Assembly (NCBI GenBank): GCA_903917735.1 | Contig: CAIXBR010000047.1 | Span: 44,670-108,669, forward strand | Reading direction: 5' to 3' | Source: an uncultured Elusimicrobia bacterium | GTDB taxonomy: Bacteria > Elusimicrobiota > Elusimicrobia > Elusimicrobiales > UBA9959 | DNA length: 64,000 bases | Part shown: positions 1 through 64,000 of the stretch, one piece after another | Layout: the number at the start of each line of letters is the position of its first letter | How positions within the stretch are numbered: the first letter of the stretch is position 1 | Program-made: the position numbers and the translations under genes | The notes under the pieces: model-generated | What the model saw: the letters and a program-made list of their open reading frames with translations, nothing else | Told to the model about the DNA's origin: nothing | The model's database searches: none

Positions 1-120
1 GGCCCGCGCAATTCCCAAATGATCTGGCTGATAGTGGGCCTGATGGCGCTTCTGGCGCCGGCGGGGCTGCTGGTGTTCCGCGGCTACATCCAGGTGCACG
101 AGTCCGGGCGGGATAACTGA
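1..120 (+). CDS. 3' end of an upstream CDS (partial), C-terminal hydrophobic helix
   Basis: Frame 1 is open from the window edge to TGA at 118-120. It translates to ...MIWLIVGLMALLAPAGLLVFRGYIQVHESGRDN*. No family is assignable. Confidence 0.3.
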   Translation, partial: GPRNSQMIWLIVGLMALLAPAGLLVFRGYIQVHESGRDN

Positions 121-146
121 GGCCGCGGCAAAACTGGGAGAACTGA

Positions 147-884
147 ATGTCCAGCGAGAATCTTGAAGCGGTCATCCTGACGTTGGACGAGGCTCTCTTC
201 ACCGCCTGCAGGTCGAGGTTCGCGGAAAGCCGGGTAGAGCTCACGCCCGCGCGCGATCCCGATTCTTTTAAAAGCACGCTAAGGGATAAAGATATCGGCG
301 CCATCATCCTGGATTCGGCTTACGCTTACGACATACTTGGACTGGGGGCGCCGGAAGCGGTAGCCAAGCTGTCCCCTTTGCTGGCCCCCAGGATACTCAT
401 GGTCCTTGCGGAACAGAACACCCCGCCCGACCAGGTAGTTAAGCTACTGAAGCTCGGCGCCCATGACGTGGCCACCAAACCCGTCAAGCCGAGGATACTG
501 GCCGAACAGCTGAAAGCCCTGGTCAGAGTGTTCGCTCCCAAAAAAAAGCAGGATAGGAAAATATTAGCCTCCCCCGGCAGCGCCATTACTATGGACTATC
601 CGCGCAGGCGGTGCTATATAAAGGAAAGGGACGGCGGCCCACTCTCTCCCAAGAAGGACGTCAAGCCGACGAAAATAGAGTTCCATGTGCTGTACTTCCT
701 GCTTCAGAAAAAAGGCGCGGTAGTCACTTACGACGAATTCAGGGCGCACTTATGGCCGACCGCGGCCTCCCCGAAAGAGATAATCCACACCCTCCACCAA
801 TTGACCACCAATATCCGCAAAAAGATAGCAGGCTGCCCGGCAAAGATAGAGAACCTCCGGGCTGAAGGCTTCAGGCTCGTATAA
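147..884 (+). CDS. OmpR/PhoB-family response regulator (receiver + winged-helix DNA-binding domain)
   Basis: ATG preceded by GGGAGA. Receiver-like N-terminus (IGAIILDSAY, GAHDVATKPVKP). C-terminal trans_reg_C-like wHTH (IEFHVLYFLLQKKGAVVTYDEFRAHLWP ... LRAEGFRLV). Confidence 0.8.
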   Translation: MSSENLEAVILTLDEALFTACRSRFAESRVELTPARDPDSFKSTLRDKDIGAIILDSAYAYDILGLGAPEAVAKLSPLLAPRILMVLAEQNTPPDQVVKLLKLGAHDVATKPVKPRILAEQLKALVRVFAPKKKQDRKILASPGSAITMDYPRRRCYIKERDGGPLSPKKDVKPTKIEFHVLYFLLQKKGAVVTYDEFRAHLWPTAASPKEIIHTLHQLTTNIRKKIAGCPAKIENLRAEGFRLV

Positions 885-893
885 GGCCGCTAA

Positions 894-2384
894 ATGAGCA
901 TTAAATTCAAACTGATGCTGGCCATAGACAGCCTGGTCCTGCTGGCCATAATGACGTTCGGCGGCATCATCTACACTTCTGAAGTGAAGATCCTGCAGCG
1001 CCAGATCCGCTCCGCAAGGGAGGACGTCCTTCAATCGCTTTCAAAGGTGACCGTGGAAAGCCTTTTAAGCGAAGACGACGCGATGCTTATCGGCTATACG
1101 GCTGACCTCAAGCGCATGGTAAGCGAGTTGGAAGTGGCGTACGTAACCGACGGGAATGTGATACTGGCCCATACAGACAAAAAGCTGGCGCCCCGCCCTC
1201 TGCCCCTTTCCTACAGCGGCCAAAGAGTGCACTCCGTCTCCGACAGGCTCCTGGTAAGGAGCAAGTTCAAAGCGGCGGGCGCGAAGAATATTTCTTTTTC
1301 CAGGAAACGCGTAATAGTGAACGGCCGCGCCTACGACGTGGCAGTAGGCTACTCGGACCTGAGGGTGCAGACCAACATCCAGGCCGCACTGGACTCGGTG
1401 CTTATCAGGATAGTCAAGGCCGGCCTGCTGGTCATTTTCGCGGCCACCGGGCTTGCGCTCTGGCTCTCCAGCCTGATGACCAGGCCCATCAAGAAACTTG
1501 TGAACGCTTTCACGATCACCGGCGGGTGGGACCTGACCTACAAGCTGGATGACACCGCGCGCCACGACGAGATAGGCGCGCTGAACCGCGAGTTCAACGG
1601 TATGGTGGAGAAGCTGAAGGAGCTGGACCAGCTGAAAAAAGATTTCGTTTCCTCGGTCACGCACGAGCTTAAATCCCCGATAGGGGCCATAGAATCCTAC
1701 CTGGACCTGATGGCTTACGACGTAGCCAGGAGCGTGAAAGACCCTGGCTCCACCCCGGCCATGCTTCCCCGGTTCCTTGAAAATATCTACTTCATCAAAC
1801 AGAACTCCAGCCGGCTCCTGCACTTCATAGCCGACCTGCTGGACGCGGCCCGTATAGAAAAAGGGAAATTCGAGATCGCAAGAAAGCCGGCGCAGATAGA
1901 GCCGATAATCCGGGACGCGGTAAAGCTCTTCCTTGAGCGCGCCAGGGCTTCGGGAATAGAATTGAACTCCGAGTTTCCGGGGAAACTGCCGCCTGTGCTC
2001 CTGGACTCGGAGCGGATCTCTCAGGTGCTGGTGAACCTGGTATCCAACGCTTTGAAATTCACGCCCAAAGGCGGAAAAGTCACCATCTACGCGTCGCTGG
2101 CCGCCGGGCGGCCGGGGACGCCGCCCAACGGCGCGGCGGCGCGCAAAGCGGTACTGAGGGTTTCGGTGGAAGACACCGGCATAGGGCTCTCCAAGGCCGA
2201 CCTGGAAAAAGTGTTCGAGAAATTCTACCAGGTGCCCGGGGGAAGAAATAACGTCGTGGGCCCGAAGGGAACGGGGCTCGGCCTGTACATAGTGAAGAGC
2301 ATCGTCGAAGCTCACGGAGGAATGACCTTCGCGGAGAGTTCGGGCAAAGGCAGTCGGTTCAATTTCGAACTGCCGGTTCAATAA
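894..2384 (+). CDS. Sensor histidine kinase (TM - extracytoplasmic domain - TM - HAMP - HisKA - HATPase_c)
   Basis: N-terminal TM (LVLLAIMTFGGIIY) and second TM (LLVIFAATGLALWLSSL) followed by a HAMP-like segment. H-box SSVTHELKSPIGAI. ATPase G-boxes DTGIGL and GTGLGLYIVKSIVEAHGG. Confidence 0.9.
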   Translation: MSIKFKLMLAIDSLVLLAIMTFGGIIYTSEVKILQRQIRSAREDVLQSLSKVTVESLLSEDDAMLIGYTADLKRMVSELEVAYVTDGNVILAHTDKKLAPRPLPLSYSGQRVHSVSDRLLVRSKFKAAGAKNISFSRKRVIVNGRAYDVAVGYSDLRVQTNIQAALDSVLIRIVKAGLLVIFAATGLALWLSSLMTRPIKKLVNAFTITGGWDLTYKLDDTARHDEIGALNREFNGMVEKLKELDQLKKDFVSSVTHELKSPIGAIESYLDLMAYDVARSVKDPGSTPAMLPRFLENIYFIKQNSSRLLHFIADLLDAARIEKGKFEIARKPAQIEPIIRDAVKLFLERARASGIELNSEFPGKLPPVLLDSERISQVLVNLVSNALKFTPKGGKVTIYASLAAGRPGTPPNGAAARKAVLRVSVEDTGIGLSKADLEKVFEKFYQVPGGRNNVVGPKGTGLGLYIVKSIVEAHGGMTFAESSGKGSRFNFELPVQ

Positions 2385-2399
2385 CGCGGGGACCCTTAT

Positions 2400-2762
2400 A
2401 TGAAAAAAGTCCTTATCCTTGAAGACGAGCAGGATTACGTGAACGTGCTGACCCAGCTGCTGGCTCCGGAGGGTTTTAAAATACTCTCGGCCAACACGGT
2501 CAGGGACGCCCTTAATCTGCTGGAGATGATAACGCCCGATCTGCTGATAGTGGACTGGAACCTCCCCGACAGGACCGGCATAGACTTTATCAAAGAAGTG
2601 CGCGCGCAGAAAAAATTCAGGAAGGTCCGTATCGTGATGAACACCATAAGGGACGCAGAGAGCGACCAGCTTGCCGCTTACCTTGAACACGTGGACTTTT
2701 ACTTCACAAAACCCATAAAGCCGGAAATATTCCTCAGCAAGATCAAAAAGATACTGGAATAG
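2400..2762 (+). CDS. Single-domain (CheY-like) response regulator
   Basis: 120 aa, receiver only: ILEDEQD acidic pocket, LLIVDWNLPDRTG phospho-acceptor region, FTKP lysine motif. Confidence 0.85.
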   Translation: MKKVLILEDEQDYVNVLTQLLAPEGFKILSANTVRDALNLLEMITPDLLIVDWNLPDRTGIDFIKEVRAQKKFRKVRIVMNTIRDAESDQLAAYLEHVDFYFTKPIKPEIFLSKIKKILE

Positions 2763-2827
2763 CTGTCTTGGACCCGGAGCTTGTCAGCCCGAAGAAGGAT
2801 AATGATATTTATTGGTATTTGTTATCT

Positions 2828-2866
2828 ATTGATTATACATTGATTGTTCATTGATTGACATTGCAT
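2828..2866 (+). promoter_or_regulatory. Four helically phased direct repeats ATTGATT/ATTGcat (starts 2828, 2839, 2850, 2860); candidate response-regulator operator
   Basis: Read directly: ctATTGATTatacATTGATTgttcATTGATTgacATTGcat, spacing 11/11/10 bp. The last repeats overlap a TTGACA -35 box. The region is AT-rich in a GC-rich genome. Confidence 0.4.
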
Positions 2867-2883
2867 GCTTTTGAAGGTATGCT
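2855..2883 (+). promoter_or_regulatory. Sigma70-like promoter P1 (TTGACA - 17 nt - TATGCT)
   Basis: TTGACA at 2855-2860, 17-nt spacer, TATGCT at 2878-2883, in the 280-bp AT-rich gap upstream of the giant gene. Confidence 0.4.
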
Positions 2884-2929
2884 TTACATTAAGGGATTGT
2901 GGAGTCGTGACAACCATAACTTTTGCCGG

Positions 2930-2958
2930 TTGAAAAACAGTTCCTCAGTTGCTATACT
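2930..2958 (+). promoter_or_regulatory. Sigma70-like promoter P2 (TTGAAA - 17 nt - TATACT)
   Basis: TTGAAA at 2930-2935, 17-nt spacer, TATACT at 2953-2958, about 85 nt upstream of the ATG at 3044. Confidence 0.4.
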
Positions 2959-3043
2959 TTGACTATTCTCAAGTTCTGCTCAAGAATAAGGCCCGGGTTT
3001 GAAACAGCGACTTTTTGAAAACAAGTATTCGGAACAAGCGGGT

Positions 3044-6000
3044 ATGAACTGTAAATGGTCCGCTTTAGTTCTCTCCCTATTCCTGTGCCTGGCCCCTGAA
3101 GCCGGAGCGCTGGTAGTTTACACCGAAAACAGCGACACGCAGTTCAACGCCGGCTCCTACAACTCAACCTACATCACCGGCTCCGGCCTGAACGTGAACC
3201 TGGGCCTGGACTACTACGGCGACGCCGCCGGCTTTTCGGCCCCCGGCTCCAATGAATGGTTCAATTCCGCCTGGAAATACAGGCAACTCCTCACGATCAA
3301 TTCCTCGAACCCCTCGCCCCTGTCCAATTATTCCGTGGCAGTCACCATCAACACGCAGGACGCCATCTCCGGCGGCAGGATGAACGCCGACGGCTCGGAC
3401 ATACGCTTCACCACGGCGGCGGTCTCCGGCAGCGCTCCCTCCCTGCCCTACTACATAGAATCGGGCATCAATACCGCGGTCACGAAGATATGGGTAAACA
3501 TCCCCTCCATTACTGCCGGCGCGAACAACCTCTACCTTTACTCCGGCAACACCTCGGCCGCGGCGGTCTCGGGCATGGCCGGCACCTTCACGATGGGAGA
3601 CAATTTCAACGCCGCCAACGGCTCCGCCCCCAGCACCGCCACCTGGACCAACATCCAGTCGAACACGCCGAGCGCGGGCGCGCTCTCGGACATACAGTCC
3701 AACCGGCTGCGCCTGCTCTTCGGCAGCCCTCTCAACCTGCGCTACTTCGGTCTGCGCAGCGCCGCGATATATTCCATCGGGGCCGGCAAGCGCTACCACG
3801 CCGAAGTCAACGCCCGCGCCTCCGGCAGTGACTCCTGGTCTACCGTAACTCTGTGCCCCTCGTTCTACAACTACTCCGACGGCCAGTCGGCCTGGCTGCG
3901 TTTCTCCGTCAAGCACTCGGCGGGCGGGGCCACCTATACCGTCGACCGCAAGGACTACGGCACAAAGGCCACGCTGGCCTCCGGCGTACTGGGCGCGGGC
4001 TTCCACGGGGTGGATTTTTTAATAAGCGCCTCTTCCTTCAGCGTCTTGCTGGACGGCTCGCAGGTCTACGGCGGAACCAACGACTTGACCATCGGTAGCC
4101 CGTATATCTATCTGGAAGCATCCAGCGCCTCCTCATCTCTTGATGAATTCCTTTTCGACAACGTTTCCGTCCAGTCCTATTCGCCGCCGGACCCTACATA
4201 CACTTCCTCCGGCGCCGGACAGGGCCGCCGCTACCCTTCGGGGGAGTTCGTCTCGCAGACCGTGGACAGCGGCGCGCCCGGCACAAGATACCTTAGCTCC
4301 GACTGGGCAGCGATAACGCCTTCGAGCTCCTCCCTTTCCATGGAGATGCGCGCGAACGACACCGACGTAGCGCTGGGCACTTTCACGGCCGTCTCCAAGG
4401 GGGGAGACCCGGCGGTGTACGGACGCTACGCGCAGTACAGGATAAACCTGGCCACCCTGGACCCGCGCTATACGGCTACGGTGAGCAGCGTGGCCATTTC
4501 CTACGTCTCCCCGCCGCTGGCGCCCTCCGGCGCGGCCGGCGCTATGCTTTCAGCGACCTCGATAAAATGGAGCTGGACCGACAATTCCTCCGGCCAGTAC
4601 CAGGAAGACGGGTTCCGAGTGATGGACGCCACCGGCGTAATAAAGAGCGGCTCCCTGGCCTCAGGCTCCACCTATTGGATAGAGACCGGGCTGATCCCCA
4701 ACACGCAGTATTCCCGCCTTATAGCCGGCTATAATTCTTCCGGCCAGGGCGCCTCATCCGCGGCCTTCAGGTACACGCTTCCGGCCTCCCCCAGCGTGGG
4801 TTGCGACAAGTCCACCGGCACCTGGCTCTCCGGCACCCTGGCCTGCACCAACCTGGCCGGCTTCGGCAGCAACGGTGTAGCCTACTACCGCTACGTCTGG
4901 ACCCAGCTGGCCACTTACTCGGCCTGGAGCGGCTCGGAAACGCAGTGGCTCTCGGGCTCGCTTACAAAATCGGATTTCACTACCGGCAACTGGTACCTGC
5001 ACGTAAGATCGTATAACGGTGAGAACACCGCGGCGGATGCCCAGACCTACGGCCCCTACTGGTACGACAAGAACGCGCCTACAATAACGGGGTTCAGCCC
5101 TTCATCCAGCCCGTGGGTCAATACTTATGTAACGATAAACCCCTCAGTCGCGCTTGCCGACACCGGAGGCTCCAAGCTTTTCGCGGTACGCAACAATTGG
5201 ACCGGCAGCACCAGCCGCCCTTACTCGGGAGACTCCGGCTGGCAGGCCTGGGATTACTCCATTTCGGGCAACGACACTGCAAGCTCCAGCTTCATCAAGT
5301 CCAATGCCGGGCAATGGTACCTGCATATTGAAGTTCAGGACACCGCCGGCAACATAGGCTACTCTTACTCCGGCCCATACAAGATCGACAAGACGAACCC
5401 CTCCGGGAGCGTAGTAATAAACAACGCCAGCGACACCTATACCCCACGCAAAGAAGTGACGCTCTCACTGATTTATTCCGACTCGGAATCCGGGGTTAAA
5501 AGCCTCAGATACAAGAACCTTGGCGGCAACTGGTCCGCCTCCGAGCTGCCTCAGCCTACCACGGCATGGGCGCTTATTGACGGGGACGGCAACAAGCAGG
5601 TTTACCTGGAGGTGACGGATAACGCCGGCAACACCTATCAGACCGCCGACACCATAAACCTGAACTCACAGACTTCGCTTGTCGGTTCGGCCATAAGCGG
5701 TACGGCCAGCGGCGTAATGGGGGAACCGGCCGAGACTTTCAGCCCGCGCGCCGTCCTGAGCTGGACGCCTACCGGGGCGGTGCTGAGCGGCAAGACGCTG
5801 TCCTTCTATTTCAATGGCTCCACCAATACCGCGGTGACCGACTCCCAAGGCGCTGCCTCCTCCAGCTTCAATATCCCCACGGCTTCCGGGACCTATGTTT
5901 ACTCCGTCTCTTTTTCAACGGACGGCGTCTACTCGGTCAGCTCCTCCACCGGCGTGCTGACTGCGGCCCAGCGCGGGGTTTCCCTTATCACCGAGGACGT

Positions 6001-9000
6001 CAACGCCACCTCGGGAGTAAATTTTACCGCCAAAGCTACGCTCAGGGACTTCTTCACTAATGATCCGATAACCGGCTCCGCTATTACTTTCTCATTCGGG
6101 AGTTCCACAAAGACGGCGTTTACCAGCGCCGTAGGCGTGGCCACCGTCACCTTTACCGCCCCGCTGCTGGTAGGCATCTATTCTTACTCCGCCTCTTATG
6201 ACGGCAGCGCGGTATACGCGCCCAAGAGCGGCGCCAGCGGAGTGGGCGTAGGGCTGCGCGTAACCAACCTTAGTGTGCCCGGCGTTTCGGCCATGGCGCA
6301 GGCCGACTTCTACGCGCAGGCCACGCTGACGGACGGGGCCCTGCCGGTGCAGGGGTCTACAATAACCTTTGTCTTCCAGGGGTACACACAGACCGCCATC
6401 ACCAACGCCTCCGGCGTGGCGGTTTCTTCCTATACCGCCCCGGCCTCCTCCGGCACTTACTCCTATACCGCGGACTTCCCCGGTGACGGCACCTACGCGG
6501 CCAGCAGCGGCGCAGCGGCCCTGACCGTGAACCGGCGCCCGCTCAGCCTGGCCGGGGAAACCAGCCAGGGCTACGTGGACGCCACTTTCCTGGCGCACGC
6601 AAAACTCTACGACGGAATTACCGCGGACAGGGTGGCGGGGAAACAGATAGTTTTCGTTTTTGAGGGATCCTCGGCCGCTGTAACAACCGACTCCAACGGC
6701 GCGGCCTCCGCGTCGTTCAATTCCGGTTCCGCGCCGCGCGATTCCACCTATTACTCTTATTTTGCGGGAGATTCCGGCTACGCCTTCGCGGACTCCACGG
6801 CCACGGTCTCCATAGTTCGGCGCCTTACTTCGCTGGCGGCCTCGGACACCACCGCCCTGCTCAGTTCCACCTTCACGGCCATAGTCGCATTGAAGGACAC
6901 CTCTTTCGCCACCCCCGTACCAATATCCGGCAAGCTGATCAATTTCAGTTTCCTGGGCTCCACCCAGACAGCAATAACCAACGACTTGGGCGTGGCCTCG
7001 GTCACCTACCAGACCGGCCTCTCCACCGGCGCTTACGACTTCTACGCCTCTTTCGCCCAGGACGGCTCCTACCTGGCCGCCAACGACACCGGCACCGTCA
7101 CCATGACCAAGCGCACCGTAGTAGTTTCAGCTTACCCATGGTACGGCTTCGCTTTGGATTCGATAAAGCCGGTGGCCGACCTGAAGGACGGCGTGACCGG
7201 TGCCTATATCGGCGGACAGCCGATAACGTTCACCTACAACGGCACGCCGCAGTCCACCATCACCGTGGCCTCCGGCGGGACCATGGGCAAGGCCTACGCG
7301 GTTTACACCGGCACCGGCGTGGCGGGGACTTACAGCTATTCCGTGGATTTCCCCGGCAACTCTCTCTATTCGGCCAACAGCAACACCGCTTCCATAACGG
7401 TAAGCCAGCGTTCGGTGAGCCTGGCCGCGTTCCCGCAGACCGCCATCTGGAGCACCACCTTTACAGTTACGGCCGAGTTCCGCGACGGCACGACCAACGC
7501 CACGGTGAACGGCAAGCTGATAAAAATAACCTTCAGCACCGCCGCCACCAACTCGGTTACCGCTGGGGCCGGCGTTGCCACCTCCACCTTCACCGCCCCG
7601 GCCGGCACCGGCACCTTCAACTGGCTGGCCGAATTCGCCGGAGACCAGACTTACGCGGCGGCCAGCCAGACAGGGACGCTCACGGTTATCAGGCGCGCGC
7701 CCACCCTTTCGGCGATAGCCGCCAGCAAGTACGTGTGGGATAGCATAATCCTCAACGCTACTTTTATGGACGGGGACACTCCCATAGCCTCGATACCGCT
7801 ATCGTTCTCTTTCAACAGTTCCTCAAATACCCAGAACACGAACGGCAGCGGCCTGGCAACGTCCCTGGCTTTCTCCTCCATGAGCGCCCCGGGGAACTCC
7901 GGCTACACGGTGCAGTTCGCTGGCGACGCCAACTATTCAGCGCTGTCCGCCAGTTCCACCGTGACCGTGAGCGCCAGGCCCTCGAACATAAGCATCGGTC
8001 CTGTTTCTTCTATCGCCGGTTCTACAGTAACGCTGACGGCCACGCTTATAGACACGAACAACGGCACCAGGATCATGAGCGGCAAGCCCGTCAGCTTCAC
8101 GCTGCAGGGGTCCACGTACGGCGTTGCGGCGGTTACCAACGGCTCCGGAGTGGCCCAGGCGGTATTCATCTCCTCCACAAATACCGGCCCCTATACTTAT
8201 TCCGCCACCTTCTACGGCAACACCAACTACGCCGGCACCTCCAGCAGCAGCACCCTTACCGTTACGCTGCGCCCCTCGGTGCTCGAAATGGCCGATTATT
8301 ACCCGCCAGCCAGCAGCACTTTCACGGTTTCGGCCGTGCTAAAGGACTACACTACCGGCGCCACTATCTCCACACAGACCGTTTCCTTCCTCTTCATGAC
8401 CGTAGGGAAATCGGGAGTCACCAACGCGCTGGGTTCCGCCGCCACCTCTTACGTAACCATCTCCAGCACCATGAGCTACCCCATAAGCGCCTCTTACGCG
8501 GGGAACACGCTCTATTCCGCGGCCTCCATAAGCAAGATCGTCTACCCGGGCAGGCGCAACACCGCCCTGTATACCTCGGACATGAACACCGCGGTGGCGC
8601 TGGACACATTTACGGTAACCGCGCGGCTTAGCGACTACGACCTGGGCACCTACATCTACGGGGCCACAATAACCTTCTCGTTCAACAGCTCCAACTACAC
8701 CGCTTTTACAAATTCCACCGGCACGGCCAGCGCGGTCTTCACCGCCCCGGCCTCTACCGGCAGTTATACCTATAGCGCCGTATTCGCGGGAACAGCGCTC
8801 TATAACGGCACGACCAACACTTCCTCCGTGCTGGTGAACCGCCGCGCCATAACTATCAAGGCCAGCGACCTTACCTCCATCCCGGCCAACAGCTCCTTCA
8901 TCGCCTCGGCCCTGCTTACCGACGGGGTGATAACCGTTTCAACAAAGACGCTGACTTTCGTGTTCACTCCCGCCACCCCCAACACCAAAACCGCCGTTAC

Positions 9001-12000
9001 TAACGTCATCGGCGTCGCCTCCACCACCTTCCTGTCGCCGTCCAGCACAGGCACTTTCTCCTACTCGGTGTCTTTCGCGGACGGGGACCCGCTCTACAAA
9101 CCGGTTTCCGCCAGCGGCAGCGTGGGGGTAGTGCTTAAGAACACCGTGCTGACGGCGCTGGACGTAGCCGACGCGGTGGTAGGCGCCAGTTTCGTCAGCC
9201 AGGCCCAGCTGCTCGCCATAGAACCCGGCGGCAACGTGCCTGTGGCGTCGACCAAAACAGTAACTTTTTCATTCACCACCGGCACAGTTAACGCCATCAC
9301 GAACGTGGTGGCTGTGGCTACGGCGGGATTCGTAGCGCCTCCCACCGTAGGCTCTTACCAGTACACCGCCGTTTTCGCGGGCGACGGCATGTACGGCGCC
9401 AGCAGCAGTTCCGGCACTGTTACCGTAAAGCGCCGGCCCGTAATCTTCTCCGTTTCCGTCCCCGCCGGAGAGCCGTATACTCTTTCTACCATGACGGTTA
9501 AAGCCAACCTGGTAGACGGTAAAACGGGACAGCCTTTGCCGGATAGCCCGCTGGGCTCCGGGAATTTCCCATCGGTGAAGATCTATTTCAGCGTATCTAA
9601 CACGACTCACACGATACAAATGGACGCGCTTGGCGTCAGCAGCACCACTTTCTACGTCGGAATTGCTTCAGGGACATACAGGTATGCCGGCACTTTTGAC
9701 GGCAACGTAAGTTATAACGCGAGCGAGATCAATGATCAAACTGTAAGCACGGTAAAGATCAACCCCCGGCCCACTTCTCTTCAGCCCTTTTCCGGAGACG
9801 GGATGATGATGACCTGGGGAGTCTACACCTTCAGTGGCTTTAATGCAAGCGCGTATATCCTAGACAACTTGAACGGCAACAGCGGCATCTCGGGACTTAA
9901 TCTTGCTTTCCTCGCGCAGGGCACAACCATTTATGGCACTTCGCTGGTCGATCCTCCCGGCCGGGCTACCTCCGACACGGCGTTTCCCTCTATCGCAATT
10001 GCGGGCTCCTATCCGGTCCAGGTCACGTTTCCAGGGAACCAGACATATGCCCCGAGCGTTTTGCTTGGAGGAGTAGATCAGTCCCAGGGTAAACGGGGTT
10101 TTGTCCCGGTTTACCAGTCCCCCGCTAATATCGCGATGGATGCGATACAGGAATGCTTCCCTTCCGAAGACAAGGTTATCAGCGGCGTAGCGCACGATGG
10201 ATATCTGGGTGACAGGCCTAACGCCAGGCCCATACTTAAAGGTATGCAGGTTAGATACCGGATTTCGGACACTGCCTGCATCCATTATCCGGATAATTGT
10301 CCCTGGGGAACTTTGGGTGCGCCAAGCTACGGAAACATAAACGACTCTTATATAGCTACCGCCACGGTACATGCTCCTACAAATATTGGTTATTACCCCA
10401 TCGAAAGATGGTTCGCGACCACAGATTCGTTTTACTATTGGGAAGTAACCGAAGATAAGAGGATTTTAAGTGTAGGACGCAGACCTACCACTCTGGCTGC
10501 GGTAACGGATCCAGTGCTGGCCGGTGCGATGATGCCGATCACCATAAAAGTGAAACTGAGAAGCACCTCCCAGAGCGACATCGGCATAGACGGGAAGCAT
10601 GTAATTATCACATTCAACGGCGGCGCTCCGCAGGATATTGTAACGTCCGGAGGAGGCTTTGCGCAGTATATATTCACGGCTGGCCTGGTGCCAGGCGACT
10701 ACACATACACAGCCGCTTTTGCCGAAGACACAACATACAACGGCACTGTATTAAACCCGGTGGGCAATGTACATGTTCAAAAAAACAGTACCGCCCTTAC
10801 CGGAACTCCGGTAACCCTGGTTCCGGCCGGAAACAACTTTATAGCGAAAGCGACCTTAATGATTACTAATCCCGACCTGACGCAGCAGCCGGGTGTGGGG
10901 AGAAACATTAATTTCACGTTCCCGGGTGTGGCGGATCAAAACAATATCGTCACCAACGCCCAGGGCGTAGCCCAGGTAACCTTTGCCGCGCCCCTAACGG
11001 CGCAGAACACCAATTTTACCGCCACCCTTGTGGCGAATACTAATGACAACGGGGCCGTTACCGTTGCCCCCACTCATAATGTACAGGTGGTTCTGCGCAA
11101 TACCAGCCTGACTTCCGTGGCCGTTAACCCTGTATATATACTGGACAACTTCACTTCCACCGCCACCTTAGTGGACCTGGACGCCCCTCTAAACGTTCCT
11201 CCCCTGAACGTAGACGCCTGGATGACCGGGCGGACAATAAACTTTAATCTCAAGAGGGGGGGAACCGAAGGTGATACAGGCAACCAGGCCGCCACAACAG
11301 TCGCTTCACCTCTTGGCCGGGCAACCAAGGTGTTTACTTCCCCGCTTGAGTCCGGCAATAAATCTTACACGGCCTCTTTCGCCGCCACTTCCCTTTATGC
11401 CGCGGTCACGGCCGCGGACGCCGGGGTTACTGTGCTCAAGCGCACTACCGTCCTGTCGGCGGTGGAGCCCACAACTCCGACCAACACCATTTTTACGGCA
11501 ACGGTTACGCTGAAAGACAATACGCCCACCCAGGGCTCTCCCACTCTTATGGGCGTAAACATACACGTCCCGGTGAAATTCGTATACAACGGCGTCACCA
11601 ACTACGGGACCACGAACGATAACGGCGTAGCTACCGCCGTGTTCACCGCGCAGGCCGTGGCGAACAACTACACCTGCGACATAACCTATGAGGGGAACAC
11701 CACATACGCCACATCTAACCTGTCGTTGCCCGTGCATGTGATAAAAAGGCTTACTAGCATTTCTGCCGTTGATATTATTAACCAACCGGCCGGCGCGACG
11801 TTCCCCGCGAAGGCTACTTTAACGGATGACATCACCGGCGCCCCTATATCCGCCGCCCATATAGATTTCGTTTTCAATCTCGTTAACAGCGACTTCGGGA
11901 CCACCGATATTTCCGGCATAGCCACCACCATGTTCACCGCCCCGTTAAGCACCGGGAATTATAATTATACGGCCTGTTATCCCGGAGACAATACCTACGC

Positions 12001-15000
12001 GGGGAAATGCGACAATACCAATACTGTCCAAGTAAATGTGGCCTCCACCACTCTGTCCATTCCCAACGCGGGCATCCTGGTCAACAATCTCTTCTCCCCT
12101 GTCGCCACGCTGAAAGGCAAGGAGAGCGGCGTGGGCGTGTCCGGCAAGCCGGTCAGGTTCACCTACGCCGGCGTCCTGAAAGGTACACCGTTAACCGCTG
12201 CAGGCGGCACAGTGGCGCAGGCGTTCACACCCATCTCCACCGGAACTTTCGAACTGGATGTCAACTTCGATGGTGACACGGCTTTCTACGCCAGCGTCGG
12301 CACGGCCACCATAGTAGTCAGCACGCGCGTTTCGGGCATCACCATGACCAATGTCATTACCACGGTCCAAGCCGTGTTTAACGCCACCGCAACGCTGACC
12401 GACCTAAGCCCCGTGCCCGCCATTGTATCCGGCAGGCGCGTGAATTTCCTGTTCAATGGAGTAACAATATCTTCAGCCACTACCGACTCGGTAGGCGTGG
12501 CCACGACCTCTTTCACAGCCCCGCCCGGATTCGGCTCGTACCCGATCACGGCCACATTCCCCGGCGACCCCATCTACGGTCCCTCCAACACCGCGACGGC
12601 TTCAGTCACTGTGTCCAAGCGCGCTACGCAGCTTACGGTGCTCGGCAACCCGGCAACAACAGCCCTCCAGGTTTTCACCGCCACCGCCACGCTTAAATGG
12701 GCCGGGGGCGATGTGGCGGGAAAGGTCGTATCTTTTACCTATCATGGCGTCAAGCTGGCGAACACTACGGAAGGCAGCGGTAAATATTACGTAGATTTCG
12801 ACGCCGGGGCTTCCTCCGGGCCTTGGCAAATAGACGCGGCTTTTGAAGACGGCGCCGACGCCGCATACGAGACCAGCTCCGGAACCAATACCATAACGGT
12901 GGGGCGCCGCAACTGCGTGGTGATACCCAACAATATTTCAATGTCGGTATACGACACCTTCAATGCCACCGTCACCTTCAAGGATGTGGCCAGCTCCAGT
13001 ACGCCCGCTGGCAAGTACCCTAAAGTGGCGTTTACCCCGACCTGGATCGCCAGCACCGGCACCGCCACGGCCACGAATGGCGCCGGCATAGCGTACTTCC
13101 AGAACCAGACCGCCCCGGCCTCCTCAGGCAACTACAAGGTGGAATCCTGGTTCCCCGGAGACGCCACCTACTTCCCCAGCATTTCCTCTACCGCCACAGT
13201 AAAAGTGCTGCAGCGCCCTACCCAGCTTTCGCTGGCGGACGTTCCGAACGCCATGATCGACCAGATCTTCACCGCCACCGCCACCCTGAAGAACGACATA
13301 AACTTCCTGGATAACAGGTATGTCCTCTTCACCTTCGAAACCAGGACGTTCAACGCAAAGACCACCGCCGGCATAGCGGTAGCTACCTTCACGGTCACCC
13401 TTTCCACCGGCGCCAGCCGGATAGACGCTATCTTCAATGAGGATGCCTCCTATTCCGCCAGCAACGCCTCCTCCGCCACCGTAACGGCCGCCATGCGCCC
13501 GACTTTCCTTTCCACCGCTGCCACAACGGTAGTAGCAGACAAGGATTTTATAGCCACCGCCACCCTTAGAGATCTCCCGGTCGGATTCCCTTCGGCAAGT
13601 CTGAACGTAGCCACCCAGACAATATCTTTCCTCTTCAACGGCACGACCAAGACCGCCGCCACCAACGCCCTGGGCATAGCCACCGTCACTTTTACGGCCA
13701 ACGTTTCCACCGGCAGCTGGCCCGTAACCGTCACCTACGCCGGCAGTTGGAAGTACGTCGGCAGCAGCGCCGCCACCATCCCCCTGACCGTTATCCAGCG
13801 GGCCACCAGCCTTGTTTCTTCCGGCAATGTCGCCTCGCCGGCCCTGGACGTATTTACCGACACCGTCACCCTTCAGGACCTGGACAACCTGCCCTTGGAC
13901 GCGCAGTCCCTGCGCTTTGTCTTCTCCGGCAGCACTTTCACAAAGGTAACGGCCGGAGGAGGCATCGCCGCCTCCACCTTCTCCGCGCCGGCCTCTTACG
14001 GCACCTACTACGTCAACGTCTATTTCGACGGCAACACCAAGTATTCTTCCAGCACGGTGGCCATAACGCTCACTGACGCGCAGCGCCTCACCGCCATAGC
14101 GCTCAGCAGCCCCTCGGTAAAGGCCTGGGACTTCTTCAAGACCACGGCCACCATCACAGACCTGAATACCCCATCCTTGTACAAGGTCTCCGGCGCTACC
14201 GTCACCTTCAACTTCGGGGCTCCCTGGGGCGCCAGCACCTCTGCGCTCACAGACAGCGTCGGCTTGGCCACCGCGCCCTACCAATCCACAGGCACCGCGG
14301 GGAACTATACGCTTACCGGAACTTTCGCCGGGAACGCCACCTACGCTTCCACCACCACCGTGCTTACCTTCTACGTGGCGAAGCGCAGCGGCTACGTTAC
14401 CGGCGTGAATATCTCCACCAGGGTCTTCGACCTCTTCACCGCCAGCGCCACTTTCTACGACAGCATAACCTCCGCGCCTGTCTCGGGCCGTCCCATCAAG
14501 TTCTGGCTCCAGGGCACGGTCAGCACTCCGTCCGCCCCAACCAACGCCTTCGGGGTGGCCGCGGTTACCTTCACGGCTCCGGCCTCGTCAGGCACCTATA
14601 ACCTTTCCATCTGGTCCGACGGCATAACGGACCTGACCTATAACCAGTCCTCCGTCTATATAAGCAGCGTAACGCTGGCGCGCCGCGACAGTTCCATAGC
14701 GCTAACAGGGCCGACCAACGCCATTATCGCCAGCACCTTCACACCCACCGGCATCATGTACGACTCGGTCAACAGCGCCGCTATACCTTCCAAGACGATC
14801 TCGTTCCTCTTCCAGAACACTACCGTGCCCGTAACTACCAACGGTTCGGGCCTTGCCAGCACCGGGTATACAGCCAACCTCTCCTCCGGCCCCTACCCGC
14901 TGCAGGCCTCCTTTGCCGGCGACGCCAGCTACAATCCCAGCGTCTCCACCAAAAGCGTAAACATGCTCAGTTACCCGACCCTGCTTGCGGCCCCTACGAT

Positions 15001-18000
15001 CACGGTAACTATTAACGAGGTGCTGACCGCCACGGCTACCCTTTCCGATTACCTCGCCAACACCGTTGCGTCCAAGGCGCTGGTGTTCTACTTCAACGCC
15101 TCTTCGTTCACTGCCGTAACCAACACTCTGGGCGTGTCCTACTCCACCTACTCCGCCCCCGTTTCGTCAGGGGTCTACCAGATGCCGCTCTCCTTCGCCG
15201 GGGACGCCATATACGCCTCCACCAGCACCTATATCCCGGTGACGGTAAAACAGCGCATACCCTCCATAACACCGAACCCGGTCTCGGTACAGGCGCTGGA
15301 CATTTTCACCGCCACCGCAACCCTGACGGACGCGCGCGTCCCCGCGACCAAACTGTCGGGGCAAACCGTAATTTTCGAGTTCATCGTCAACCCCACAACT
15401 TTTACGAGTACCGGGGTCACGGACCCTAGCGGCGTGGCGACAGCCACTTTCACCGCCACAGCGCCCTCGGGGGCCTACCAGCTAAGGACGACTTTCTCCG
15501 GCAACGTCACCTATTCCTCGGGCTCCGCCTACGGGACCGTTACCGTGCTGGCCCGCCCCTCGAAACTGATGCAGGACAATTCCACGGCCCCCATAGGAGA
15601 GGTGTTTCGCACCACGGCCACCTTGGTGGACGCGCAGACCCTGACGCCCATTTCAAGCACGAAGACCATTACGTTCACCTACGGCGCCAGCTCCGCCGCC
15701 TTTACTGACGCCGGGGGCAAGGCCTCGGTCGCCTTTACCGCCCCGAACTCCTCCGGAACCTACCCGATGAGCTCCTTGTTCGCCGGGGACCTCACCTATG
15801 ACACGTCAGCTTCAACCGCCACGCTGACCGTTAACCGCAGGCCGCTCTCCCTGGCCGCGCCCGATATTTTGGGGATCATAGACGAGGTGTTCAAGGCCAC
15901 CGTTACGGTTACGGACACGCTGAACTCCATGCCGGTGTCCGGCAGGAACGCAGTTTTCATCTTCCAGGGCAGCACCTTCACGGTCCCCACCAACGGCAGC
16001 GGCGTGGCGGTGTCCACCTTCTTGGCGCCGTCCTCCAGCGGCACCTACTACGCGGCTATAAACTTTGATGACGGCGACGCCAGGTTCCTGCCTAACGGAA
16101 CCACTGCCCAGGTCCTGGTAGACCGCCGCCCCTCCGCGGTAAACCCGGACCCGGTCACAGCCAGGGCCGCCCAGGTCTTTACCGCCACTGCCTCCCTGGT
16201 CGACGTTCTCAACCCCGGCTTCAAAGTAGCCGGCGGGGAGCTGGCCTTTGTGTTCTCCGGCAGCACATCCACCGCCATCACCGGCCCCGACGGGGTTGCG
16301 GTATCCACTTTCATGGCGCCGCCCTCCAGCGGCACCGCGCAGATAAGCGTCTCTTTCTCCGGGAACAGCCGGTACAAAGCCAGCTCCGGCTCGGCTGCGG
16401 TGACCGTGCTGCGGCGCCTGTCCCTGCTGACAATAGCCCCGTTCTCCGTTAAAGCCATGGACGTTATCACCGCCACCGCCACGCTTACCGACAAGGTCAG
16501 CGGGGCCGTCGCTCCCGGCAGGCCGGTAACCTTCACTTTCTCCACCTCTTCCTTCGTCTCGGCCACCGACGCCGACGGCATAGCTGTTTCCACTTTCTCC
16601 GGGCCGGTTTCCTCCGGCACTTACCTGGTTAACGCCAACTTCGACGGGGATACTGTTTACGACGCCGCCACCGCTACCGGAACGATCACGGTAATACAGC
16701 GCCCGACCGCGATAGCGCTGCCCAACAGCTCGGCCTTCCCTTTTGAACAGCTCATCGCCACCGCCACGCTTACGGACGACGCCACGCTGGGCGCCATCCA
16801 GGGGCGCGGCCTGTCCTTCATCCTGAACGGGGTGTCAACTGAGGCCGTGACCAGCGGCGTAGGCGTGGCCACGGCGGCTTATACCCCGCCTTCCAATTTC
16901 GGCGGCTACACCATCTCCGCCACTTTCCCGGGGGACGCAAGCTACGCCTTCGCCAGTTCCAGCGGGACCGTCTCCGTGATGAGGCGGCCGACCGCCATCT
17001 CCGCCCTGAACAACGCCGCCGCCGCCATGGACGTGTTCACCGCCAGCGTTACGCTTTCGGACGTCAGGTTCTCCACCGCGGTGGCCGGCAAGGAAGTGAC
17101 CTTCACTTTCGAGGGCAAGTCCAGCACGGCCGCTACCGGCCCGGACGGCACAGCCTTCGCCTCGTTCTCCGCGCCCGTCTCTTCCGGAGTCTATTTCTAC
17201 CAGGCCCAGTTCGACGGGGACAGCGTCTACGACGTTTCCTCTTCAACCGGTGCGGTAGCCGTCTCGACCCGCCTGACGCGGATAGTAGTCAAGGACACTA
17301 ACGCCAACGTGGGCGAGCCGTTCAAACTGACGGCCCTGCTGATAGACCCGGCGAAAGAGGCGCTGCCCGGCTACGATGTCGCCAACGTGCAGATGAAGTT
17401 CGTTTTCAAGGACAGGAACAACATAAAGATAGATGAGGGCTTGGCGATGACCAACGAATTGGGCATAGCCACTATAACCTTCAGCGGACCGGGCTTGCCG
17501 GACGTCTATTACTATAGCGCCAGCTTCGCCGGCAACTACACCTACTCGGCTTCCAGCGCCACCGCCATGGTAAAGGTAGGCCTGCTTACCTCCCTGGTGG
17601 CTTTTGACGTTGAGACCATCGCCCTTGAGAATTTTCCTGTAAAAGCGAAACTCACCGACTACCTCTCCACCACGCTGGACGATAAAAAAGTGAGGTTCAG
17701 GTTCATAGGCGCGGCCGGCTCCGGCATGACCAACGCGGGGGGGGACTCAGGGATAGCGGCCTCCTCCTTTACCGCCCCGTCCTCTTCGGGAACCTACTTC
17801 TATAACGCCTATTTCGACGGGGACTCTATTTATTCGGCCAGCAACGCTACCGCCACCATCAACGTAAAACTAAGACCGGCCGCCATAGTCCCGTCTCCCG
17901 TTGCCACTTTCGCGTACAGCTCCTTCACCGCCACCGTACTGCTGACGAACATACTTTCCCCGTACGCCGCTATCGGCGGCAGGGCCGTGGATATCTCCTT

Positions 18001-21000
18001 CAACGGCGACACCGTCGCTACGGTCACCGACCCCGCCAGCGGGGCGGCCAGCGCGGTCTTCTTCATCCCGGTCTCTTCCGGTACTTACAAGTACTACGCC
18101 AGGTTTGCCGGGGACGACACTTACGACGCGGCTTCCAACACCGGCACGGTGACCGTGCAGCTCAGGTCCACCAGCATGCTGCCCTACAGCGTGACGAACC
18201 TCACGGCCAACAGCACCTTCACCGCCAGGGTAGAACTGAGGGACAACCTCAGCCTGCCCATAGAGGGACTTAGCGTGGACCTCCTGTTCGGGACGCAATT
18301 CGGCGTTGGCGCTACCAACGCGCAGGGCGCGGCGGAGGCGGTCTTCACCGCCCCGGCCTCCAGCGGCGTTTACACTTTCACCGGTAATTTCTACGGGGAC
18401 GAGCGCTACGCGGGCAGCACGGCCAACGGGAATGTTACGGTAGGGCCAAGGCCCACGCTGGTATTCACCTCCGCGGTCTCCTCCAAGCTGAACTCGCCGC
18501 TGGGCCTCTCGGCGAGGCTCGTGGACGTGGCCCAACAGACCGGCATCGGAGGACAGCTGCTCAGCTTCTACTTCGAAGGCTCCACGCTGTCGGCTGTAAC
18601 CGACAGCTTCGGCACCTCCACCGTCACTTTCAGTTCCCCGCTGTCTACCGGAGCCTACAGCTATGAGGCGTCATTTGTCAGCGACGGGATCACCTACATA
18701 AGCAGCTCCTCTTCCGCGCCCGTCACTATAGCCCTGAACCTTACCAAGCTGGACGCCAAGAGCGGCATCGGCATAAAGATCTACGAACCCCTGCCGGTAG
18801 AGGCCACTCTTAAGGATTCTTTAGGCCTTAATCTGCCCGGCCTGCCTGTTACTTTTAGCTTCGCGGGCAGCACCACCACCAGCATAACCAGCGAGGTCGG
18901 CACGGCCACCGCCGCCTTCGCCACCACGGGCCTGGCCTCCACCGGCACCTACAATTACACCGCCGACTATCCGGGCGACACGCTTTACGTGGCTTCTTCC
19001 GACACGTCCAACGTAGTCACCGTTTCCAGGCGCGACTCCCTGCTGCTGGCCCAAAACGCCACCACGCCTCCGGGCAAGTATTTCACGGCCGAAGCCAGGT
19101 TCTACGACAACGTGAACGGCAGTTACTTCATGGGCGCCCCGATTGCGGGTAAGACCGTTATTTTCGAGCTCCACAACTCCACCTTCACTACTATCCGGAG
19201 CGCCATTACGTCCGCGCTGGGAATTTCCACCTTTACCTTCACGGCCCCTGTCTCTACCGGCACTTTCCTGCTGACCGCCAGGTTCGCCGAAAGCGACCCG
19301 GTTTACCTGAGCGCGCTTTCTTCCTCCACGATCACCGTCCTTCTGGACGACGGCACCGGGGCGATAAAGACTAAATTAAAACTGGATCCCGCGAGCGCAT
19401 ATATAACCAAAGTATTCGTTGCCTCCGGCACACTCACGGCTACGGACGTCCCCGTTACGGCCAAGACAGTGCTGTTCGAATTCTTCAACGGTATCGCTAC
19501 CTATACCGCCGCCGGCTTCACCAACAGCATAGGCCTGGCTACAGCGGCCTTCACCGCACCGATAGCTTCCGGCACCTATAACATGACGGCCTCTTTCGCC
19601 GGCAACATGGACTTCTCGGCCGCCACCGGGACCTCCACCCTTACGGCTAACCGCTACCCCGACTCGCTCACGGCCCAGACCGCAGCCGCCTTAAGCGGCG
19701 AGGATTTCCCCGCCAAAGCGGTGCTGCGCGACGATCTTGCGCTTGCCGCAATCTCGGGCAAGACCGTTACATTCACCTTCTTTAACGGCTTCTCCACCGT
19801 TACCAGAACGGCGGTAACCAGTTCCACCGGCTCCGCCGAAACCACTTTCACTTCGCCGGCTACCCCCGGGAACTATTTCTATACGGCCAGCTTCGCCGGC
19901 GATGCTTCCTACGTGGGAAGCATGGACTCCGCCTCCATACTGATAGCCTCGAAAGGCTCCAGCACCTTCCTGATCGGCTATGAGGTGATGGTCGGCACCG
20001 GCGAGGTGTTCGCGGCCTCCGCCACCCTTACCTCCAAGGGCCTGCCTGTCCAGGGCAAGGCTATCACGCTGTCTTTCCAGGGCCTCCTGCGCGTCTCCAC
20101 CACCAACGCGGACGGCCTGGCATCCTCCACCTTCACCGCGCCGGCCTCCAGCGGAACCATCGCCTACCAGGCCTCCTTCGGCGGCGATCCGCTTTACAAT
20201 GCCACCCTGGCCACGGCCCCGGTCTCGGTGATACTCCGGGTCCAGCCAGAACAGCCGTCCTTCAAGGCGCAAGTCACCTCCACGTCGGTAACGCTGGCCT
20301 GGACGCCCGTCACCACGGACCAGAACCACCAAGTGACCGGCTACGAGGTCAACACGGCCGCCGAGCTCAGGCCCCAGACCTGGAACACCCAGGGCTTCGT
20401 TTCCAGCACCGCCACGACCCTCGGCTACACCTGTACCGTGGATTCCAACACGGCTACTTATCTTAAAATAACCACAAAGCTGGGGGACAACCAGGAAAGC
20501 CCCACTTCGCTTATCGTGGAGGTCCCGAGCAAGGCGGACGACCCGGCGCGCGTGCCTAACTACTACTACATGAACGCGGGGACAAGCGCCAACGACTGGG
20601 CCGCCTGGGTCAAAATTCCGGGCCAGGTCATGAACAAGGTCTCCTCCGCCACTTTCACTATGGACGTGGCAAAGGTGAACAACCCGGCCTTCCTGGCCGC
20701 CTACACCGTAACGGCGTCCGGAGACCAGAAGACCCTGTCCTCGGACCTGAAGACGGCCGACAGGAAAGGCGTCAGGCTCACAATTTCCTATCCCAAGTCC
20801 GGGACCGGGGTTTCCGCCGCTTCCGGCCAGCTTGCCATGTACTGGTTCAACGGCGTGGAATGGGTGAAACTGGGCGGGCAGATAGACGTGCTGACGGGAG
20901 AAGTTTACACCTACTCGCGTGTGCTGGGCCAGTTCGCCGTGAAAGCGGCCCCGATGGCGTCCTCCTTCACGCTTACGAAGGTGGCCCCTCGCATCTTCAG

Positions 21001-21253
21001 TCCCGACGAAGCCTCCACCAACGTCAACCGCGCCAGGTTCTATTTCGAGAACCCGGACCTCGGAGAAGTCACTATAAGGATATTCGACATTACGGGCTCC
21101 CTTGTGCGCAGGAACCTGGAATCCGAAGGCGCCAACATAATGTACTGGAACGGCAAGGACCAGAGCGGAGTTCTGGTGAAGGGCGGAGTATACATTTATC
21201 AGATAGAGGCCGCAGACAAGGTGCTCACCGGCACCGTGGTGGTGGCAAAATGA
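3044..21253 (+). CDS. Giant secreted surface protein (~6,069 aa): signal peptide, DUF2341 + LamG/concanavalin-like head, FN3, ~49 tandem Ig-like repeats, FN3, pre-CTD beta-sandwich, T9SS/FlgD-Ig-type C-terminal sorting domain
   Basis: One uninterrupted ORF (track 2999-21253, TTG). I prefer the ATG at 3044, which gives a Sec signal MNCKWSALVLSLFLCLAPEAGA. DUF2341-like motif WKYRQLLTINSS...DGSDIRFT...LPYYIES...TKIWVNIPSI...NNLYLYSGN. FN3-like SIKWSWTDNSSGQYQEDGFRV...PNTQYSRLIAGYN. The repeat motif recurs ~49 times. The C-terminus (IRIFDITGSLVRRNL...MYWNGKDQSGVLVKGGVYIYQIEA...GTVVVAK) fits the Por_Secre_tail/FlgD_ig pattern. Confidence 0.9.
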   Translation: MNCKWSALVLSLFLCLAPEAGALVVYTENSDTQFNAGSYNSTYITGSGLNVNLGLDYYGDAAGFSAPGSNEWFNSAWKYRQLLTINSSNPSPLSNYSVAVTINTQDAISGGRMNADGSDIRFTTAAVSGSAPSLPYYIESGINTAVTKIWVNIPSITAGANNLYLYSGNTSAAAVSGMAGTFTMGDNFNAANGSAPSTATWTNIQSNTPSAGALSDIQSNRLRLLFGSPLNLRYFGLRSAAIYSIGAGKRYHAEVNARASGSDSWSTVTLCPSFYNYSDGQSAWLRFSVKHSAGGATYTVDRKDYGTKATLASGVLGAGFHGVDFLISASSFSVLLDGSQVYGGTNDLTIGSPYIYLEASSASSSLDEFLFDNVSVQSYSPPDPTYTSSGAGQGRRYPSGEFVSQTVDSGAPGTRYLSSDWAAITPSSSSLSMEMRANDTDVALGTFTAVSKGGDPAVYGRYAQYRINLATLDPRYTATVSSVAISYVSPPLAPSGAAGAMLSATSIKWSWTDNSSGQYQEDGFRVMDATGVIKSGSLASGSTYWIETGLIPNTQYSRLIAGYNSSGQGASSAAFRYTLPASPSVGCDKSTGTWLSGTLACTNLAGFGSNGVAYYRYVWTQLATYSAWSGSETQWLSGSLTKSDFTTGNWYLHVRSYNGENTAADAQTYGPYWYDKNAPTITGFSPSSSPWVNTYVTINPSVALADTGGSKLFAVRNNWTGSTSRPYSGDSGWQAWDYSISGNDTASSSFIKSNAGQWYLHIEVQDTAGNIGYSYSGPYKIDKTNPSGSVVINNASDTYTPRKEVTLSLIYSDSESGVKSLRYKNLGGNWSASELPQPTTAWALIDGDGNKQVYLEVTDNAGNTYQTADTINLNSQTSLVGSAISGTASGVMGEPAETFSPRAVLSWTPTGAVLSGKTLSFYFNGSTNTAVTDSQGAASSSFNIPTASGTYVYSVSFSTDGVYSVSSSTGVLTAAQRGVSLITEDVNATSGVNFTAKATLRDFFTNDPITGSAITFSFGSSTKTAFTSAVGVATVTFTAPLLVGIYSYSASYDGSAVYAPKSGASGVGVGLRVTNLSVPGVSAMAQADFYAQATLTDGALPVQGSTITFVFQGYTQTAITNASGVAVSSYTAPASSGTYSYTADFPGDGTYAASSGAAALTVNRRPLSLAGETSQGYVDATFLAHAKLYDGITADRVAGKQIVFVFEGSSAAVTTDSNGAASASFNSGSAPRDSTYYSYFAGDSGYAFADSTATVSIVRRLTSLAASDTTALLSSTFTAIVALKDTSFATPVPISGKLINFSFLGSTQTAITNDLGVASVTYQTGLSTGAYDFYASFAQDGSYLAANDTGTVTMTKRTVVVSAYPWYGFALDSIKPVADLKDGVTGAYIGGQPITFTYNGTPQSTITVASGGTMGKAYAVYTGTGVAGTYSYSVDFPGNSLYSANSNTASITVSQRSVSLAAFPQTAIWSTTFTVTAEFRDGTTNATVNGKLIKITFSTAATNSVTAGAGVATSTFTAPAGTGTFNWLAEFAGDQTYAAASQTGTLTVIRRAPTLSAIAASKYVWDSIILNATFMDGDTPIASIPLSFSFNSSSNTQNTNGSGLATSLAFSSMSAPGNSGYTVQFAGDANYSALSASSTVTVSARPSNISIGPVSSIAGSTVTLTATLIDTNNGTRIMSGKPVSFTLQGSTYGVAAVTNGSGVAQAVFISSTNTGPYTYSATFYGNTNYAGTSSSSTLTVTLRPSVLEMADYYPPASSTFTVSAVLKDYTTGATISTQTVSFLFMTVGKSGVTNALGSAATSYVTISSTMSYPISASYAGNTLYSAASISKIVYPGRRNTALYTSDMNTAVALDTFTVTARLSDYDLGTYIYGATITFSFNSSNYTAFTNSTGTASAVFTAPASTGSYTYSAVFAGTALYNGTTNTSSVLVNRRAITIKASDLTSIPANSSFIASALLTDGVITVSTKTLTFVFTPATPNTKTAVTNVIGVASTTFLSPSSTGTFSYSVSFADGDPLYKPVSASGSVGVVLKNTVLTALDVADAVVGASFVSQAQLLAIEPGGNVPVASTKTVTFSFTTGTVNAITNVVAVATAGFVAPPTVGSYQYTAVFAGDGMYGASSSSGTVTVKRRPVIFSVSVPAGEPYTLSTMTVKANLVDGKTGQPLPDSPLGSGNFPSVKIYFSVSNTTHTIQMDALGVSSTTFYVGIASGTYRYAGTFDGNVSYNASEINDQTVSTVKINPRPTSLQPFSGDGMMMTWGVYTFSGFNASAYILDNLNGNSGISGLNLAFLAQGTTIYGTSLVDPPGRATSDTAFPSIAIAGSYPVQVTFPGNQTYAPSVLLGGVDQSQGKRGFVPVYQSPANIAMDAIQECFPSEDKVISGVAHDGYLGDRPNARPILKGMQVRYRISDTACIHYPDNCPWGTLGAPSYGNINDSYIATATVHAPTNIGYYPIERWFATTDSFYYWEVTEDKRILSVGRRPTTLAAVTDPVLAGAMMPITIKVKLRSTSQSDIGIDGKHVIITFNGGAPQDIVTSGGGFAQYIFTAGLVPGDYTYTAAFAEDTTYNGTVLNPVGNVHVQKNSTALTGTPVTLVPAGNNFIAKATLMITNPDLTQQPGVGRNINFTFPGVADQNNIVTNAQGVAQVTFAAPLTAQNTNFTATLVANTNDNGAVTVAPTHNVQVVLRNTSLTSVAVNPVYILDNFTSTATLVDLDAPLNVPPLNVDAWMTGRTINFNLKRGGTEGDTGNQAATTVASPLGRATKVFTSPLESGNKSYTASFAATSLYAAVTAADAGVTVLKRTTVLSAVEPTTPTNTIFTATVTLKDNTPTQGSPTLMGVNIHVPVKFVYNGVTNYGTTNDNGVATAVFTAQAVANNYTCDITYEGNTTYATSNLSLPVHVIKRLTSISAVDIINQPAGATFPAKATLTDDITGAPISAAHIDFVFNLVNSDFGTTDISGIATTMFTAPLSTGNYNYTACYPGDNTYAGKCDNTNTVQVNVASTTLSIPNAGILVNNLFSPVATLKGKESGVGVSGKPVRFTYAGVLKGTPLTAAGGTVAQAFTPISTGTFELDVNFDGDTAFYASVGTATIVVSTRVSGITMTNVITTVQAVFNATATLTDLSPVPAIVSGRRVNFLFNGVTISSATTDSVGVATTSFTAPPGFGSYPITATFPGDPIYGPSNTATASVTVSKRATQLTVLGNPATTALQVFTATATLKWAGGDVAGKVVSFTYHGVKLANTTEGSGKYYVDFDAGASSGPWQIDAAFEDGADAAYETSSGTNTITVGRRNCVVIPNNISMSVYDTFNATVTFKDVASSSTPAGKYPKVAFTPTWIASTGTATATNGAGIAYFQNQTAPASSGNYKVESWFPGDATYFPSISSTATVKVLQRPTQLSLADVPNAMIDQIFTATATLKNDINFLDNRYVLFTFETRTFNAKTTAGIAVATFTVTLSTGASRIDAIFNEDASYSASNASSATVTAAMRPTFLSTAATTVVADKDFIATATLRDLPVGFPSASLNVATQTISFLFNGTTKTAATNALGIATVTFTANVSTGSWPVTVTYAGSWKYVGSSAATIPLTVIQRATSLVSSGNVASPALDVFTDTVTLQDLDNLPLDAQSLRFVFSGSTFTKVTAGGGIAASTFSAPASYGTYYVNVYFDGNTKYSSSTVAITLTDAQRLTAIALSSPSVKAWDFFKTTATITDLNTPSLYKVSGATVTFNFGAPWGASTSALTDSVGLATAPYQSTGTAGNYTLTGTFAGNATYASTTTVLTFYVAKRSGYVTGVNISTRVFDLFTASATFYDSITSAPVSGRPIKFWLQGTVSTPSAPTNAFGVAAVTFTAPASSGTYNLSIWSDGITDLTYNQSSVYISSVTLARRDSSIALTGPTNAIIASTFTPTGIMYDSVNSAAIPSKTISFLFQNTTVPVTTNGSGLASTGYTANLSSGPYPLQASFAGDASYNPSVSTKSVNMLSYPTLLAAPTITVTINEVLTATATLSDYLANTVASKALVFYFNASSFTAVTNTLGVSYSTYSAPVSSGVYQMPLSFAGDAIYASTSTYIPVTVKQRIPSITPNPVSVQALDIFTATATLTDARVPATKLSGQTVIFEFIVNPTTFTSTGVTDPSGVATATFTATAPSGAYQLRTTFSGNVTYSSGSAYGTVTVLARPSKLMQDNSTAPIGEVFRTTATLVDAQTLTPISSTKTITFTYGASSAAFTDAGGKASVAFTAPNSSGTYPMSSLFAGDLTYDTSASTATLTVNRRPLSLAAPDILGIIDEVFKATVTVTDTLNSMPVSGRNAVFIFQGSTFTVPTNGSGVAVSTFLAPSSSGTYYAAINFDDGDARFLPNGTTAQVLVDRRPSAVNPDPVTARAAQVFTATASLVDVLNPGFKVAGGELAFVFSGSTSTAITGPDGVAVSTFMAPPSSGTAQISVSFSGNSRYKASSGSAAVTVLRRLSLLTIAPFSVKAMDVITATATLTDKVSGAVAPGRPVTFTFSTSSFVSATDADGIAVSTFSGPVSSGTYLVNANFDGDTVYDAATATGTITVIQRPTAIALPNSSAFPFEQLIATATLTDDATLGAIQGRGLSFILNGVSTEAVTSGVGVATAAYTPPSNFGGYTISATFPGDASYAFASSSGTVSVMRRPTAISALNNAAAAMDVFTASVTLSDVRFSTAVAGKEVTFTFEGKSSTAATGPDGTAFASFSAPVSSGVYFYQAQFDGDSVYDVSSSTGAVAVSTRLTRIVVKDTNANVGEPFKLTALLIDPAKEALPGYDVANVQMKFVFKDRNNIKIDEGLAMTNELGIATITFSGPGLPDVYYYSASFAGNYTYSASSATAMVKVGLLTSLVAFDVETIALENFPVKAKLTDYLSTTLDDKKVRFRFIGAAGSGMTNAGGDSGIAASSFTAPSSSGTYFYNAYFDGDSIYSASNATATINVKLRPAAIVPSPVATFAYSSFTATVLLTNILSPYAAIGGRAVDISFNGDTVATVTDPASGAASAVFFIPVSSGTYKYYARFAGDDTYDAASNTGTVTVQLRSTSMLPYSVTNLTANSTFTARVELRDNLSLPIEGLSVDLLFGTQFGVGATNAQGAAEAVFTAPASSGVYTFTGNFYGDERYAGSTANGNVTVGPRPTLVFTSAVSSKLNSPLGLSARLVDVAQQTGIGGQLLSFYFEGSTLSAVTDSFGTSTVTFSSPLSTGAYSYEASFVSDGITYISSSSSAPVTIALNLTKLDAKSGIGIKIYEPLPVEATLKDSLGLNLPGLPVTFSFAGSTTTSITSEVGTATAAFATTGLASTGTYNYTADYPGDTLYVASSDTSNVVTVSRRDSLLLAQNATTPPGKYFTAEARFYDNVNGSYFMGAPIAGKTVIFELHNSTFTTIRSAITSALGISTFTFTAPVSTGTFLLTARFAESDPVYLSALSSSTITVLLDDGTGAIKTKLKLDPASAYITKVFVASGTLTATDVPVTAKTVLFEFFNGIATYTAAGFTNSIGLATAAFTAPIASGTYNMTASFAGNMDFSAATGTSTLTANRYPDSLTAQTAAALSGEDFPAKAVLRDDLALAAISGKTVTFTFFNGFSTVTRTAVTSSTGSAETTFTSPATPGNYFYTASFAGDASYVGSMDSASILIASKGSSTFLIGYEVMVGTGEVFAASATLTSKGLPVQGKAITLSFQGLLRVSTTNADGLASSTFTAPASSGTIAYQASFGGDPLYNATLATAPVSVILRVQPEQPSFKAQVTSTSVTLAWTPVTTDQNHQVTGYEVNTAAELRPQTWNTQGFVSSTATTLGYTCTVDSNTATYLKITTKLGDNQESPTSLIVEVPSKADDPARVPNYYYMNAGTSANDWAAWVKIPGQVMNKVSSATFTMDVAKVNNPAFLAAYTVTASGDQKTLSSDLKTADRKGVRLTISYPKSGTGVSAASGQLAMYWFNGVEWVKLGGQIDVLTGEVYTYSRVLGQFAVKAAPMASSFTLTKVAPRIFSPDEASTNVNRARFYFENPDLGEVTIRIFDITGSLVRRNLESEGANIMYWNGKDQSGVLVKGGVYIYQIEAADKVLTGTVVVAK
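5650..20230 (+). repeat. Array of ~49 diverged tandem Ig-like coding repeats (~95-100 aa, ~290 nt each) inside the giant CDS
   Basis: I counted 49 occurrences of the recurring motif [ST]-F-[TS]-A-P-x3-G-x-Y-x-Y-x-A-x-F-x-G-[DN]-x-x-Y-x-x-S, each followed by T-V-x-x-R-[PR]. Examples: TVTFTAPLLVGIYSYSASYDGSAVYA, AVSTFLAPSSSGTYYAAINF. The repeats are diverged at nucleotide level (not identical DNA repeats). Confidence 0.8.
20966..21250 (+). other. CTD (T9SS-type / FlgD Ig-like sorting domain) of the giant protein
   Basis: FTLTKVAPRIFSPDEASTNVNRARFYFENPDLGEVTIRIFDITGSLVRRNLESEGANIMYWNGKDQSGVLVKGGVYIYQIEAADKVLTGTVVVAK. Same pattern as the C-termini at 29385-29681 and 42588-42851. Confidence 0.7.
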
Positions 21254-21281
21254 CCGGTTTTGCGCGCAGTAATAGGAAAAT

Positions 21282-21629
21282 ATGAGGAACATCGTTTCTA
21301 CTTTCTGTCTTTCCGCCCTTCTGGCGGCCCCCTTGTCGGCGGCTTTCACGCTGACTACGGTGTCTCCGCGCATCTTCAGCCCCAACGCCGGCAACAATTT
21401 AGTGAACCGCGCGTGGTTCCACTACACTAACCCCGACTCCTGCGAAGTCACCATCAGGATCTTCGCCCTCAACGGCTCGCTGGTGCGCCGGAATCTAGAT
21501 TACGAAGCCGGCATCATGTACTGGAACGGCAAGGACCAGAACGGCGCAATGGTAAAGGGCGGTATATATATTTATCAGATAGAGGCCGCAGACAAGGTGC
21601 TCACCGGCACCGTGGTGGTAGCAAAATGA
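21282..21629 (+). CDS. Cargo-less minigene: Sec signal peptide fused directly to a T9SS-type CTD (115 aa)
   Basis: The signal peptide MRNIVSTFCLSALLAAPLSAA resembles that of the downstream PorV-like gene (MKNILTAFCLSALLGAPARAA). The rest is ~3/4 identical by eye to the giant protein CTD. The last 60 nt (21570-21629) match 21194-21253 with a single mismatch. The stop overlaps the next start (ATGA). Confidence 0.75.
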   Translation: MRNIVSTFCLSALLAAPLSAAFTLTTVSPRIFSPNAGNNLVNRAWFHYTNPDSCEVTIRIFALNGSLVRRNLDYEAGIMYWNGKDQNGAMVKGGIYIYQIEAADKVLTGTVVVAK

Positions 21630-23287
21630 AGAACATTCTTACCGCTTTCTGCCTGTCCGCCCTGCTGGGGGCGCCCGCCCGCGCCGCTTTCGAGGATGTG
21701 GACGTAGGAGCCAGGGCCACAGCCATGTCCGGGGCTTACGCCGCGCAGTCCGAGGGCGTCTCCTCCATTTTCTACAATCCCGCCGGCATCATAGGCATGA
21801 CCCGCTACGAGGCGGCCCTCACGCAGGAAAAACTTTACATGGGCCTTACGGACGGCAGTTCCCTTTCCCGCGGGAGCCTGGCCCTCGGCGCCCCGCTGCT
21901 ATTACGCGACTCCTATTGGGGTAACGTGGCTTTCTCCTGGGACACGCTGAGCCTGGACAGCCTTTACAGCGAATCGCGCATGCGGCTCGGCTACGCCTAC
22001 CCCCTGAAGGAAAATATCTGGGCCGGCCTGGCCGTGGCCCGCATGGGCGTAACCTACGGCAGCGACGCCTACACCGCCATCAACCCCGTGCTGACCGGCG
22101 CCACCGGGAAATCCGCCATAGGGCTCGACTTGGGCATCATCTACAGCCTGGAGTCCGTTGACTTGGGACTTTCCATACAGAACGCCAACGAGCCGGACCT
22201 GGGCGTAAAATATCCCAACAAGGTGGACCGGAAGATCAGCCTGGGCCTGGCGCTCAAAAAAGAATCTTTCACCTGGGACCTGGACCTGGCCGTAGCCGGC
22301 AAGGACCTCCGGCTGAAGACCGGCGCCGAGATCCCGCTGATGTCGGAAACCTTCAGCAGCCGGGTGCAGGCCCGCGGCGGGTTCAGCCTGGGCTCGCGCG
22401 ACTACCGCGCCGCCTCGGCAGGCTTCGGCTACAACGGCGGGACTTACCGGGTAGATTATTCCTTCATATACCCGCTTAGCGGCATTTCCGGGACCATGGG
22501 TTCGCACCAGTTGGGGCTTGTGGTGGCCTGGGGGGAACCGCGCGGCCCCTTGGCGGACAGGAAAGATAAGGAAGAGGAGCGGAAAAAGGACAAGAAGGAC
22601 GAGGCTGGCAAGGGCGGCCCCGCCGTCCCCGCCCCGCCCATAATAATGCCTAAGACCGTGCCGACCAAGTCCGACATAACCACGGCCGCCAGAATGCAGG
22701 CTGACGCCAGGACCACCATGCGGCGCGGCGCTTACGGCGAAGCGGCTTCAACACTTAAAAAAGCGGACGAGCTCCTTATGATGACCGACCCCGAGGTCAA
22801 GGACTCGCTGCGCAAAATGGCGGGAGTCAGCATGATACTGCCCAGCGCCGAGAACCAAGATGAGCGGGACGACCTGATCCGCAAGGCCATAAACCGCTAC
22901 GCCGACCAGAACACGGACGCGGTGCTCTACATCACTTACGCCCGCCAGAAATGGCCGAAAGACATAGCCATCACAAGGTTGTATAATGTGATAGCCAAGG
23001 AGTTCCCTGAAACCGCTTCGGGCATGAGGATACTCCCTGACATAACTATTATCGACCAGCTGCTGCAGGACGCGCTGGACTTCATCAGGACCGGCCGCTA
23101 CATACAGGCCATTTCTACCCTGCAGAGGGTGCTGCAGCTCGAGCCGGACAACATACCGGCTCTCATCAGGATGGGATCGGCTTACTGGGCCATGGATAAG
23201 AAAGATGTAGCGCGGAAAAACTGGGAAAGGGTTCTGGAACTTGATCCAAAAAACAAGGAAGTTCTCCAGTTCATGAAAATGAATTAA
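21626..23287 (+). CDS. PorV/PorQ-like (FadL-superfamily) outer-membrane beta-barrel fused to a K/E-rich linker and a C-terminal TPR domain
   Basis: Signal peptide. N-terminal motif GARATAMSGAYAAQSEGVSSIFYNPAGI. Alternating beta-strand pattern up to ...YRVDYSFIYPLSG..GSHQLGLVVAW. Then DRKDKEEERKKDKKDE and a Pro-rich linker. TPR-like repeats at the C-terminus (GRYIQAISTLQRVLQLEPDNIPALIRMGSAYWAMDKKDVARKNWERVLELDPKN). Confidence 0.7.
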   Translation: MKNILTAFCLSALLGAPARAAFEDVDVGARATAMSGAYAAQSEGVSSIFYNPAGIIGMTRYEAALTQEKLYMGLTDGSSLSRGSLALGAPLLLRDSYWGNVAFSWDTLSLDSLYSESRMRLGYAYPLKENIWAGLAVARMGVTYGSDAYTAINPVLTGATGKSAIGLDLGIIYSLESVDLGLSIQNANEPDLGVKYPNKVDRKISLGLALKKESFTWDLDLAVAGKDLRLKTGAEIPLMSETFSSRVQARGGFSLGSRDYRAASAGFGYNGGTYRVDYSFIYPLSGISGTMGSHQLGLVVAWGEPRGPLADRKDKEEERKKDKKDEAGKGGPAVPAPPIIMPKTVPTKSDITTAARMQADARTTMRRGAYGEAASTLKKADELLMMTDPEVKDSLRKMAGVSMILPSAENQDERDDLIRKAINRYADQNTDAVLYITYARQKWPKDIAITRLYNVIAKEFPETASGMRILPDITIIDQLLQDALDFIRTGRYIQAISTLQRVLQLEPDNIPALIRMGSAYWAMDKKDVARKNWERVLELDPKNKEVLQFMKMN

Positions 23288-23301
23288 CCAAGGCGCAGCG
23301 C

Positions 23302-23323
23302 ACGGCCGGATATTTATCCGGCC
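23302..23323 (+). terminator. Perfect GC-rich hairpin (CGGCCGGAT-attt-ATCCGGCCG) followed by a T-rich tract; possible attenuator between the barrel gene and the motor genes
   Basis: Read directly in the 75-nt intergenic gap. The T-run (tgttgctttatttt) starts ~8 nt after the stem, so it is not a textbook intrinsic terminator. Confidence 0.3.
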
Positions 23324-23365
23324 GGGGCCGTTGTTGCTTTATTTTGCGGAAGGGATGGAAACTTG

Positions 23366-24817
23366 ATGAAAATACGAAACTACTTTATAATAGCGCTGTT
23401 GTCTGCCGCGGCCCTGCCCGGCATTTATGGCACAGCGTCCGGACAGTCCATAGACGCCCTCCGCTCGAAAGTGGCACTGGAAGGACAGATAGAGGAAAGG
23501 CTCCGCGCCATGCTCTCCTCCTACCTCAATACCAAAGATGTGGCGGTCGCAGCCAAGGTTAACCTGCTGGTAAAAAAAGCCGAGGGGGACCAGGGCAACG
23601 GCGTACGCAAATGGGACGAGAAGGAAGAACTGATACTCCCCGGAGTCCCGGCCGCTGCCTCCATGACCAAGGACGCCTCGGCCGGGAAGAGCGCCGAGAC
23701 CGCGAAAAAGCAGGTGCGCATCGGGGTATCCAGCGTGAACATCTGGATAATAGTGGGCAAGCAGATCCCCAAGGACCAGGAAGCCAAGATGAAAAAGCTG
23801 GTCTCCGACGCCCTTGACCTGGATACGGAAGCCGGAGACACGATCATTGTCGAAAGCGCGCCCCCGGAAAAGGCCGCCCGCGCGCTCAATATAGGCGCCA
23901 CCGTCGCCCTTATCTGCCTGGCCGTGCTGGCAGTTTTCCTTTACGGGCCCTTCCGCGGTTTTCTGAAGCACCTCAACGACAATCTGGCGGCCCTGGCCGC
24001 CGCGAAGAAGGGCCCGGCCGAACACAAGGCCGCGGGCGGCGGAGACGTTACCCTCGGGGGGGACGAAGGCGGAGGGGAAACCACCATGTCCGGCGCGCTG
24101 AGTATCGCCGGCGGGGGGGGAGGCGCGGCTTCGGTGCTTACCTTCGATTCCGGCGAGAACGTGCCGCTGGACAAGTTCGTGACCAAGGACAACGTCGAAG
24201 ACCTGATGCTGATACTCTACGACGAACCTCCGGAAGTCATAGCCCGGGTGGCGCAGCGTATCCCCCCGAAACTGGCCTTCAGCGCTATCCCTAAATACAA
24301 GATGAAGGAAGTGCTGGAACAGTTCCTGAAGCGCGAGTTCGATGACCCCGAAAAGATCAAGAACCTGATGAGCAGGATAAAGGACAGGATGGCCGGCAGC
24401 TTCGGCGGCGAGACGCGCCTCGGCAACCTGATGCAGATAATGGACAAAAAGTCGCAGGAGAGCACGCTGGCCTTCCTGAGGGAAAAAGACGCCGCGTTCG
24501 CGGCCGCGGTCGAGACCCACTTCTTCAAGTTCGAGGACCTGCTCCGCTACGACGAGATGGCCATGCGAAGGGTCTTCCGCAAGGCCGGCGCCGAGCCGTT
24601 CGCCCGCTGTCTCAGGAACTGCGACAAGCCGACCGCGGAAGCTTTCGCCGAGATGCTGGGCCCCGCCATAAGGGACCTGGTGGCGGCGCGCATGCAGAAC
24701 ATGATGGTGGCCGGCGACACCAACGATTCGGAACTGACCATACTGAACGCGGTTAACACGCTGGCGGCCAAGGGGTTAATACTGCCGCTGGCGGACGTGA
24801 AGCAGACCAAAGTCTGA
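23366..24817 (+). CDS. Membrane-anchored FliG-like protein: N-terminal signal/TM + FliF/YscJ-like ring-building periplasmic domain + TM + Gly-rich linker + FliG middle and C-terminal (torque) domains
   Basis: ATG at 23366 (track TTG at 23363). N-terminal hydrophobic segment IIALLSAAALPGIYG. RBM-like motifs ALEGQIEERLRAMLSSYL..VAVAAKVNLLV and VNIWIIVGKQIPKDQEAKMKKLVSDALDLDTEAGDTIIVESAPP (compare FliF ALEGEL..TI..ARVHL and SVAVVV...lv..avGfd..RGD.v.V...pF). TM IGATVALICLAVLAVFLYGPF. FliG_M-like DEPPEVIARVAQRIPPKLA (EHPQ region) and GGETRLGNLMQIMDKKSQESTLAFLREKD. FliG_C signature HFFKFEDLLRYDEMAMRRVFRKAG (compare MFxFEDI..LDDRsIQrVLREV). C-terminal helix ELTILNAVNTLAAKGLILPL. Confidence 0.65.
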   Translation: MKIRNYFIIALLSAAALPGIYGTASGQSIDALRSKVALEGQIEERLRAMLSSYLNTKDVAVAAKVNLLVKKAEGDQGNGVRKWDEKEELILPGVPAAASMTKDASAGKSAETAKKQVRIGVSSVNIWIIVGKQIPKDQEAKMKKLVSDALDLDTEAGDTIIVESAPPEKAARALNIGATVALICLAVLAVFLYGPFRGFLKHLNDNLAALAAAKKGPAEHKAAGGGDVTLGGDEGGGETTMSGALSIAGGGGGAASVLTFDSGENVPLDKFVTKDNVEDLMLILYDEPPEVIARVAQRIPPKLAFSAIPKYKMKEVLEQFLKREFDDPEKIKNLMSRIKDRMAGSFGGETRLGNLMQIMDKKSQESTLAFLREKDAAFAAAVETHFFKFEDLLRYDEMAMRRVFRKAGAEPFARCLRNCDKPTAEAFAEMLGPAIRDLVAARMQNMMVAGDTNDSELTILNAVNTLAAKGLILPLADVKQTKV

Positions 24818-24875
24818 CCGCGCCGGCCCCAAGGCGGCAGCGCGGCGGGGCAGGCTATTTTAAGGAGGAACTTCA

Positions 24876-33139: not shown

Positions 33140-33157
33140 CGCATTGTCAGGCAATAG

Positions 33158-34639
33158 ATGAAACTAACAGGCGCGATAATATCCGTATTTCCCGACGTTT
33201 ACCTTGTGGGCGGAGCCATAAGGGACGCCGTTCTCAAACGTCCCTTCAAAGACATCGACCTGGCCGTGCCGCCTTCCACGGATTTCCGCGCTAAAGCTCT
33301 GTCCCTCGCCCGCAAACTGAACGCGGCCTGCTTCCCGCTGGATGAGGAAAACCAGGTCTACCGCCTTACCGTCCGCAAAGCTCCCGGATTCCAGCTAGAC
33401 CTGATGCCCTTCGTGGGGGGAACCCTGGAGTCCGACCTGAAAAGACGCGATTTCACGATAAACGCCCTCGCCCTTAAACTGGCCCCCGGCATGGATTTCA
33501 GGGCCGACCGCAAAACCGGGGAATTCACCCTGAAGCCCGCCCTTTCCGCCATAATAGACCCCTCCGGCGGGCTGAAAGACCTGGCCTTAAAAAAAATAAA
33601 GCCGGTTTCACCGGATATTTTCAGCCAGGACCCGCTGCGCCTGCTGCGGGCTTTCCGCATAGCTGCCGCTCTTGATTTCACCATTGCCCCGCCGGTCCTT
33701 AAAGCCATAAAGCAGCAGGCCGCGCTTATTACAAAGCCGGCCGGAGAGCGGGTGCGGGAAGAACTGCTGCGGCTCTTCGAAAGCCCGAAGTCGCACGAGT
33801 GGCTGGCCCTTATGCACAAGGCCGGCCTGCTGACCGCCATATTCCCGGACCTGGCCGCGCAGGAGAGCTGCGCGGCAGGTTACTACGGCCGGGGCGGCGT
33901 ACTTAAACACACCCTGCGCGTGGTGGAGCGGATGGACCACCTTTTTGAGAACCTGAAAGCCTACCTGCCCGCGCACAAGAAGATCGCGGAATTCATCCAA
34001 AGCCCGCGGATCTTCAAACTGGCCGCCCTGCTGCACGATATAGCCAAGCCGCCCAAGGCCGCCATGGTGAAAGGCCGGCTGCGGTTCTTCGGCCACGAGG
34101 AATACGGCGCCATCATGGCGGGTAAGGTCATGGAGGACCTCCGCTTCTCCCGCGACGAGATACGCCTGGTGACTAAAATAATAGGCACCCACCTGAGGCC
34201 CGGGAACCTGGCCGCAAACGACGTCATTTCGGACAGGGCTATGTTCCGTTTCTTCAGGACCATGGGGGAATACACCGTGCCGCTACTGATCCTTTCCTGG
34301 GCCGACCACGCCAGCTACGTCTCGGCGGAGCAGTTGAAAAAAATGCGTGCGAAACTGCAGGCCCAGCCGGCCCCGCTAAAGCCCGGCACCCCTTACAATT
34401 CACCGAAAAAAACCCTGCGCTACATGCAGGTACTCAATCTGCTGCTCGGTGTTTACATAAAAAAGAACATGAAGCTGCGCACCGCCAGGCTGGTGGACGG
34501 CAACGACGTGATAAAAACGCTGAAGATACCGGAAAGCCCCCGGATAGGCGAACTACTTGAGAAGATACACCTGCTGCAGTTCGAGGGAAAGATAAAAACC
34601 CGCGAGCAGGCCCTGAAAGCCCTCAAGGGCATGAAATAG
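33158..34639 (+). CDS. CCA-adding enzyme / poly(A) polymerase-family tRNA nucleotidyltransferase with HD domain
   Basis: Class II nucleotidyltransferase head VYLVGGAIRDAVLKRPFKDIDLAV, RRDFTINALA, DPLRLLRAFR. HD domain LLHDIAKP. Confidence 0.8.
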   Translation: MKLTGAIISVFPDVYLVGGAIRDAVLKRPFKDIDLAVPPSTDFRAKALSLARKLNAACFPLDEENQVYRLTVRKAPGFQLDLMPFVGGTLESDLKRRDFTINALALKLAPGMDFRADRKTGEFTLKPALSAIIDPSGGLKDLALKKIKPVSPDIFSQDPLRLLRAFRIAAALDFTIAPPVLKAIKQQAALITKPAGERVREELLRLFESPKSHEWLALMHKAGLLTAIFPDLAAQESCAAGYYGRGGVLKHTLRVVERMDHLFENLKAYLPAHKKIAEFIQSPRIFKLAALLHDIAKPPKAAMVKGRLRFFGHEEYGAIMAGKVMEDLRFSRDEIRLVTKIIGTHLRPGNLAANDVISDRAMFRFFRTMGEYTVPLLILSWADHASYVSAEQLKKMRAKLQAQPAPLKPGTPYNSPKKTLRYMQVLNLLLGVYIKKNMKLRTARLVDGNDVIKTLKIPESPRIGELLEKIHLLQFEGKIKTREQALKALKGMK

Positions 34640-34782
34640 GGAACCACCCGCTTCTCCTGCACGAACTACCCGGAAGACCTACGACAGCGTAGGTCTTTTG
34701 TTTTATTATACAGCTCCATTAGGCCCGTGCCCGGGACCTTCCCAAAAGCTAAGCTATGGTATAAGGATGGAGGGCGGAATTT

Positions 34783-35406
34783 ATGAAGAACATATTTACA
34801 CTTTCAGCAGGGCTCGTACTTCTGGCCGGCATGGGGCTCGCCTTCGGCGCCACTCCCGCAAAGACGGCCGGCGCGGCGGCCCCGGCGGTAACCAAGGAAG
34901 ACGTAAAAGTAAACGAATTTAAGGATATACTCTTTAAACTGGTGCGCCAGGACGAATACCTGGACGAAGCCATAGAGACCCTGGATTCCTCCAACGGCAA
35001 AATGAACCTGCAGGATATTTCGGCTATGAGCGTGAGCCTGAAAACCATAGCCAACAACCTGAAACATGTCTCCGCCCTGAACAAGAGCGAGTTCTCGTCC
35101 ATCCAGCCCGGTTCCCCGCTGGCCACCTATACAAATACCATCCTCAGCTACAGCCGCAAGGTGAACCGCAAGGCGGGGGAAGTGAACACCCTGGTAGCAC
35201 AACTGGCCGTCAAGAACAAGAAAGCCACCATGCGCGATGCCGTCTCTTCCCGCAAGGGCGGAAAGAAGGGCCGGGGGAAAAAGATCTCCCAGATGATAGA
35301 AGAGCAGAAGGCTATGGAAGAACTGGCCGCCCAGGTCAAGGACCTGCGCGGAGCCTCGCGCGGCCTGAACGCCACCAGCAAGTGGCTGTACATAGCTTCG
35401 AAGTAA
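34783..35406 (+). CDS. Hypothetical secreted/periplasmic helical protein
   Basis: Signal peptide MKNIFTLSAGLVLLAGMGLAFGA. Lys-rich helical remainder with no recognisable family. Followed by a good terminator. Confidence 0.6.
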   Translation: MKNIFTLSAGLVLLAGMGLAFGATPAKTAGAAAPAVTKEDVKVNEFKDILFKLVRQDEYLDEAIETLDSSNGKMNLQDISAMSVSLKTIANNLKHVSALNKSEFSSIQPGSPLATYTNTILSYSRKVNRKAGEVNTLVAQLAVKNKKATMRDAVSSRKGGKKGRGKKISQMIEEQKAMEELAAQVKDLRGASRGLNATSKWLYIASK

Positions 35407-35425
35407 GCGGGGGAGAATTTCCTCG

Positions 35426-35459
35426 AAAAAATCCCCTGCTGGAAGCGGGGGATTTTTTT
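35426..35459 (+). terminator. Rho-independent terminator
   Basis: aaaaaaTCCCCtgctggaagcGGGGAttttttt: GC stem plus a 7-T run immediately 3' of the CDS ending at 35406. Confidence 0.6.
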
Positions 35460-35488
35460 GTCATGCTAAAGTTGCTAAAATCATATTT

Positions 35489-36046
35489 ATGAAAGACCCG
35501 ATCGAAGCGGCAGCCCTGCAGATACTTAAAGCTATGGGAGAGGACCCGGCCAGGGAAGGCCTTAAAAAGACGCCGCAGCGCGTGGCGCGGGCGCTCCGCG
35601 AAATAACCTCCGGCTATAACGCCGACATAGACAAAGTTTTCAACGGCGCCTTCTTCAAAGCCGATTACCGGGAAATGGTGATAGTAAAGGACATAGCCTT
35701 CTACTCCCTATGCGAGCACCACATGCTGCCTTTCTTCGGCAAGGCCCACGTAGCCTACATCCCGAACGGCCGCATAGTCGGCCTGTCCAAGATCCCGCGG
35801 CTGGTGGAAACGTTCGCCCGCCGCCTGCAGGTGCAGGAGCGCCTGACCGAGGAGATAGCCGGGACGCTGTACAAAGTGTTGAAGCCGCGCGGGGTGGGGG
35901 TAGTGTTGGAGGCGGAGCACCTCTGCGTCAGCATGCGCGGGGTGAAGAACGAGACCTCTTTCGCCACCACCAGCTCTATGCTGGGCGTCTTCCAACGGGA
36001 CAACCGGGTAAGGGAAGAATTCCTTAATCTTATAAAGAAGCAATAA
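35489..36046 (+). CDS. folE: GTP cyclohydrolase I
   Basis: Hallmark CEHHMLPFFGKAHVAYIPNGRIVGLSKIPRLVETFARRLQVQERLT. Typical 185-aa length. Confidence 0.95.
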   Translation: MKDPIEAAALQILKAMGEDPAREGLKKTPQRVARALREITSGYNADIDKVFNGAFFKADYREMVIVKDIAFYSLCEHHMLPFFGKAHVAYIPNGRIVGLSKIPRLVETFARRLQVQERLTEEIAGTLYKVLKPRGVGVVLEAEHLCVSMRGVKNETSFATTSSMLGVFQRDNRVREEFLNLIKKQ

Positions 36047-36147
36047 TAATATTGAAAAAACACGGCGTTTTAAGTAAAATTAACGGGTATTCTGTTCTTC
36101 TGCTCTTTTTAAATACGCCCCGGCCGTTTAAGCGGGGCGCGACCTAG

Positions 36148-36221
36148 GCGGGTGTAGTTCAATGGTAGAACGAGAGCTTCCCAAGCTTTAGACGTGGGTC
36201 CGATTCCCATCACCCGCTCCA
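36148..36221 (+). tRNA. tRNA-Gly (anticodon CCC), CCA encoded
   Basis: Hand-folded cloverleaf. Acceptor GCGGGTG/CACCCGC, D-arm GTTC-AATGGTA-GAAC, anticodon arm AGAGC-TTCCCAA-GCTTT (anticodon CCC), T-arm GTGGG-TCCGATT-CCCAT, discriminator T, then CCA. Confidence 0.9.
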
Positions 36222-36328
36222 AGTTTTCATGCAGTCTTTGTGTTTTCGTATAGTCTTTGTATTCTCGGTGATGGGAATGTTCCTTATGGGGAAGCTCGCT
36301 GACGCTCGCACGTCACCCGCTCCAAGTT
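36203..36328. repeat. tRNA-Gly fragment repeats downstream of the gene (direct 16-mer plus inverted T-arm and anticodon-arm pieces)
   Basis: TCACCCGCTCCAAGTT occurs at 36210-36225 (tRNA 3' end) and again at 36313-36328. GGTGATGGGAAT (36267-36278) is the reverse complement of tRNA 36203-36214. GGGAAGCTC (36289-36297) is the reverse complement of tRNA 36174-36182. Confidence 0.5.
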
Positions 36329-36434
36329 CGGCGAGATCTTCGGCAGTTGGTTAAATCCAGGGAGGGAAGTACAACCTTCAGCGGCCTGAAACTGATCGCC
36401 AGTTACTAAACACTTCCCTTTCACTTTCCCAATT

Positions 36435-36953
36435 ATGACAAAATCAAAAACTTTCTGGGCGGCCCTGGCAGGGATCTGCCTGGCCCTCATGGTCTTCGCC
36501 GGCTATTCCGTTTACGAGCGGATCTCGCTTCACTTCTCCGGTGATACCATCGAAGTGCACCCGGTGCCGGTTCCGCAGGAAGAGGAGCCCGCAGCCGTGG
36601 AGAAGCCGGCCAGGCAAGCCGCGACTAAAGCCCCAGAGATCAAGGCCGCGACTAAAGCCCCGGAGGCCAAGGCCGCGGCCCAGCCCGCTGCCCAGGTGGC
36701 CGGCGCGGAAAAATCCCACGCGGTCAAAACCGCTTTCGAGTACAAAGACGCCAAAGCTAAATCCGTGCAGATAGCCGGCAGCTTCACCTCCTGGAAGAAC
36801 ATCAGGATGACAAAAAAGAACGGCGTCTGGAAGGCCGACATCTTCATCCTGCCGGGAACCTACCCTTACCATTTCACAGTGGACGGCAAGAAAAAGCTGG
36901 ACCCGGGCAAACCCAAGGCCCCTACCGGGGATTCGCTGGTGGATGTAAATTAG
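36435..36953 (+). CDS. Membrane-anchored protein with Ala/Lys/Pro-rich spacer and C-terminal CBM48/AMPK-beta-like (E-set, glycogen-binding-type) domain
   Basis: N-terminal TM FWAALAGICLALMVFAGYSVY. Tandem ATKAPEIKAATKAPEAKAA. C-terminus VKTAFEYKDAKAKSVQIAGSFTSWKNIRMTKKNGVWKADIFILPGTYPYHFTVDGKKKLDP. Confidence 0.7.
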   Translation: MTKSKTFWAALAGICLALMVFAGYSVYERISLHFSGDTIEVHPVPVPQEEEPAAVEKPARQAATKAPEIKAATKAPEAKAAAQPAAQVAGAEKSHAVKTAFEYKDAKAKSVQIAGSFTSWKNIRMTKKNGVWKADIFILPGTYPYHFTVDGKKKLDPGKPKAPTGDSLVDVN

Positions 36954-37016
36954 CCGGAGTTAAACTTTCGTTAACAATCCTGTAACAGGTTTTTTGTAGA
37001 CTATTTCCGGGCGCTT

Positions 37017-40000
37017 ATGAATTTTAGAAAAGTTCTTCCCTTAGTCATCCTCGTGCTGGCTTGCTTTTTGCCGGACGCCGGCGCCGTTGCATTGACCCCG
37101 CGGCACAGCCACACCACCACGCTGCTGCCCGACGGCAACATCCTTATCACCGGCGGCGTGACGGACGCCGCCAACACCACCACGCCCAGCGTGCAGATGT
37201 ACAACATGGCCACCAACGATTTCGAGGACTGGACTGTCGACGCGACCATGTCCAGGTCTTCGCACACGGCCACGCTGATGTCCGACGGCAGGATCTTAAT
37301 AGCCGGCGGCTTCGGCACCGTAACCGGCGTTCCCGGGACGCCCTTGAATTCGCTTGAGATATGCGATCCTACGACTAAGAGTTGCTCGGCGTTACCCATA
37401 GTTATGTCTTCCGCCAGGGGGGGGCATACCGCCACCCTGCTTACAAAAGGCCTCCACGCCGGACAGGTACTGCTCTGCGGCGGCCAGTCCGGCGCCTCGG
37501 AAACCGCCATTACCGGCAGTTGCGATATTTTCAAATCGTCCGCTACTTCTACGATCTCCCCGACCGGGAATATGGTCAGCCCGCGCATGGGCCATGCCAC
37601 CGTAATGCTGAAATCCGGGTTCGCCTTTGCCACCGGCGGCAGGAACTGGTCCGGCACGGCCTGGATCTATGAGTCGCAGAACGAACTATACGACCCGCAG
37701 GCCAATGCCGGCGCCGGAGCCTGGACCCCTGTTTCCGCCCTGCTGCAGGGCAGGATAAACCACTCCGCCACGGTCCTGAACAACGGCACCGTATTTATAG
37801 CCGGCGGCTTCAACAGCGTCCCCACTTATCACTGCGTTAACAACGTCGGCGAGGAATGCTGGACCCAGGACGATTACAAATACTGGGGCTACGCCCGCGA
37901 TAACCAGGACATGGGCAGCCACGGCTTCCTGGACGGCGCCGAATATTTCGACCAGAACAGCGGGCGCTCGATCACGGCGGAATCGACCTACGGCGTTATG
38001 CCCTACAGGGTGGACAAGCATTCCGCTGTGCTGCAACCGGACGGCGACTGGCTCATGCACGGCGGCTACGGGAACATAGTGCGCACCATGTTCAGCTCTT
38101 CGCTTAACCTGGATAAAGATACTGTTTTTATGCTTAGCAAGACAGGCCCTAATACCGCCAACCTGATCCCCGCCACCAGCGTAGTAAAATTTCCGATGAC
38201 CTTCAGCCTTTCAAGGCCTGTTTCCGGCCGGCTGGTGGATGCCGACGCTTTTTTTTCAACGCCGCTGGACCCGACTTCCACTCCTGCGGTAGCCGTTGAG
38301 AACGTGAAGATATATATGCACGCCAGCACGGCCCCGCTGGATGGCTTCGCGGTGGGCACTCTTCTGGGCCAGAACTACGCCCCCGGCGCTTTTGACGGCA
38401 TCACGCAGCTGCAAAACCCCTCCGGCACCGCCATGTTTACCATGGCGTCCCTGAACTCCGACTCCAGCACCCACCCTGAACTTACGGTAAGCGGGTCAAC
38501 ACTCGCCTTCGCCACCATGTTTCCGCTGGCCGTTGCCGAAGGCGTAACCGGAGACATACAGGCCAAGCTGGCCCTGACCCTGCCTAAAATTTACGTCGGT
38601 ATTAAAGGAACGGCTACCATAGGGAGCGGCACGATAAAAGACCCCGCCGGGATATACGGGATCGCCATACAATCCGGCGGAAGCGCCGCGATCGATGTGA
38701 CCAATCCGCTCTCCTGCGACAGCAGTAACTGTCTGTTCGAAACTATTTCAAGCTTCTCCATTACCGGGCAATTATCCAACCTCAGCCCGGGCACCACTAT
38801 TTATAACACGCAGACCAATCTCGCCAACGGCGGTCAGATAACCGTCACCCTTACCCTGAACTACACCGCGGACGAAATACACACCGGCGCCGCTAAACCT
38901 GCTTTCGTCTACGGTCTTTCCGACATCGTGATAAGGGAAATGATATTCTCCAGCGCGCTCGGCTTCACCCCCAAGACAAACTCCTGGAAGGACCTCACTA
39001 ATATAGATGTCTCTCCCACGCTTACAGCGCCGGTATTCGACCATACCGCCCTTCTCACCCCGGCGGCCGACATCCTTATACTGGGGGGGAGGAACTGCGA
39101 AGACAACATCCCCGGCGACTGTCTGCACGGCAACAAAATATTTACAGCCCAAAGTTTCGGAGCCGCAACCATTTTTATCCCCGTTTATAAGAATTCCTCC
39201 GGCGCCACCACGTGGGACACGGGCGGGACGCTTAATTCGAAACGCGCCTTCCACACCAGCACCATGCTGCAGACCGGCGAGATACTTACCTGCGGCGGTT
39301 CCGACGGAGCCAAGCCGCTCGACACCTGCGAACTGATGGACCCGGTAACAAAGGCCTGGACTTACACCGGCTCCATGAATTTCCCCCGGACAAGACATAC
39401 GGCCACCCTGCTGCCGAACGGCAACGTGCTGGTGACCGGCGGCGCCACGCCGTCAAGCGCGGCGGTGACCACCGCTGAAATTTACTACCCAGCCTCGCAT
39501 AGCTGGGTTCTGACCACCCCCATGTTCCAGCCCAGGCAGAACCATACCGCCACGCTGCTGTCCGACGGCAACGTGCTGGTAGCCGGCGGCGACACCACCA
39601 GCAGCTATTCAGCTGATTCCGAAATATTTATTTCTTCCACCTCCTACTGGCAGGTCACCGGCTCCATGGCCACTCCCAGGGCCCAGCATACGGCCACCCT
39701 GCTGAAAAACGGCAACGTGCTTATGGCCGGCGGCATCAATGCCGGAACTGCTGTAGCTAATTCTGAAGTTTTCGATTCCACCACGCGGCTTTTTGTAGCC
39801 GGAGTTACGCCGATGAGAACCGGCCGCTACGGCCACACGGCCACGCTGCTGAGGGACGGACGGGTACTGCTTATAGGCGGCTCCGACACCACCATAAGCC
39901 AGCTCACCACGGAAATTTACAACGGCGCGGCCTGGGCCGATTCCGCGCTGCTTACCTATAACCGCACCAACCACAGGAGCCTTCTGCTCCCAAACGGCAA

Positions 40001-42854
40001 GATCATGATAACCGGCGGAGAGACAGCCGGCGTGTCCCAGAGCAGAGCGGAGGGCTTCGACCCCGACTTCTCTGTATTGACCGACCAGGGCCAGGGAGCG
40101 AGCAGGGCCAACCACACTTCCGTGATTACTAAGGACAACTATATCCTCAACATAGGCGGCTGGGACGGGGCAAAGTGCCTGGCCACCACCGACATCGCGT
40201 ATTTCGGCGCCTCCCCGGACATAGACGGCCTGACTCCCGAGATAGTGCGCCAGCCGGTCATATCAACCGGCACCGACTTGTTCAACTGGGGCGACTCTGT
40301 AACCCTGCAGAGCGGGACCACCAACTTCTACGGCATAACCGAGGCCTCCGGCGGCGGCGCCGGCCCGATGAACTCTTCCCAGAGTAACCCCAGGGTGTAT
40401 ATGCAGCAGATAGACAACCCCAGCGGGTTCATGATAGACCTTTCCACCAGGATCTATTCAATATACGCCTCCGCCAATCCCAACCCGAACTGGGAAAAGA
40501 CCCTTTCTTCCATAACCGTGATCACCCCGTCCATCGCCGGGGATATGCCTCACGGCTGGTACAACATGCGCGTGGCGTCCAACGGACTGTTCTCCGAAGG
40601 CCACACCGTGCAGGTGACCGTGCCGCGCCCCACGGGGATCATCACTGCGCCGTCCGGCAGCGTGCTGGGAACCACCGCCATTTCCTGGTCCTGGGATAAA
40701 GGAACCAGCACCGACGCCGACGGCTATATGCTGTACTCGGCCACCAACAGCGTATTTATAACGACCACAGCCTTTGACACCACCAGTAACACCGTATACT
40801 ATACGCAGTCAAAGCTGTCGCCCAATACCCAGGCCTCGGTAATGGTGTCCGCCTATAACCTGGGGGGAAGCGGGCCTCTTTCAAGGTCTTCCACTTACTA
40901 CACCCTGGCTGCCACGCCGGGCCTCATGGCCATAACCGCCGCCAGTTTCGAGTCCGTCTCCCTACAATGGGACCCCAGCGGCAATACCCCGGGCACGCCG
41001 TATGAATTATCCATGTGCGTCAGCCCCAACACCGTCCCATGTACCTTCAGCGACCCGCTCTCTATTTCCACCCCGGTGCCTTACAGCGTGAATTACACCA
41101 GCACCTACACGGTAATAAGCCAGCTCTCCGACAACCAACTCTATTCTTTCCGCGTATCGGCGCGCAACGGGGCCGGCATTGTCACGGACTTCAACAGCAC
41201 TCCTGTATCCACCATGACGGTGGGGGCCATCAACGATCTGACCGGCACCGCCGTAAGCAGTTCAGCCATAAGCTGGTCCTGGGACGAGGCCACCGGTTCC
41301 GGGGTCTTCTACGAAATTTACGATATCACCGCCGGCACGGCCAGCGCCGTCAGGCTGAGCTCCACGAGCTACAACTACTATACCCAGACCGGCCTGCCCG
41401 CTAATTCCACTCACAAGGTGGCGGTAAACGCCGCCAAAACCAATACCAACCTTGGCGTCGTCAGGGGGCCTTACTCCTTCTCATCGCTGATCTACACCCT
41501 GACCGTACAGCCGCTGCCCGGCACGCCGAACGTCTTCACGAACGTAAGCACCGGCAGCTTTACGGTCAACTGGATAACGAACGGCAACCCTGCCGGGACC
41601 CCTTACGGGATAATGCTTTCCTCCGGCGCCGATTTCGTGGCGTATTCATCCTTCTCCACCACGGGGGCTTCGCTCGACGTAAACTCGCTCGCCCCTAACG
41701 TGCGCTACTACCTGAGGCTGTACGCGGTAAACGGGGTAGGGATAGCCGGCACCATGGTGGACCTGGGCTCGAAATATACGCTGGCGCGCGCGCCGCTGTC
41801 TGTGGTCCCGCTGAGCACTACCATGTCCGGGACGATGCTGGGCTGGGACACGGCCGATAATTCCACCGCCACTATTTACGAGGTCCGGGGCACTACGGAG
41901 AACTTCAATCTCTCGGTAAACACCTATGTGCCCTTCGCAAGCCTCTACAATCTTAACTACTATTCCCTTTCAGGACTGCTGACGGGGACCACGTATTATT
42001 TCGACGTGGCCGCCCGCAACGGCGAAGGTCACGTTACGGCGCGCATACAAGCCGTGCCCGCCGCTTTTACCCTAGCGGGCCCCGACGGCGCCCCGTCGGC
42101 CTCCATCGGCGGCACCAGCGACCCTTCCAAGGCCACAACTATCTCCGGCACCCTGCCCAACGGCAGGAAGGTAAAGCTTTACATTCCCGCGGGGGCATTC
42201 TCTTCCCAGGTAGCCATAGCCATCTCCTCTTCGGCCGTCCACCACTGCGCCTACCTTCCGTCAAAAGTCTCGCCCCTAGAGGTCGCGATCTTCTCCGAGT
42301 CCGAGGTGCAACCGCAGATGCCGCTCACCCTGACCATGGATTTCGAACAGGGGGGCACGTCCCTGGGCGATATAGGCGATATAACGACCAATCAGACCCG
42401 GATGGTCATGGGCAGGTACAACCCCGACACCACCGACTGCCTGCCGCTGGAGACCACAATTAAAACCAACGACACCGCCAACACGGACATAGGCGCCAGG
42501 ACGGTTACCGCCACCCTTAACCATTTCGCGGTACCCGGCCACAATTACGCCATTTTTCAGCTGATGGTGAAGGACCCCTCCTCAGGCCTGGCCGACGTAG
42601 CTGTGTACCCCAACCCCTTCTATCCCCGCCGCGGCGACGGGTTTGTCACCATCAACAACATGCCGGCCAGCACCAGCGTGCGCATCTACACGCTTACCGG
42701 AGAAAAAATATGGGAAGGGACCGCGGGCACCACCGGAATACTCATCTGGAAAGGCGTCAATAAATCCGGCTATCTTGTAGCCAGTGGCATTTATCTGGCG
42801 GTCATAGATTCCAGCGCGGGCAAGAAAGTATTGAAACTTGCCGTGGAAAGATAA
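37017..42854 (+). CDS. Large secreted protein (1,945 aa): two Kelch-type beta-propellers, ~5 FN3 domains, pre-CTD domain, T9SS-type CTD
   Basis: Signal peptide. Kelch blades R.(S/G/N)HTATLL.(D/N)G.(I/V)L(I/V)(A/T)GG occur at least 11 times (e.g. RTRHTATLLPNGNVLVTGG, RQNHTATLLSDGNVLVAGG). FN3-like units (AISWSWDKGTSTDADGYMLY..., SVSLQWDPSGNTPGTPYEL...YSFRVSARNGAG). CTD VAVYPNPFYPRRGDGFVTINNMPASTSVRIYTLTGEKIW...ILIWKGVNKSGYLVASGIYLAVI...KVLKLAVER (42588-42851). Confidence 0.85.
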   Translation: MNFRKVLPLVILVLACFLPDAGAVALTPRHSHTTTLLPDGNILITGGVTDAANTTTPSVQMYNMATNDFEDWTVDATMSRSSHTATLMSDGRILIAGGFGTVTGVPGTPLNSLEICDPTTKSCSALPIVMSSARGGHTATLLTKGLHAGQVLLCGGQSGASETAITGSCDIFKSSATSTISPTGNMVSPRMGHATVMLKSGFAFATGGRNWSGTAWIYESQNELYDPQANAGAGAWTPVSALLQGRINHSATVLNNGTVFIAGGFNSVPTYHCVNNVGEECWTQDDYKYWGYARDNQDMGSHGFLDGAEYFDQNSGRSITAESTYGVMPYRVDKHSAVLQPDGDWLMHGGYGNIVRTMFSSSLNLDKDTVFMLSKTGPNTANLIPATSVVKFPMTFSLSRPVSGRLVDADAFFSTPLDPTSTPAVAVENVKIYMHASTAPLDGFAVGTLLGQNYAPGAFDGITQLQNPSGTAMFTMASLNSDSSTHPELTVSGSTLAFATMFPLAVAEGVTGDIQAKLALTLPKIYVGIKGTATIGSGTIKDPAGIYGIAIQSGGSAAIDVTNPLSCDSSNCLFETISSFSITGQLSNLSPGTTIYNTQTNLANGGQITVTLTLNYTADEIHTGAAKPAFVYGLSDIVIREMIFSSALGFTPKTNSWKDLTNIDVSPTLTAPVFDHTALLTPAADILILGGRNCEDNIPGDCLHGNKIFTAQSFGAATIFIPVYKNSSGATTWDTGGTLNSKRAFHTSTMLQTGEILTCGGSDGAKPLDTCELMDPVTKAWTYTGSMNFPRTRHTATLLPNGNVLVTGGATPSSAAVTTAEIYYPASHSWVLTTPMFQPRQNHTATLLSDGNVLVAGGDTTSSYSADSEIFISSTSYWQVTGSMATPRAQHTATLLKNGNVLMAGGINAGTAVANSEVFDSTTRLFVAGVTPMRTGRYGHTATLLRDGRVLLIGGSDTTISQLTTEIYNGAAWADSALLTYNRTNHRSLLLPNGKIMITGGETAGVSQSRAEGFDPDFSVLTDQGQGASRANHTSVITKDNYILNIGGWDGAKCLATTDIAYFGASPDIDGLTPEIVRQPVISTGTDLFNWGDSVTLQSGTTNFYGITEASGGGAGPMNSSQSNPRVYMQQIDNPSGFMIDLSTRIYSIYASANPNPNWEKTLSSITVITPSIAGDMPHGWYNMRVASNGLFSEGHTVQVTVPRPTGIITAPSGSVLGTTAISWSWDKGTSTDADGYMLYSATNSVFITTTAFDTTSNTVYYTQSKLSPNTQASVMVSAYNLGGSGPLSRSSTYYTLAATPGLMAITAASFESVSLQWDPSGNTPGTPYELSMCVSPNTVPCTFSDPLSISTPVPYSVNYTSTYTVISQLSDNQLYSFRVSARNGAGIVTDFNSTPVSTMTVGAINDLTGTAVSSSAISWSWDEATGSGVFYEIYDITAGTASAVRLSSTSYNYYTQTGLPANSTHKVAVNAAKTNTNLGVVRGPYSFSSLIYTLTVQPLPGTPNVFTNVSTGSFTVNWITNGNPAGTPYGIMLSSGADFVAYSSFSTTGASLDVNSLAPNVRYYLRLYAVNGVGIAGTMVDLGSKYTLARAPLSVVPLSTTMSGTMLGWDTADNSTATIYEVRGTTENFNLSVNTYVPFASLYNLNYYSLSGLLTGTTYYFDVAARNGEGHVTARIQAVPAAFTLAGPDGAPSASIGGTSDPSKATTISGTLPNGRKVKLYIPAGAFSSQVAIAISSSAVHHCAYLPSKVSPLEVAIFSESEVQPQMPLTLTMDFEQGGTSLGDIGDITTNQTRMVMGRYNPDTTDCLPLETTIKTNDTANTDIGARTVTATLNHFAVPGHNYAIFQLMVKDPSSGLADVAVYPNPFYPRRGDGFVTINNMPASTSVRIYTLTGEKIWEGTAGTTGILIWKGVNKSGYLVASGIYLAVIDSSAGKKVLKLAVER

Positions 42855-42855
42855 T

Positions 42856-43902
42856 ATGAAGAAAACCGCCGCCATGCAGCGCGCTTTAACTGCAGCCCTT
42901 CTGCTGGCCGCGGCTTTGCCCGTTCACGCCAGCGACGCCCCGCGCTATTTTTCCGATAAAGCGGCGGGCGCCACCACCGCGGACTTTCTTAACCTGCCGG
43001 TAGGCGCGCGCGCCGCGGCCATGGGCGGGGCCTACTCCGCCATAAGCGAAGACGCCTCCGCCGTCTACTGGAACCCCGCAGGCCTGATACAGATCCCGAA
43101 GCTTTCCGCCGTCTTTATGCGCGCGCAGTATGTGGAGAATATAAGCTACCAGTACGCCGCCTACGCCCAAAGGCTTTCTTACGATTCGGTCCTGGCGGCC
43201 TCCATCCTGATGACGGACATAGGTTCTATCCAGCACACCGACGTTTCCGGGACCATAATGCCGGACGCGGCTTTCACCCCGCGCGACCAGGTCTTCACGC
43301 TTTCCTACAGCAAGGCCATACTTGAATTTTCGGACAAGGACATAGACGTGTCCATCGGCGTTTCCGCCAAATATATAAAGTCGCAGATCGTAGAGACCGC
43401 CCACAGCTACGCGGCGGATTTCGGCGTGATGACCTACAACTTCGGCGATATCCCGTACCGCCTGGCCGTAACGGCCACCAACATGGGCGGGGGGCTTAGA
43501 TACGCCGAGGAATCCAACCCGCTGCCGCTGACGATAAAGCTTGGCGGCTCCATAAACCCCTTCAAGAACATGCTGATAGCCACCGACGTGGTCTTCCCGA
43601 AACAGAACAAGCCCAACCTACTGGTAGGCGTGGAGCTCGCCTCCACCCCCAACGAGCTTACGCGCCTGTGCGTACGCGCGGGCCTTGACGCCCAGCAGAT
43701 GCGCGACGGCCTGACGGGGTTTTCGCTGGGCCTGGGCGCTACGCTGCACTTCTTCAGCCTTGACTACGCCTTTGTCCCGATGGGCGAACTGGGGACCACC
43801 CACCGCATCTCCCTCACTTTCGACTTCCCTTTCCACAGCCCGATCTTCGACCGCAGGGACCGCACTATCTTCACCAAAATGAAGGGCATTTCGTTCAAGT
43901 GA
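42856..43902 (+). CDS. PorV/PorQ-like outer-membrane beta-barrel (third copy, barrel only)
   Basis: I prefer the ATG at 42856 (track TTG at 42838), which gives the signal peptide MKKTAAMQRALTAALLLAAALPVHA. TTADFLNLPVGARAAAMGGAYSAISEDASAVYWNPAGL. C-terminal FSLDYAFVPMGELGTTHRISLTFDF. Confidence 0.8.
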   Translation: MKKTAAMQRALTAALLLAAALPVHASDAPRYFSDKAAGATTADFLNLPVGARAAAMGGAYSAISEDASAVYWNPAGLIQIPKLSAVFMRAQYVENISYQYAAYAQRLSYDSVLAASILMTDIGSIQHTDVSGTIMPDAAFTPRDQVFTLSYSKAILEFSDKDIDVSIGVSAKYIKSQIVETAHSYAADFGVMTYNFGDIPYRLAVTATNMGGGLRYAEESNPLPLTIKLGGSINPFKNMLIATDVVFPKQNKPNLLVGVELASTPNELTRLCVRAGLDAQQMRDGLTGFSLGLGATLHFFSLDYAFVPMGELGTTHRISLTFDFPFHSPIFDRRDRTIFTKMKGISFK

Positions 43903-43907
43903 CGGCC

Positions 43908-43958
43908 GCAGAAGGCGGCAAAAGGCAAGGCGGCTCCTTGCTTTCCGCCGCCCTCTGC
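43908..43958 (+). terminator. Long GC-rich hairpin after the barrel gene (terminator-like, no U-tract)
   Basis: GCAGAAGGCGGC...AAGGCAAGG-cggct-CCTTGCTTT...GCCGCCCTCTGC. The outer 12-mers are complementary with one mismatch. Confidence 0.35.
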
Positions 43959-44049
43959 CGCTTCCAGCCTTCCGCCACTGTAAGGGTATCTTCCCGCCCA
44001 CTTGCCTTCCCGCTTCTAATAATATAGATTGTTAAGCCGGAAAAAACAT

Positions 44050-44403
44050 ATGAAAGCCCTTGGCCAACACCTTATATTGGAACTTTACGGCTGCAGCGCC
44101 GCCTCGCTCTCCTCCGTCTCCGAGGTCCAGGAGGCGATGCTCAAGGCGGCCCGGGCGGCCGAGGCTACCATAATAGATTCTATCTTTCACCATTTCAAGC
44201 CTCACGGCGTCTCAGGGGTAGTCGTTATCGCAGAATCCCACTTCGCCATACACACCTGGCCGGAGCACCGCTACGCCTCGGTGGACCTTTTTACCTGCGG
44301 CGCTAAAACCAGGCCCTGGGAAGCCTTCAAGGTCGTAAAGAAACTTTTCAAGGCCACCCACTTCAGCGTGATGAAGATGGAGAGGGGGCTGCTGCCGAAA
44401 TGA
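44050..44403 (+). CDS. speH: S-adenosylmethionine decarboxylase proenzyme (small pyruvoyl-dependent type)
   Basis: MKALGQHLILELYGC... and the self-cleavage region VVIAESHFAIHTWPE. I prefer the ATG at 44050 over the track TTG at 44029. Confidence 0.9.
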   Translation: MKALGQHLILELYGCSAASLSSVSEVQEAMLKAARAAEATIIDSIFHHFKPHGVSGVVVIAESHFAIHTWPEHRYASVDLFTCGAKTRPWEAFKVVKKLFKATHFSVMKMERGLLPK

Positions 44404-45374
44404 AGAAGAAGCCCGATTTCAACTGGCTGAAGAACTCGCGCGGCATTCTGCCGAAAGGCGAATGGTTCGTGGAGTTCTTCACTCCCGGCGAGCTCCACGC
44501 GCACCGCGCGCTGAAAGTGCTGGAGACCTCCTCTACGGCCTTCCAGGAAGCCGCGCTGATAAAAACCCACACTTTCGGCAAGGTGCTGGTGATAGACGGG
44601 GAGACCCAGTCCAGCCAGTACGACGAGGCCTTCTACCACGAATCCCTCGTAGCCCCGGCCCTGCTGGCGCACCCGGCTCCCAAGAGCGCGCTGATACTCG
44701 GCGGGGGGGAAGGCGCCACCGCCAGGGAAATACTCAACGACCGGGGTATAGAGCGCGTCGTCATGGCCGACATAGACTACAACATACTCAGCTTCGCGAA
44801 GAAACATCTTGAGCCCTGGCACAAAGGCGCCTTCGAAGACCCGCGCCTGCGCCTTCTGGCCCAGGACGCGAAGAAGCTGGTCGAGCACACTTCCCTGAAA
44901 TTCGACCTTGTCTATTCCGATCTGCCGAGCCCCATAGAGGGCGGGCCGGCTTTCGGTCTTTACACTCTGGAATTCTACCGCCGCATGAAAAGGATCCTGG
45001 CCCCGGGCGGCGTTTTCACCGTGCAGGCGGGACCCGGCACGCCGTTGCAGTTCGAGCTGCACCCGGCGCTCTACAACACCCTGTCGCGGGCGTTCCGCTT
45101 CGTCGGCAGCTATACGGCTTTCATCCCGTCCTACGACATGCCGTGGACCTTTCTTTATTGCACGGACTCCCCGCGCCTTGCCCCGGCGAGCCTTTCCGCC
45201 CCCGCCCTGGACAGGGCCGCGGCCAAACGGCTTAAACGAAAGCTGAGCTATTCCGACGGGGAAACCATAACCGGGGCCTTCCGCCTGCCGAAGTACTACC
45301 GCGACAGGATAAAGGCCTCGCGCGCCGTAATAACCAAAGCGCGCCCTATGTTTTTCAGCACTTCCCAGCATTAA
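44400..45374 (+). CDS. speE: Spermidine synthase / polyamine aminopropyltransferase
   Basis: VLVIDGETQSSQYDEAFYHESLV, ILGGGEGATAREIL, VVMADIDYNIL, SDLPSP. ATGA overlap with speH. Confidence 0.9.
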   Translation: MKKKPDFNWLKNSRGILPKGEWFVEFFTPGELHAHRALKVLETSSTAFQEAALIKTHTFGKVLVIDGETQSSQYDEAFYHESLVAPALLAHPAPKSALILGGGEGATAREILNDRGIERVVMADIDYNILSFAKKHLEPWHKGAFEDPRLRLLAQDAKKLVEHTSLKFDLVYSDLPSPIEGGPAFGLYTLEFYRRMKRILAPGGVFTVQAGPGTPLQFELHPALYNTLSRAFRFVGSYTAFIPSYDMPWTFLYCTDSPRLAPASLSAPALDRAAAKRLKRKLSYSDGETITGAFRLPKYYRDRIKASRAVITKARPMFFSTSQH

Positions 45375-45393
45375 TCGATAATGGAGCACGAAC

Positions 45394-45855
45394 ATGAAAA
45401 AAATGAAAAAAATAGAAAAGAAAGCGCCCGCGAAAGCGGCCGTAAAGAGCAAGCCCGGGGCCGCCGCCCCGGCTAAGAAGAAAGCCGGCCCTGCCGACAC
45501 GGGCGCCCTCAACCGCCAGGAGGTCGCGGAAATAGCCGAAGAACTCGCCAGGATGAAAACGGCTATAACGAAGAACGTAGAGGACAAGAAGAACCTGGAC
45601 CTGCTTGAGCCCGAGGTCGGCGACTCCATAGACCAGGCCACGCAGAGCCTGGACAAGGAAATACTATTCGAGCTTTCCGACAACGAGCGCAAGATGCTGC
45701 GCGATATAGAAGCCGCGCTGCGCAAGATGGAAAAGGGCACTTACGGCCTGTGCGAGCACTGCAAGAAGGTTATTGAGAAAAGACGGATAAAAGCGCTGCC
45801 TTCCGCCCGCTACTGCATGATCTGCCAGAGCGGTTCTGAAAAGAGCAGGGTATAA
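45394..45855 (+). CDS. DksA/TraR-family C4 zinc-finger protein with Lys/Ala-rich N-terminus
   Basis: C-terminal GTYGLCEHCKKVIEKRRIKALPSARYCMICQ (CxxC-17-CxxC) after a coiled-coil region. Confidence 0.8.
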   Translation: MKKMKKIEKKAPAKAAVKSKPGAAAPAKKKAGPADTGALNRQEVAEIAEELARMKTAITKNVEDKKNLDLLEPEVGDSIDQATQSLDKEILFELSDNERKMLRDIEAALRKMEKGTYGLCEHCKKVIEKRRIKALPSARYCMICQSGSEKSRV

Positions 45856-45882
45856 GATAGTTTGCGGCTGAAGACTAAGAAA

Positions 45883-45932
45883 GGCAGCGGAAGGAAAAAG
45901 AAAGCGCGAAAGCTTTCCTGCCTTCCGCCGCC
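45883..45932. terminator. GC-rich hairpin between convergent genes (bidirectional terminator candidate)
   Basis: GGCAGCGGAAGG...GAAAGC-gcga-aaGCTTTC...CCTTCCGCCGCC. Lies between the + CDS ending at 45855 and the - CDS ending at 45950. Confidence 0.4.
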
Positions 45933-45949
45933 TTCGTTGCTGTCAACTT

Positions 45950-46849
45950 TCAGGGAACCAGGGAGTGGTCAGAGGCGTCTACTTTGGAGGCTACCTGCAC
46001 TTCGGTATTTCTCCAGTTGCGGGCCTTGGCTGTAATAACGAATTTCCGGCCGTTAGAGGCTATCTCCAGTGTATCGGGATCAAGCGTCCTATAGAGTTCC
46101 GCCCGCACAGCGTTAACGTTGCCGGTAAGGTCGGCAAGCCGCTTCAGGTCGTTGGTGTAATGCCCTTCCTTCTTCATGTAGAGGTCTTCCAGGATGGCCA
46201 GTTTCGAGATAGTGCGGTGGGCTGACACTATCTGTCCCTTCTCATAAGGTGTTATCTTCAGCACCGTCTTGTTCAGCCAGGAGCCTATAAAAATAGCCAT
46301 CAATCCCCATGAAAAAGCAAGCACGAGCCCGTTGGTCAGGTCGCCGCGCTCTTTCAGGCTTATAACGCGGCTTCCGGCCGCATAGTCGTGCAGTGCGCGC
46401 TTGTTTTTGGTGAAAAGCGCCATTATATAGCCGAGATTGAGCGTGATGGAGCTCAGGAAATACGCCAGCGACCTCACGAAAGCCTTAGGAACGGAAAGGT
46501 CTCCGCCGTCCGCCGCCCTGACCCTTATATTCATGATGAACTTGCCCAGCGTGGCGCGGCCACCGCTGGAGAAAATGGTTTCGTAGATCACGTACGCGCC
46601 TATCCAGAGAAACTTCCATTTCCATTCTCCGGCGGCGGAAGGGGCTACGATGCCGGACCTGACGGCCGCCGGCAGCGTAGCGTAAGTGAGGAGCACGAAG
46701 GGAAGCGAGTCTATGACGTAGGCCACGAAACGCTCGTTAAAGCCGGCAGGCACAGGGCCTTCCGCGGTCTCCATTCCCGGGGCATCGTCCAGTCCCGGGA
46801 TGGGCGGAAGCGGCTTAAGTTCTAAATCGTTGTTTTCCATGGAATCCAC
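45950..46849 (-). CDS. RDD-family membrane protein with C-terminal pilin/pseudopilin-like globular domain
   Basis: The only convincing minus-strand gene. RFVAYVIDSLPFVLL...GGRATLGKFIMNIRV...ALHDYAAGSRVI (RDD pattern). A final TM is followed by GQIVSAHRTISKLAILEDLYMKKEGHYTNDLKRLADL..., reminiscent of the start of a type IV pilin head domain. Confidence 0.7.
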   Translation of the reverse strand: MDSMENNDLELKPLPPIPGLDDAPGMETAEGPVPAGFNERFVAYVIDSLPFVLLTYATLPAAVRSGIVAPSAAGEWKWKFLWIGAYVIYETIFSSGGRATLGKFIMNIRVRAADGGDLSVPKAFVRSLAYFLSSITLNLGYIMALFTKNKRALHDYAAGSRVISLKERGDLTNGLVLAFSWGLMAIFIGSWLNKTVLKITPYEKGQIVSAHRTISKLAILEDLYMKKEGHYTNDLKRLADLTGNVNAVRAELYRTLDPDTLEIASNGRKFVITAKARNWRNTEVQVASKVDASDHSLVP

Positions 46850-46950
46850 CAGTTCGTGAATTTAAAAAATTACTTACCCATTCCAATTATATCAACTTCG
46901 CGAAGCATTTGAATACCCCGTCATAAATAGCTTAAAATATACCTCATACC

Positions 46951-47787
46951 ATGTGCAGGATAACCGCGGTAATTTCCACGAGGCCCGCCTCGAACAACGA
47001 CCTCCTCTGCGGCAGGTCTAAGGGCCTGCTCGCGCAGGCTGACGCCGTAGCCGGCCGGTTCCAGGACGACGGCTGGGGCGTGGGCTTCTACCGCGGCGCC
47101 GGCGCCGCTGTGATAAAGAGCCCCGGGCCGGCCCGCTTGGAGAAAAAAGCTTTTGAAGCGGCTGCCGCGTGCGCCGTCTCCAGCGTGACGGTGGCCCACC
47201 TGCGCGACGCCTCCAACCCGGCTGGCCTGGCCAGGGCCAGGCTGCTCTGCGCGGACAACACCCAGCCCTTTTCGGGCGGCGGTTTCCTTTTTGCGCACAA
47301 CGGCACGCTTTTCATTAAAGACGAGATCCGCAGCCTCCTCGGCAAATACGCCTCAAAGGTAAAGGGCGCCAACGACTCCGAGGTGCTGTTCTGGCAGGTC
47401 ATGAAGATGCTGGACGCATACGGCTCGCCCGAAACCGCGCTCGAGATGGCCCTCGACGAGATACGCACGGTCTGGATCTCCTGCAGGGATAAGTATCCGG
47501 GGCGCGCGGCCCCCTACCGCGGCCTCAACCTCTTCCTGGCCTCGCGCGACAGTCTTACGGTGCTCTGCCATTACCAGCTCAAGAAAGAAGGCGGAAAAGG
47601 CGCCCTGCTTACCCCCGGGTGGGAGTTCGGCCGCATAGCCTGGCGGCGCGAGAAAGAGCGTCTGGTCTTCTCGAGCGAGCCGGCCGACGCCGGGCCCGGC
47701 TGGAAAAAAATGAACGACCCGGAAATAGCGCGCGCGACCCTGAAAGGCGGGAAGATAGCACTCGTTTTCAAAAGGATCACACTATGA
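46951..47787 (+). CDS. Class II (Ntn-type) glutamine amidotransferase family protein
   Basis: N-terminal MC nucleophile (MCRITAV). DGWGVGFY, HLRDASNP, NTQPF...FAHNGTL, NDSEVLF. Confidence 0.75.
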   Translation: MCRITAVISTRPASNNDLLCGRSKGLLAQADAVAGRFQDDGWGVGFYRGAGAAVIKSPGPARLEKKAFEAAAACAVSSVTVAHLRDASNPAGLARARLLCADNTQPFSGGGFLFAHNGTLFIKDEIRSLLGKYASKVKGANDSEVLFWQVMKMLDAYGSPETALEMALDEIRTVWISCRDKYPGRAAPYRGLNLFLASRDSLTVLCHYQLKKEGGKGALLTPGWEFGRIAWRREKERLVFSSEPADAGPGWKKMNDPEIARATLKGGKIALVFKRITL

Positions 47788-48407
47788 AATGGCTCCTGCT
47801 CCTCATGATCTTTATAGCCGGCATCTATTACCTGGTCAACCAGCACAAGACCGAGGTCAAGCAGAAAGAGATGGCCCAGCTGGCGAAAAAAGACGAGATA
47901 GTCTCCCTGCCCGACCCGGGACTGCCGGTAAAGCCGGAGAAGACCTACATCATAAAATTCTCCATGGCCACTCTTAAGACCCTGCGCTCGCTCACTGAAG
48001 ACTCCGACTCCAAAGTCCGCTTCGCCTCCGCGGAACTGCTTTGGCAGCTGCAGGACGAGAGCGCTCCGGCCGTTATCAAGAACATGTTCTCCAACGAGAC
48101 CGAGATAACGGTAAAAAGGCAGCTTATCGAGATGTTGGCCAAAGACAAGAGCAAGCTCAGCCTGGCCCTGCTGGCCGAAGCCCTGAAGGACTACGACAGC
48201 GAGACGCGCCTTAAGGCCGTAGAGGCCATCGGCACGTTCCAGAACAAAGAGGCCCTCCCGCCGCTTAATCTGGCCATGCAGGATTACGACGAGACGGTGC
48301 GCCTGAAAGCCCTAGAGTCCGTAAACCGCATACGCCAGGACATCGAAGCCCACAAGGAGCAGCAGCTGCGCGAGATGGAAAACAAACCTCTTTTCCGCAT
48401 CGAATAG
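47784..48407 (+). CDS. Membrane-anchored HEAT-repeat protein
   Basis: ATG at 47784 forms an ATGA overlap with the previous stop; the track's longer ORF from 47619 is off-frame read-through of the previous gene. TM WLLLLMIFIAGIYYLV. HEAT-like DSDSKVRFASAELLWQL, DYDSETRLKAVEAIGTF, DYDETVRLKALESVNRI. Confidence 0.7.
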   Translation: MKWLLLLMIFIAGIYYLVNQHKTEVKQKEMAQLAKKDEIVSLPDPGLPVKPEKTYIIKFSMATLKTLRSLTEDSDSKVRFASAELLWQLQDESAPAVIKNMFSNETEITVKRQLIEMLAKDKSKLSLALLAEALKDYDSETRLKAVEAIGTFQNKEALPPLNLAMQDYDETVRLKALESVNRIRQDIEAHKEQQLREMENKPLFRIE

Positions 48408-48414
48408 GCGGCTC

Positions 48415-48444
48415 TTGACAAATATTTACTTGATTTTTTAAAAT
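48415..48444 (+). promoter_or_regulatory. Sigma70-like promoter for the MoxR/Bat operon (TTGACA - 18 nt - TAAAAT)
   Basis: TTGACA at 48415-48420 and TAAAAT at 48439-48444, in the AT-rich gap before 48505. Confidence 0.4.
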
Positions 48445-48504
48445 TTCAAACTGTCGGCGGTTATCCAATAACCGCAAAAACTTCTAAAGAAACAAGGACC
48501 ACTC

Positions 48505-49494
48505 ATGGACTCGGAAATCTCAAAACTGAACCAGAAAATTCAGCAGGATTCGCTTTTCCTGGTTGACCTCAGGAAGGAAATGGCCAAGGTGGTTGTGGGC
48601 CAGGACGACCTGATAAACGGCCTTCTCGTCGGGCTTATAGCCAACGGCCACGTGCTGGTGGAAGGCGTGCCGGGCCTGGCCAAGACGCTGACTGTAAAGA
48701 CGCTGGCCCAGACCATTTCGGCCGCCTTCCAGCGCATCCAGTTCACTCCGGACCTGCTGCCCGCCGACATCGTCGGCACGCTGGTCTTCAACCCGAAGGA
48801 GAACACCTTCGCCGTGCGCAAGGGCCCCATATTCTCGAACATCGTGCTGGCCGACGAAATAAACCGCGCCCCGGCCAAGGTGCAGAGCGCGCTGCTGGAA
48901 GGCATGCAGGAGCGCCAGGTCACCATCTCCGACACCACCTTCAAGTTGCCGGACCTGTTCATGGTGCTGGCCACCCAGAACCCGATAGAGCAGGAAGGCA
49001 CCTACCCGCTGCCCGAGGCACAGGTGGACCGCTTCATGCTCAAGATAAACATCACCTACCCGTCCAAGCAGGAAGAGGCGCGCGTGCTGGAGCTGATGGC
49101 CCGCCAGACCCTGCCTTCCGCCGGCAAGGTGGTCAGCGTGGAAGAGGTAATGAAGGCCCGCCAGACCGCGGACCTTATCTACGTGGACGACAAGATCAAG
49201 AACTACGTGCTGGACCTTGTCATAGCCACCCGCGAACCGGAGAAACACGGCCTGGCCAAGATCAAGCCCTGGATACTTTACGGCGCCAGCCCTCGCGCCA
49301 CCATTTATATGATACAGGCCGCCAAGGCCTACGCCTTCATAAACGGGCGCGGCTACGTAACGCCCGAGGACATCAAGGCCGTCGGCTTCAACGTGATGTG
49401 CCACCGCGTGCTGCTCACCTACGAGGCCGAAGCGGAGAACATAGGCTCCGAGGACATAGTGAAGAGCATCTTCGAAGCCGTAGAGGTGCCGTAA
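48505..49494 (+). CDS. MoxR-family AAA+ ATPase
   Basis: HVLVEGVPGLAKT (Walker A), VLADEINRAPAKVQSALLEGMQERQVT, ATQNPIEQEGTYPLPEAQVDRF. Confidence 0.95.
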   Translation: MDSEISKLNQKIQQDSLFLVDLRKEMAKVVVGQDDLINGLLVGLIANGHVLVEGVPGLAKTLTVKTLAQTISAAFQRIQFTPDLLPADIVGTLVFNPKENTFAVRKGPIFSNIVLADEINRAPAKVQSALLEGMQERQVTISDTTFKLPDLFMVLATQNPIEQEGTYPLPEAQVDRFMLKINITYPSKQEEARVLELMARQTLPSAGKVVSVEEVMKARQTADLIYVDDKIKNYVLDLVIATREPEKHGLAKIKPWILYGASPRATIYMIQAAKAYAFINGRGYVTPEDIKAVGFNVMCHRVLLTYEAEAENIGSEDIVKSIFEAVEVP

Positions 49495-49526
49495 GCGGAG
49501 CGCCTGCAGAGGCTGACCCTTCCGAT

Positions 49527-50414
49527 ATGAACACAGCTGAAATCCTGAAAAAGGTCCGGCAGATAGAGATAAAGACCGGACGCCTGGTCAGCGAAACTTT
49601 CGCCGGCCAGTACCAGAGCGTGTTCAAAGGCCACGGCATAGAATTCTCCGCCGTGCGGGAATACGTGCCCGGCGACGACGTGCGCTCCATAGACTGGAAC
49701 GTCATGGCGCGCGCCGGCAAGCCTTTCATAAAGCAGTACATCGAAGAGCGCGAGCTGACGCTTATGATACTCTGCGACGTTTCCGCCTCGCAGAGTTTCG
49801 GCTCGGGCGAGAAACCGAAAAGCGAAGCCGCCGCGGAACTGGCGGCGATGTTCGCCTTCTCGGCCCTGAAGAACAGCGACAAAACCGGCCTGCTGCTCTT
49901 CACCGACAAGATCGAGCTCTACATCCCGCCCAGGAAAGGGAAGAACCACAGCCTGCGCATCATACGCGAGCTGCTGGCCTACAAGCCCAGGAACCGCGGC
50001 ACCGACCTGGCCATGGCCCTGGGCACGGTCAACCGCCTGATGAAGCGCAAGGGCATAGTCATACTGATCTCCGACTTCATAGCGCCGGACTTCTCCCGCG
50101 AAGCGCGCCTGACGGCGCGCCGCCACGACCTGATCCCGGTGGTGATCACGGACCGCTTCGAAAGAGCGTTGCCGCCGGCCAAGGCCCTGCTGGTCACCGA
50201 CCAACTGGAGGGCGGGCCCGCCTTCACGGCCGACCTGTCCAGCCCGTCCTTCCGCTCGGCCTACGAGACCGCCGCCGCGGCGCGCCGCGCGGGCGTGGAG
50301 ACCGTGCTGCGTTCGGCCGGGACCGACTGGATAGACGTGGACCCGGCCCTGCCGGTGTACGGCCCGGTAGTAAAATTTTTCCGCCAGCGCCGCAAAAGCC
50401 TCAGGATGCGATGA
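49527..50414 (+). CDS. DUF58 domain protein (MoxR-associated, VWA-like)
   Basis: ATG at 49527 (the upstream part of the track ORF overlaps moxR). FKGHGIEFSAVREYVPGDDVRSIDWNVMAR is the DUF58 hallmark. Confidence 0.9.
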   Translation: MNTAEILKKVRQIEIKTGRLVSETFAGQYQSVFKGHGIEFSAVREYVPGDDVRSIDWNVMARAGKPFIKQYIEERELTLMILCDVSASQSFGSGEKPKSEAAAELAAMFAFSALKNSDKTGLLLFTDKIELYIPPRKGKNHSLRIIRELLAYKPRNRGTDLAMALGTVNRLMKRKGIVILISDFIAPDFSREARLTARRHDLIPVVITDRFERALPPAKALLVTDQLEGGPAFTADLSSPSFRSAYETAAAARRAGVETVLRSAGTDWIDVDPALPVYGPVVKFFRQRRKSLRMR

Positions 50415-51382
50415 AAAGGACCACGCTCATATTTTTCGCCGCCGCGCTGCTGCCCCTTGCGCCGGCCCGTGCCGAAGAGGCGGTCTCGCTCAAGCTAACC
50501 CCGCCGCCCGGAAAAATAAGGATGGCGGAGGTATTCAAGGTAGAGGTAGCGGCCTCCTTCCCGGAAAAATACTCAATAAAACCCGATACCGCCGGCGCGG
50601 ACAGCCCGGATTTCGAGATCGCTGCCTTTATAAAGCGGGGCTCCTCCGCCGCCGGCGGGATTAAGACCGACACTTTCGAGATAGACGCCAGGGCTTTCGC
50701 GCTGGGACAAAGCACCTTCCCGGCGCTCTCCTGGGGGCTTTACGGACCCGATGGCTCGGCGGCCGGCGAAGCTAAAACCCAGCCCTTCGTACTGGACATA
50801 GGCCCCGTCTTCGAGAAGACGGATGGAGACATAAGGGACATCTACCCGCCTTTCCGCTATCTCCCCTGGCTGTGGATATTTGCGGGGCTGGCCGCCGCGG
50901 CGGCCGGGATCTATCTATACCGGCGCTACCGGCACGGCCCCGCGGCCGCCGCCTACGCGCTGTGGAAAGACGCCCGGACGCCTTACCAGCGCGCCAGGGA
51001 GCGCCTGGAGAAACTTTCCGTTTCCCCGCTGGCCGCCGCGGGAAAGATGAAAGAGTATTATATCGGCCTCACGTCGGTGCTGCGCTTCTACCTCGGCGAG
51101 GAGTTCGCCATCGACGCGGAACTTATGACCACTTCCGACCTGACGCGCGAGCTGAAGAAGACCGGCGCGGAACTGAAGACCACTCTCAGGGCCAGGGAAT
51201 TCCTGCATAAGGCCGACCTGGTGAAATTCGCGAAGCTGAAGCCCGAGGACGCCGCCGCGGACACGCGGGACCTGGAGGGAATGCTGGGCGAATTCTCCAG
51301 GACGGCGGAGAATGCCAGGGCGGCGGCCGCCGCCGAAGCCGCGGCAAAAAAAACGGCGGCTAAAACCGGGGGAAAACTGTGA
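50411..51382 (+). CDS. Bat-operon membrane protein (signal peptide, periplasmic domain, one TM, cytoplasmic helical DUF4381-like part)
   Basis: Position between the DUF58 and BatA genes. Signal peptide LIFFAAALLPLAPARA. TM WLWIFAGLAAAAAGIYLY. Family assignment is by context only. Confidence 0.5.
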   Translation: MKRTTLIFFAAALLPLAPARAEEAVSLKLTPPPGKIRMAEVFKVEVAASFPEKYSIKPDTAGADSPDFEIAAFIKRGSSAAGGIKTDTFEIDARAFALGQSTFPALSWGLYGPDGSAAGEAKTQPFVLDIGPVFEKTDGDIRDIYPPFRYLPWLWIFAGLAAAAAGIYLYRRYRHGPAAAAYALWKDARTPYQRARERLEKLSVSPLAAAGKMKEYYIGLTSVLRFYLGEEFAIDAELMTTSDLTRELKKTGAELKTTLRAREFLHKADLVKFAKLKPEDAAADTRDLEGMLGEFSRTAENARAAAAAEAAAKKTAAKTGGKL

Positions 51383-52365
51383 ACCTGTTCAAGAACCCCT
51401 GGGTGCTGCTATTTATGCCCTTGGCGGGCATACTGGCCGGCCTCGCCTGGGCGCAGCGCTATCGCCGCCTGAATTCCGCAGGCGTTACGGCGCCGCTGCC
51501 CCCGCGCGAAAGCGTACGCTCGCTGCTTTTCAGGTTCCTGCCTTTCTGGGGCAGGGTATTTGCCATAGCCCTCATAATACTGGCCCTGGCGCGCCCGCAG
51601 AGGGCCAGCCGGGGAGAAATTCCGCCCACAGAGGGCATAGACATAATGCTTACGCTGGATACTTCCGGCAGCATGGCCGCGCTGGACTTCGCCCCGTACA
51701 GCCGCATAGACGCCGCGAAGAACGCCGCCTCGGATTTCGTCAAGAAGCGCAGGAACGACCGCATAGGCGTTACGGTGTTCGGTGGCGTGGCGCTGCTCAC
51801 CTGCCCTCTTACGCTGGACTACCAGTCGGTGCTGGAACTGATAGACTCCACCAGCCTAAACATGACCAAGGTCGACGGCACGGCTATAGGGGACGCCATA
51901 GTTACCGCCGTCAACCACCTGAAGGACAGCAAGGCCAAGAGCAAGGTGATAATACTGCTGACCGACGGCCGCTCGAACAGCGGCATGGTGACCGATACGG
52001 CCCTGGCGGCAAAGACCGCCGCCGCCTACGACATAAAGATCTACACCATAGGCACGGCCGGCCATGGGAAAGCGGCCGTCCCCACCGGCAACCCCATGCA
52101 GCCGACCGCCTTCATCGACGAGGACCTGGACGAGCCGACGCTGCGCGAGATCTCGGCCATCACCGGCGGGGAATTTTACCGCGCGAAGAGCTACGCGGAA
52201 CTTGAAAATATCTATACGAGAATAGACGCGCTGGAAAGGACCAAGTTCGAAACCAAGAACTACACCGATTACTCGGACCGCTACGAATATTTCCTGGTGC
52301 CGGCGCTTATGATCCTGGCGCTGCTGTTCATGCTGGAAAGGACCTATTTCAGGACGGTGCCTTAA
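51379..52365 (+). CDS. batA: BatA-like VWA-domain membrane protein
   Basis: Aerotolerance-regulator N-terminus MNLFKNPWVLLFMPLAGIL. VWA MIDAS DIMLTLDTSGSMAALDF. C-terminal TM. Confidence 0.85.
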   Translation: MNLFKNPWVLLFMPLAGILAGLAWAQRYRRLNSAGVTAPLPPRESVRSLLFRFLPFWGRVFAIALIILALARPQRASRGEIPPTEGIDIMLTLDTSGSMAALDFAPYSRIDAAKNAASDFVKKRRNDRIGVTVFGGVALLTCPLTLDYQSVLELIDSTSLNMTKVDGTAIGDAIVTAVNHLKDSKAKSKVIILLTDGRSNSGMVTDTALAAKTAAAYDIKIYTIGTAGHGKAAVPTGNPMQPTAFIDEDLDEPTLREISAITGGEFYRAKSYAELENIYTRIDALERTKFETKNYTDYSDRYEYFLVPALMILALLFMLERTYFRTVP

Positions 52366-52366
52366 C

Positions 52367-54133
52367 ATGGAATTGTTCCGCTATCCTTCGGTCCTGCTCT
52401 GGCAGGCCGCCGCGTTCGCCGGCCTGCTGTTCTTCCGCTACAAGGCCGAGGAATCCAGGCAGACGGCCGCCCGCCTTATTTTCGGCGCCTCCCTGGACCG
52501 CATCAGCTCCGGCACACCTGCCGCCCGGCGGCGCCTGCGCGGCCTCCTGTCCATAACGGCGCTGGGGCTGGCGGCCCTGGCCGCGGCCGGCCCGCAATGG
52601 GGGGTAGAGCTCTCGCCGGTAACGGACCTTAAAGGCAATATCGTCATAGCCGTGGACGCCTCGCTGTCCATGGGCGCGCGCGACCTTAAGCCCGACAGAC
52701 TTTCCAACGCCCGCCTGCTGCTGGGCGCCATAGCCGAAAAGTTCGCCGATTACCGCATAGGCGTCGTCGCCTTCGCGGGAGACGCCTACGTTCAGTGCCC
52801 CCTTACCACCGACCTGGAAGCCATCACCTATTTTTCCTCGTCCCTCACCCCGGGCATGCTTCCCTCGCAGGGCACGGATCTCGCCGCCGCCATAGAGACA
52901 GTTTCGGGAATGCTCTCGCGCTACGGCGGACAGAAGGTGATGGTGCTGATAACCGACGGCGAGGACCACTCCACCGGCCTGGACACCACCCTTAAACTGG
53001 CGGCAGAGCAGAACATGAAGATCTTCACCATCGGCATAGGCAGTCCGGACGGCGAGCTTATCCCTATGACGGATTCCTCGGGCAACACCATGGAGTATAA
53101 GAAGGACAAAGCCGGAAAAACGGTGGTGAGCCGCCTGGACGAGGCCAGCCTAATAAAGATAGCCAGCCGCACCGGCGCGGCCTATATCCATTACTCCGGG
53201 CCCGATACCGCGGCGGAAGAAGTCCGCAGGGCCGTGTCGGAACTCGACCTGGAGAAGAGCAAGGGCAAGGGGCGCAACGGCTTCAAGAACCGCTTCCAGT
53301 GGCCGCTGGCTATGGCCCTGCTCCTGCTTTTGATAGAATTAACGCTGATGGAAAAGGGGTACAAACTGGAATTCAGCGGATTTAAAAATATCGCCGCCCG
53401 CCTGAAGGGGAAAGCCGCGGTCCTGGCCGCCGCGCTGCTGCTGGGCGCCTCCGCCGCTGACGCCGCCGGCTCCGGGACGGACGCCCGCAAGGGCAACTCG
53501 GCCTATGGCCAAAGCGACTGGCCCAAGGCTTTCGAGTGTTACTCCCGGGCCCTGGAAAAGGACCCGGCGGACAAGCGGCTCAACTTTAATCTCGGGGACG
53601 CCTTCTACCGCATGGAGGAATACGGCAAGGCCGGCGAATTTTTCGAGCAGTCCGCGGCTTTGCCCAAAGTGGCCGCCAAGGCGTATTTCAACCGCGGGAA
53701 CGCGCTCTATAAAAGCGGAGACCTGGCCGGCGCGATAGCCAGCTACCGCAAATCCCTGGCCTTCAACCCTTCCGACGAGAACGCCAAGTTCAACCTGCAG
53801 AAGGCGCTTGAGCAGAAAAAGAAGGATTCAGACGGCGGGAAGAACGAAAAAAAGGACAAAGACAAGGATAAGGATAAAGATAAAAAGGACCAGGACAAGA
53901 AGGACGATAAGTCCGGCGGCGGCGGCGATAAGCAGGACCCGCAGAAGCAGAAAGAACAGGAAAAACAGCGCGAGCAGGAAAAGAAAAAAGAGGAAGCCAA
54001 AGAAAAAAGCCGCCAGATACTGGAAATGATGAAAGAAAGGGAAAAGGCCGCCGCGCGGGACCCTGAAGCGGCCCAGCGCGCCGCCATGCAGGCCGGCAAG
54101 CCGCCGCCCGAGAACCGGCTGGAGGACTGGTGA
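52367..54133 (+). CDS. batB: BatB-like VWA protein fused to BatC-like TPR domain and a K/D/E-rich tail
   Basis: MELFRYPSVLLW N-terminus. VWA IVIAVDASLSMGARDL. TM WPLAMALLLLLIEL. TPRs (GNSAYGQSDWPKAFECYSRALEKDP, AYFNRGNALYKSGDLAGAIASYRKSLAFNP). KDKDKDKDKDKKDQDKKDDK tail. Confidence 0.85.
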   Translation: MELFRYPSVLLWQAAAFAGLLFFRYKAEESRQTAARLIFGASLDRISSGTPAARRRLRGLLSITALGLAALAAAGPQWGVELSPVTDLKGNIVIAVDASLSMGARDLKPDRLSNARLLLGAIAEKFADYRIGVVAFAGDAYVQCPLTTDLEAITYFSSSLTPGMLPSQGTDLAAAIETVSGMLSRYGGQKVMVLITDGEDHSTGLDTTLKLAAEQNMKIFTIGIGSPDGELIPMTDSSGNTMEYKKDKAGKTVVSRLDEASLIKIASRTGAAYIHYSGPDTAAEEVRRAVSELDLEKSKGKGRNGFKNRFQWPLAMALLLLLIELTLMEKGYKLEFSGFKNIAARLKGKAAVLAAALLLGASAADAAGSGTDARKGNSAYGQSDWPKAFECYSRALEKDPADKRLNFNLGDAFYRMEEYGKAGEFFEQSAALPKVAAKAYFNRGNALYKSGDLAGAIASYRKSLAFNPSDENAKFNLQKALEQKKKDSDGGKNEKKDKDKDKDKDKKDQDKKDDKSGGGGDKQDPQKQKEQEKQREQEKKKEEAKEKSRQILEMMKEREKAAARDPEAAQRAAMQAGKPPPENRLEDW

Positions 54134-55998
54134 AACTCCAGAACTTAACGGCTAAACTTCTTCACACGCTATTGCTGGCGGCGTTCCTCTGCGCGCCGGC
54201 CGCGGCTTACCTCACAGTCACCGCGGAAACCGACCAGCCCTCGGTAGAGATCAACGGCAACCTCTACCTTACGGTCACCGTTTCAGGCGATTCCGCCAGC
54301 GTTCCGGAGCCGAAGCTCCCGAACATGCAGAATTTCAACGTCTACTCCTCGGGGCGCAGCCAGAGCATCTCTATAATCAACGGCAAGATAACCACCTCCG
54401 TCTCTTTCACCTACATCCTTACCCCGCGCTTCATCGGCGCGCAGACCATCCCAGCCATCTCCGTTTCCAACGGCAAGGAAACGGCCGTGGCGCCCGAGCT
54501 AAAGGTCAACGTGACCAGGGCCTCCCAGCCGCAGCAGCAGGCCCAGCCGGCGGCGCCACCTCGCCCGCAGCCCGGCCGGCAGCCCCGCCGAGCGCAGGGG
54601 GGCGGCGGGACGGAGAACCATCCCCAGATCTTCATTAAGGCCGAGACCGACAAAAAGTCCGCGTATCCCGGCGAGCAGATAAACATCAGCATCAAGTTCT
54701 ACACCTCGGTGCCGCTCAGTTCCAACCCGCAATACGTGCCCCCGGCCTTCAAGAACCTCATTTCGGAGGACCTGCCTCCGGTGCGCACAGGCGAGACGGA
54801 CATAAGCGGGGTGCGCTACGCCTACAGCGAAATAAAGGCGGCGCTTTTCGCGCTTAACCCGGGCCCGGCCGAGATCAAATCGGCTACCGTGGTAGCGCAG
54901 GTCCCGTCGGAGGACCAGATAGACCCATTCGACCCCAATTTCTTCCAGAAGTTCATGTCCATGAGCGGGGCGCAGGGCCAGAGCCGCGAATTTTCCACGG
55001 ACCCCCTTAGCCTAGACATTAAGCCGCTGCCGACGGGTGCGCCGGCCGGTTTCGACGGCGCGGTGGGCAATTACACGGTACTGGCTTCGGCCGACCGCGC
55101 TGACGCGCGTGTCGGAGAAGCCGTGAATTTGTCCATCACCGTCACCGGCAGCGGGAACTTGAAAGCCGTTACCGCGCCGAAGCTGCCGGAACTGGGCGAC
55201 TTCAAGGTCTTCGATACGATGAGTTCGCTCGACATAAGGAAAGAGGGCGACCTCATCAGCGGGAAGAAAACCTTCACCTATATTCTCGTGCCGCGCGCTG
55301 AGGGCCGCAAGATCGTGCCGCAGGTAAAATTCTCGTTCTTCGATCCCAGGGCGGGCATTTACAAGGAGCTGCACACGGACCCGGTAGCGCTGCAGGTGGA
55401 GAAAGGGGACCAGGCGGCCAAGAGCGTTAACTTCAACCCCTCTAACGCCGTGCCCTCAGCGGTGACGGCGTCCGGTTCCGACATCCGCTATGTAAGCGAA
55501 AGGAAGGGGAGCGACACACTGCCGTTCCTCGCCAAGGAAGTGACCGGGCTGCCGCTCTGGGCTCACGCCGTGCCGGCCGCGCTCCTCCTCCTCTCTTTCT
55601 GGCTGGCGAAGCTGAACCGCTTTAAGTCCGCCAACCCGCTGCTGTTCAAGTTCCGCATGGCCCGCAGCGAGGCCTCGCGCGACATCGGCAAGACGGAGGC
55701 CCTGATAAAGGCCGGCAAGAACGGAGAGGCTATCGCCATACTGTACGATTCGTACATGGCCTATCTCTCCGACAAGTGCGGGGTGAAGGTCAGCGCCCTC
55801 ACCATAAAAAAAGCTGTAGACCTCATAAAGGCGCGCTTCCCCCGGGTGAGCGAGCGTTCGGTGGAGGAGATACAGGAGCTCTGGTCGGCGCTGGAACTGC
55901 GCCATTTTTCTCCGTCCGCCGCGGAAGCGGAAGGGACGCGCGACCTGGCCAGGAAATATTCGCTGCTGATAGAACTGCTCGAGAAGGAACTTAAGTAG
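54130..55998 (+). CDS. batD: BatD-like protein
   Basis: GTGA overlap with batB. Signal peptide. Repeated beta-sandwich modules (PELKVNVT, LSLDIKPLP, LQVEKGD). C-terminal TM plus a cytoplasmic helical domain. Operon position. Confidence 0.7.
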   Translation: MKLQNLTAKLLHTLLLAAFLCAPAAAYLTVTAETDQPSVEINGNLYLTVTVSGDSASVPEPKLPNMQNFNVYSSGRSQSISIINGKITTSVSFTYILTPRFIGAQTIPAISVSNGKETAVAPELKVNVTRASQPQQQAQPAAPPRPQPGRQPRRAQGGGGTENHPQIFIKAETDKKSAYPGEQINISIKFYTSVPLSSNPQYVPPAFKNLISEDLPPVRTGETDISGVRYAYSEIKAALFALNPGPAEIKSATVVAQVPSEDQIDPFDPNFFQKFMSMSGAQGQSREFSTDPLSLDIKPLPTGAPAGFDGAVGNYTVLASADRADARVGEAVNLSITVTGSGNLKAVTAPKLPELGDFKVFDTMSSLDIRKEGDLISGKKTFTYILVPRAEGRKIVPQVKFSFFDPRAGIYKELHTDPVALQVEKGDQAAKSVNFNPSNAVPSAVTASGSDIRYVSERKGSDTLPFLAKEVTGLPLWAHAVPAALLLLSFWLAKLNRFKSANPLLFKFRMARSEASRDIGKTEALIKAGKNGEAIAILYDSYMAYLSDKCGVKVSALTIKKAVDLIKARFPRVSERSVEEIQELWSALELRHFSPSAAEAEGTRDLARKYSLLIELLEKELK

Positions 55999-56745
55999 AT
56001 GAGACATATCCTGCTGCTCTGCCTGCTTGCGCTGCCCGCCGCGGCCGCGGCTTACGATCTGGGCGAGATGGCCGAGTTCAACGACCATTACAAGAACGCC
56101 CGCTACGAGGACGCCCTGGAGGGCTACAAGAAAGTGATAGCGAGGGAGCCGGCCAACCCCTGGGGTTACTACAACGCCGGCAACGCGCTTTTCCGGCTGG
56201 GACGTATGGGCCCCGCCATCTTCAATTACGCCAAAGCCTTCACCCTTGACCCGCGCTCGTCCGACATACGGGCCAACCTGGATTTCGCCTTGCGCCAGAC
56301 AGGGCAGACACTTGTTCCGGAGAACGCCCCCAGGGTACTCCACTACCTTTACTATTCCCTGTCCGACACTGAACTGCAGGCGGCGGCTATCCTGCTGTTC
56401 TGGCTGGCCTGCCTCAGCGGCGGCGCTGGCTTCCTCCTGGACGGCAGCAAACCAGGCAGGCTGGCGGGGAAGGCCTCCATGGGGGCGGCGGGGCTTCTGC
56501 TGCTGTCGCTGGCCTGGATGGGCGCCAGGCAGTCCTCCACCTTTACGTCGGCCGGAGTGGTTACAAAGTCCGGCGGCGCACGTATGCTCAGCGGGCCCGG
56601 CGAGAATTTCAAGACCTACGCCTCGGCGCCGGAAGGGCGCCTGGTGAAGATAATGGACGCCGACGACGAAACCTATTACGAGATAGGGCTGTCGAAGGAA
56701 GGGATAAAGGGCTGGGCGCTCAAGACCGACGTGGATAGGTTGTAA
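55999..56745 (+). CDS. batE: BatE-like TPR + SH3b protein
   Basis: Signal peptide. TPR (YEDALEGYKKVIAREPANPWGYYNAGNALFRLG). TMs. C-terminal SH3b-like ARMLSGPGENFKTYASAPEGRLVKIMDADDETYYEIGL..GIKGWAL. Confidence 0.7.
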   Translation: MRHILLLCLLALPAAAAAYDLGEMAEFNDHYKNARYEDALEGYKKVIAREPANPWGYYNAGNALFRLGRMGPAIFNYAKAFTLDPRSSDIRANLDFALRQTGQTLVPENAPRVLHYLYYSLSDTELQAAAILLFWLACLSGGAGFLLDGSKPGRLAGKASMGAAGLLLLSLAWMGARQSSTFTSAGVVTKSGGARMLSGPGENFKTYASAPEGRLVKIMDADDETYYEIGLSKEGIKGWALKTDVDRL

Positions 56746-56762
56746 ATATTTTCATGTGGTCA

Positions 56763-56965
56763 GCGGTTTTGCCTTTTTCTCACGTCGAGATGTGGAGTCG
56801 GGGTGGCAAGGGTATGGGCCCGTCGGGCACCGCGTCGGCCACACCGTGGCCGCGCTCCACACACTGCAGTGGCCTTCGGCCACCCGACCGCCGCGCTGCG
56901 CAAGCGGCGGGCTCCTTGAGGGCCCTCCGAACCCATACCCTTGCCGCTCCTCCGGGCAAAACCGC
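56763..56965. other. ~200-nt GC-rich nested palindrome: candidate structured ncRNA or REP/MITE-like element
   Basis: Outer stem GCGGTTTTGCC (56763-56773) / GGCAAAACCGC (56955-56965). Inner 14-bp stem GGCAAGGGTATGGG (56805-56818) / CCCATACCCTTGCC (56932-56945). Three internal hairpins: GGCCAC-acc-GTGGCC 56837-56851, GTGGCC-ttc-GGCCAC 56869-56883, CCGCCGC-N9-GCGGCGG 56888-56910. Confidence 0.35.
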
Positions 56966-57028
56966 AAAAAATTGATGTAGAAGAATTACAGTGCTTCGGT
57001 TTCTCGCTTGAAGGCAAAAAAGGAAAAT

Positions 57029-57478
57029 ATGAAAATTGCTATTGCTAGCGACCACGCGGGGTTTCCTCTCAAGGTTTTGCTGGCGGACCAGCTGAGAACG
57101 CTGGGGCACGAGGTTTCCGACCTGGGCACCGACTCGCCTGACCGCCCGGTGGACTACCCCGACTTCGCAAAAAAGGCGGCCGACGCGGTGGTCTCCGGCG
57201 CCGCCCGGCGCGCCATAGTGGTCTGCGGCTCCGGGGTGGGAGCCTGCGTGGCCGCCAATAAGGTGAAAGGCATACGCGCCGGGCTCTGCCACGACACCTA
57301 CTCCGCCCACCAGGGCGTGGAGCACGACGATATGAACGTTCTCTGCCTTGGGGCGCGGATAATCGGGCCCGCCCTCGCCTTTGAACTTGTTAAAGCCTTT
57401 ACCTCCGCCGAATTTTCCGGAGAGGACCGCCATAAGCGCCGCCTCAGGAAGATCGAGGACATCGAAAGGGGGAACTGA
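57029..57478 (+). CDS. rpiB: Ribose-5-phosphate isomerase B
   Basis: [68 protein letters not shown] at 57029 after AAGGA (the track TTG at 57008 is less likely). Confidence 0.9.
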
Positions 57479-60400
57479 TGCTCACTCCCGCCGATATAGC
57501 CGCTACCCGCCAGAGCCTCTGGCTGGACAATTTGCGCCGGGACTTCCTACTGGACGGGACTCTTTCGCGCATGGTACAGTTCCGCTCCATAACGGGGCTT
57601 ACATCCAATCCCTCCATCTTTGAAAAAGGTCTGGCGGGAGAATGCTACGCCGGACCCATGCGGGCCATGGCGGCCTCCGGCGCCTCCGCGGAACACATCT
57701 TCGAGACCCTGGCCGTGGAAGACATACAGCGCGCGGCCGACGTGCTGAAGCCGGTGTACGAGGCCGCAGCCGGGCTGGACGGCTTCGTCAGCATGGAAGT
57801 TTCGCCGAAACTGGCCCACGACGCGGCCCGCACCGAGACGGAAGGCCGGCGCCTGTTCGAAAAGATAGGCCGCAGGAACCTGATGATAAAAGTGCCGGCC
57901 ACGCCGGAAGGCCTTGTGGCGGGGGAGAACCTGCTCAAGAACGGGGTCAGCGTGAACTTCACGCTTATTTTTTCCGTAGACCGCTACCGCGCCGTGACCC
58001 AGGCCTACACCGCCGCCATGAACTGGCGCGCCCGCAACGGGCTCCCGGTGGAAGGCCTGGCCTCGGTGGCCAGTTTCTTTGTCAGCCGCATAGACACGGC
58101 CGTGGACAAGGCGCTCAAGGCCCTGCCTGACGGCCCGCCCCCGGATCTGTCCGGCCGCTCGGCCGTGGCGAACTCGCTGCTGGCCTACCAGCTTTACCGC
58201 GAACTTTTCTTCAACCCGGCTTTCAGGGCTTCCGGCGTTCCGCCGCAGCGCATACTCTGGGCTTCCACCAGCGTGAAGGACCCCGCCTACCGGCCCTCGC
58301 TCTACATGGAGGAACTGGCTTTGGAAGGCTCGGTAAACACCGCGCCAGAGGACGCGCTGGAGGCCTATTTCTCCGCCGGAGTCATAAACCGCGACCCCCT
58401 TGCCTCCCGTACGGAACAGGCCCGGGCGCATTTCGCCCGGCTCGCCAAAACCGGGATCAATTTCGGCAGGCTGCTGGAAGACCTTGAGACCGACGGCATC
58501 GAGAAATTCGCGCGCTCTTACGACGGGATACTGGCCCTGATAGAGCGGGCCAGGTCCGCTTCCGGGCGGCAGGACGAAGTATGCGCTGAAATTCCCCTGA
58601 CCGGCACGGCGGCCGCCTTCAAGAAGCTGGCGGACATGGACTTTCCGGCCAGGCTCTGGAAAAAGGACCCCGGACTCTGGAAGAAGGACGCGGCGGCGAA
58701 GAAGCTGATCTCCGGCTCGCTGGGCTGGCTGGACTGCCCTTTCAGGATGCTGCCCAAGGTGGCGGAAATACTAAAATTCGCGGAGGAAATTCGCGGCGCG
58801 GGCTTCACTCACGCCGTGCTGCTCGGCATGGGCGGCTCCAGCCTGGCTCCCGAAGTAATGCGCGGACTCTTCCAGAACCCCAGGTATCCGCGCCTGCTGG
58901 TGCTGAATTCCACCGACCCGGCTTGGATAGAGTCCGTGCGCGCCCAAATAGACCTGAAGCGGACGCTGTTCATATCCGCCAGCAAATCAGGCGGCACCAT
59001 AGAACCGGCCAGCCACTTCAAGTACTTCTGGAGCCTGGTGAAGAAAGCCGGTCTCAAGGACCCGGGCAGAAATTTCATGGCCATAACCGACTCCGGCACC
59101 GGGCTTGAAAAACTGGCGAAAGAAATGAAGTTCCGCAAGGTCTTCATAAACCCGTCCGACATAGGCGGCCGCTTCTCGGCGCTGTCCTATTTCGGCCTGG
59201 TGCCGGCAGCCCTCTGCGGCGCCGATATAAAAAAACTGCTGGAGCGCGCGGTGAACGCGGCCAGCCTGGTCAAGGACCCGGAAATAAAGAACAACCCCGG
59301 GGCCCTGCTGGGAGCCCTGCTGGGCGCCATGGCCGCGCAGGGCCGCGACAAATTGACGCTTGTGATCCCGGGGAAATTAGAATACCTGGGCCTGTGGATA
59401 GAACAGCTGGTGGCGGAAAGCACGGGCAAGGAAGGCCGCGGCATAACCCCTGTCTGCCTGGAGCCGCTGATGGAAGCCGATAAGTACCAGGCCGACCGGT
59501 TTTTCGTGTACACGCGCATGGAGGGTGAAGGCGACGCGGCCGGGACCCGCCTGGCGGAACTTTCAAAAGCCGGGCACCCGGTCTACACCATAACGGTCAA
59601 AGACCCCTACGACCTGGGCGCGGAATTCTTCCGCTGGGAGACCGCCGCTGCCGCCGCCGGGGCGCTGCTGGGAGTAAACCCCTTCGACCAGCCAGATGTG
59701 CAGCAGGCCAAGACCCTTACCCTGCAGGCGCTGGCGCAGTTCGCACGGAAAGGGAATAAACCGGCCTCCAAAGCGGACTTCTCCGCCGAACGGATGGATG
59801 TTTATTCCTCCCGCGCGCTGAAAGCCGGGAACAACGCCATAGCCGCTTACGACGACGTCTTCTGGTCGGTCTTCTCGTCCCTTAAGGAAAAGGAATACAT
59901 AGCCATACTGGCCTACCTGCCCGGCGACCCCAAGGTGGAGGCCGGGCTGGCAAAACTGCGCGACAGCCTTACCCGCTACACCTCGTCGGCCTGTACGCTG
60001 GCCTACGGGCCGCGCTACCTGCATTCCTCGGGCCAGCTGCACAAGGGCGGCCCCGACAACGCGGTCTTCATCATATTGACCCACCAGGACAAAAAAGATA
60101 TAATGATACCAGGGGAAAAATATACCTTCTGGCAACTTGAAACGGCGCAGGCCCTGGGCGATTTTGAAGCCCTGGATTCAAAGAACAGGCGCGTTTTAAG
60201 GCTGCATCTGAAACACCCCCTGGACAAGTCGCTGGCTTATTTGAGCGAGCGCATTGCCAGGGTTGGCAAAACCGGAGCAACCGGCGGAGCCCCACAAGTG
60301 GAGGAAAGCGAAATGCTTAAGCTAGCCGTGAAAAAGAACAACAACACAAAAACCAACACCACCACAACTACGACGAACAAGACCAAGCTCGTCAACACGA

Positions 60401-60663
60401 ACGAGTACGTTGTCGTGGACTACCCGAAGAACCTGGAAACCATCACCACCAGGAATTATTCGGTGCGCATAGGCACCAGCGACTGCACCGGCGTCGACAT
60501 CTCCGTCAACGACCAGCCCTGGCAGCCCTGCAGGCACGCCGTAGGCTATTGGTGGTTCGACTGGAACAACTTCCAGCCGGGCACCCACCAGCTGGTGGCA
60601 CGCATGCACACGCGCAAAGGCGAATACCTGATCTCGAAGCGCCGCCGCTGCAAAGTAGCGTAA
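57478..60663 (+). CDS. Bifunctional transaldolase / glucose-6-phosphate isomerase with an extra C-terminal Asn/Thr-linker + Ig-like (E-set-type) domain
   Basis: Transaldolase part: SLWLDNL, ITGLTSNPSIFEK, MIKVPATPEGL. PGI part: HAVLLGMGGSSLAPEV, ISASKSGGTIEPAS, IGGRFSALSYFGLVPAA. Tail: KKNNNTKTNTTTTTTNKTK then YVVVDYPKNLETI..YSVRIGTSDCTGVDISVNDQPWQPCRHAVGYWWFDWNNFQPGTHQLVARMHTRKGE. Confidence 0.9.
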   Translation: MLTPADIAATRQSLWLDNLRRDFLLDGTLSRMVQFRSITGLTSNPSIFEKGLAGECYAGPMRAMAASGASAEHIFETLAVEDIQRAADVLKPVYEAAAGLDGFVSMEVSPKLAHDAARTETEGRRLFEKIGRRNLMIKVPATPEGLVAGENLLKNGVSVNFTLIFSVDRYRAVTQAYTAAMNWRARNGLPVEGLASVASFFVSRIDTAVDKALKALPDGPPPDLSGRSAVANSLLAYQLYRELFFNPAFRASGVPPQRILWASTSVKDPAYRPSLYMEELALEGSVNTAPEDALEAYFSAGVINRDPLASRTEQARAHFARLAKTGINFGRLLEDLETDGIEKFARSYDGILALIERARSASGRQDEVCAEIPLTGTAAAFKKLADMDFPARLWKKDPGLWKKDAAAKKLISGSLGWLDCPFRMLPKVAEILKFAEEIRGAGFTHAVLLGMGGSSLAPEVMRGLFQNPRYPRLLVLNSTDPAWIESVRAQIDLKRTLFISASKSGGTIEPASHFKYFWSLVKKAGLKDPGRNFMAITDSGTGLEKLAKEMKFRKVFINPSDIGGRFSALSYFGLVPAALCGADIKKLLERAVNAASLVKDPEIKNNPGALLGALLGAMAAQGRDKLTLVIPGKLEYLGLWIEQLVAESTGKEGRGITPVCLEPLMEADKYQADRFFVYTRMEGEGDAAGTRLAELSKAGHPVYTITVKDPYDLGAEFFRWETAAAAAGALLGVNPFDQPDVQQAKTLTLQALAQFARKGNKPASKADFSAERMDVYSSRALKAGNNAIAAYDDVFWSVFSSLKEKEYIAILAYLPGDPKVEAGLAKLRDSLTRYTSSACTLAYGPRYLHSSGQLHKGGPDNAVFIILTHQDKKDIMIPGEKYTFWQLETAQALGDFEALDSKNRRVLRLHLKHPLDKSLAYLSERIARVGKTGATGGAPQVEESEMLKLAVKKNNNTKTNTTTTTTNKTKLVNTNEYVVVDYPKNLETITTRNYSVRIGTSDCTGVDISVNDQPWQPCRHAVGYWWFDWNNFQPGTHQLVARMHTRKGEYLISKRRRCKVA

Positions 60664-60771
60664 CAGCCTTTAGGCAACCGACAGCCGTCTTTTTGTGGAG
60701 CTCCAGTAGAGCCCCGTTAAAGGCGGCTGTTTGCTTATATACTGGCGCCCATGTTTTTGTAGAATAATAGT

Positions 60772-61806
60772 ATGACAAAACAGCCGCGCACCCCCAGAAC
60801 CAAAATACTGGCCACCCTAGGCCCCGCCAGCGCCGCGCCCGCCATGCTGCGCAAGCTGTACTTGGCCGGCCTCGACGCGGTGCGCCTGAATTTTTCCCAC
60901 GGCACCCTGGACTCTCACGCGGCCAGCGTAAAACTGGTGCGGGAACTGAACCGCAAACTGCGCCGCCACATACTGATACTGCAGGACCTCAAAGGGAACC
61001 GCATCCGCATAGGCCATTTTAAGGAGCCGCTGGAACTAAAAAAAAGACAGCGCGTCACCCTGGTGCAGGCGGACACGGCGCGCAGTACCGGAGAGATCCC
61101 CTTTGACTACCGCGGCTCGCTGGCGGTCATAAAGAAAAGCCACTTCATATTTATAGACGACGGCAACATAGCCCTTCAGGTTAAAACCGCAGGCCGGGAC
61201 TCCCTTTCCTGCGAGGTAACTGCGGGGGGGATGCTCAAGGAAAGAAAAGGCGTGAACATCCCGCTGGCCCACCTGGACTTCCCCCTGCTCTCGGACGAGG
61301 ACAGGACGGACATAGCGTTCGGCCTTGCGCTGAAGCCGGACTTTATAGCCCAGTCCTTCGTGCGCTCCAGGGCCGACGTGCTGGCCGTGGCCGGGCTGGT
61401 GAAGCCCCATCTGCCCTCCTGCAAAATAATCGCCAAGATAGAGGCCCGCGAGGCAATAAAGAACCTGGAAGAGATAGCGGAAGCTGCCGACGGGATCATG
61501 GTGGCCCGCGGCGACATGGGCGTGATGTTCCCGTTGTGGGAAGTGCCCATGCACCAGAAGCGCATCATAAAGCTGTGCAACCGGCTGGGCAAACCGGTAA
61601 TAACGGCGACGCAGATGCTGGAGACCATGACAGCCAGCCCGGTCCCCACGCGGGCGGAAGTTTCCGACGTGGCCAACGCCGTGCTGGACGGCACGGACTA
61701 CGTAATGCTCTCGGCTGAAACGGCGGCCGGCAAATACCCCGCCGAGGCCGTGCAGATGATGAACCAGATATTAAAGTACACGGAAGGTTCACGCGACAGT
61801 ATCTAG
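60772..61806 (+). CDS. pyk: Pyruvate kinase, short form (A and B domains only, no C-terminal regulatory domain)
   Basis: [85 protein letters not shown]. The ORF stops after 344 aa and the next gene starts 28 nt later. Confidence 0.9.
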
Positions 61807-61833
61807 CGCAGACAACGACACAACACCTCTTCC

Positions 61834-63621
61834 ATGGCCATACTCCTCAGCTGCCAGAATCTTTCCAAGACCTTCGGCTCGCGCCCGCTGTTCGAGGGGC
61901 TGTCCCTGGGCCTTTCAGACGGCGAGCGCACCGGGCTGATAGGCCCAAACGGGGCCGGAAAATCTACCCTGCTGAAAATACTGGCCGGCGCCGAGACCCA
62001 GGACTCCGGCACGGTTACGCCGCGCAGAGGCCTGCGGCTGGGCTACCTGTCCCAGCAGGACCGCTTCGTGGAAGCCCCGGCCGGCTGGACCGTCCGCGAC
62101 GAGATTCTTAAGGCCCTGGCAGACCTGGACCTGGAAGAGCATGAAAAGGACCGGCGCGCCGACGACGGGATCGCCGGCGCGGGCTTCGCGGACCCGACCC
62201 AGCAGGTGAACGTCCTTTCGGGCGGCTGGCGCAAACGCCTGGCCATACTGGCGGCTAGCGTACGCCAGCCGGACCTGCTGCTGCTGGACGAGCCGACCAA
62301 CCACCTGGATATAGAAGGCGTGCTGTGGCTGGAGCGCTTCATCTCTGATTTTAAATTCCCTTTCCTGGTGGTCACGCACGACCGCCGCTTCCTGGAGCGG
62401 GTCACCAACCGCGTGATAGAGCTCAACAAGCGCTATCCCGCGGGCCATTTCAGCAGCGCAGGCAACTACAGCAAGTTCCTGGAGAACCGTGAAGCCTTCT
62501 TCGACGCGCAGGCCTCGCGCGAGGACTCCGTGCGCAACATCGTGCGGGGGGAAATAGCCTGGCTGCGCCGCGGCGCCAGGGCCCGCATGACCAAGCAGAA
62601 GGCCCACATAGAAAGGGCAGGGGAACTGATAAACGAGCTTTCGGAGCTGGAATACCACAACGCGCAGAACCGCACCGCCGGCATAGATTTCACCGCCGGG
62701 GACCGCCAGGCCAACCGCCTTATCCACGCCGTAAAAATAGAGAAAAGCCTGGGCGGCCGCAAACTTTTCGGCCCGCTGGACCTGACGCTGGGCCCGGGGG
62801 AAAAGCTGGGCCTGCTGGGCGGCAACGGCAGCGGCAAGACCACCCTTCTTAAAATGCTGGCCGGGCAAATGCAGCAGGACTGCGGCACGCTTAAGCGGGC
62901 GGAAGGCCTGCGCGTGGCCGTGTTCGACCAGCACCGCGCCCAGCTTAACCTGGACCACACACTGAAACAAGCCCTGTGCGGCAACGGCGAGCACGTATTT
63001 TACAAAGGCCTGCCCATACACGTTCGCGCCTGGGCCACCCGCTTCCTTTTCCGGGCTGAGCAGCTGGAGATCCCGCTGCGCCTTCTTTCCGGCGGCGAGC
63101 AGGCCCGGGTGCTTATAGCCCGCTTCATGCTGGAACCCGCCGACGTGCTGCTGCTGGACGAACCCACTAACGACCTGGACCTGCAGTCGCTGGAGGTGCT
63201 GGAAGGTAGCATGCAGGAATTCCCCGGGGCGCTGGTGCTGGTCACGCACGACCGCTACCTGCTGGAGCGCGTCAGCCGCCGCCTGCTTGCGCTGGACGGC
63301 CGCGGCAACGCCCGCTTTTTTGCCGACCTCTCGCAGTGGGAGAACTGGATGGCGGAACAGCAGGTCCCCGCGGCCGCGCCCGAGCGCCCGGCGTCCTCGG
63401 GCCCTTCGGCCAAAGAAACGCGGGAGCTCAAGGCCGCCATACGCAAGCTGGAGTCCGAAATGCAGACAGCCGAGAACCAGGCCGCCAAGGCCCGACTGTC
63501 ACTGGAAGACCCCTCCATAGCCACCGACGCGCAGGAGCTGGCCGCCCGCCAGAAAAAGTTGGACGAAGCCCTCGCCCGCGCGGACTCCCTTTTCATCCGC
63601 TGGTCCGAACTTCACGGCTAA
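61834..63621 (+). CDS. ABC-F family ATPase (two ABC domains + C-terminal coiled coil; Uup/EttA-like)
   Basis: Two Walker A motifs (GPNGAGKST, GGNGSGKTT), two signatures (LSGGWRKR, LSGGEQAR), two Walker B motifs (LLLLDEPTNHLD, VLLLDEPTNDLD). No TM domain. Confidence 0.9.
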   Translation: MAILLSCQNLSKTFGSRPLFEGLSLGLSDGERTGLIGPNGAGKSTLLKILAGAETQDSGTVTPRRGLRLGYLSQQDRFVEAPAGWTVRDEILKALADLDLEEHEKDRRADDGIAGAGFADPTQQVNVLSGGWRKRLAILAASVRQPDLLLLDEPTNHLDIEGVLWLERFISDFKFPFLVVTHDRRFLERVTNRVIELNKRYPAGHFSSAGNYSKFLENREAFFDAQASREDSVRNIVRGEIAWLRRGARARMTKQKAHIERAGELINELSELEYHNAQNRTAGIDFTAGDRQANRLIHAVKIEKSLGGRKLFGPLDLTLGPGEKLGLLGGNGSGKTTLLKMLAGQMQQDCGTLKRAEGLRVAVFDQHRAQLNLDHTLKQALCGNGEHVFYKGLPIHVRAWATRFLFRAEQLEIPLRLLSGGEQARVLIARFMLEPADVLLLDEPTNDLDLQSLEVLEGSMQEFPGALVLVTHDRYLLERVSRRLLALDGRGNARFFADLSQWENWMAEQQVPAAAPERPASSGPSAKETRELKAAIRKLESEMQTAENQAAKARLSLEDPSIATDAQELAARQKKLDEALARADSLFIRWSELHG

Positions 63622-63656
63622 ATATAGGACTATTTAATTTTATTTAATTTTAGGCC

Positions 63657-63684
63657 TTGACAGATGCAATATTTCTGCTAGAAT
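63657..63684 (+). promoter_or_regulatory. Sigma70-like promoter (TTGACA - 16 nt - TAGAAT)
   Basis: TTGACA at 63657-63662 and TAGAAT at 63679-63684, in an AT-rich tract with a tandem TATTTAATTT x2 just upstream. About 190 nt before the next CDS. Confidence 0.45.
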
Positions 63685-63876
63685 ATCCATGAGCCTGCGG
63701 CCCTTATAAACGGGATTCGTGGGCTCTTCCTTTTATCCATTCGGCAGGCAATAAAACCTGACTTAAACCGTTAAAACTATATGCGGCTCCCGCCCCGGCG
63801 GCGGGGCTGCGACACTTTTTACGTTTTGCGGTGTCTATACAATTAAGGTATCTGATATTTTAACGTAAGGGTTACC

Positions 63877-64000
63877 GTGCTATTTTCCAAACCTGGAGAC
63901 GAGGAATTGATAGACGACGTTTTGAACGGCGACACCTCCGCCTTTTCCGGCTTGGTAACCCGCCACCAGCAGAAGCTGATTGGTTTCTGCCTCTCAATGC
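63877..64000 (+). CDS. ECF-type sigma-70 family factor, N-terminal fragment (runs off the window)
   Basis: GTG at 63877 after AAGG. Translates VLFSKPGDEELIDDVLNGDTSAFSGLVTRHQQKLIGFCLSM, which matches the usual ECF sigma region-2 opening (L...GD..AF..L..RH...L). Too short to appear in the ORF track. Confidence 0.5.
   Translation, partial: MLFSKPGDEELIDDVLNGDTSAFSGLVTRHQQKLIGFCLSM

Follow-up and report, generated by a model that had tools for sequence, protein, structure and literature searches.

The locus raises two questions: is a bacterial gene of more than 18 kb real and intact, and how would its product be put to use on the cell surface? Both were addressed within the window, i.e., the whole stretch of 64 kb of DNA that was analysed here, and in related loci of other Elusimicrobia.

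An intact giant gene in many Elusimicrobia species

The ORF listing gives a single open frame from 2999 to 21253 on the plus strand. From the ATG at 3044 to the stop at 21253 it comprises 18,210 nt with zero internal stops, and the window contains zero N. The claim of one uninterrupted frame of about 6,069 codons, made in a preliminary description of this DNA, thus holds. At the base composition of the window, a stop-free run of this length would arise by chance with a probability of ~1e-84. The start codon is backed by N-terminal alignment with orthologues and by a 6,069-residue gene call on the public contig L001. This contig matches the window at 100% identity along 21.6 kb, probably stems from the same data and was therefore rejected as independent support for the assembly. 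The gene and the parts of its product are as follows.

3044..21253, plus strand: giant coding sequence, 6,069 aa plus stop (ORF listing, orthologues, public gene call)
3044..3109, plus strand: Sec-type signal peptide, aa 1-22, ...APEAGA/LVVY (read from sequence; N-terminus conserved in orthologues)
3389..3649, plus strand: DUF2341 domain, aa 116-202 (Pfam PF10102, above cut-off)
3650..4198, plus strand: predicted ConA-like jelly-roll ('LamG-like'), aa ~203-385, C-terminal end LDEFLFDNVSV (AF2 and Foldseek)
4514..4813, plus strand: weak FN3-like domain, aa ~491-590 (Pfam fn3, below cut-off)
4814..5713, plus strand: three small beta modules with the motif (W/Y)YLH(V/I)..(D/N)..GN, aa 591-890 (read from sequence)
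5714..20281, plus strand: stalk of 49 Ig-like (Big_3_5) repeats, aa 891-5746 (self-built HMM, Pfam, AF2)
9467..11788, plus strand: fast-evolving block R14-R20 within the stalk (identity to positional orthologue, GC profile, sequence)
20246..20533, plus strand: FN3 domain, aa ~5735-5830 (Pfam fn3, 28.1 bits, cut-off 25)
20534..20968, plus strand: pre-CTD of ~145 aa, aa 5831-5975 (conservation in distant cargos)
20969..21250, plus strand: class-I CTD, putatively for sorting and anchoring, ...VTIRIFD...GVYIYQIEAADKVLTGTVVVAK (sub-threshold family matches; cargos of related loci)

In a DNA-based scan, 13 of 14 orthologues from other Elusimicrobia species carried no interruption in the part covered by sequence, which extends to ~4,200 codons at most, and an interpretation of the orthologues as split genes or genes with a recurrent readthrough site was rejected on this basis. 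Full-length orthologues encode 6,046, 6,022 and ~5,994 aa, and the range including the window protein is 5,994-6,069 aa. A word-index protein search returned short head proteins only, three of which (L003, L005 and L006) end at single in-frame stops. This search seems to proceed without giant products, as neither the window's own protein nor the 5,376-aa product of L003 was returned. Since the protein index seems to omit such products, the excess of stop-terminated orthologues is largely an ascertainment bias.

That the frame is a pseudogene or an assembly artefact, arising from collapsed or chimeric repeats or from a decaying gene, is extremely improbable and already largely refuted. The single in-frame stop in three orthologous lineages (L003/L017, L005 and L006), the low-coverage contig L007, which is broken within the head, and the identity of L001, which deprives it of independent weight, would fit this explanation. 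They are opposed by the stop-free frame of the window, by the open frames in 13 of the 14 species and by the cross-species positional orthology of the 49-repeat arrays, in which 45 of 49 best matches lie in position. In addition, the repeats are too diverged at the DNA level for collapse during assembly to be likely. We thus state with confidence that the giant gene is real and kept intact across many Elusimicrobia species. Its product, taken by itself, would add another member to the giant surface proteins with Ig repeats.

A putative lectin-like head on a fixed stalk of Ig-like repeats

The proposed signal peptide was found again at the N-terminus (MNCKWSALVLSLFLCLAPEAGA, judged by eye), which is conserved in orthologues. 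The DUF2341 block also stood, with the match to PF10102 covering nearly the whole profile (E 7e-14 to 1.5e-14; 52-55 bits compared with a gathering score of 23.4). For the LamG-like domain, the claim held at the level of the fold superfamily and failed at the level of sequence: no Pfam LamG model matched aa 201-400 even at E <= 1, the head family profile found no LamG protein in the PDB, and LamG or Laminin_G_3 was rejected as a sequence assignment. In an AF2 model of the whole head, which is otherwise poor (pLDDT 43) and from which no conclusion was drawn for aa 386-890, this segment reached a pLDDT of 73-86. Foldseek comparison of the segment with the PDB returned GH16 glucanases, galectins and CBM66 (E 3e-6 to 5e-5, target TM 0.42-0.62). 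The model thus provides moderate evidence for a beta-sandwich of the concanavalin-A-like lectin/glucanase fold superfamily. A GH16 glycoside hydrolase was rejected because the catalytic ExDxxE motif is absent from aa 1-900. DUF2341 and the ConA-like segment together would form a head of lectin-type fold, a putative adhesive domain. The literature retrieved on DUF2341 names it solely as an appendage to ExbB-like proteins.

The FN3 domain and the modules with WY(L)H..GN motifs that had been placed between head and stalk are present, the former as a sub-threshold match to Pfam fn3 (20 bits, cut-off 25, about aa 500-575). Contactin FN3 matched the family profile with an E value of 0.011. One of the small beta modules gave a sub-threshold match to an NCBIfam OmpL47-type barrel (27 bits, cut-off 40); a match of the modules to Big_13 was weak.

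About 49 diverged repeats of ~97 aa had been described for the stalk. A self-built HMM counts exactly 49, each with E <= 2e-14, at a median period of 97 aa, and Pfam Big_3_5 (PF16640) scores 184-257 bits per 2,100-aa segment compared with a cut-off of 35.5 (E 1e-55 to 1e-77), with 24 stretches above threshold. Because the repeat profile matched no PDB sequence, the fold had to be compared instead. A repeat modelled by AF2 with a pLDDT of 96.9 is predicted to form a 7-strand beta-sandwich, and its fold matches are Ig-like, MG, FN3 and BIg domains (TM 0.6-0.66), SiiE BIg 2YN3 among them. The assignment as Ig-like therefore holds.

Protein identity between pairs of the 49 repeats averages 29% and does not exceed 46%. 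Adjacent repeats are no closer to each other than distant ones (lag-1 0.306 vs 0.294 overall), the copies are only 60-75% alike at the DNA level, and TRF detected no tandem DNA array. The STC_50 orthologue, whose head is 58% identical to that of the window, also carries 49 repeats, and 45 of these are positional best matches to those of the window (identity 57% vs 34%). The suggestion that the array is of considerable age rather than recently amplified is strongly supported by this comparison. The array is old and fixed in number and order, unlike the arrays of typical variable adhesins. As the same 49 domains recur in the same order at ~57% identity between species, selection acts on length or on position-specific features. 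The block R14-R20 is set apart by a lower identity to its positional orthologues, 0.33-0.46 compared with an array average of 0.57. Within it, the atypical R15/R16 region (aa 2258-2494) harbours a Cys-containing insert, and GC falls to 0.535. For the fibril as a whole we infer a length of roughly 200 nm.

The C-terminal FN3, pre-CTD and CTD were all found where they had been proposed, with the FN3 above its cut-off and the CTD below curated thresholds. The pre-CTD matched no Pfam family; its end (WVKLGG...) is conserved in the cargos of L093, L095, L096 and L111. The class-I CTD is common to the cargos of every related locus. It scored 26.7 bits for FlgD_ig (cut-off 27). With the type A models it proved related and yet under threshold (TIGR04183, 21.8 bits, cut-off 23; Por_Secre_tail, PF18962, 18.5 bits, cut-off 27). 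As to type B, CHU_C (PF13585) remained at 20.9 bits (cut-off 27), and TIGR04131 was not among the matches of the CTD. The domain resembles T9SS sorting domains and lies under every curated threshold. The overall layout, i.e., Sec signal, lectin-like head, Ig-like stalk and CTD, supports the proposed design of a fibrillar adhesin with an N-terminal head and a C-terminal anchor, in which binding by the head is putative and surface anchoring is suggested by signal peptide and CTD.

A conserved cargo/barrel/motor gene module

The preliminary description had missed that a conserved module begins with the giant gene, and this changes how the giant protein probably works. The genes of the module and its surroundings are listed here.

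147..2762, plus strand: upstream two-component genes, syntenic in close orthologues only, consisting of the next three
147..884, plus strand: OmpR-type DNA-binding protein
894..2384, plus strand: HAMP-HisKA kinase
2400..2762, plus strand: single receiver
21282..21629, plus strand: 115-aa protein, signal peptide and stand-alone paralogue of the giant's CTD (sequence comparison)
21626..23287, plus strand: PorP/PorV-family outer-membrane barrel (aa ~22-305) fused to periplasmic TPR (profile matches)
23366..24817, plus strand: FliF/FliG-like fusion, 483 aa (FliG_C, PDB matches, TM segments)
24876..25634, plus strand: MotA/PomA-type stator A subunit (matches to solved MotA/PomA)
25650..26390, plus strand: MotB-type stator B subunit 1 with plug, OmpA-like domain and TM Asp in YADFITSL (profile and TM analysis)
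26365..27051, plus strand: MotB-type stator B subunit 2 with conserved TM Asp in YVDMMTTL (profile and TM analysis)
27150..31458, plus strand: downstream genes kept together in close relatives and, to some extent, in L105 and L111, consisting of the next four
27150..27527, plus strand: receiver
27543..29684, plus strand: beta-propeller protein with class-II (type-A-like) CTD
29691..30866, plus strand: PorV/PorQ-family barrel
30847..31458, plus strand: TPR/LysM protein

The genes from the giant gene to the second motB are closely spaced or overlapping. A scan for terminators across them gave no excess, which is compatible with co-transcription. The stand-alone CTD is 74% identical to the giant's CTD over 95 aa, and the last 58 nt of the two differ by one base. 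Copies were also found in L088, L090, L093, L096, L104 and L111. Stand-alone and cargo CTDs share lineage-specific motifs within each genome and, judged by these, appear to co-evolve.

The start of the barrel-TPR gene overlaps the stop of the 115-aa CTD gene. Its product reaches 37.5 bits for PorV_fam (cut-off 90) and 18.4 bits for the PorP family (cut-off 90.55), with weak matches to PorP_SprF and TraF_2 and strong ones to TPR. It is paralogous to genes in the window that are bona fide members of the PorV family, and some of its orthologues are named PorP/SprF by NCBI. Two PorV/PorQ-family genes in the window score above the cut-off of 90 (165 and 156 bits); further core T9SS genes were not seen within the 64 kb.

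The FliF/FliG-like protein consists of a signal or TM segment, a periplasmic domain similar to a ring-building motif, a TM helix (~aa 175-195), a Gly-rich linker and the FliG middle and C domains. It matches FliG-MC (1LKV) with E values of 2e-8 as a single sequence and 1e-36 as a family profile. SpoIIIAG was matched at 1.6e-3, and PF08345 (YscJ_FliF_C) scored 17.9 bits in the window protein, 30.6 in the STC_50 orthologue and 23.3 in L095 (full-length). A canonical FliG it is not: FliG_N is missing, a periplasmic domain and a TM helix are present, the length is 483 aa where a FliG has ~330 aa, and TIGR00207 gives 45 bits compared with 226.7. MotA aligns end to end with flagellar MotA (9LU9, 1e-37) and PomA (8BRD, 6e-30), and NCBIfam scores of ~150 bits stay under the equivalog cut-offs of 237-394. 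In the alignments, P/A/A/V stand at the positions of E. coli FliG R281/D288/D289/R297, and the counterparts of MotA R90/E98 are shifted ('RRE...LALE' becomes 'HQR...ALPE'), so the canonical torque interface is not conserved. Other flagellar genes (rod, hook, export-gate, FliM, FliN) were not found within 64 kb. A Zorya anti-phage system was rejected, as MotB bears generic similarity to ZorB only, MotA has no ZorA match, and ZorC/D are missing.

The order of class-I-CTD cargo, usually a small CTD, barrel-TPR and FliF/FliG-like gene recurs in six divergent lineages: that of the window, L093 (with L104), L095, L096, L097/L099 and L111. In five of these, MotA/MotB/MotB come next, the exception being L096, on whose contig no MotAB comes after the FliG-like gene; in L097, extra genes are interposed. 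All cargos carry a class-I CTD, and their lengths span 835 to more than 5,300 aa. In distant loci, the barrel gene is 30-43% identical to that of the window and the outer flanks differ. A metagenome scan with the FliG-like alignment yielded 14 loci, mostly from close relatives, and added little diversity. Among distant members of the FliG-like family, the named minority belongs to Elusimicrobiota throughout. A literature search on FliG-like, MotAB and PorP proteins in Elusimicrobia retrieved nothing that describes the module, which appears to be previously undescribed.

A candidate motor-coupled fibril and its alternatives

We favour, at a probability of roughly 0.5, the reading that the giant protein is a surface fibril that is held by its CTD on the dedicated barrel and linked to a proton-driven motor, the motor link being read from synteny only. 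The protein would first be exported by Sec. The class-I CTD would then target it to the PorP/PorV-like barrel encoded two genes downstream and stay bound there, as modelled on SprB with SprF and PG1035 with PorP. With the CTD held at the barrel, the C-terminus would be membrane-proximal, and the lectin-like head would lie ~200 nm away. The periplasmic TPR of the barrel may join an inner-membrane assembly of MotA-MotB stators and the FliF/FliG-like protein, with the ring-building motif of the latter in the periplasm and FliG-MC in the cytoplasm. Proton flow would drive export, tension or movement of the fibril. A likely role of the stand-alone CTD copy is to fill or regulate the barrel site that receives the cargo. 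Against this reading stand the scores of CTD and barrel-TPR under all curated T9SS thresholds, the FliG and MotA torque charges that are not conserved, and the two loci that lack MotAB (L096) or have genes interposed (L097). More tentatively, and with the odds against it, the module may amount to an undescribed envelope-spanning machine of Elusimicrobiota, in which MotA-MotB act on a mini FliF/FliG-like ring, the TPR barrel and the CTD surface protein follow, and the fibril is the output. If true, a flagellar rotor-stator pair would serve, in a non-flagellar use or as an ancestral relic, in the export, tensioning or movement of an adhesin ~200 nm long, as a third solution beside GldLM/T9SS-SprB and SiiAB/T1SS-SiiE.

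Domain architecture taken alone would already be explained by a passive fibrillar adhesin or spacer that is anchored by its CTD, perhaps to the barrel, next to unrelated FliF/FliG-like and MotAB genes that represent a flagellar remnant or variant or serve envelope maintenance. That the canonical FliG and MotA charges are not conserved would suit such neighbours. Furthermore, close relatives share even housekeeping synteny (AMP-binding enzyme, CCA-adding enzyme), so that phylogenetic inertia explains some of the shared gene order. Against this explanation speak the linkage kept in L093, L095 and L111 despite 30-43% barrel identity and differing outer flanks, the non-canonical build of the FliG-like protein, and 64 kb without other flagellar genes; we regard it as unlikely.

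Movement of the fibril itself is at the heart of another explanation, in which an analogue of SprB, anchored to the barrel, is driven over the surface by the motor and the cell glides once the head sticks. The size (6,069 aa compared with 6,497 aa for SprB), the filamentous design and the adjoining PorP-like gene and putative proton motor do parallel SprB/SprF/GldLM, and the cluster is flanked by two-component and receiver genes. The OmpA domains of MotB, however, anchor to peptidoglycan and imply a static stator, neither GldJ-like track proteins nor a GldK/N-like ring were seen in the 64-kb window, and neither SprB repeats nor the type B CTD model were matched, which makes a gliding adhesin quite unlikely. 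Finally, orthologues at ~60% identity keep repeat number (49), repeat order and total length (5,994-6,069 aa), unlike variable-repeat adhesins, and no ligand is known for DUF2341 or the ConA-like head. A non-adhesive element of fixed length, be it a 'ruler' that sets a distance, a spacer between cells or a fibrillar coat for protection, would agree with this and is nevertheless improbable: a conserved distal head of lectin fold is what a binding tip is expected to look like, and a fixed length equally suits an adhesin that needs a defined reach.

Relation to known systems

The gliding and T9SS machinery of Flavobacterium johnsoniae is powered by a proton-driven 5:2-type GldLM motor (PMC9143113, PMC9870892, PMC8986121). 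SprB comprises 6,497 aa (PMC9870892), and cargos with type B CTDs, SprB with SprF among them, bind a PorP-like protein encoded beside them (PMC9143113). A giant, predictedly filamentous surface protein, a putative C-terminal sorting domain, an adjoining PorP/PorV-like barrel and a candidate proton motor recur here. The differences are substantial: Big_3_5 Ig-like repeats make up the stalk, and the SprB repeat family is absent from the Pfam matches of the giant protein; its CTD lies under both type A and type B thresholds; the barrel is fused to TPR; MotA/MotB and a FliF/FliG-like protein replace GldL/GldM; a stand-alone CTD copy is present; and the phylum is Elusimicrobiota, not Bacteroidota. 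In the PG1035-PorP-PorE system of Porphyromonas gingivalis, the cargo sits with its type B CTD on a PorP-like barrel encoded nearby, and the periplasmic partner combines TPR with OmpA_C-like peptidoglycan-binding domains (PMC9143113, PMC12773672). CTD cargo, nearby PorP-like barrel, TPR and OmpA-like domains are shared with the module described here, in which the TPR is part of the barrel itself, the OmpA-like domains reside on two MotB paralogues and the cargo is larger by a factor of about ten.

The module also shares features with the flagellar FliF-FliG/MotA5B2 core, namely the full-length MotA alignment, the plug, Asp and OmpA domain of MotB, and a partner that has the topology of a FliF-FliG fusion with FliF-type ring-building and TM segments and FliG middle and C domains. 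Unlike the flagellar core, it lacks FliG_N, does not conserve the canonical charges of torque helix and MotA loop, is not accompanied by genes for rod, hook, export gate, FliM or FliN, and lies between CTD cargo/barrel and further CTD/PorV gene pairs. The giant adhesin SiiE has 5,559 aa and 53 BIg domains. As with the putative adhesin of the window, a giant non-fimbrial protein with ~50 bacterial Ig-like repeats is clustered with MotAB-like genes. SiiE differs in its type I secretion, for which it carries a T1SS signal at the C-terminus, and in a retention region at the N-terminus. CTD, PorP barrel and FliG-like protein are missing, and SiiE is therefore oriented the other way round on the cell. 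SiiAB, a MotAB-like proton channel, serves SiiE from within one cluster, Salmonella SPI-4 (PMC12204202).

Fibrillar adhesins as surveyed by Monzon and Bateman evolve fast and vary in repeat number (PMC8286594, PMC9210967). The tandem Ig-like stalk (49 contiguous repeats here), the distinct terminal non-stalk domain, the putative anchoring signal and the very large size are features in common with them. In contrast, repeat number and order of the giant protein are fixed across species, and its DUF2341/ConA-like head is only putatively adhesive.

Significance

A fixed array of 49 domains is unusual among fibrillar adhesins, and so is a module that pairs a T9SS-like cargo and barrel with flagellar-type stators and a FliF/FliG-like fusion. 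To our knowledge, no flagella are known from the cultured Elusimicrobium minutum. If the module is one machine, it would inform on how proton motive force is transmitted to the outer membrane, on T9SS-like sorting outside Bacteroidota and on the evolutionary ties of flagellar rotor-stator parts to other envelope machines. It provides a concrete candidate for powered adhesion or surface motility in an uncultured lineage.

An uninterrupted frame of 6,069 codons and its orthologues

The ORF listing gives a single open frame on the + strand from position 2999 to 21253 of the window, and from the ATG at 3044 the giant gene spans 18,210 nt, i.e., 6,069 codons and a stop. As the preliminary description had claimed, it is uninterrupted, with neither an internal stop nor an ambiguous base; at the base composition of the window, a stop-free run of this length has a chance of about 1e-84. 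ATG 3044 is the likely start, because the N-terminus aligns with those of orthologues from residue 1 and because the public gene call yields the same 6,069-residue product. The one public contig that is identical to the window does not count as independent support for the assembly. Thr, Ala, Ser and Gly together account for 46% of the encoded protein, charged residues are scarce and Cys occurs 13 times.

Scanning one genome per species at the DNA level retrieved 14 Elusimicrobia loci with a complete head, the N-terminal part of the protein, at 41-68% identity. The frame proved open in 13 of the 14 loci over all DNA fetched, up to ~4,200 codons. On long contigs, gene calls give these orthologues:

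STC_50: 6,046 aa
ANAN16 / GWB2_63_16: 6,022 aa
CA_2019_TPIn_50: 617+1+5,376 aa

A single in-frame nonsense codon lies in the head modules in each of three lineages that share 66-77% identity; TAG replaces Trp in one and Ser in another, and TAA replaces Tyr in the third. All three positions are equivalent to window aa ~618-725:

L003/L017: ~11852-11854
L006: ~5700-5702
L005: ~11998-12000

Past the nonsense codon the frame is still open, in L003 for 5,376 codons, which points to loss-of-function alleles that are very recent or polymorphic. The clustering of these codons is only weakly significant, since two of them came from a protein search that favours short products. This word-index search missed both the query's own protein of 6,069 aa and the orthologue fragment of 5,376 aa; its index appears not to contain giant products, which can make orthologues falsely seem truncated. 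At a further locus (L007, ~6151), homology stops at residue 495 of the head, after which the contig continues into unrelated opposite-strand sequence; its coverage is ~3x, and the break probably reflects chimeric assembly at low coverage or else an insertion.

Domain architecture of the giant protein

The giant protein is conserved and of secreted type; it combines Ig repeats with a lectin-fold head and a C-terminal domain (CTD) resembling those of the T9SS. It comprises:

aa 1-22: signal-peptide-like segment, judged by eye from the sequence
aa 116-202: DUF2341, E ~1e-14
aa ~203-385: beta-sandwich of ConA-like fold, from predicted structure and fold matches
aa ~491-590: FN3-like, sub-threshold
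aa 591-890: three small modules with a (W/Y)YLH..GN motif
aa 891-5746: 49 Ig-like repeats (the stalk, R1-R49)
aa ~5735-5830: FN3, above threshold
aa 5831-5975: pre-CTD, no family assigned
aa 5976-6069: CTD, T9SS-like, below curated cut-offs

The signal peptide, the DUF2341 block, the motif-bearing modules and the FN3, pre-CTD and CTD behind the repeats are thus all where the preliminary description had placed them; the FN3 that it put behind the head domain is present as an FN3-like segment that stays sub-threshold. Its LamG-like domain holds only at the level of the fold superfamily; no sequence model matches aa 203-385. In an AF2 model of the head (overall pLDDT 43, poor outside two segments) this segment reaches 73-86, and structure comparison matches it to GH16 glucanases, galectins and CBM66 at E ~1e-6. 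These matches place it in the concanavalin-A-like lectin/glucanase superfamily, which also includes LamG; the GH16 catalytic motif is absent from the jelly roll. One of the three small modules gives a sub-threshold OmpL47-type match. The CTD resembles T9SS sorting domains and falls just under every curated cut-off (FlgD_ig 26.7 vs 27, TIGR04183 21.8 vs 23, CHU_C 20.9 vs 27).

An old array of 49 repeats

An HMM trained on the giant protein itself finds exactly 49 repeats with a median period of 97 aa, each at E <= 2e-14, bearing out the earlier count of about 49, and Pfam assigns them to Big_3_5 (E 1e-55 to 1e-77). That they fold as Ig-like domains is supported by an AF2 model built with the 49 repeats themselves as alignment input, a seven-strand sandwich at pLDDT 96.9 whose best matches are complement MG domains, CbhA FN3-like modules, intimin D00-D0 and SiiE BIg domains (TM 0.6-0.66). 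Assembly collapse or recent amplification of the array is excluded, because the repeats are diverged (mean identity 29%, maximum 46%), adjacent repeats are no closer in sequence than far-apart copies, and TRF finds no tandem DNA array in the gene. The age proposed for the array is further supported by the STC_50 orthologue, reassembled from two overlapping loci. The repeat number there is likewise 49, and for 45 of the 49 window repeats the positional counterpart is the best match, with an identity of 57% on the diagonal and 34% off it. The array therefore already had 49 units in the common ancestor and, by these alignments, has neither lengthened nor shortened since.

One stretch evolves about twice as fast as the rest of the stalk:

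9467-11788: fast-evolving block R14-R20, 33-46% identity

Its GC content is 0.535 vs ~0.60, and it includes an atypical degenerate repeat (aa 2363-2494) whose insert contains 3 of the 13 Cys residues in the protein. The block may act as a hinge, present a variable epitope or provide a secondary binding site.

A conserved module with motor-like proteins

The giant gene belongs to a conserved gene module, in which these genes lie downstream:

21282-21629: 115-aa protein, a signal peptide and a copy of the giant protein's CTD
21626-23287: signal peptide, PorV/PorP-family barrel, charged linker and TPR
23366-24817: FliF/FliG-like membrane protein
24876-25634: MotA
25650-26390 and 26365-27051: two MotB paralogues

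The genes are closely packed or overlapping, and terminator-like sites are no more frequent than by chance. The stand-alone CTD copy is 74% identical to the giant CTD over 95 aa, and the 3' ends of the two genes differ by one base in the last 58 nt. In four genomes both CTDs have lineage-specific terminal motifs in common, which points to concerted evolution or a common partner; the small protein is a candidate plug, competitor, chaperone or regulator of the barrel. The barrel itself is matched weakly by the curated PorV/PorP models, is a paralogue of the bona fide PorV-family genes of the window, and has some orthologues annotated as PorP/SprF.

The FliF/FliG-like protein consists of an N-terminal signal/TM segment, a periplasmic domain of ~140 aa, a TM helix, a Gly-rich linker and the FliG middle and C domains. 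Its cytoplasmic part matches 1LKV at E 2e-8 as a single sequence and at 1e-36 as a family profile. The periplasmic domain scores 17.9 bits against PF08345, the FliF C-terminal ring region (30.6 for one orthologue and 23.3 for another at full length), and also touches SpoIIIAG, a ring-building protein. An exhaustive HMMER search returned 116 cluster representatives at E <= 1e-10, many of them matched along their full length; judged by these matches the architecture is a sizeable family, and all organism-named members are Elusimicrobiota. MotA can be aligned over its whole length with the solved structures of flagellar MotA and PomA, and the plug, the TM Asp and an OmpA domain are retained in each of the two MotB proteins.

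These neighbours are neither a canonical FliG nor equivalog-level MotAB, Zorya is excluded, and no other flagellar genes lie within the 64-kb window. The positions of E. coli FliG R281/D288/D289/R297 are occupied by P/A/A/V, and the MotA motif 'RRE...LALE' reads 'HQR...ALPE', so that the torque interface must differ or have co-evolved.

The module in divergent loci

Among close relatives synteny reaches even housekeeping genes and thus proves little alone. The core order also recurs in divergent loci with different outer flanks, and the class-I CTD (the class of the giant protein's CTD) and the end of the pre-CTD are common to the cargos, i.e., the CTD-bearing proteins, at all of them.

Divergent loci with the module, with identity to the window, cargo and gene order
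L093 (+ L104): barrel 43%; cargo over 5,300 aa; order as in the window
L105: near-identical fragment of the L093 locus, beginning inside the FliF/G-like gene
L095: barrel 30%; cargo 835 aa; without the small CTD ORF
L096: barrel 37%; cargo cut at contig end; PorV-family gene after the FliF/G-like gene; no MotAB on the contig
L111: FliG-like protein 40%; cargo cut at contig end; order as in the window
L097 / L099: FliG-like proteins 78-79%; cargo over 2,500 aa; extra genes before MotA in L097

The FliF/G-like gene of L096 (4263-7934; 1,223 aa in total) runs past FliG_C into a TM helix, an extracytoplasmic region of ~600 aa and a type-A-like CTD, and is either a real fusion of a rotor-like and a secreted protein or the product of a missed stop. 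The L095 version ends in a TM helix. In the place of the small CTD gene, L095 has a called 217-aa ORF (3737-4390) of repeated 'FLAKISNASQK(S/W)SLFLGV' units; this ORF, which shares no homology with the CTD, appears to be a repetitive DNA element and not a gene.

Other genes of the window

147-2762: upstream of the giant gene, OmpR-type DNA-binding protein (receiver domain weak or absent), HAMP-HisKA kinase and single-domain receiver
27150-27527: single-domain receiver after motB2
27543-29684: SBBP beta-propeller protein with a type-A-like CTD (cargo and barrel pair 27543-30866)
37017-42854: 1,945-aa Kelch/FN3 protein with a type-A-like CTD (cargo and barrel pair 37017-43902)

The three upstream genes directly precede the giant gene in all close orthologues, and the flanking two-component and receiver genes are possible dedicated regulators. 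In the beta-propeller and Kelch/FN3 proteins, the only other CTD proteins of the window, the CTD is of another, type-A-like kind (YPNP...KGKFSIIR), and a PorV/PorQ-family gene above cut-off directly follows each of them; it seems that every CTD cargo in this genome has a barrel of its own. Further along lie a Bat-like (Bacteroides aerotolerance type) operon at 48505-55998 (MoxR AAA ATPase, DUF58, unassigned ORF, VWA, VWA-TPR, BatD) and, at 57478-60663, a 1,061-aa fusion of transaldolase and phosphoglucose isomerase, extended at its C-terminus by a long additional region that contains a Thr/Asn-rich low-complexity stretch.

A possible motor-associated fibril

With 3.5-4.5 nm as the rough length of an Ig-like domain, 49 repeats would span about 170-220 nm. 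The giant protein matches the layout of fibrillar adhesins (PMC8286594), the design that had been proposed for it. Type B CTD cargos bind a PorP-like barrel encoded beside them, as in SprB-SprF and PG1035-PorP (PMC9143113); by analogy, the class-I CTD would dock the fibril on the adjacent barrel, leaving the head distal, as the preliminary description had it. More speculatively, the TPR domain of the barrel may link to the FliF/G-like-MotAB assembly, and proton flow might drive export, tensioning or movement of the fibril. Proton motors serve giant adhesins in two known cases, GldLM with SprB (PMC8986121, PMC9870892) and MotAB-like SiiAB with SiiE (PMC12204202). In its proposed working the giant protein is closest to SprB. 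By curated thresholds it lies outside the SprB, type A CTD and type B CTD families.

Our literature search found no paper on the module, and DUF2341 is mentioned only as an appendage of ExbB-like proteins. Taken alone, the giant ORF is another variant of a known protein type. That the module constitutes a new machine is a tentative proposal, to which we assign a probability of about 0.3, gene order being its only basis. The unusual features are the array fixed at 49 units, the stand-alone paralogue of the CTD and the association with a motor.
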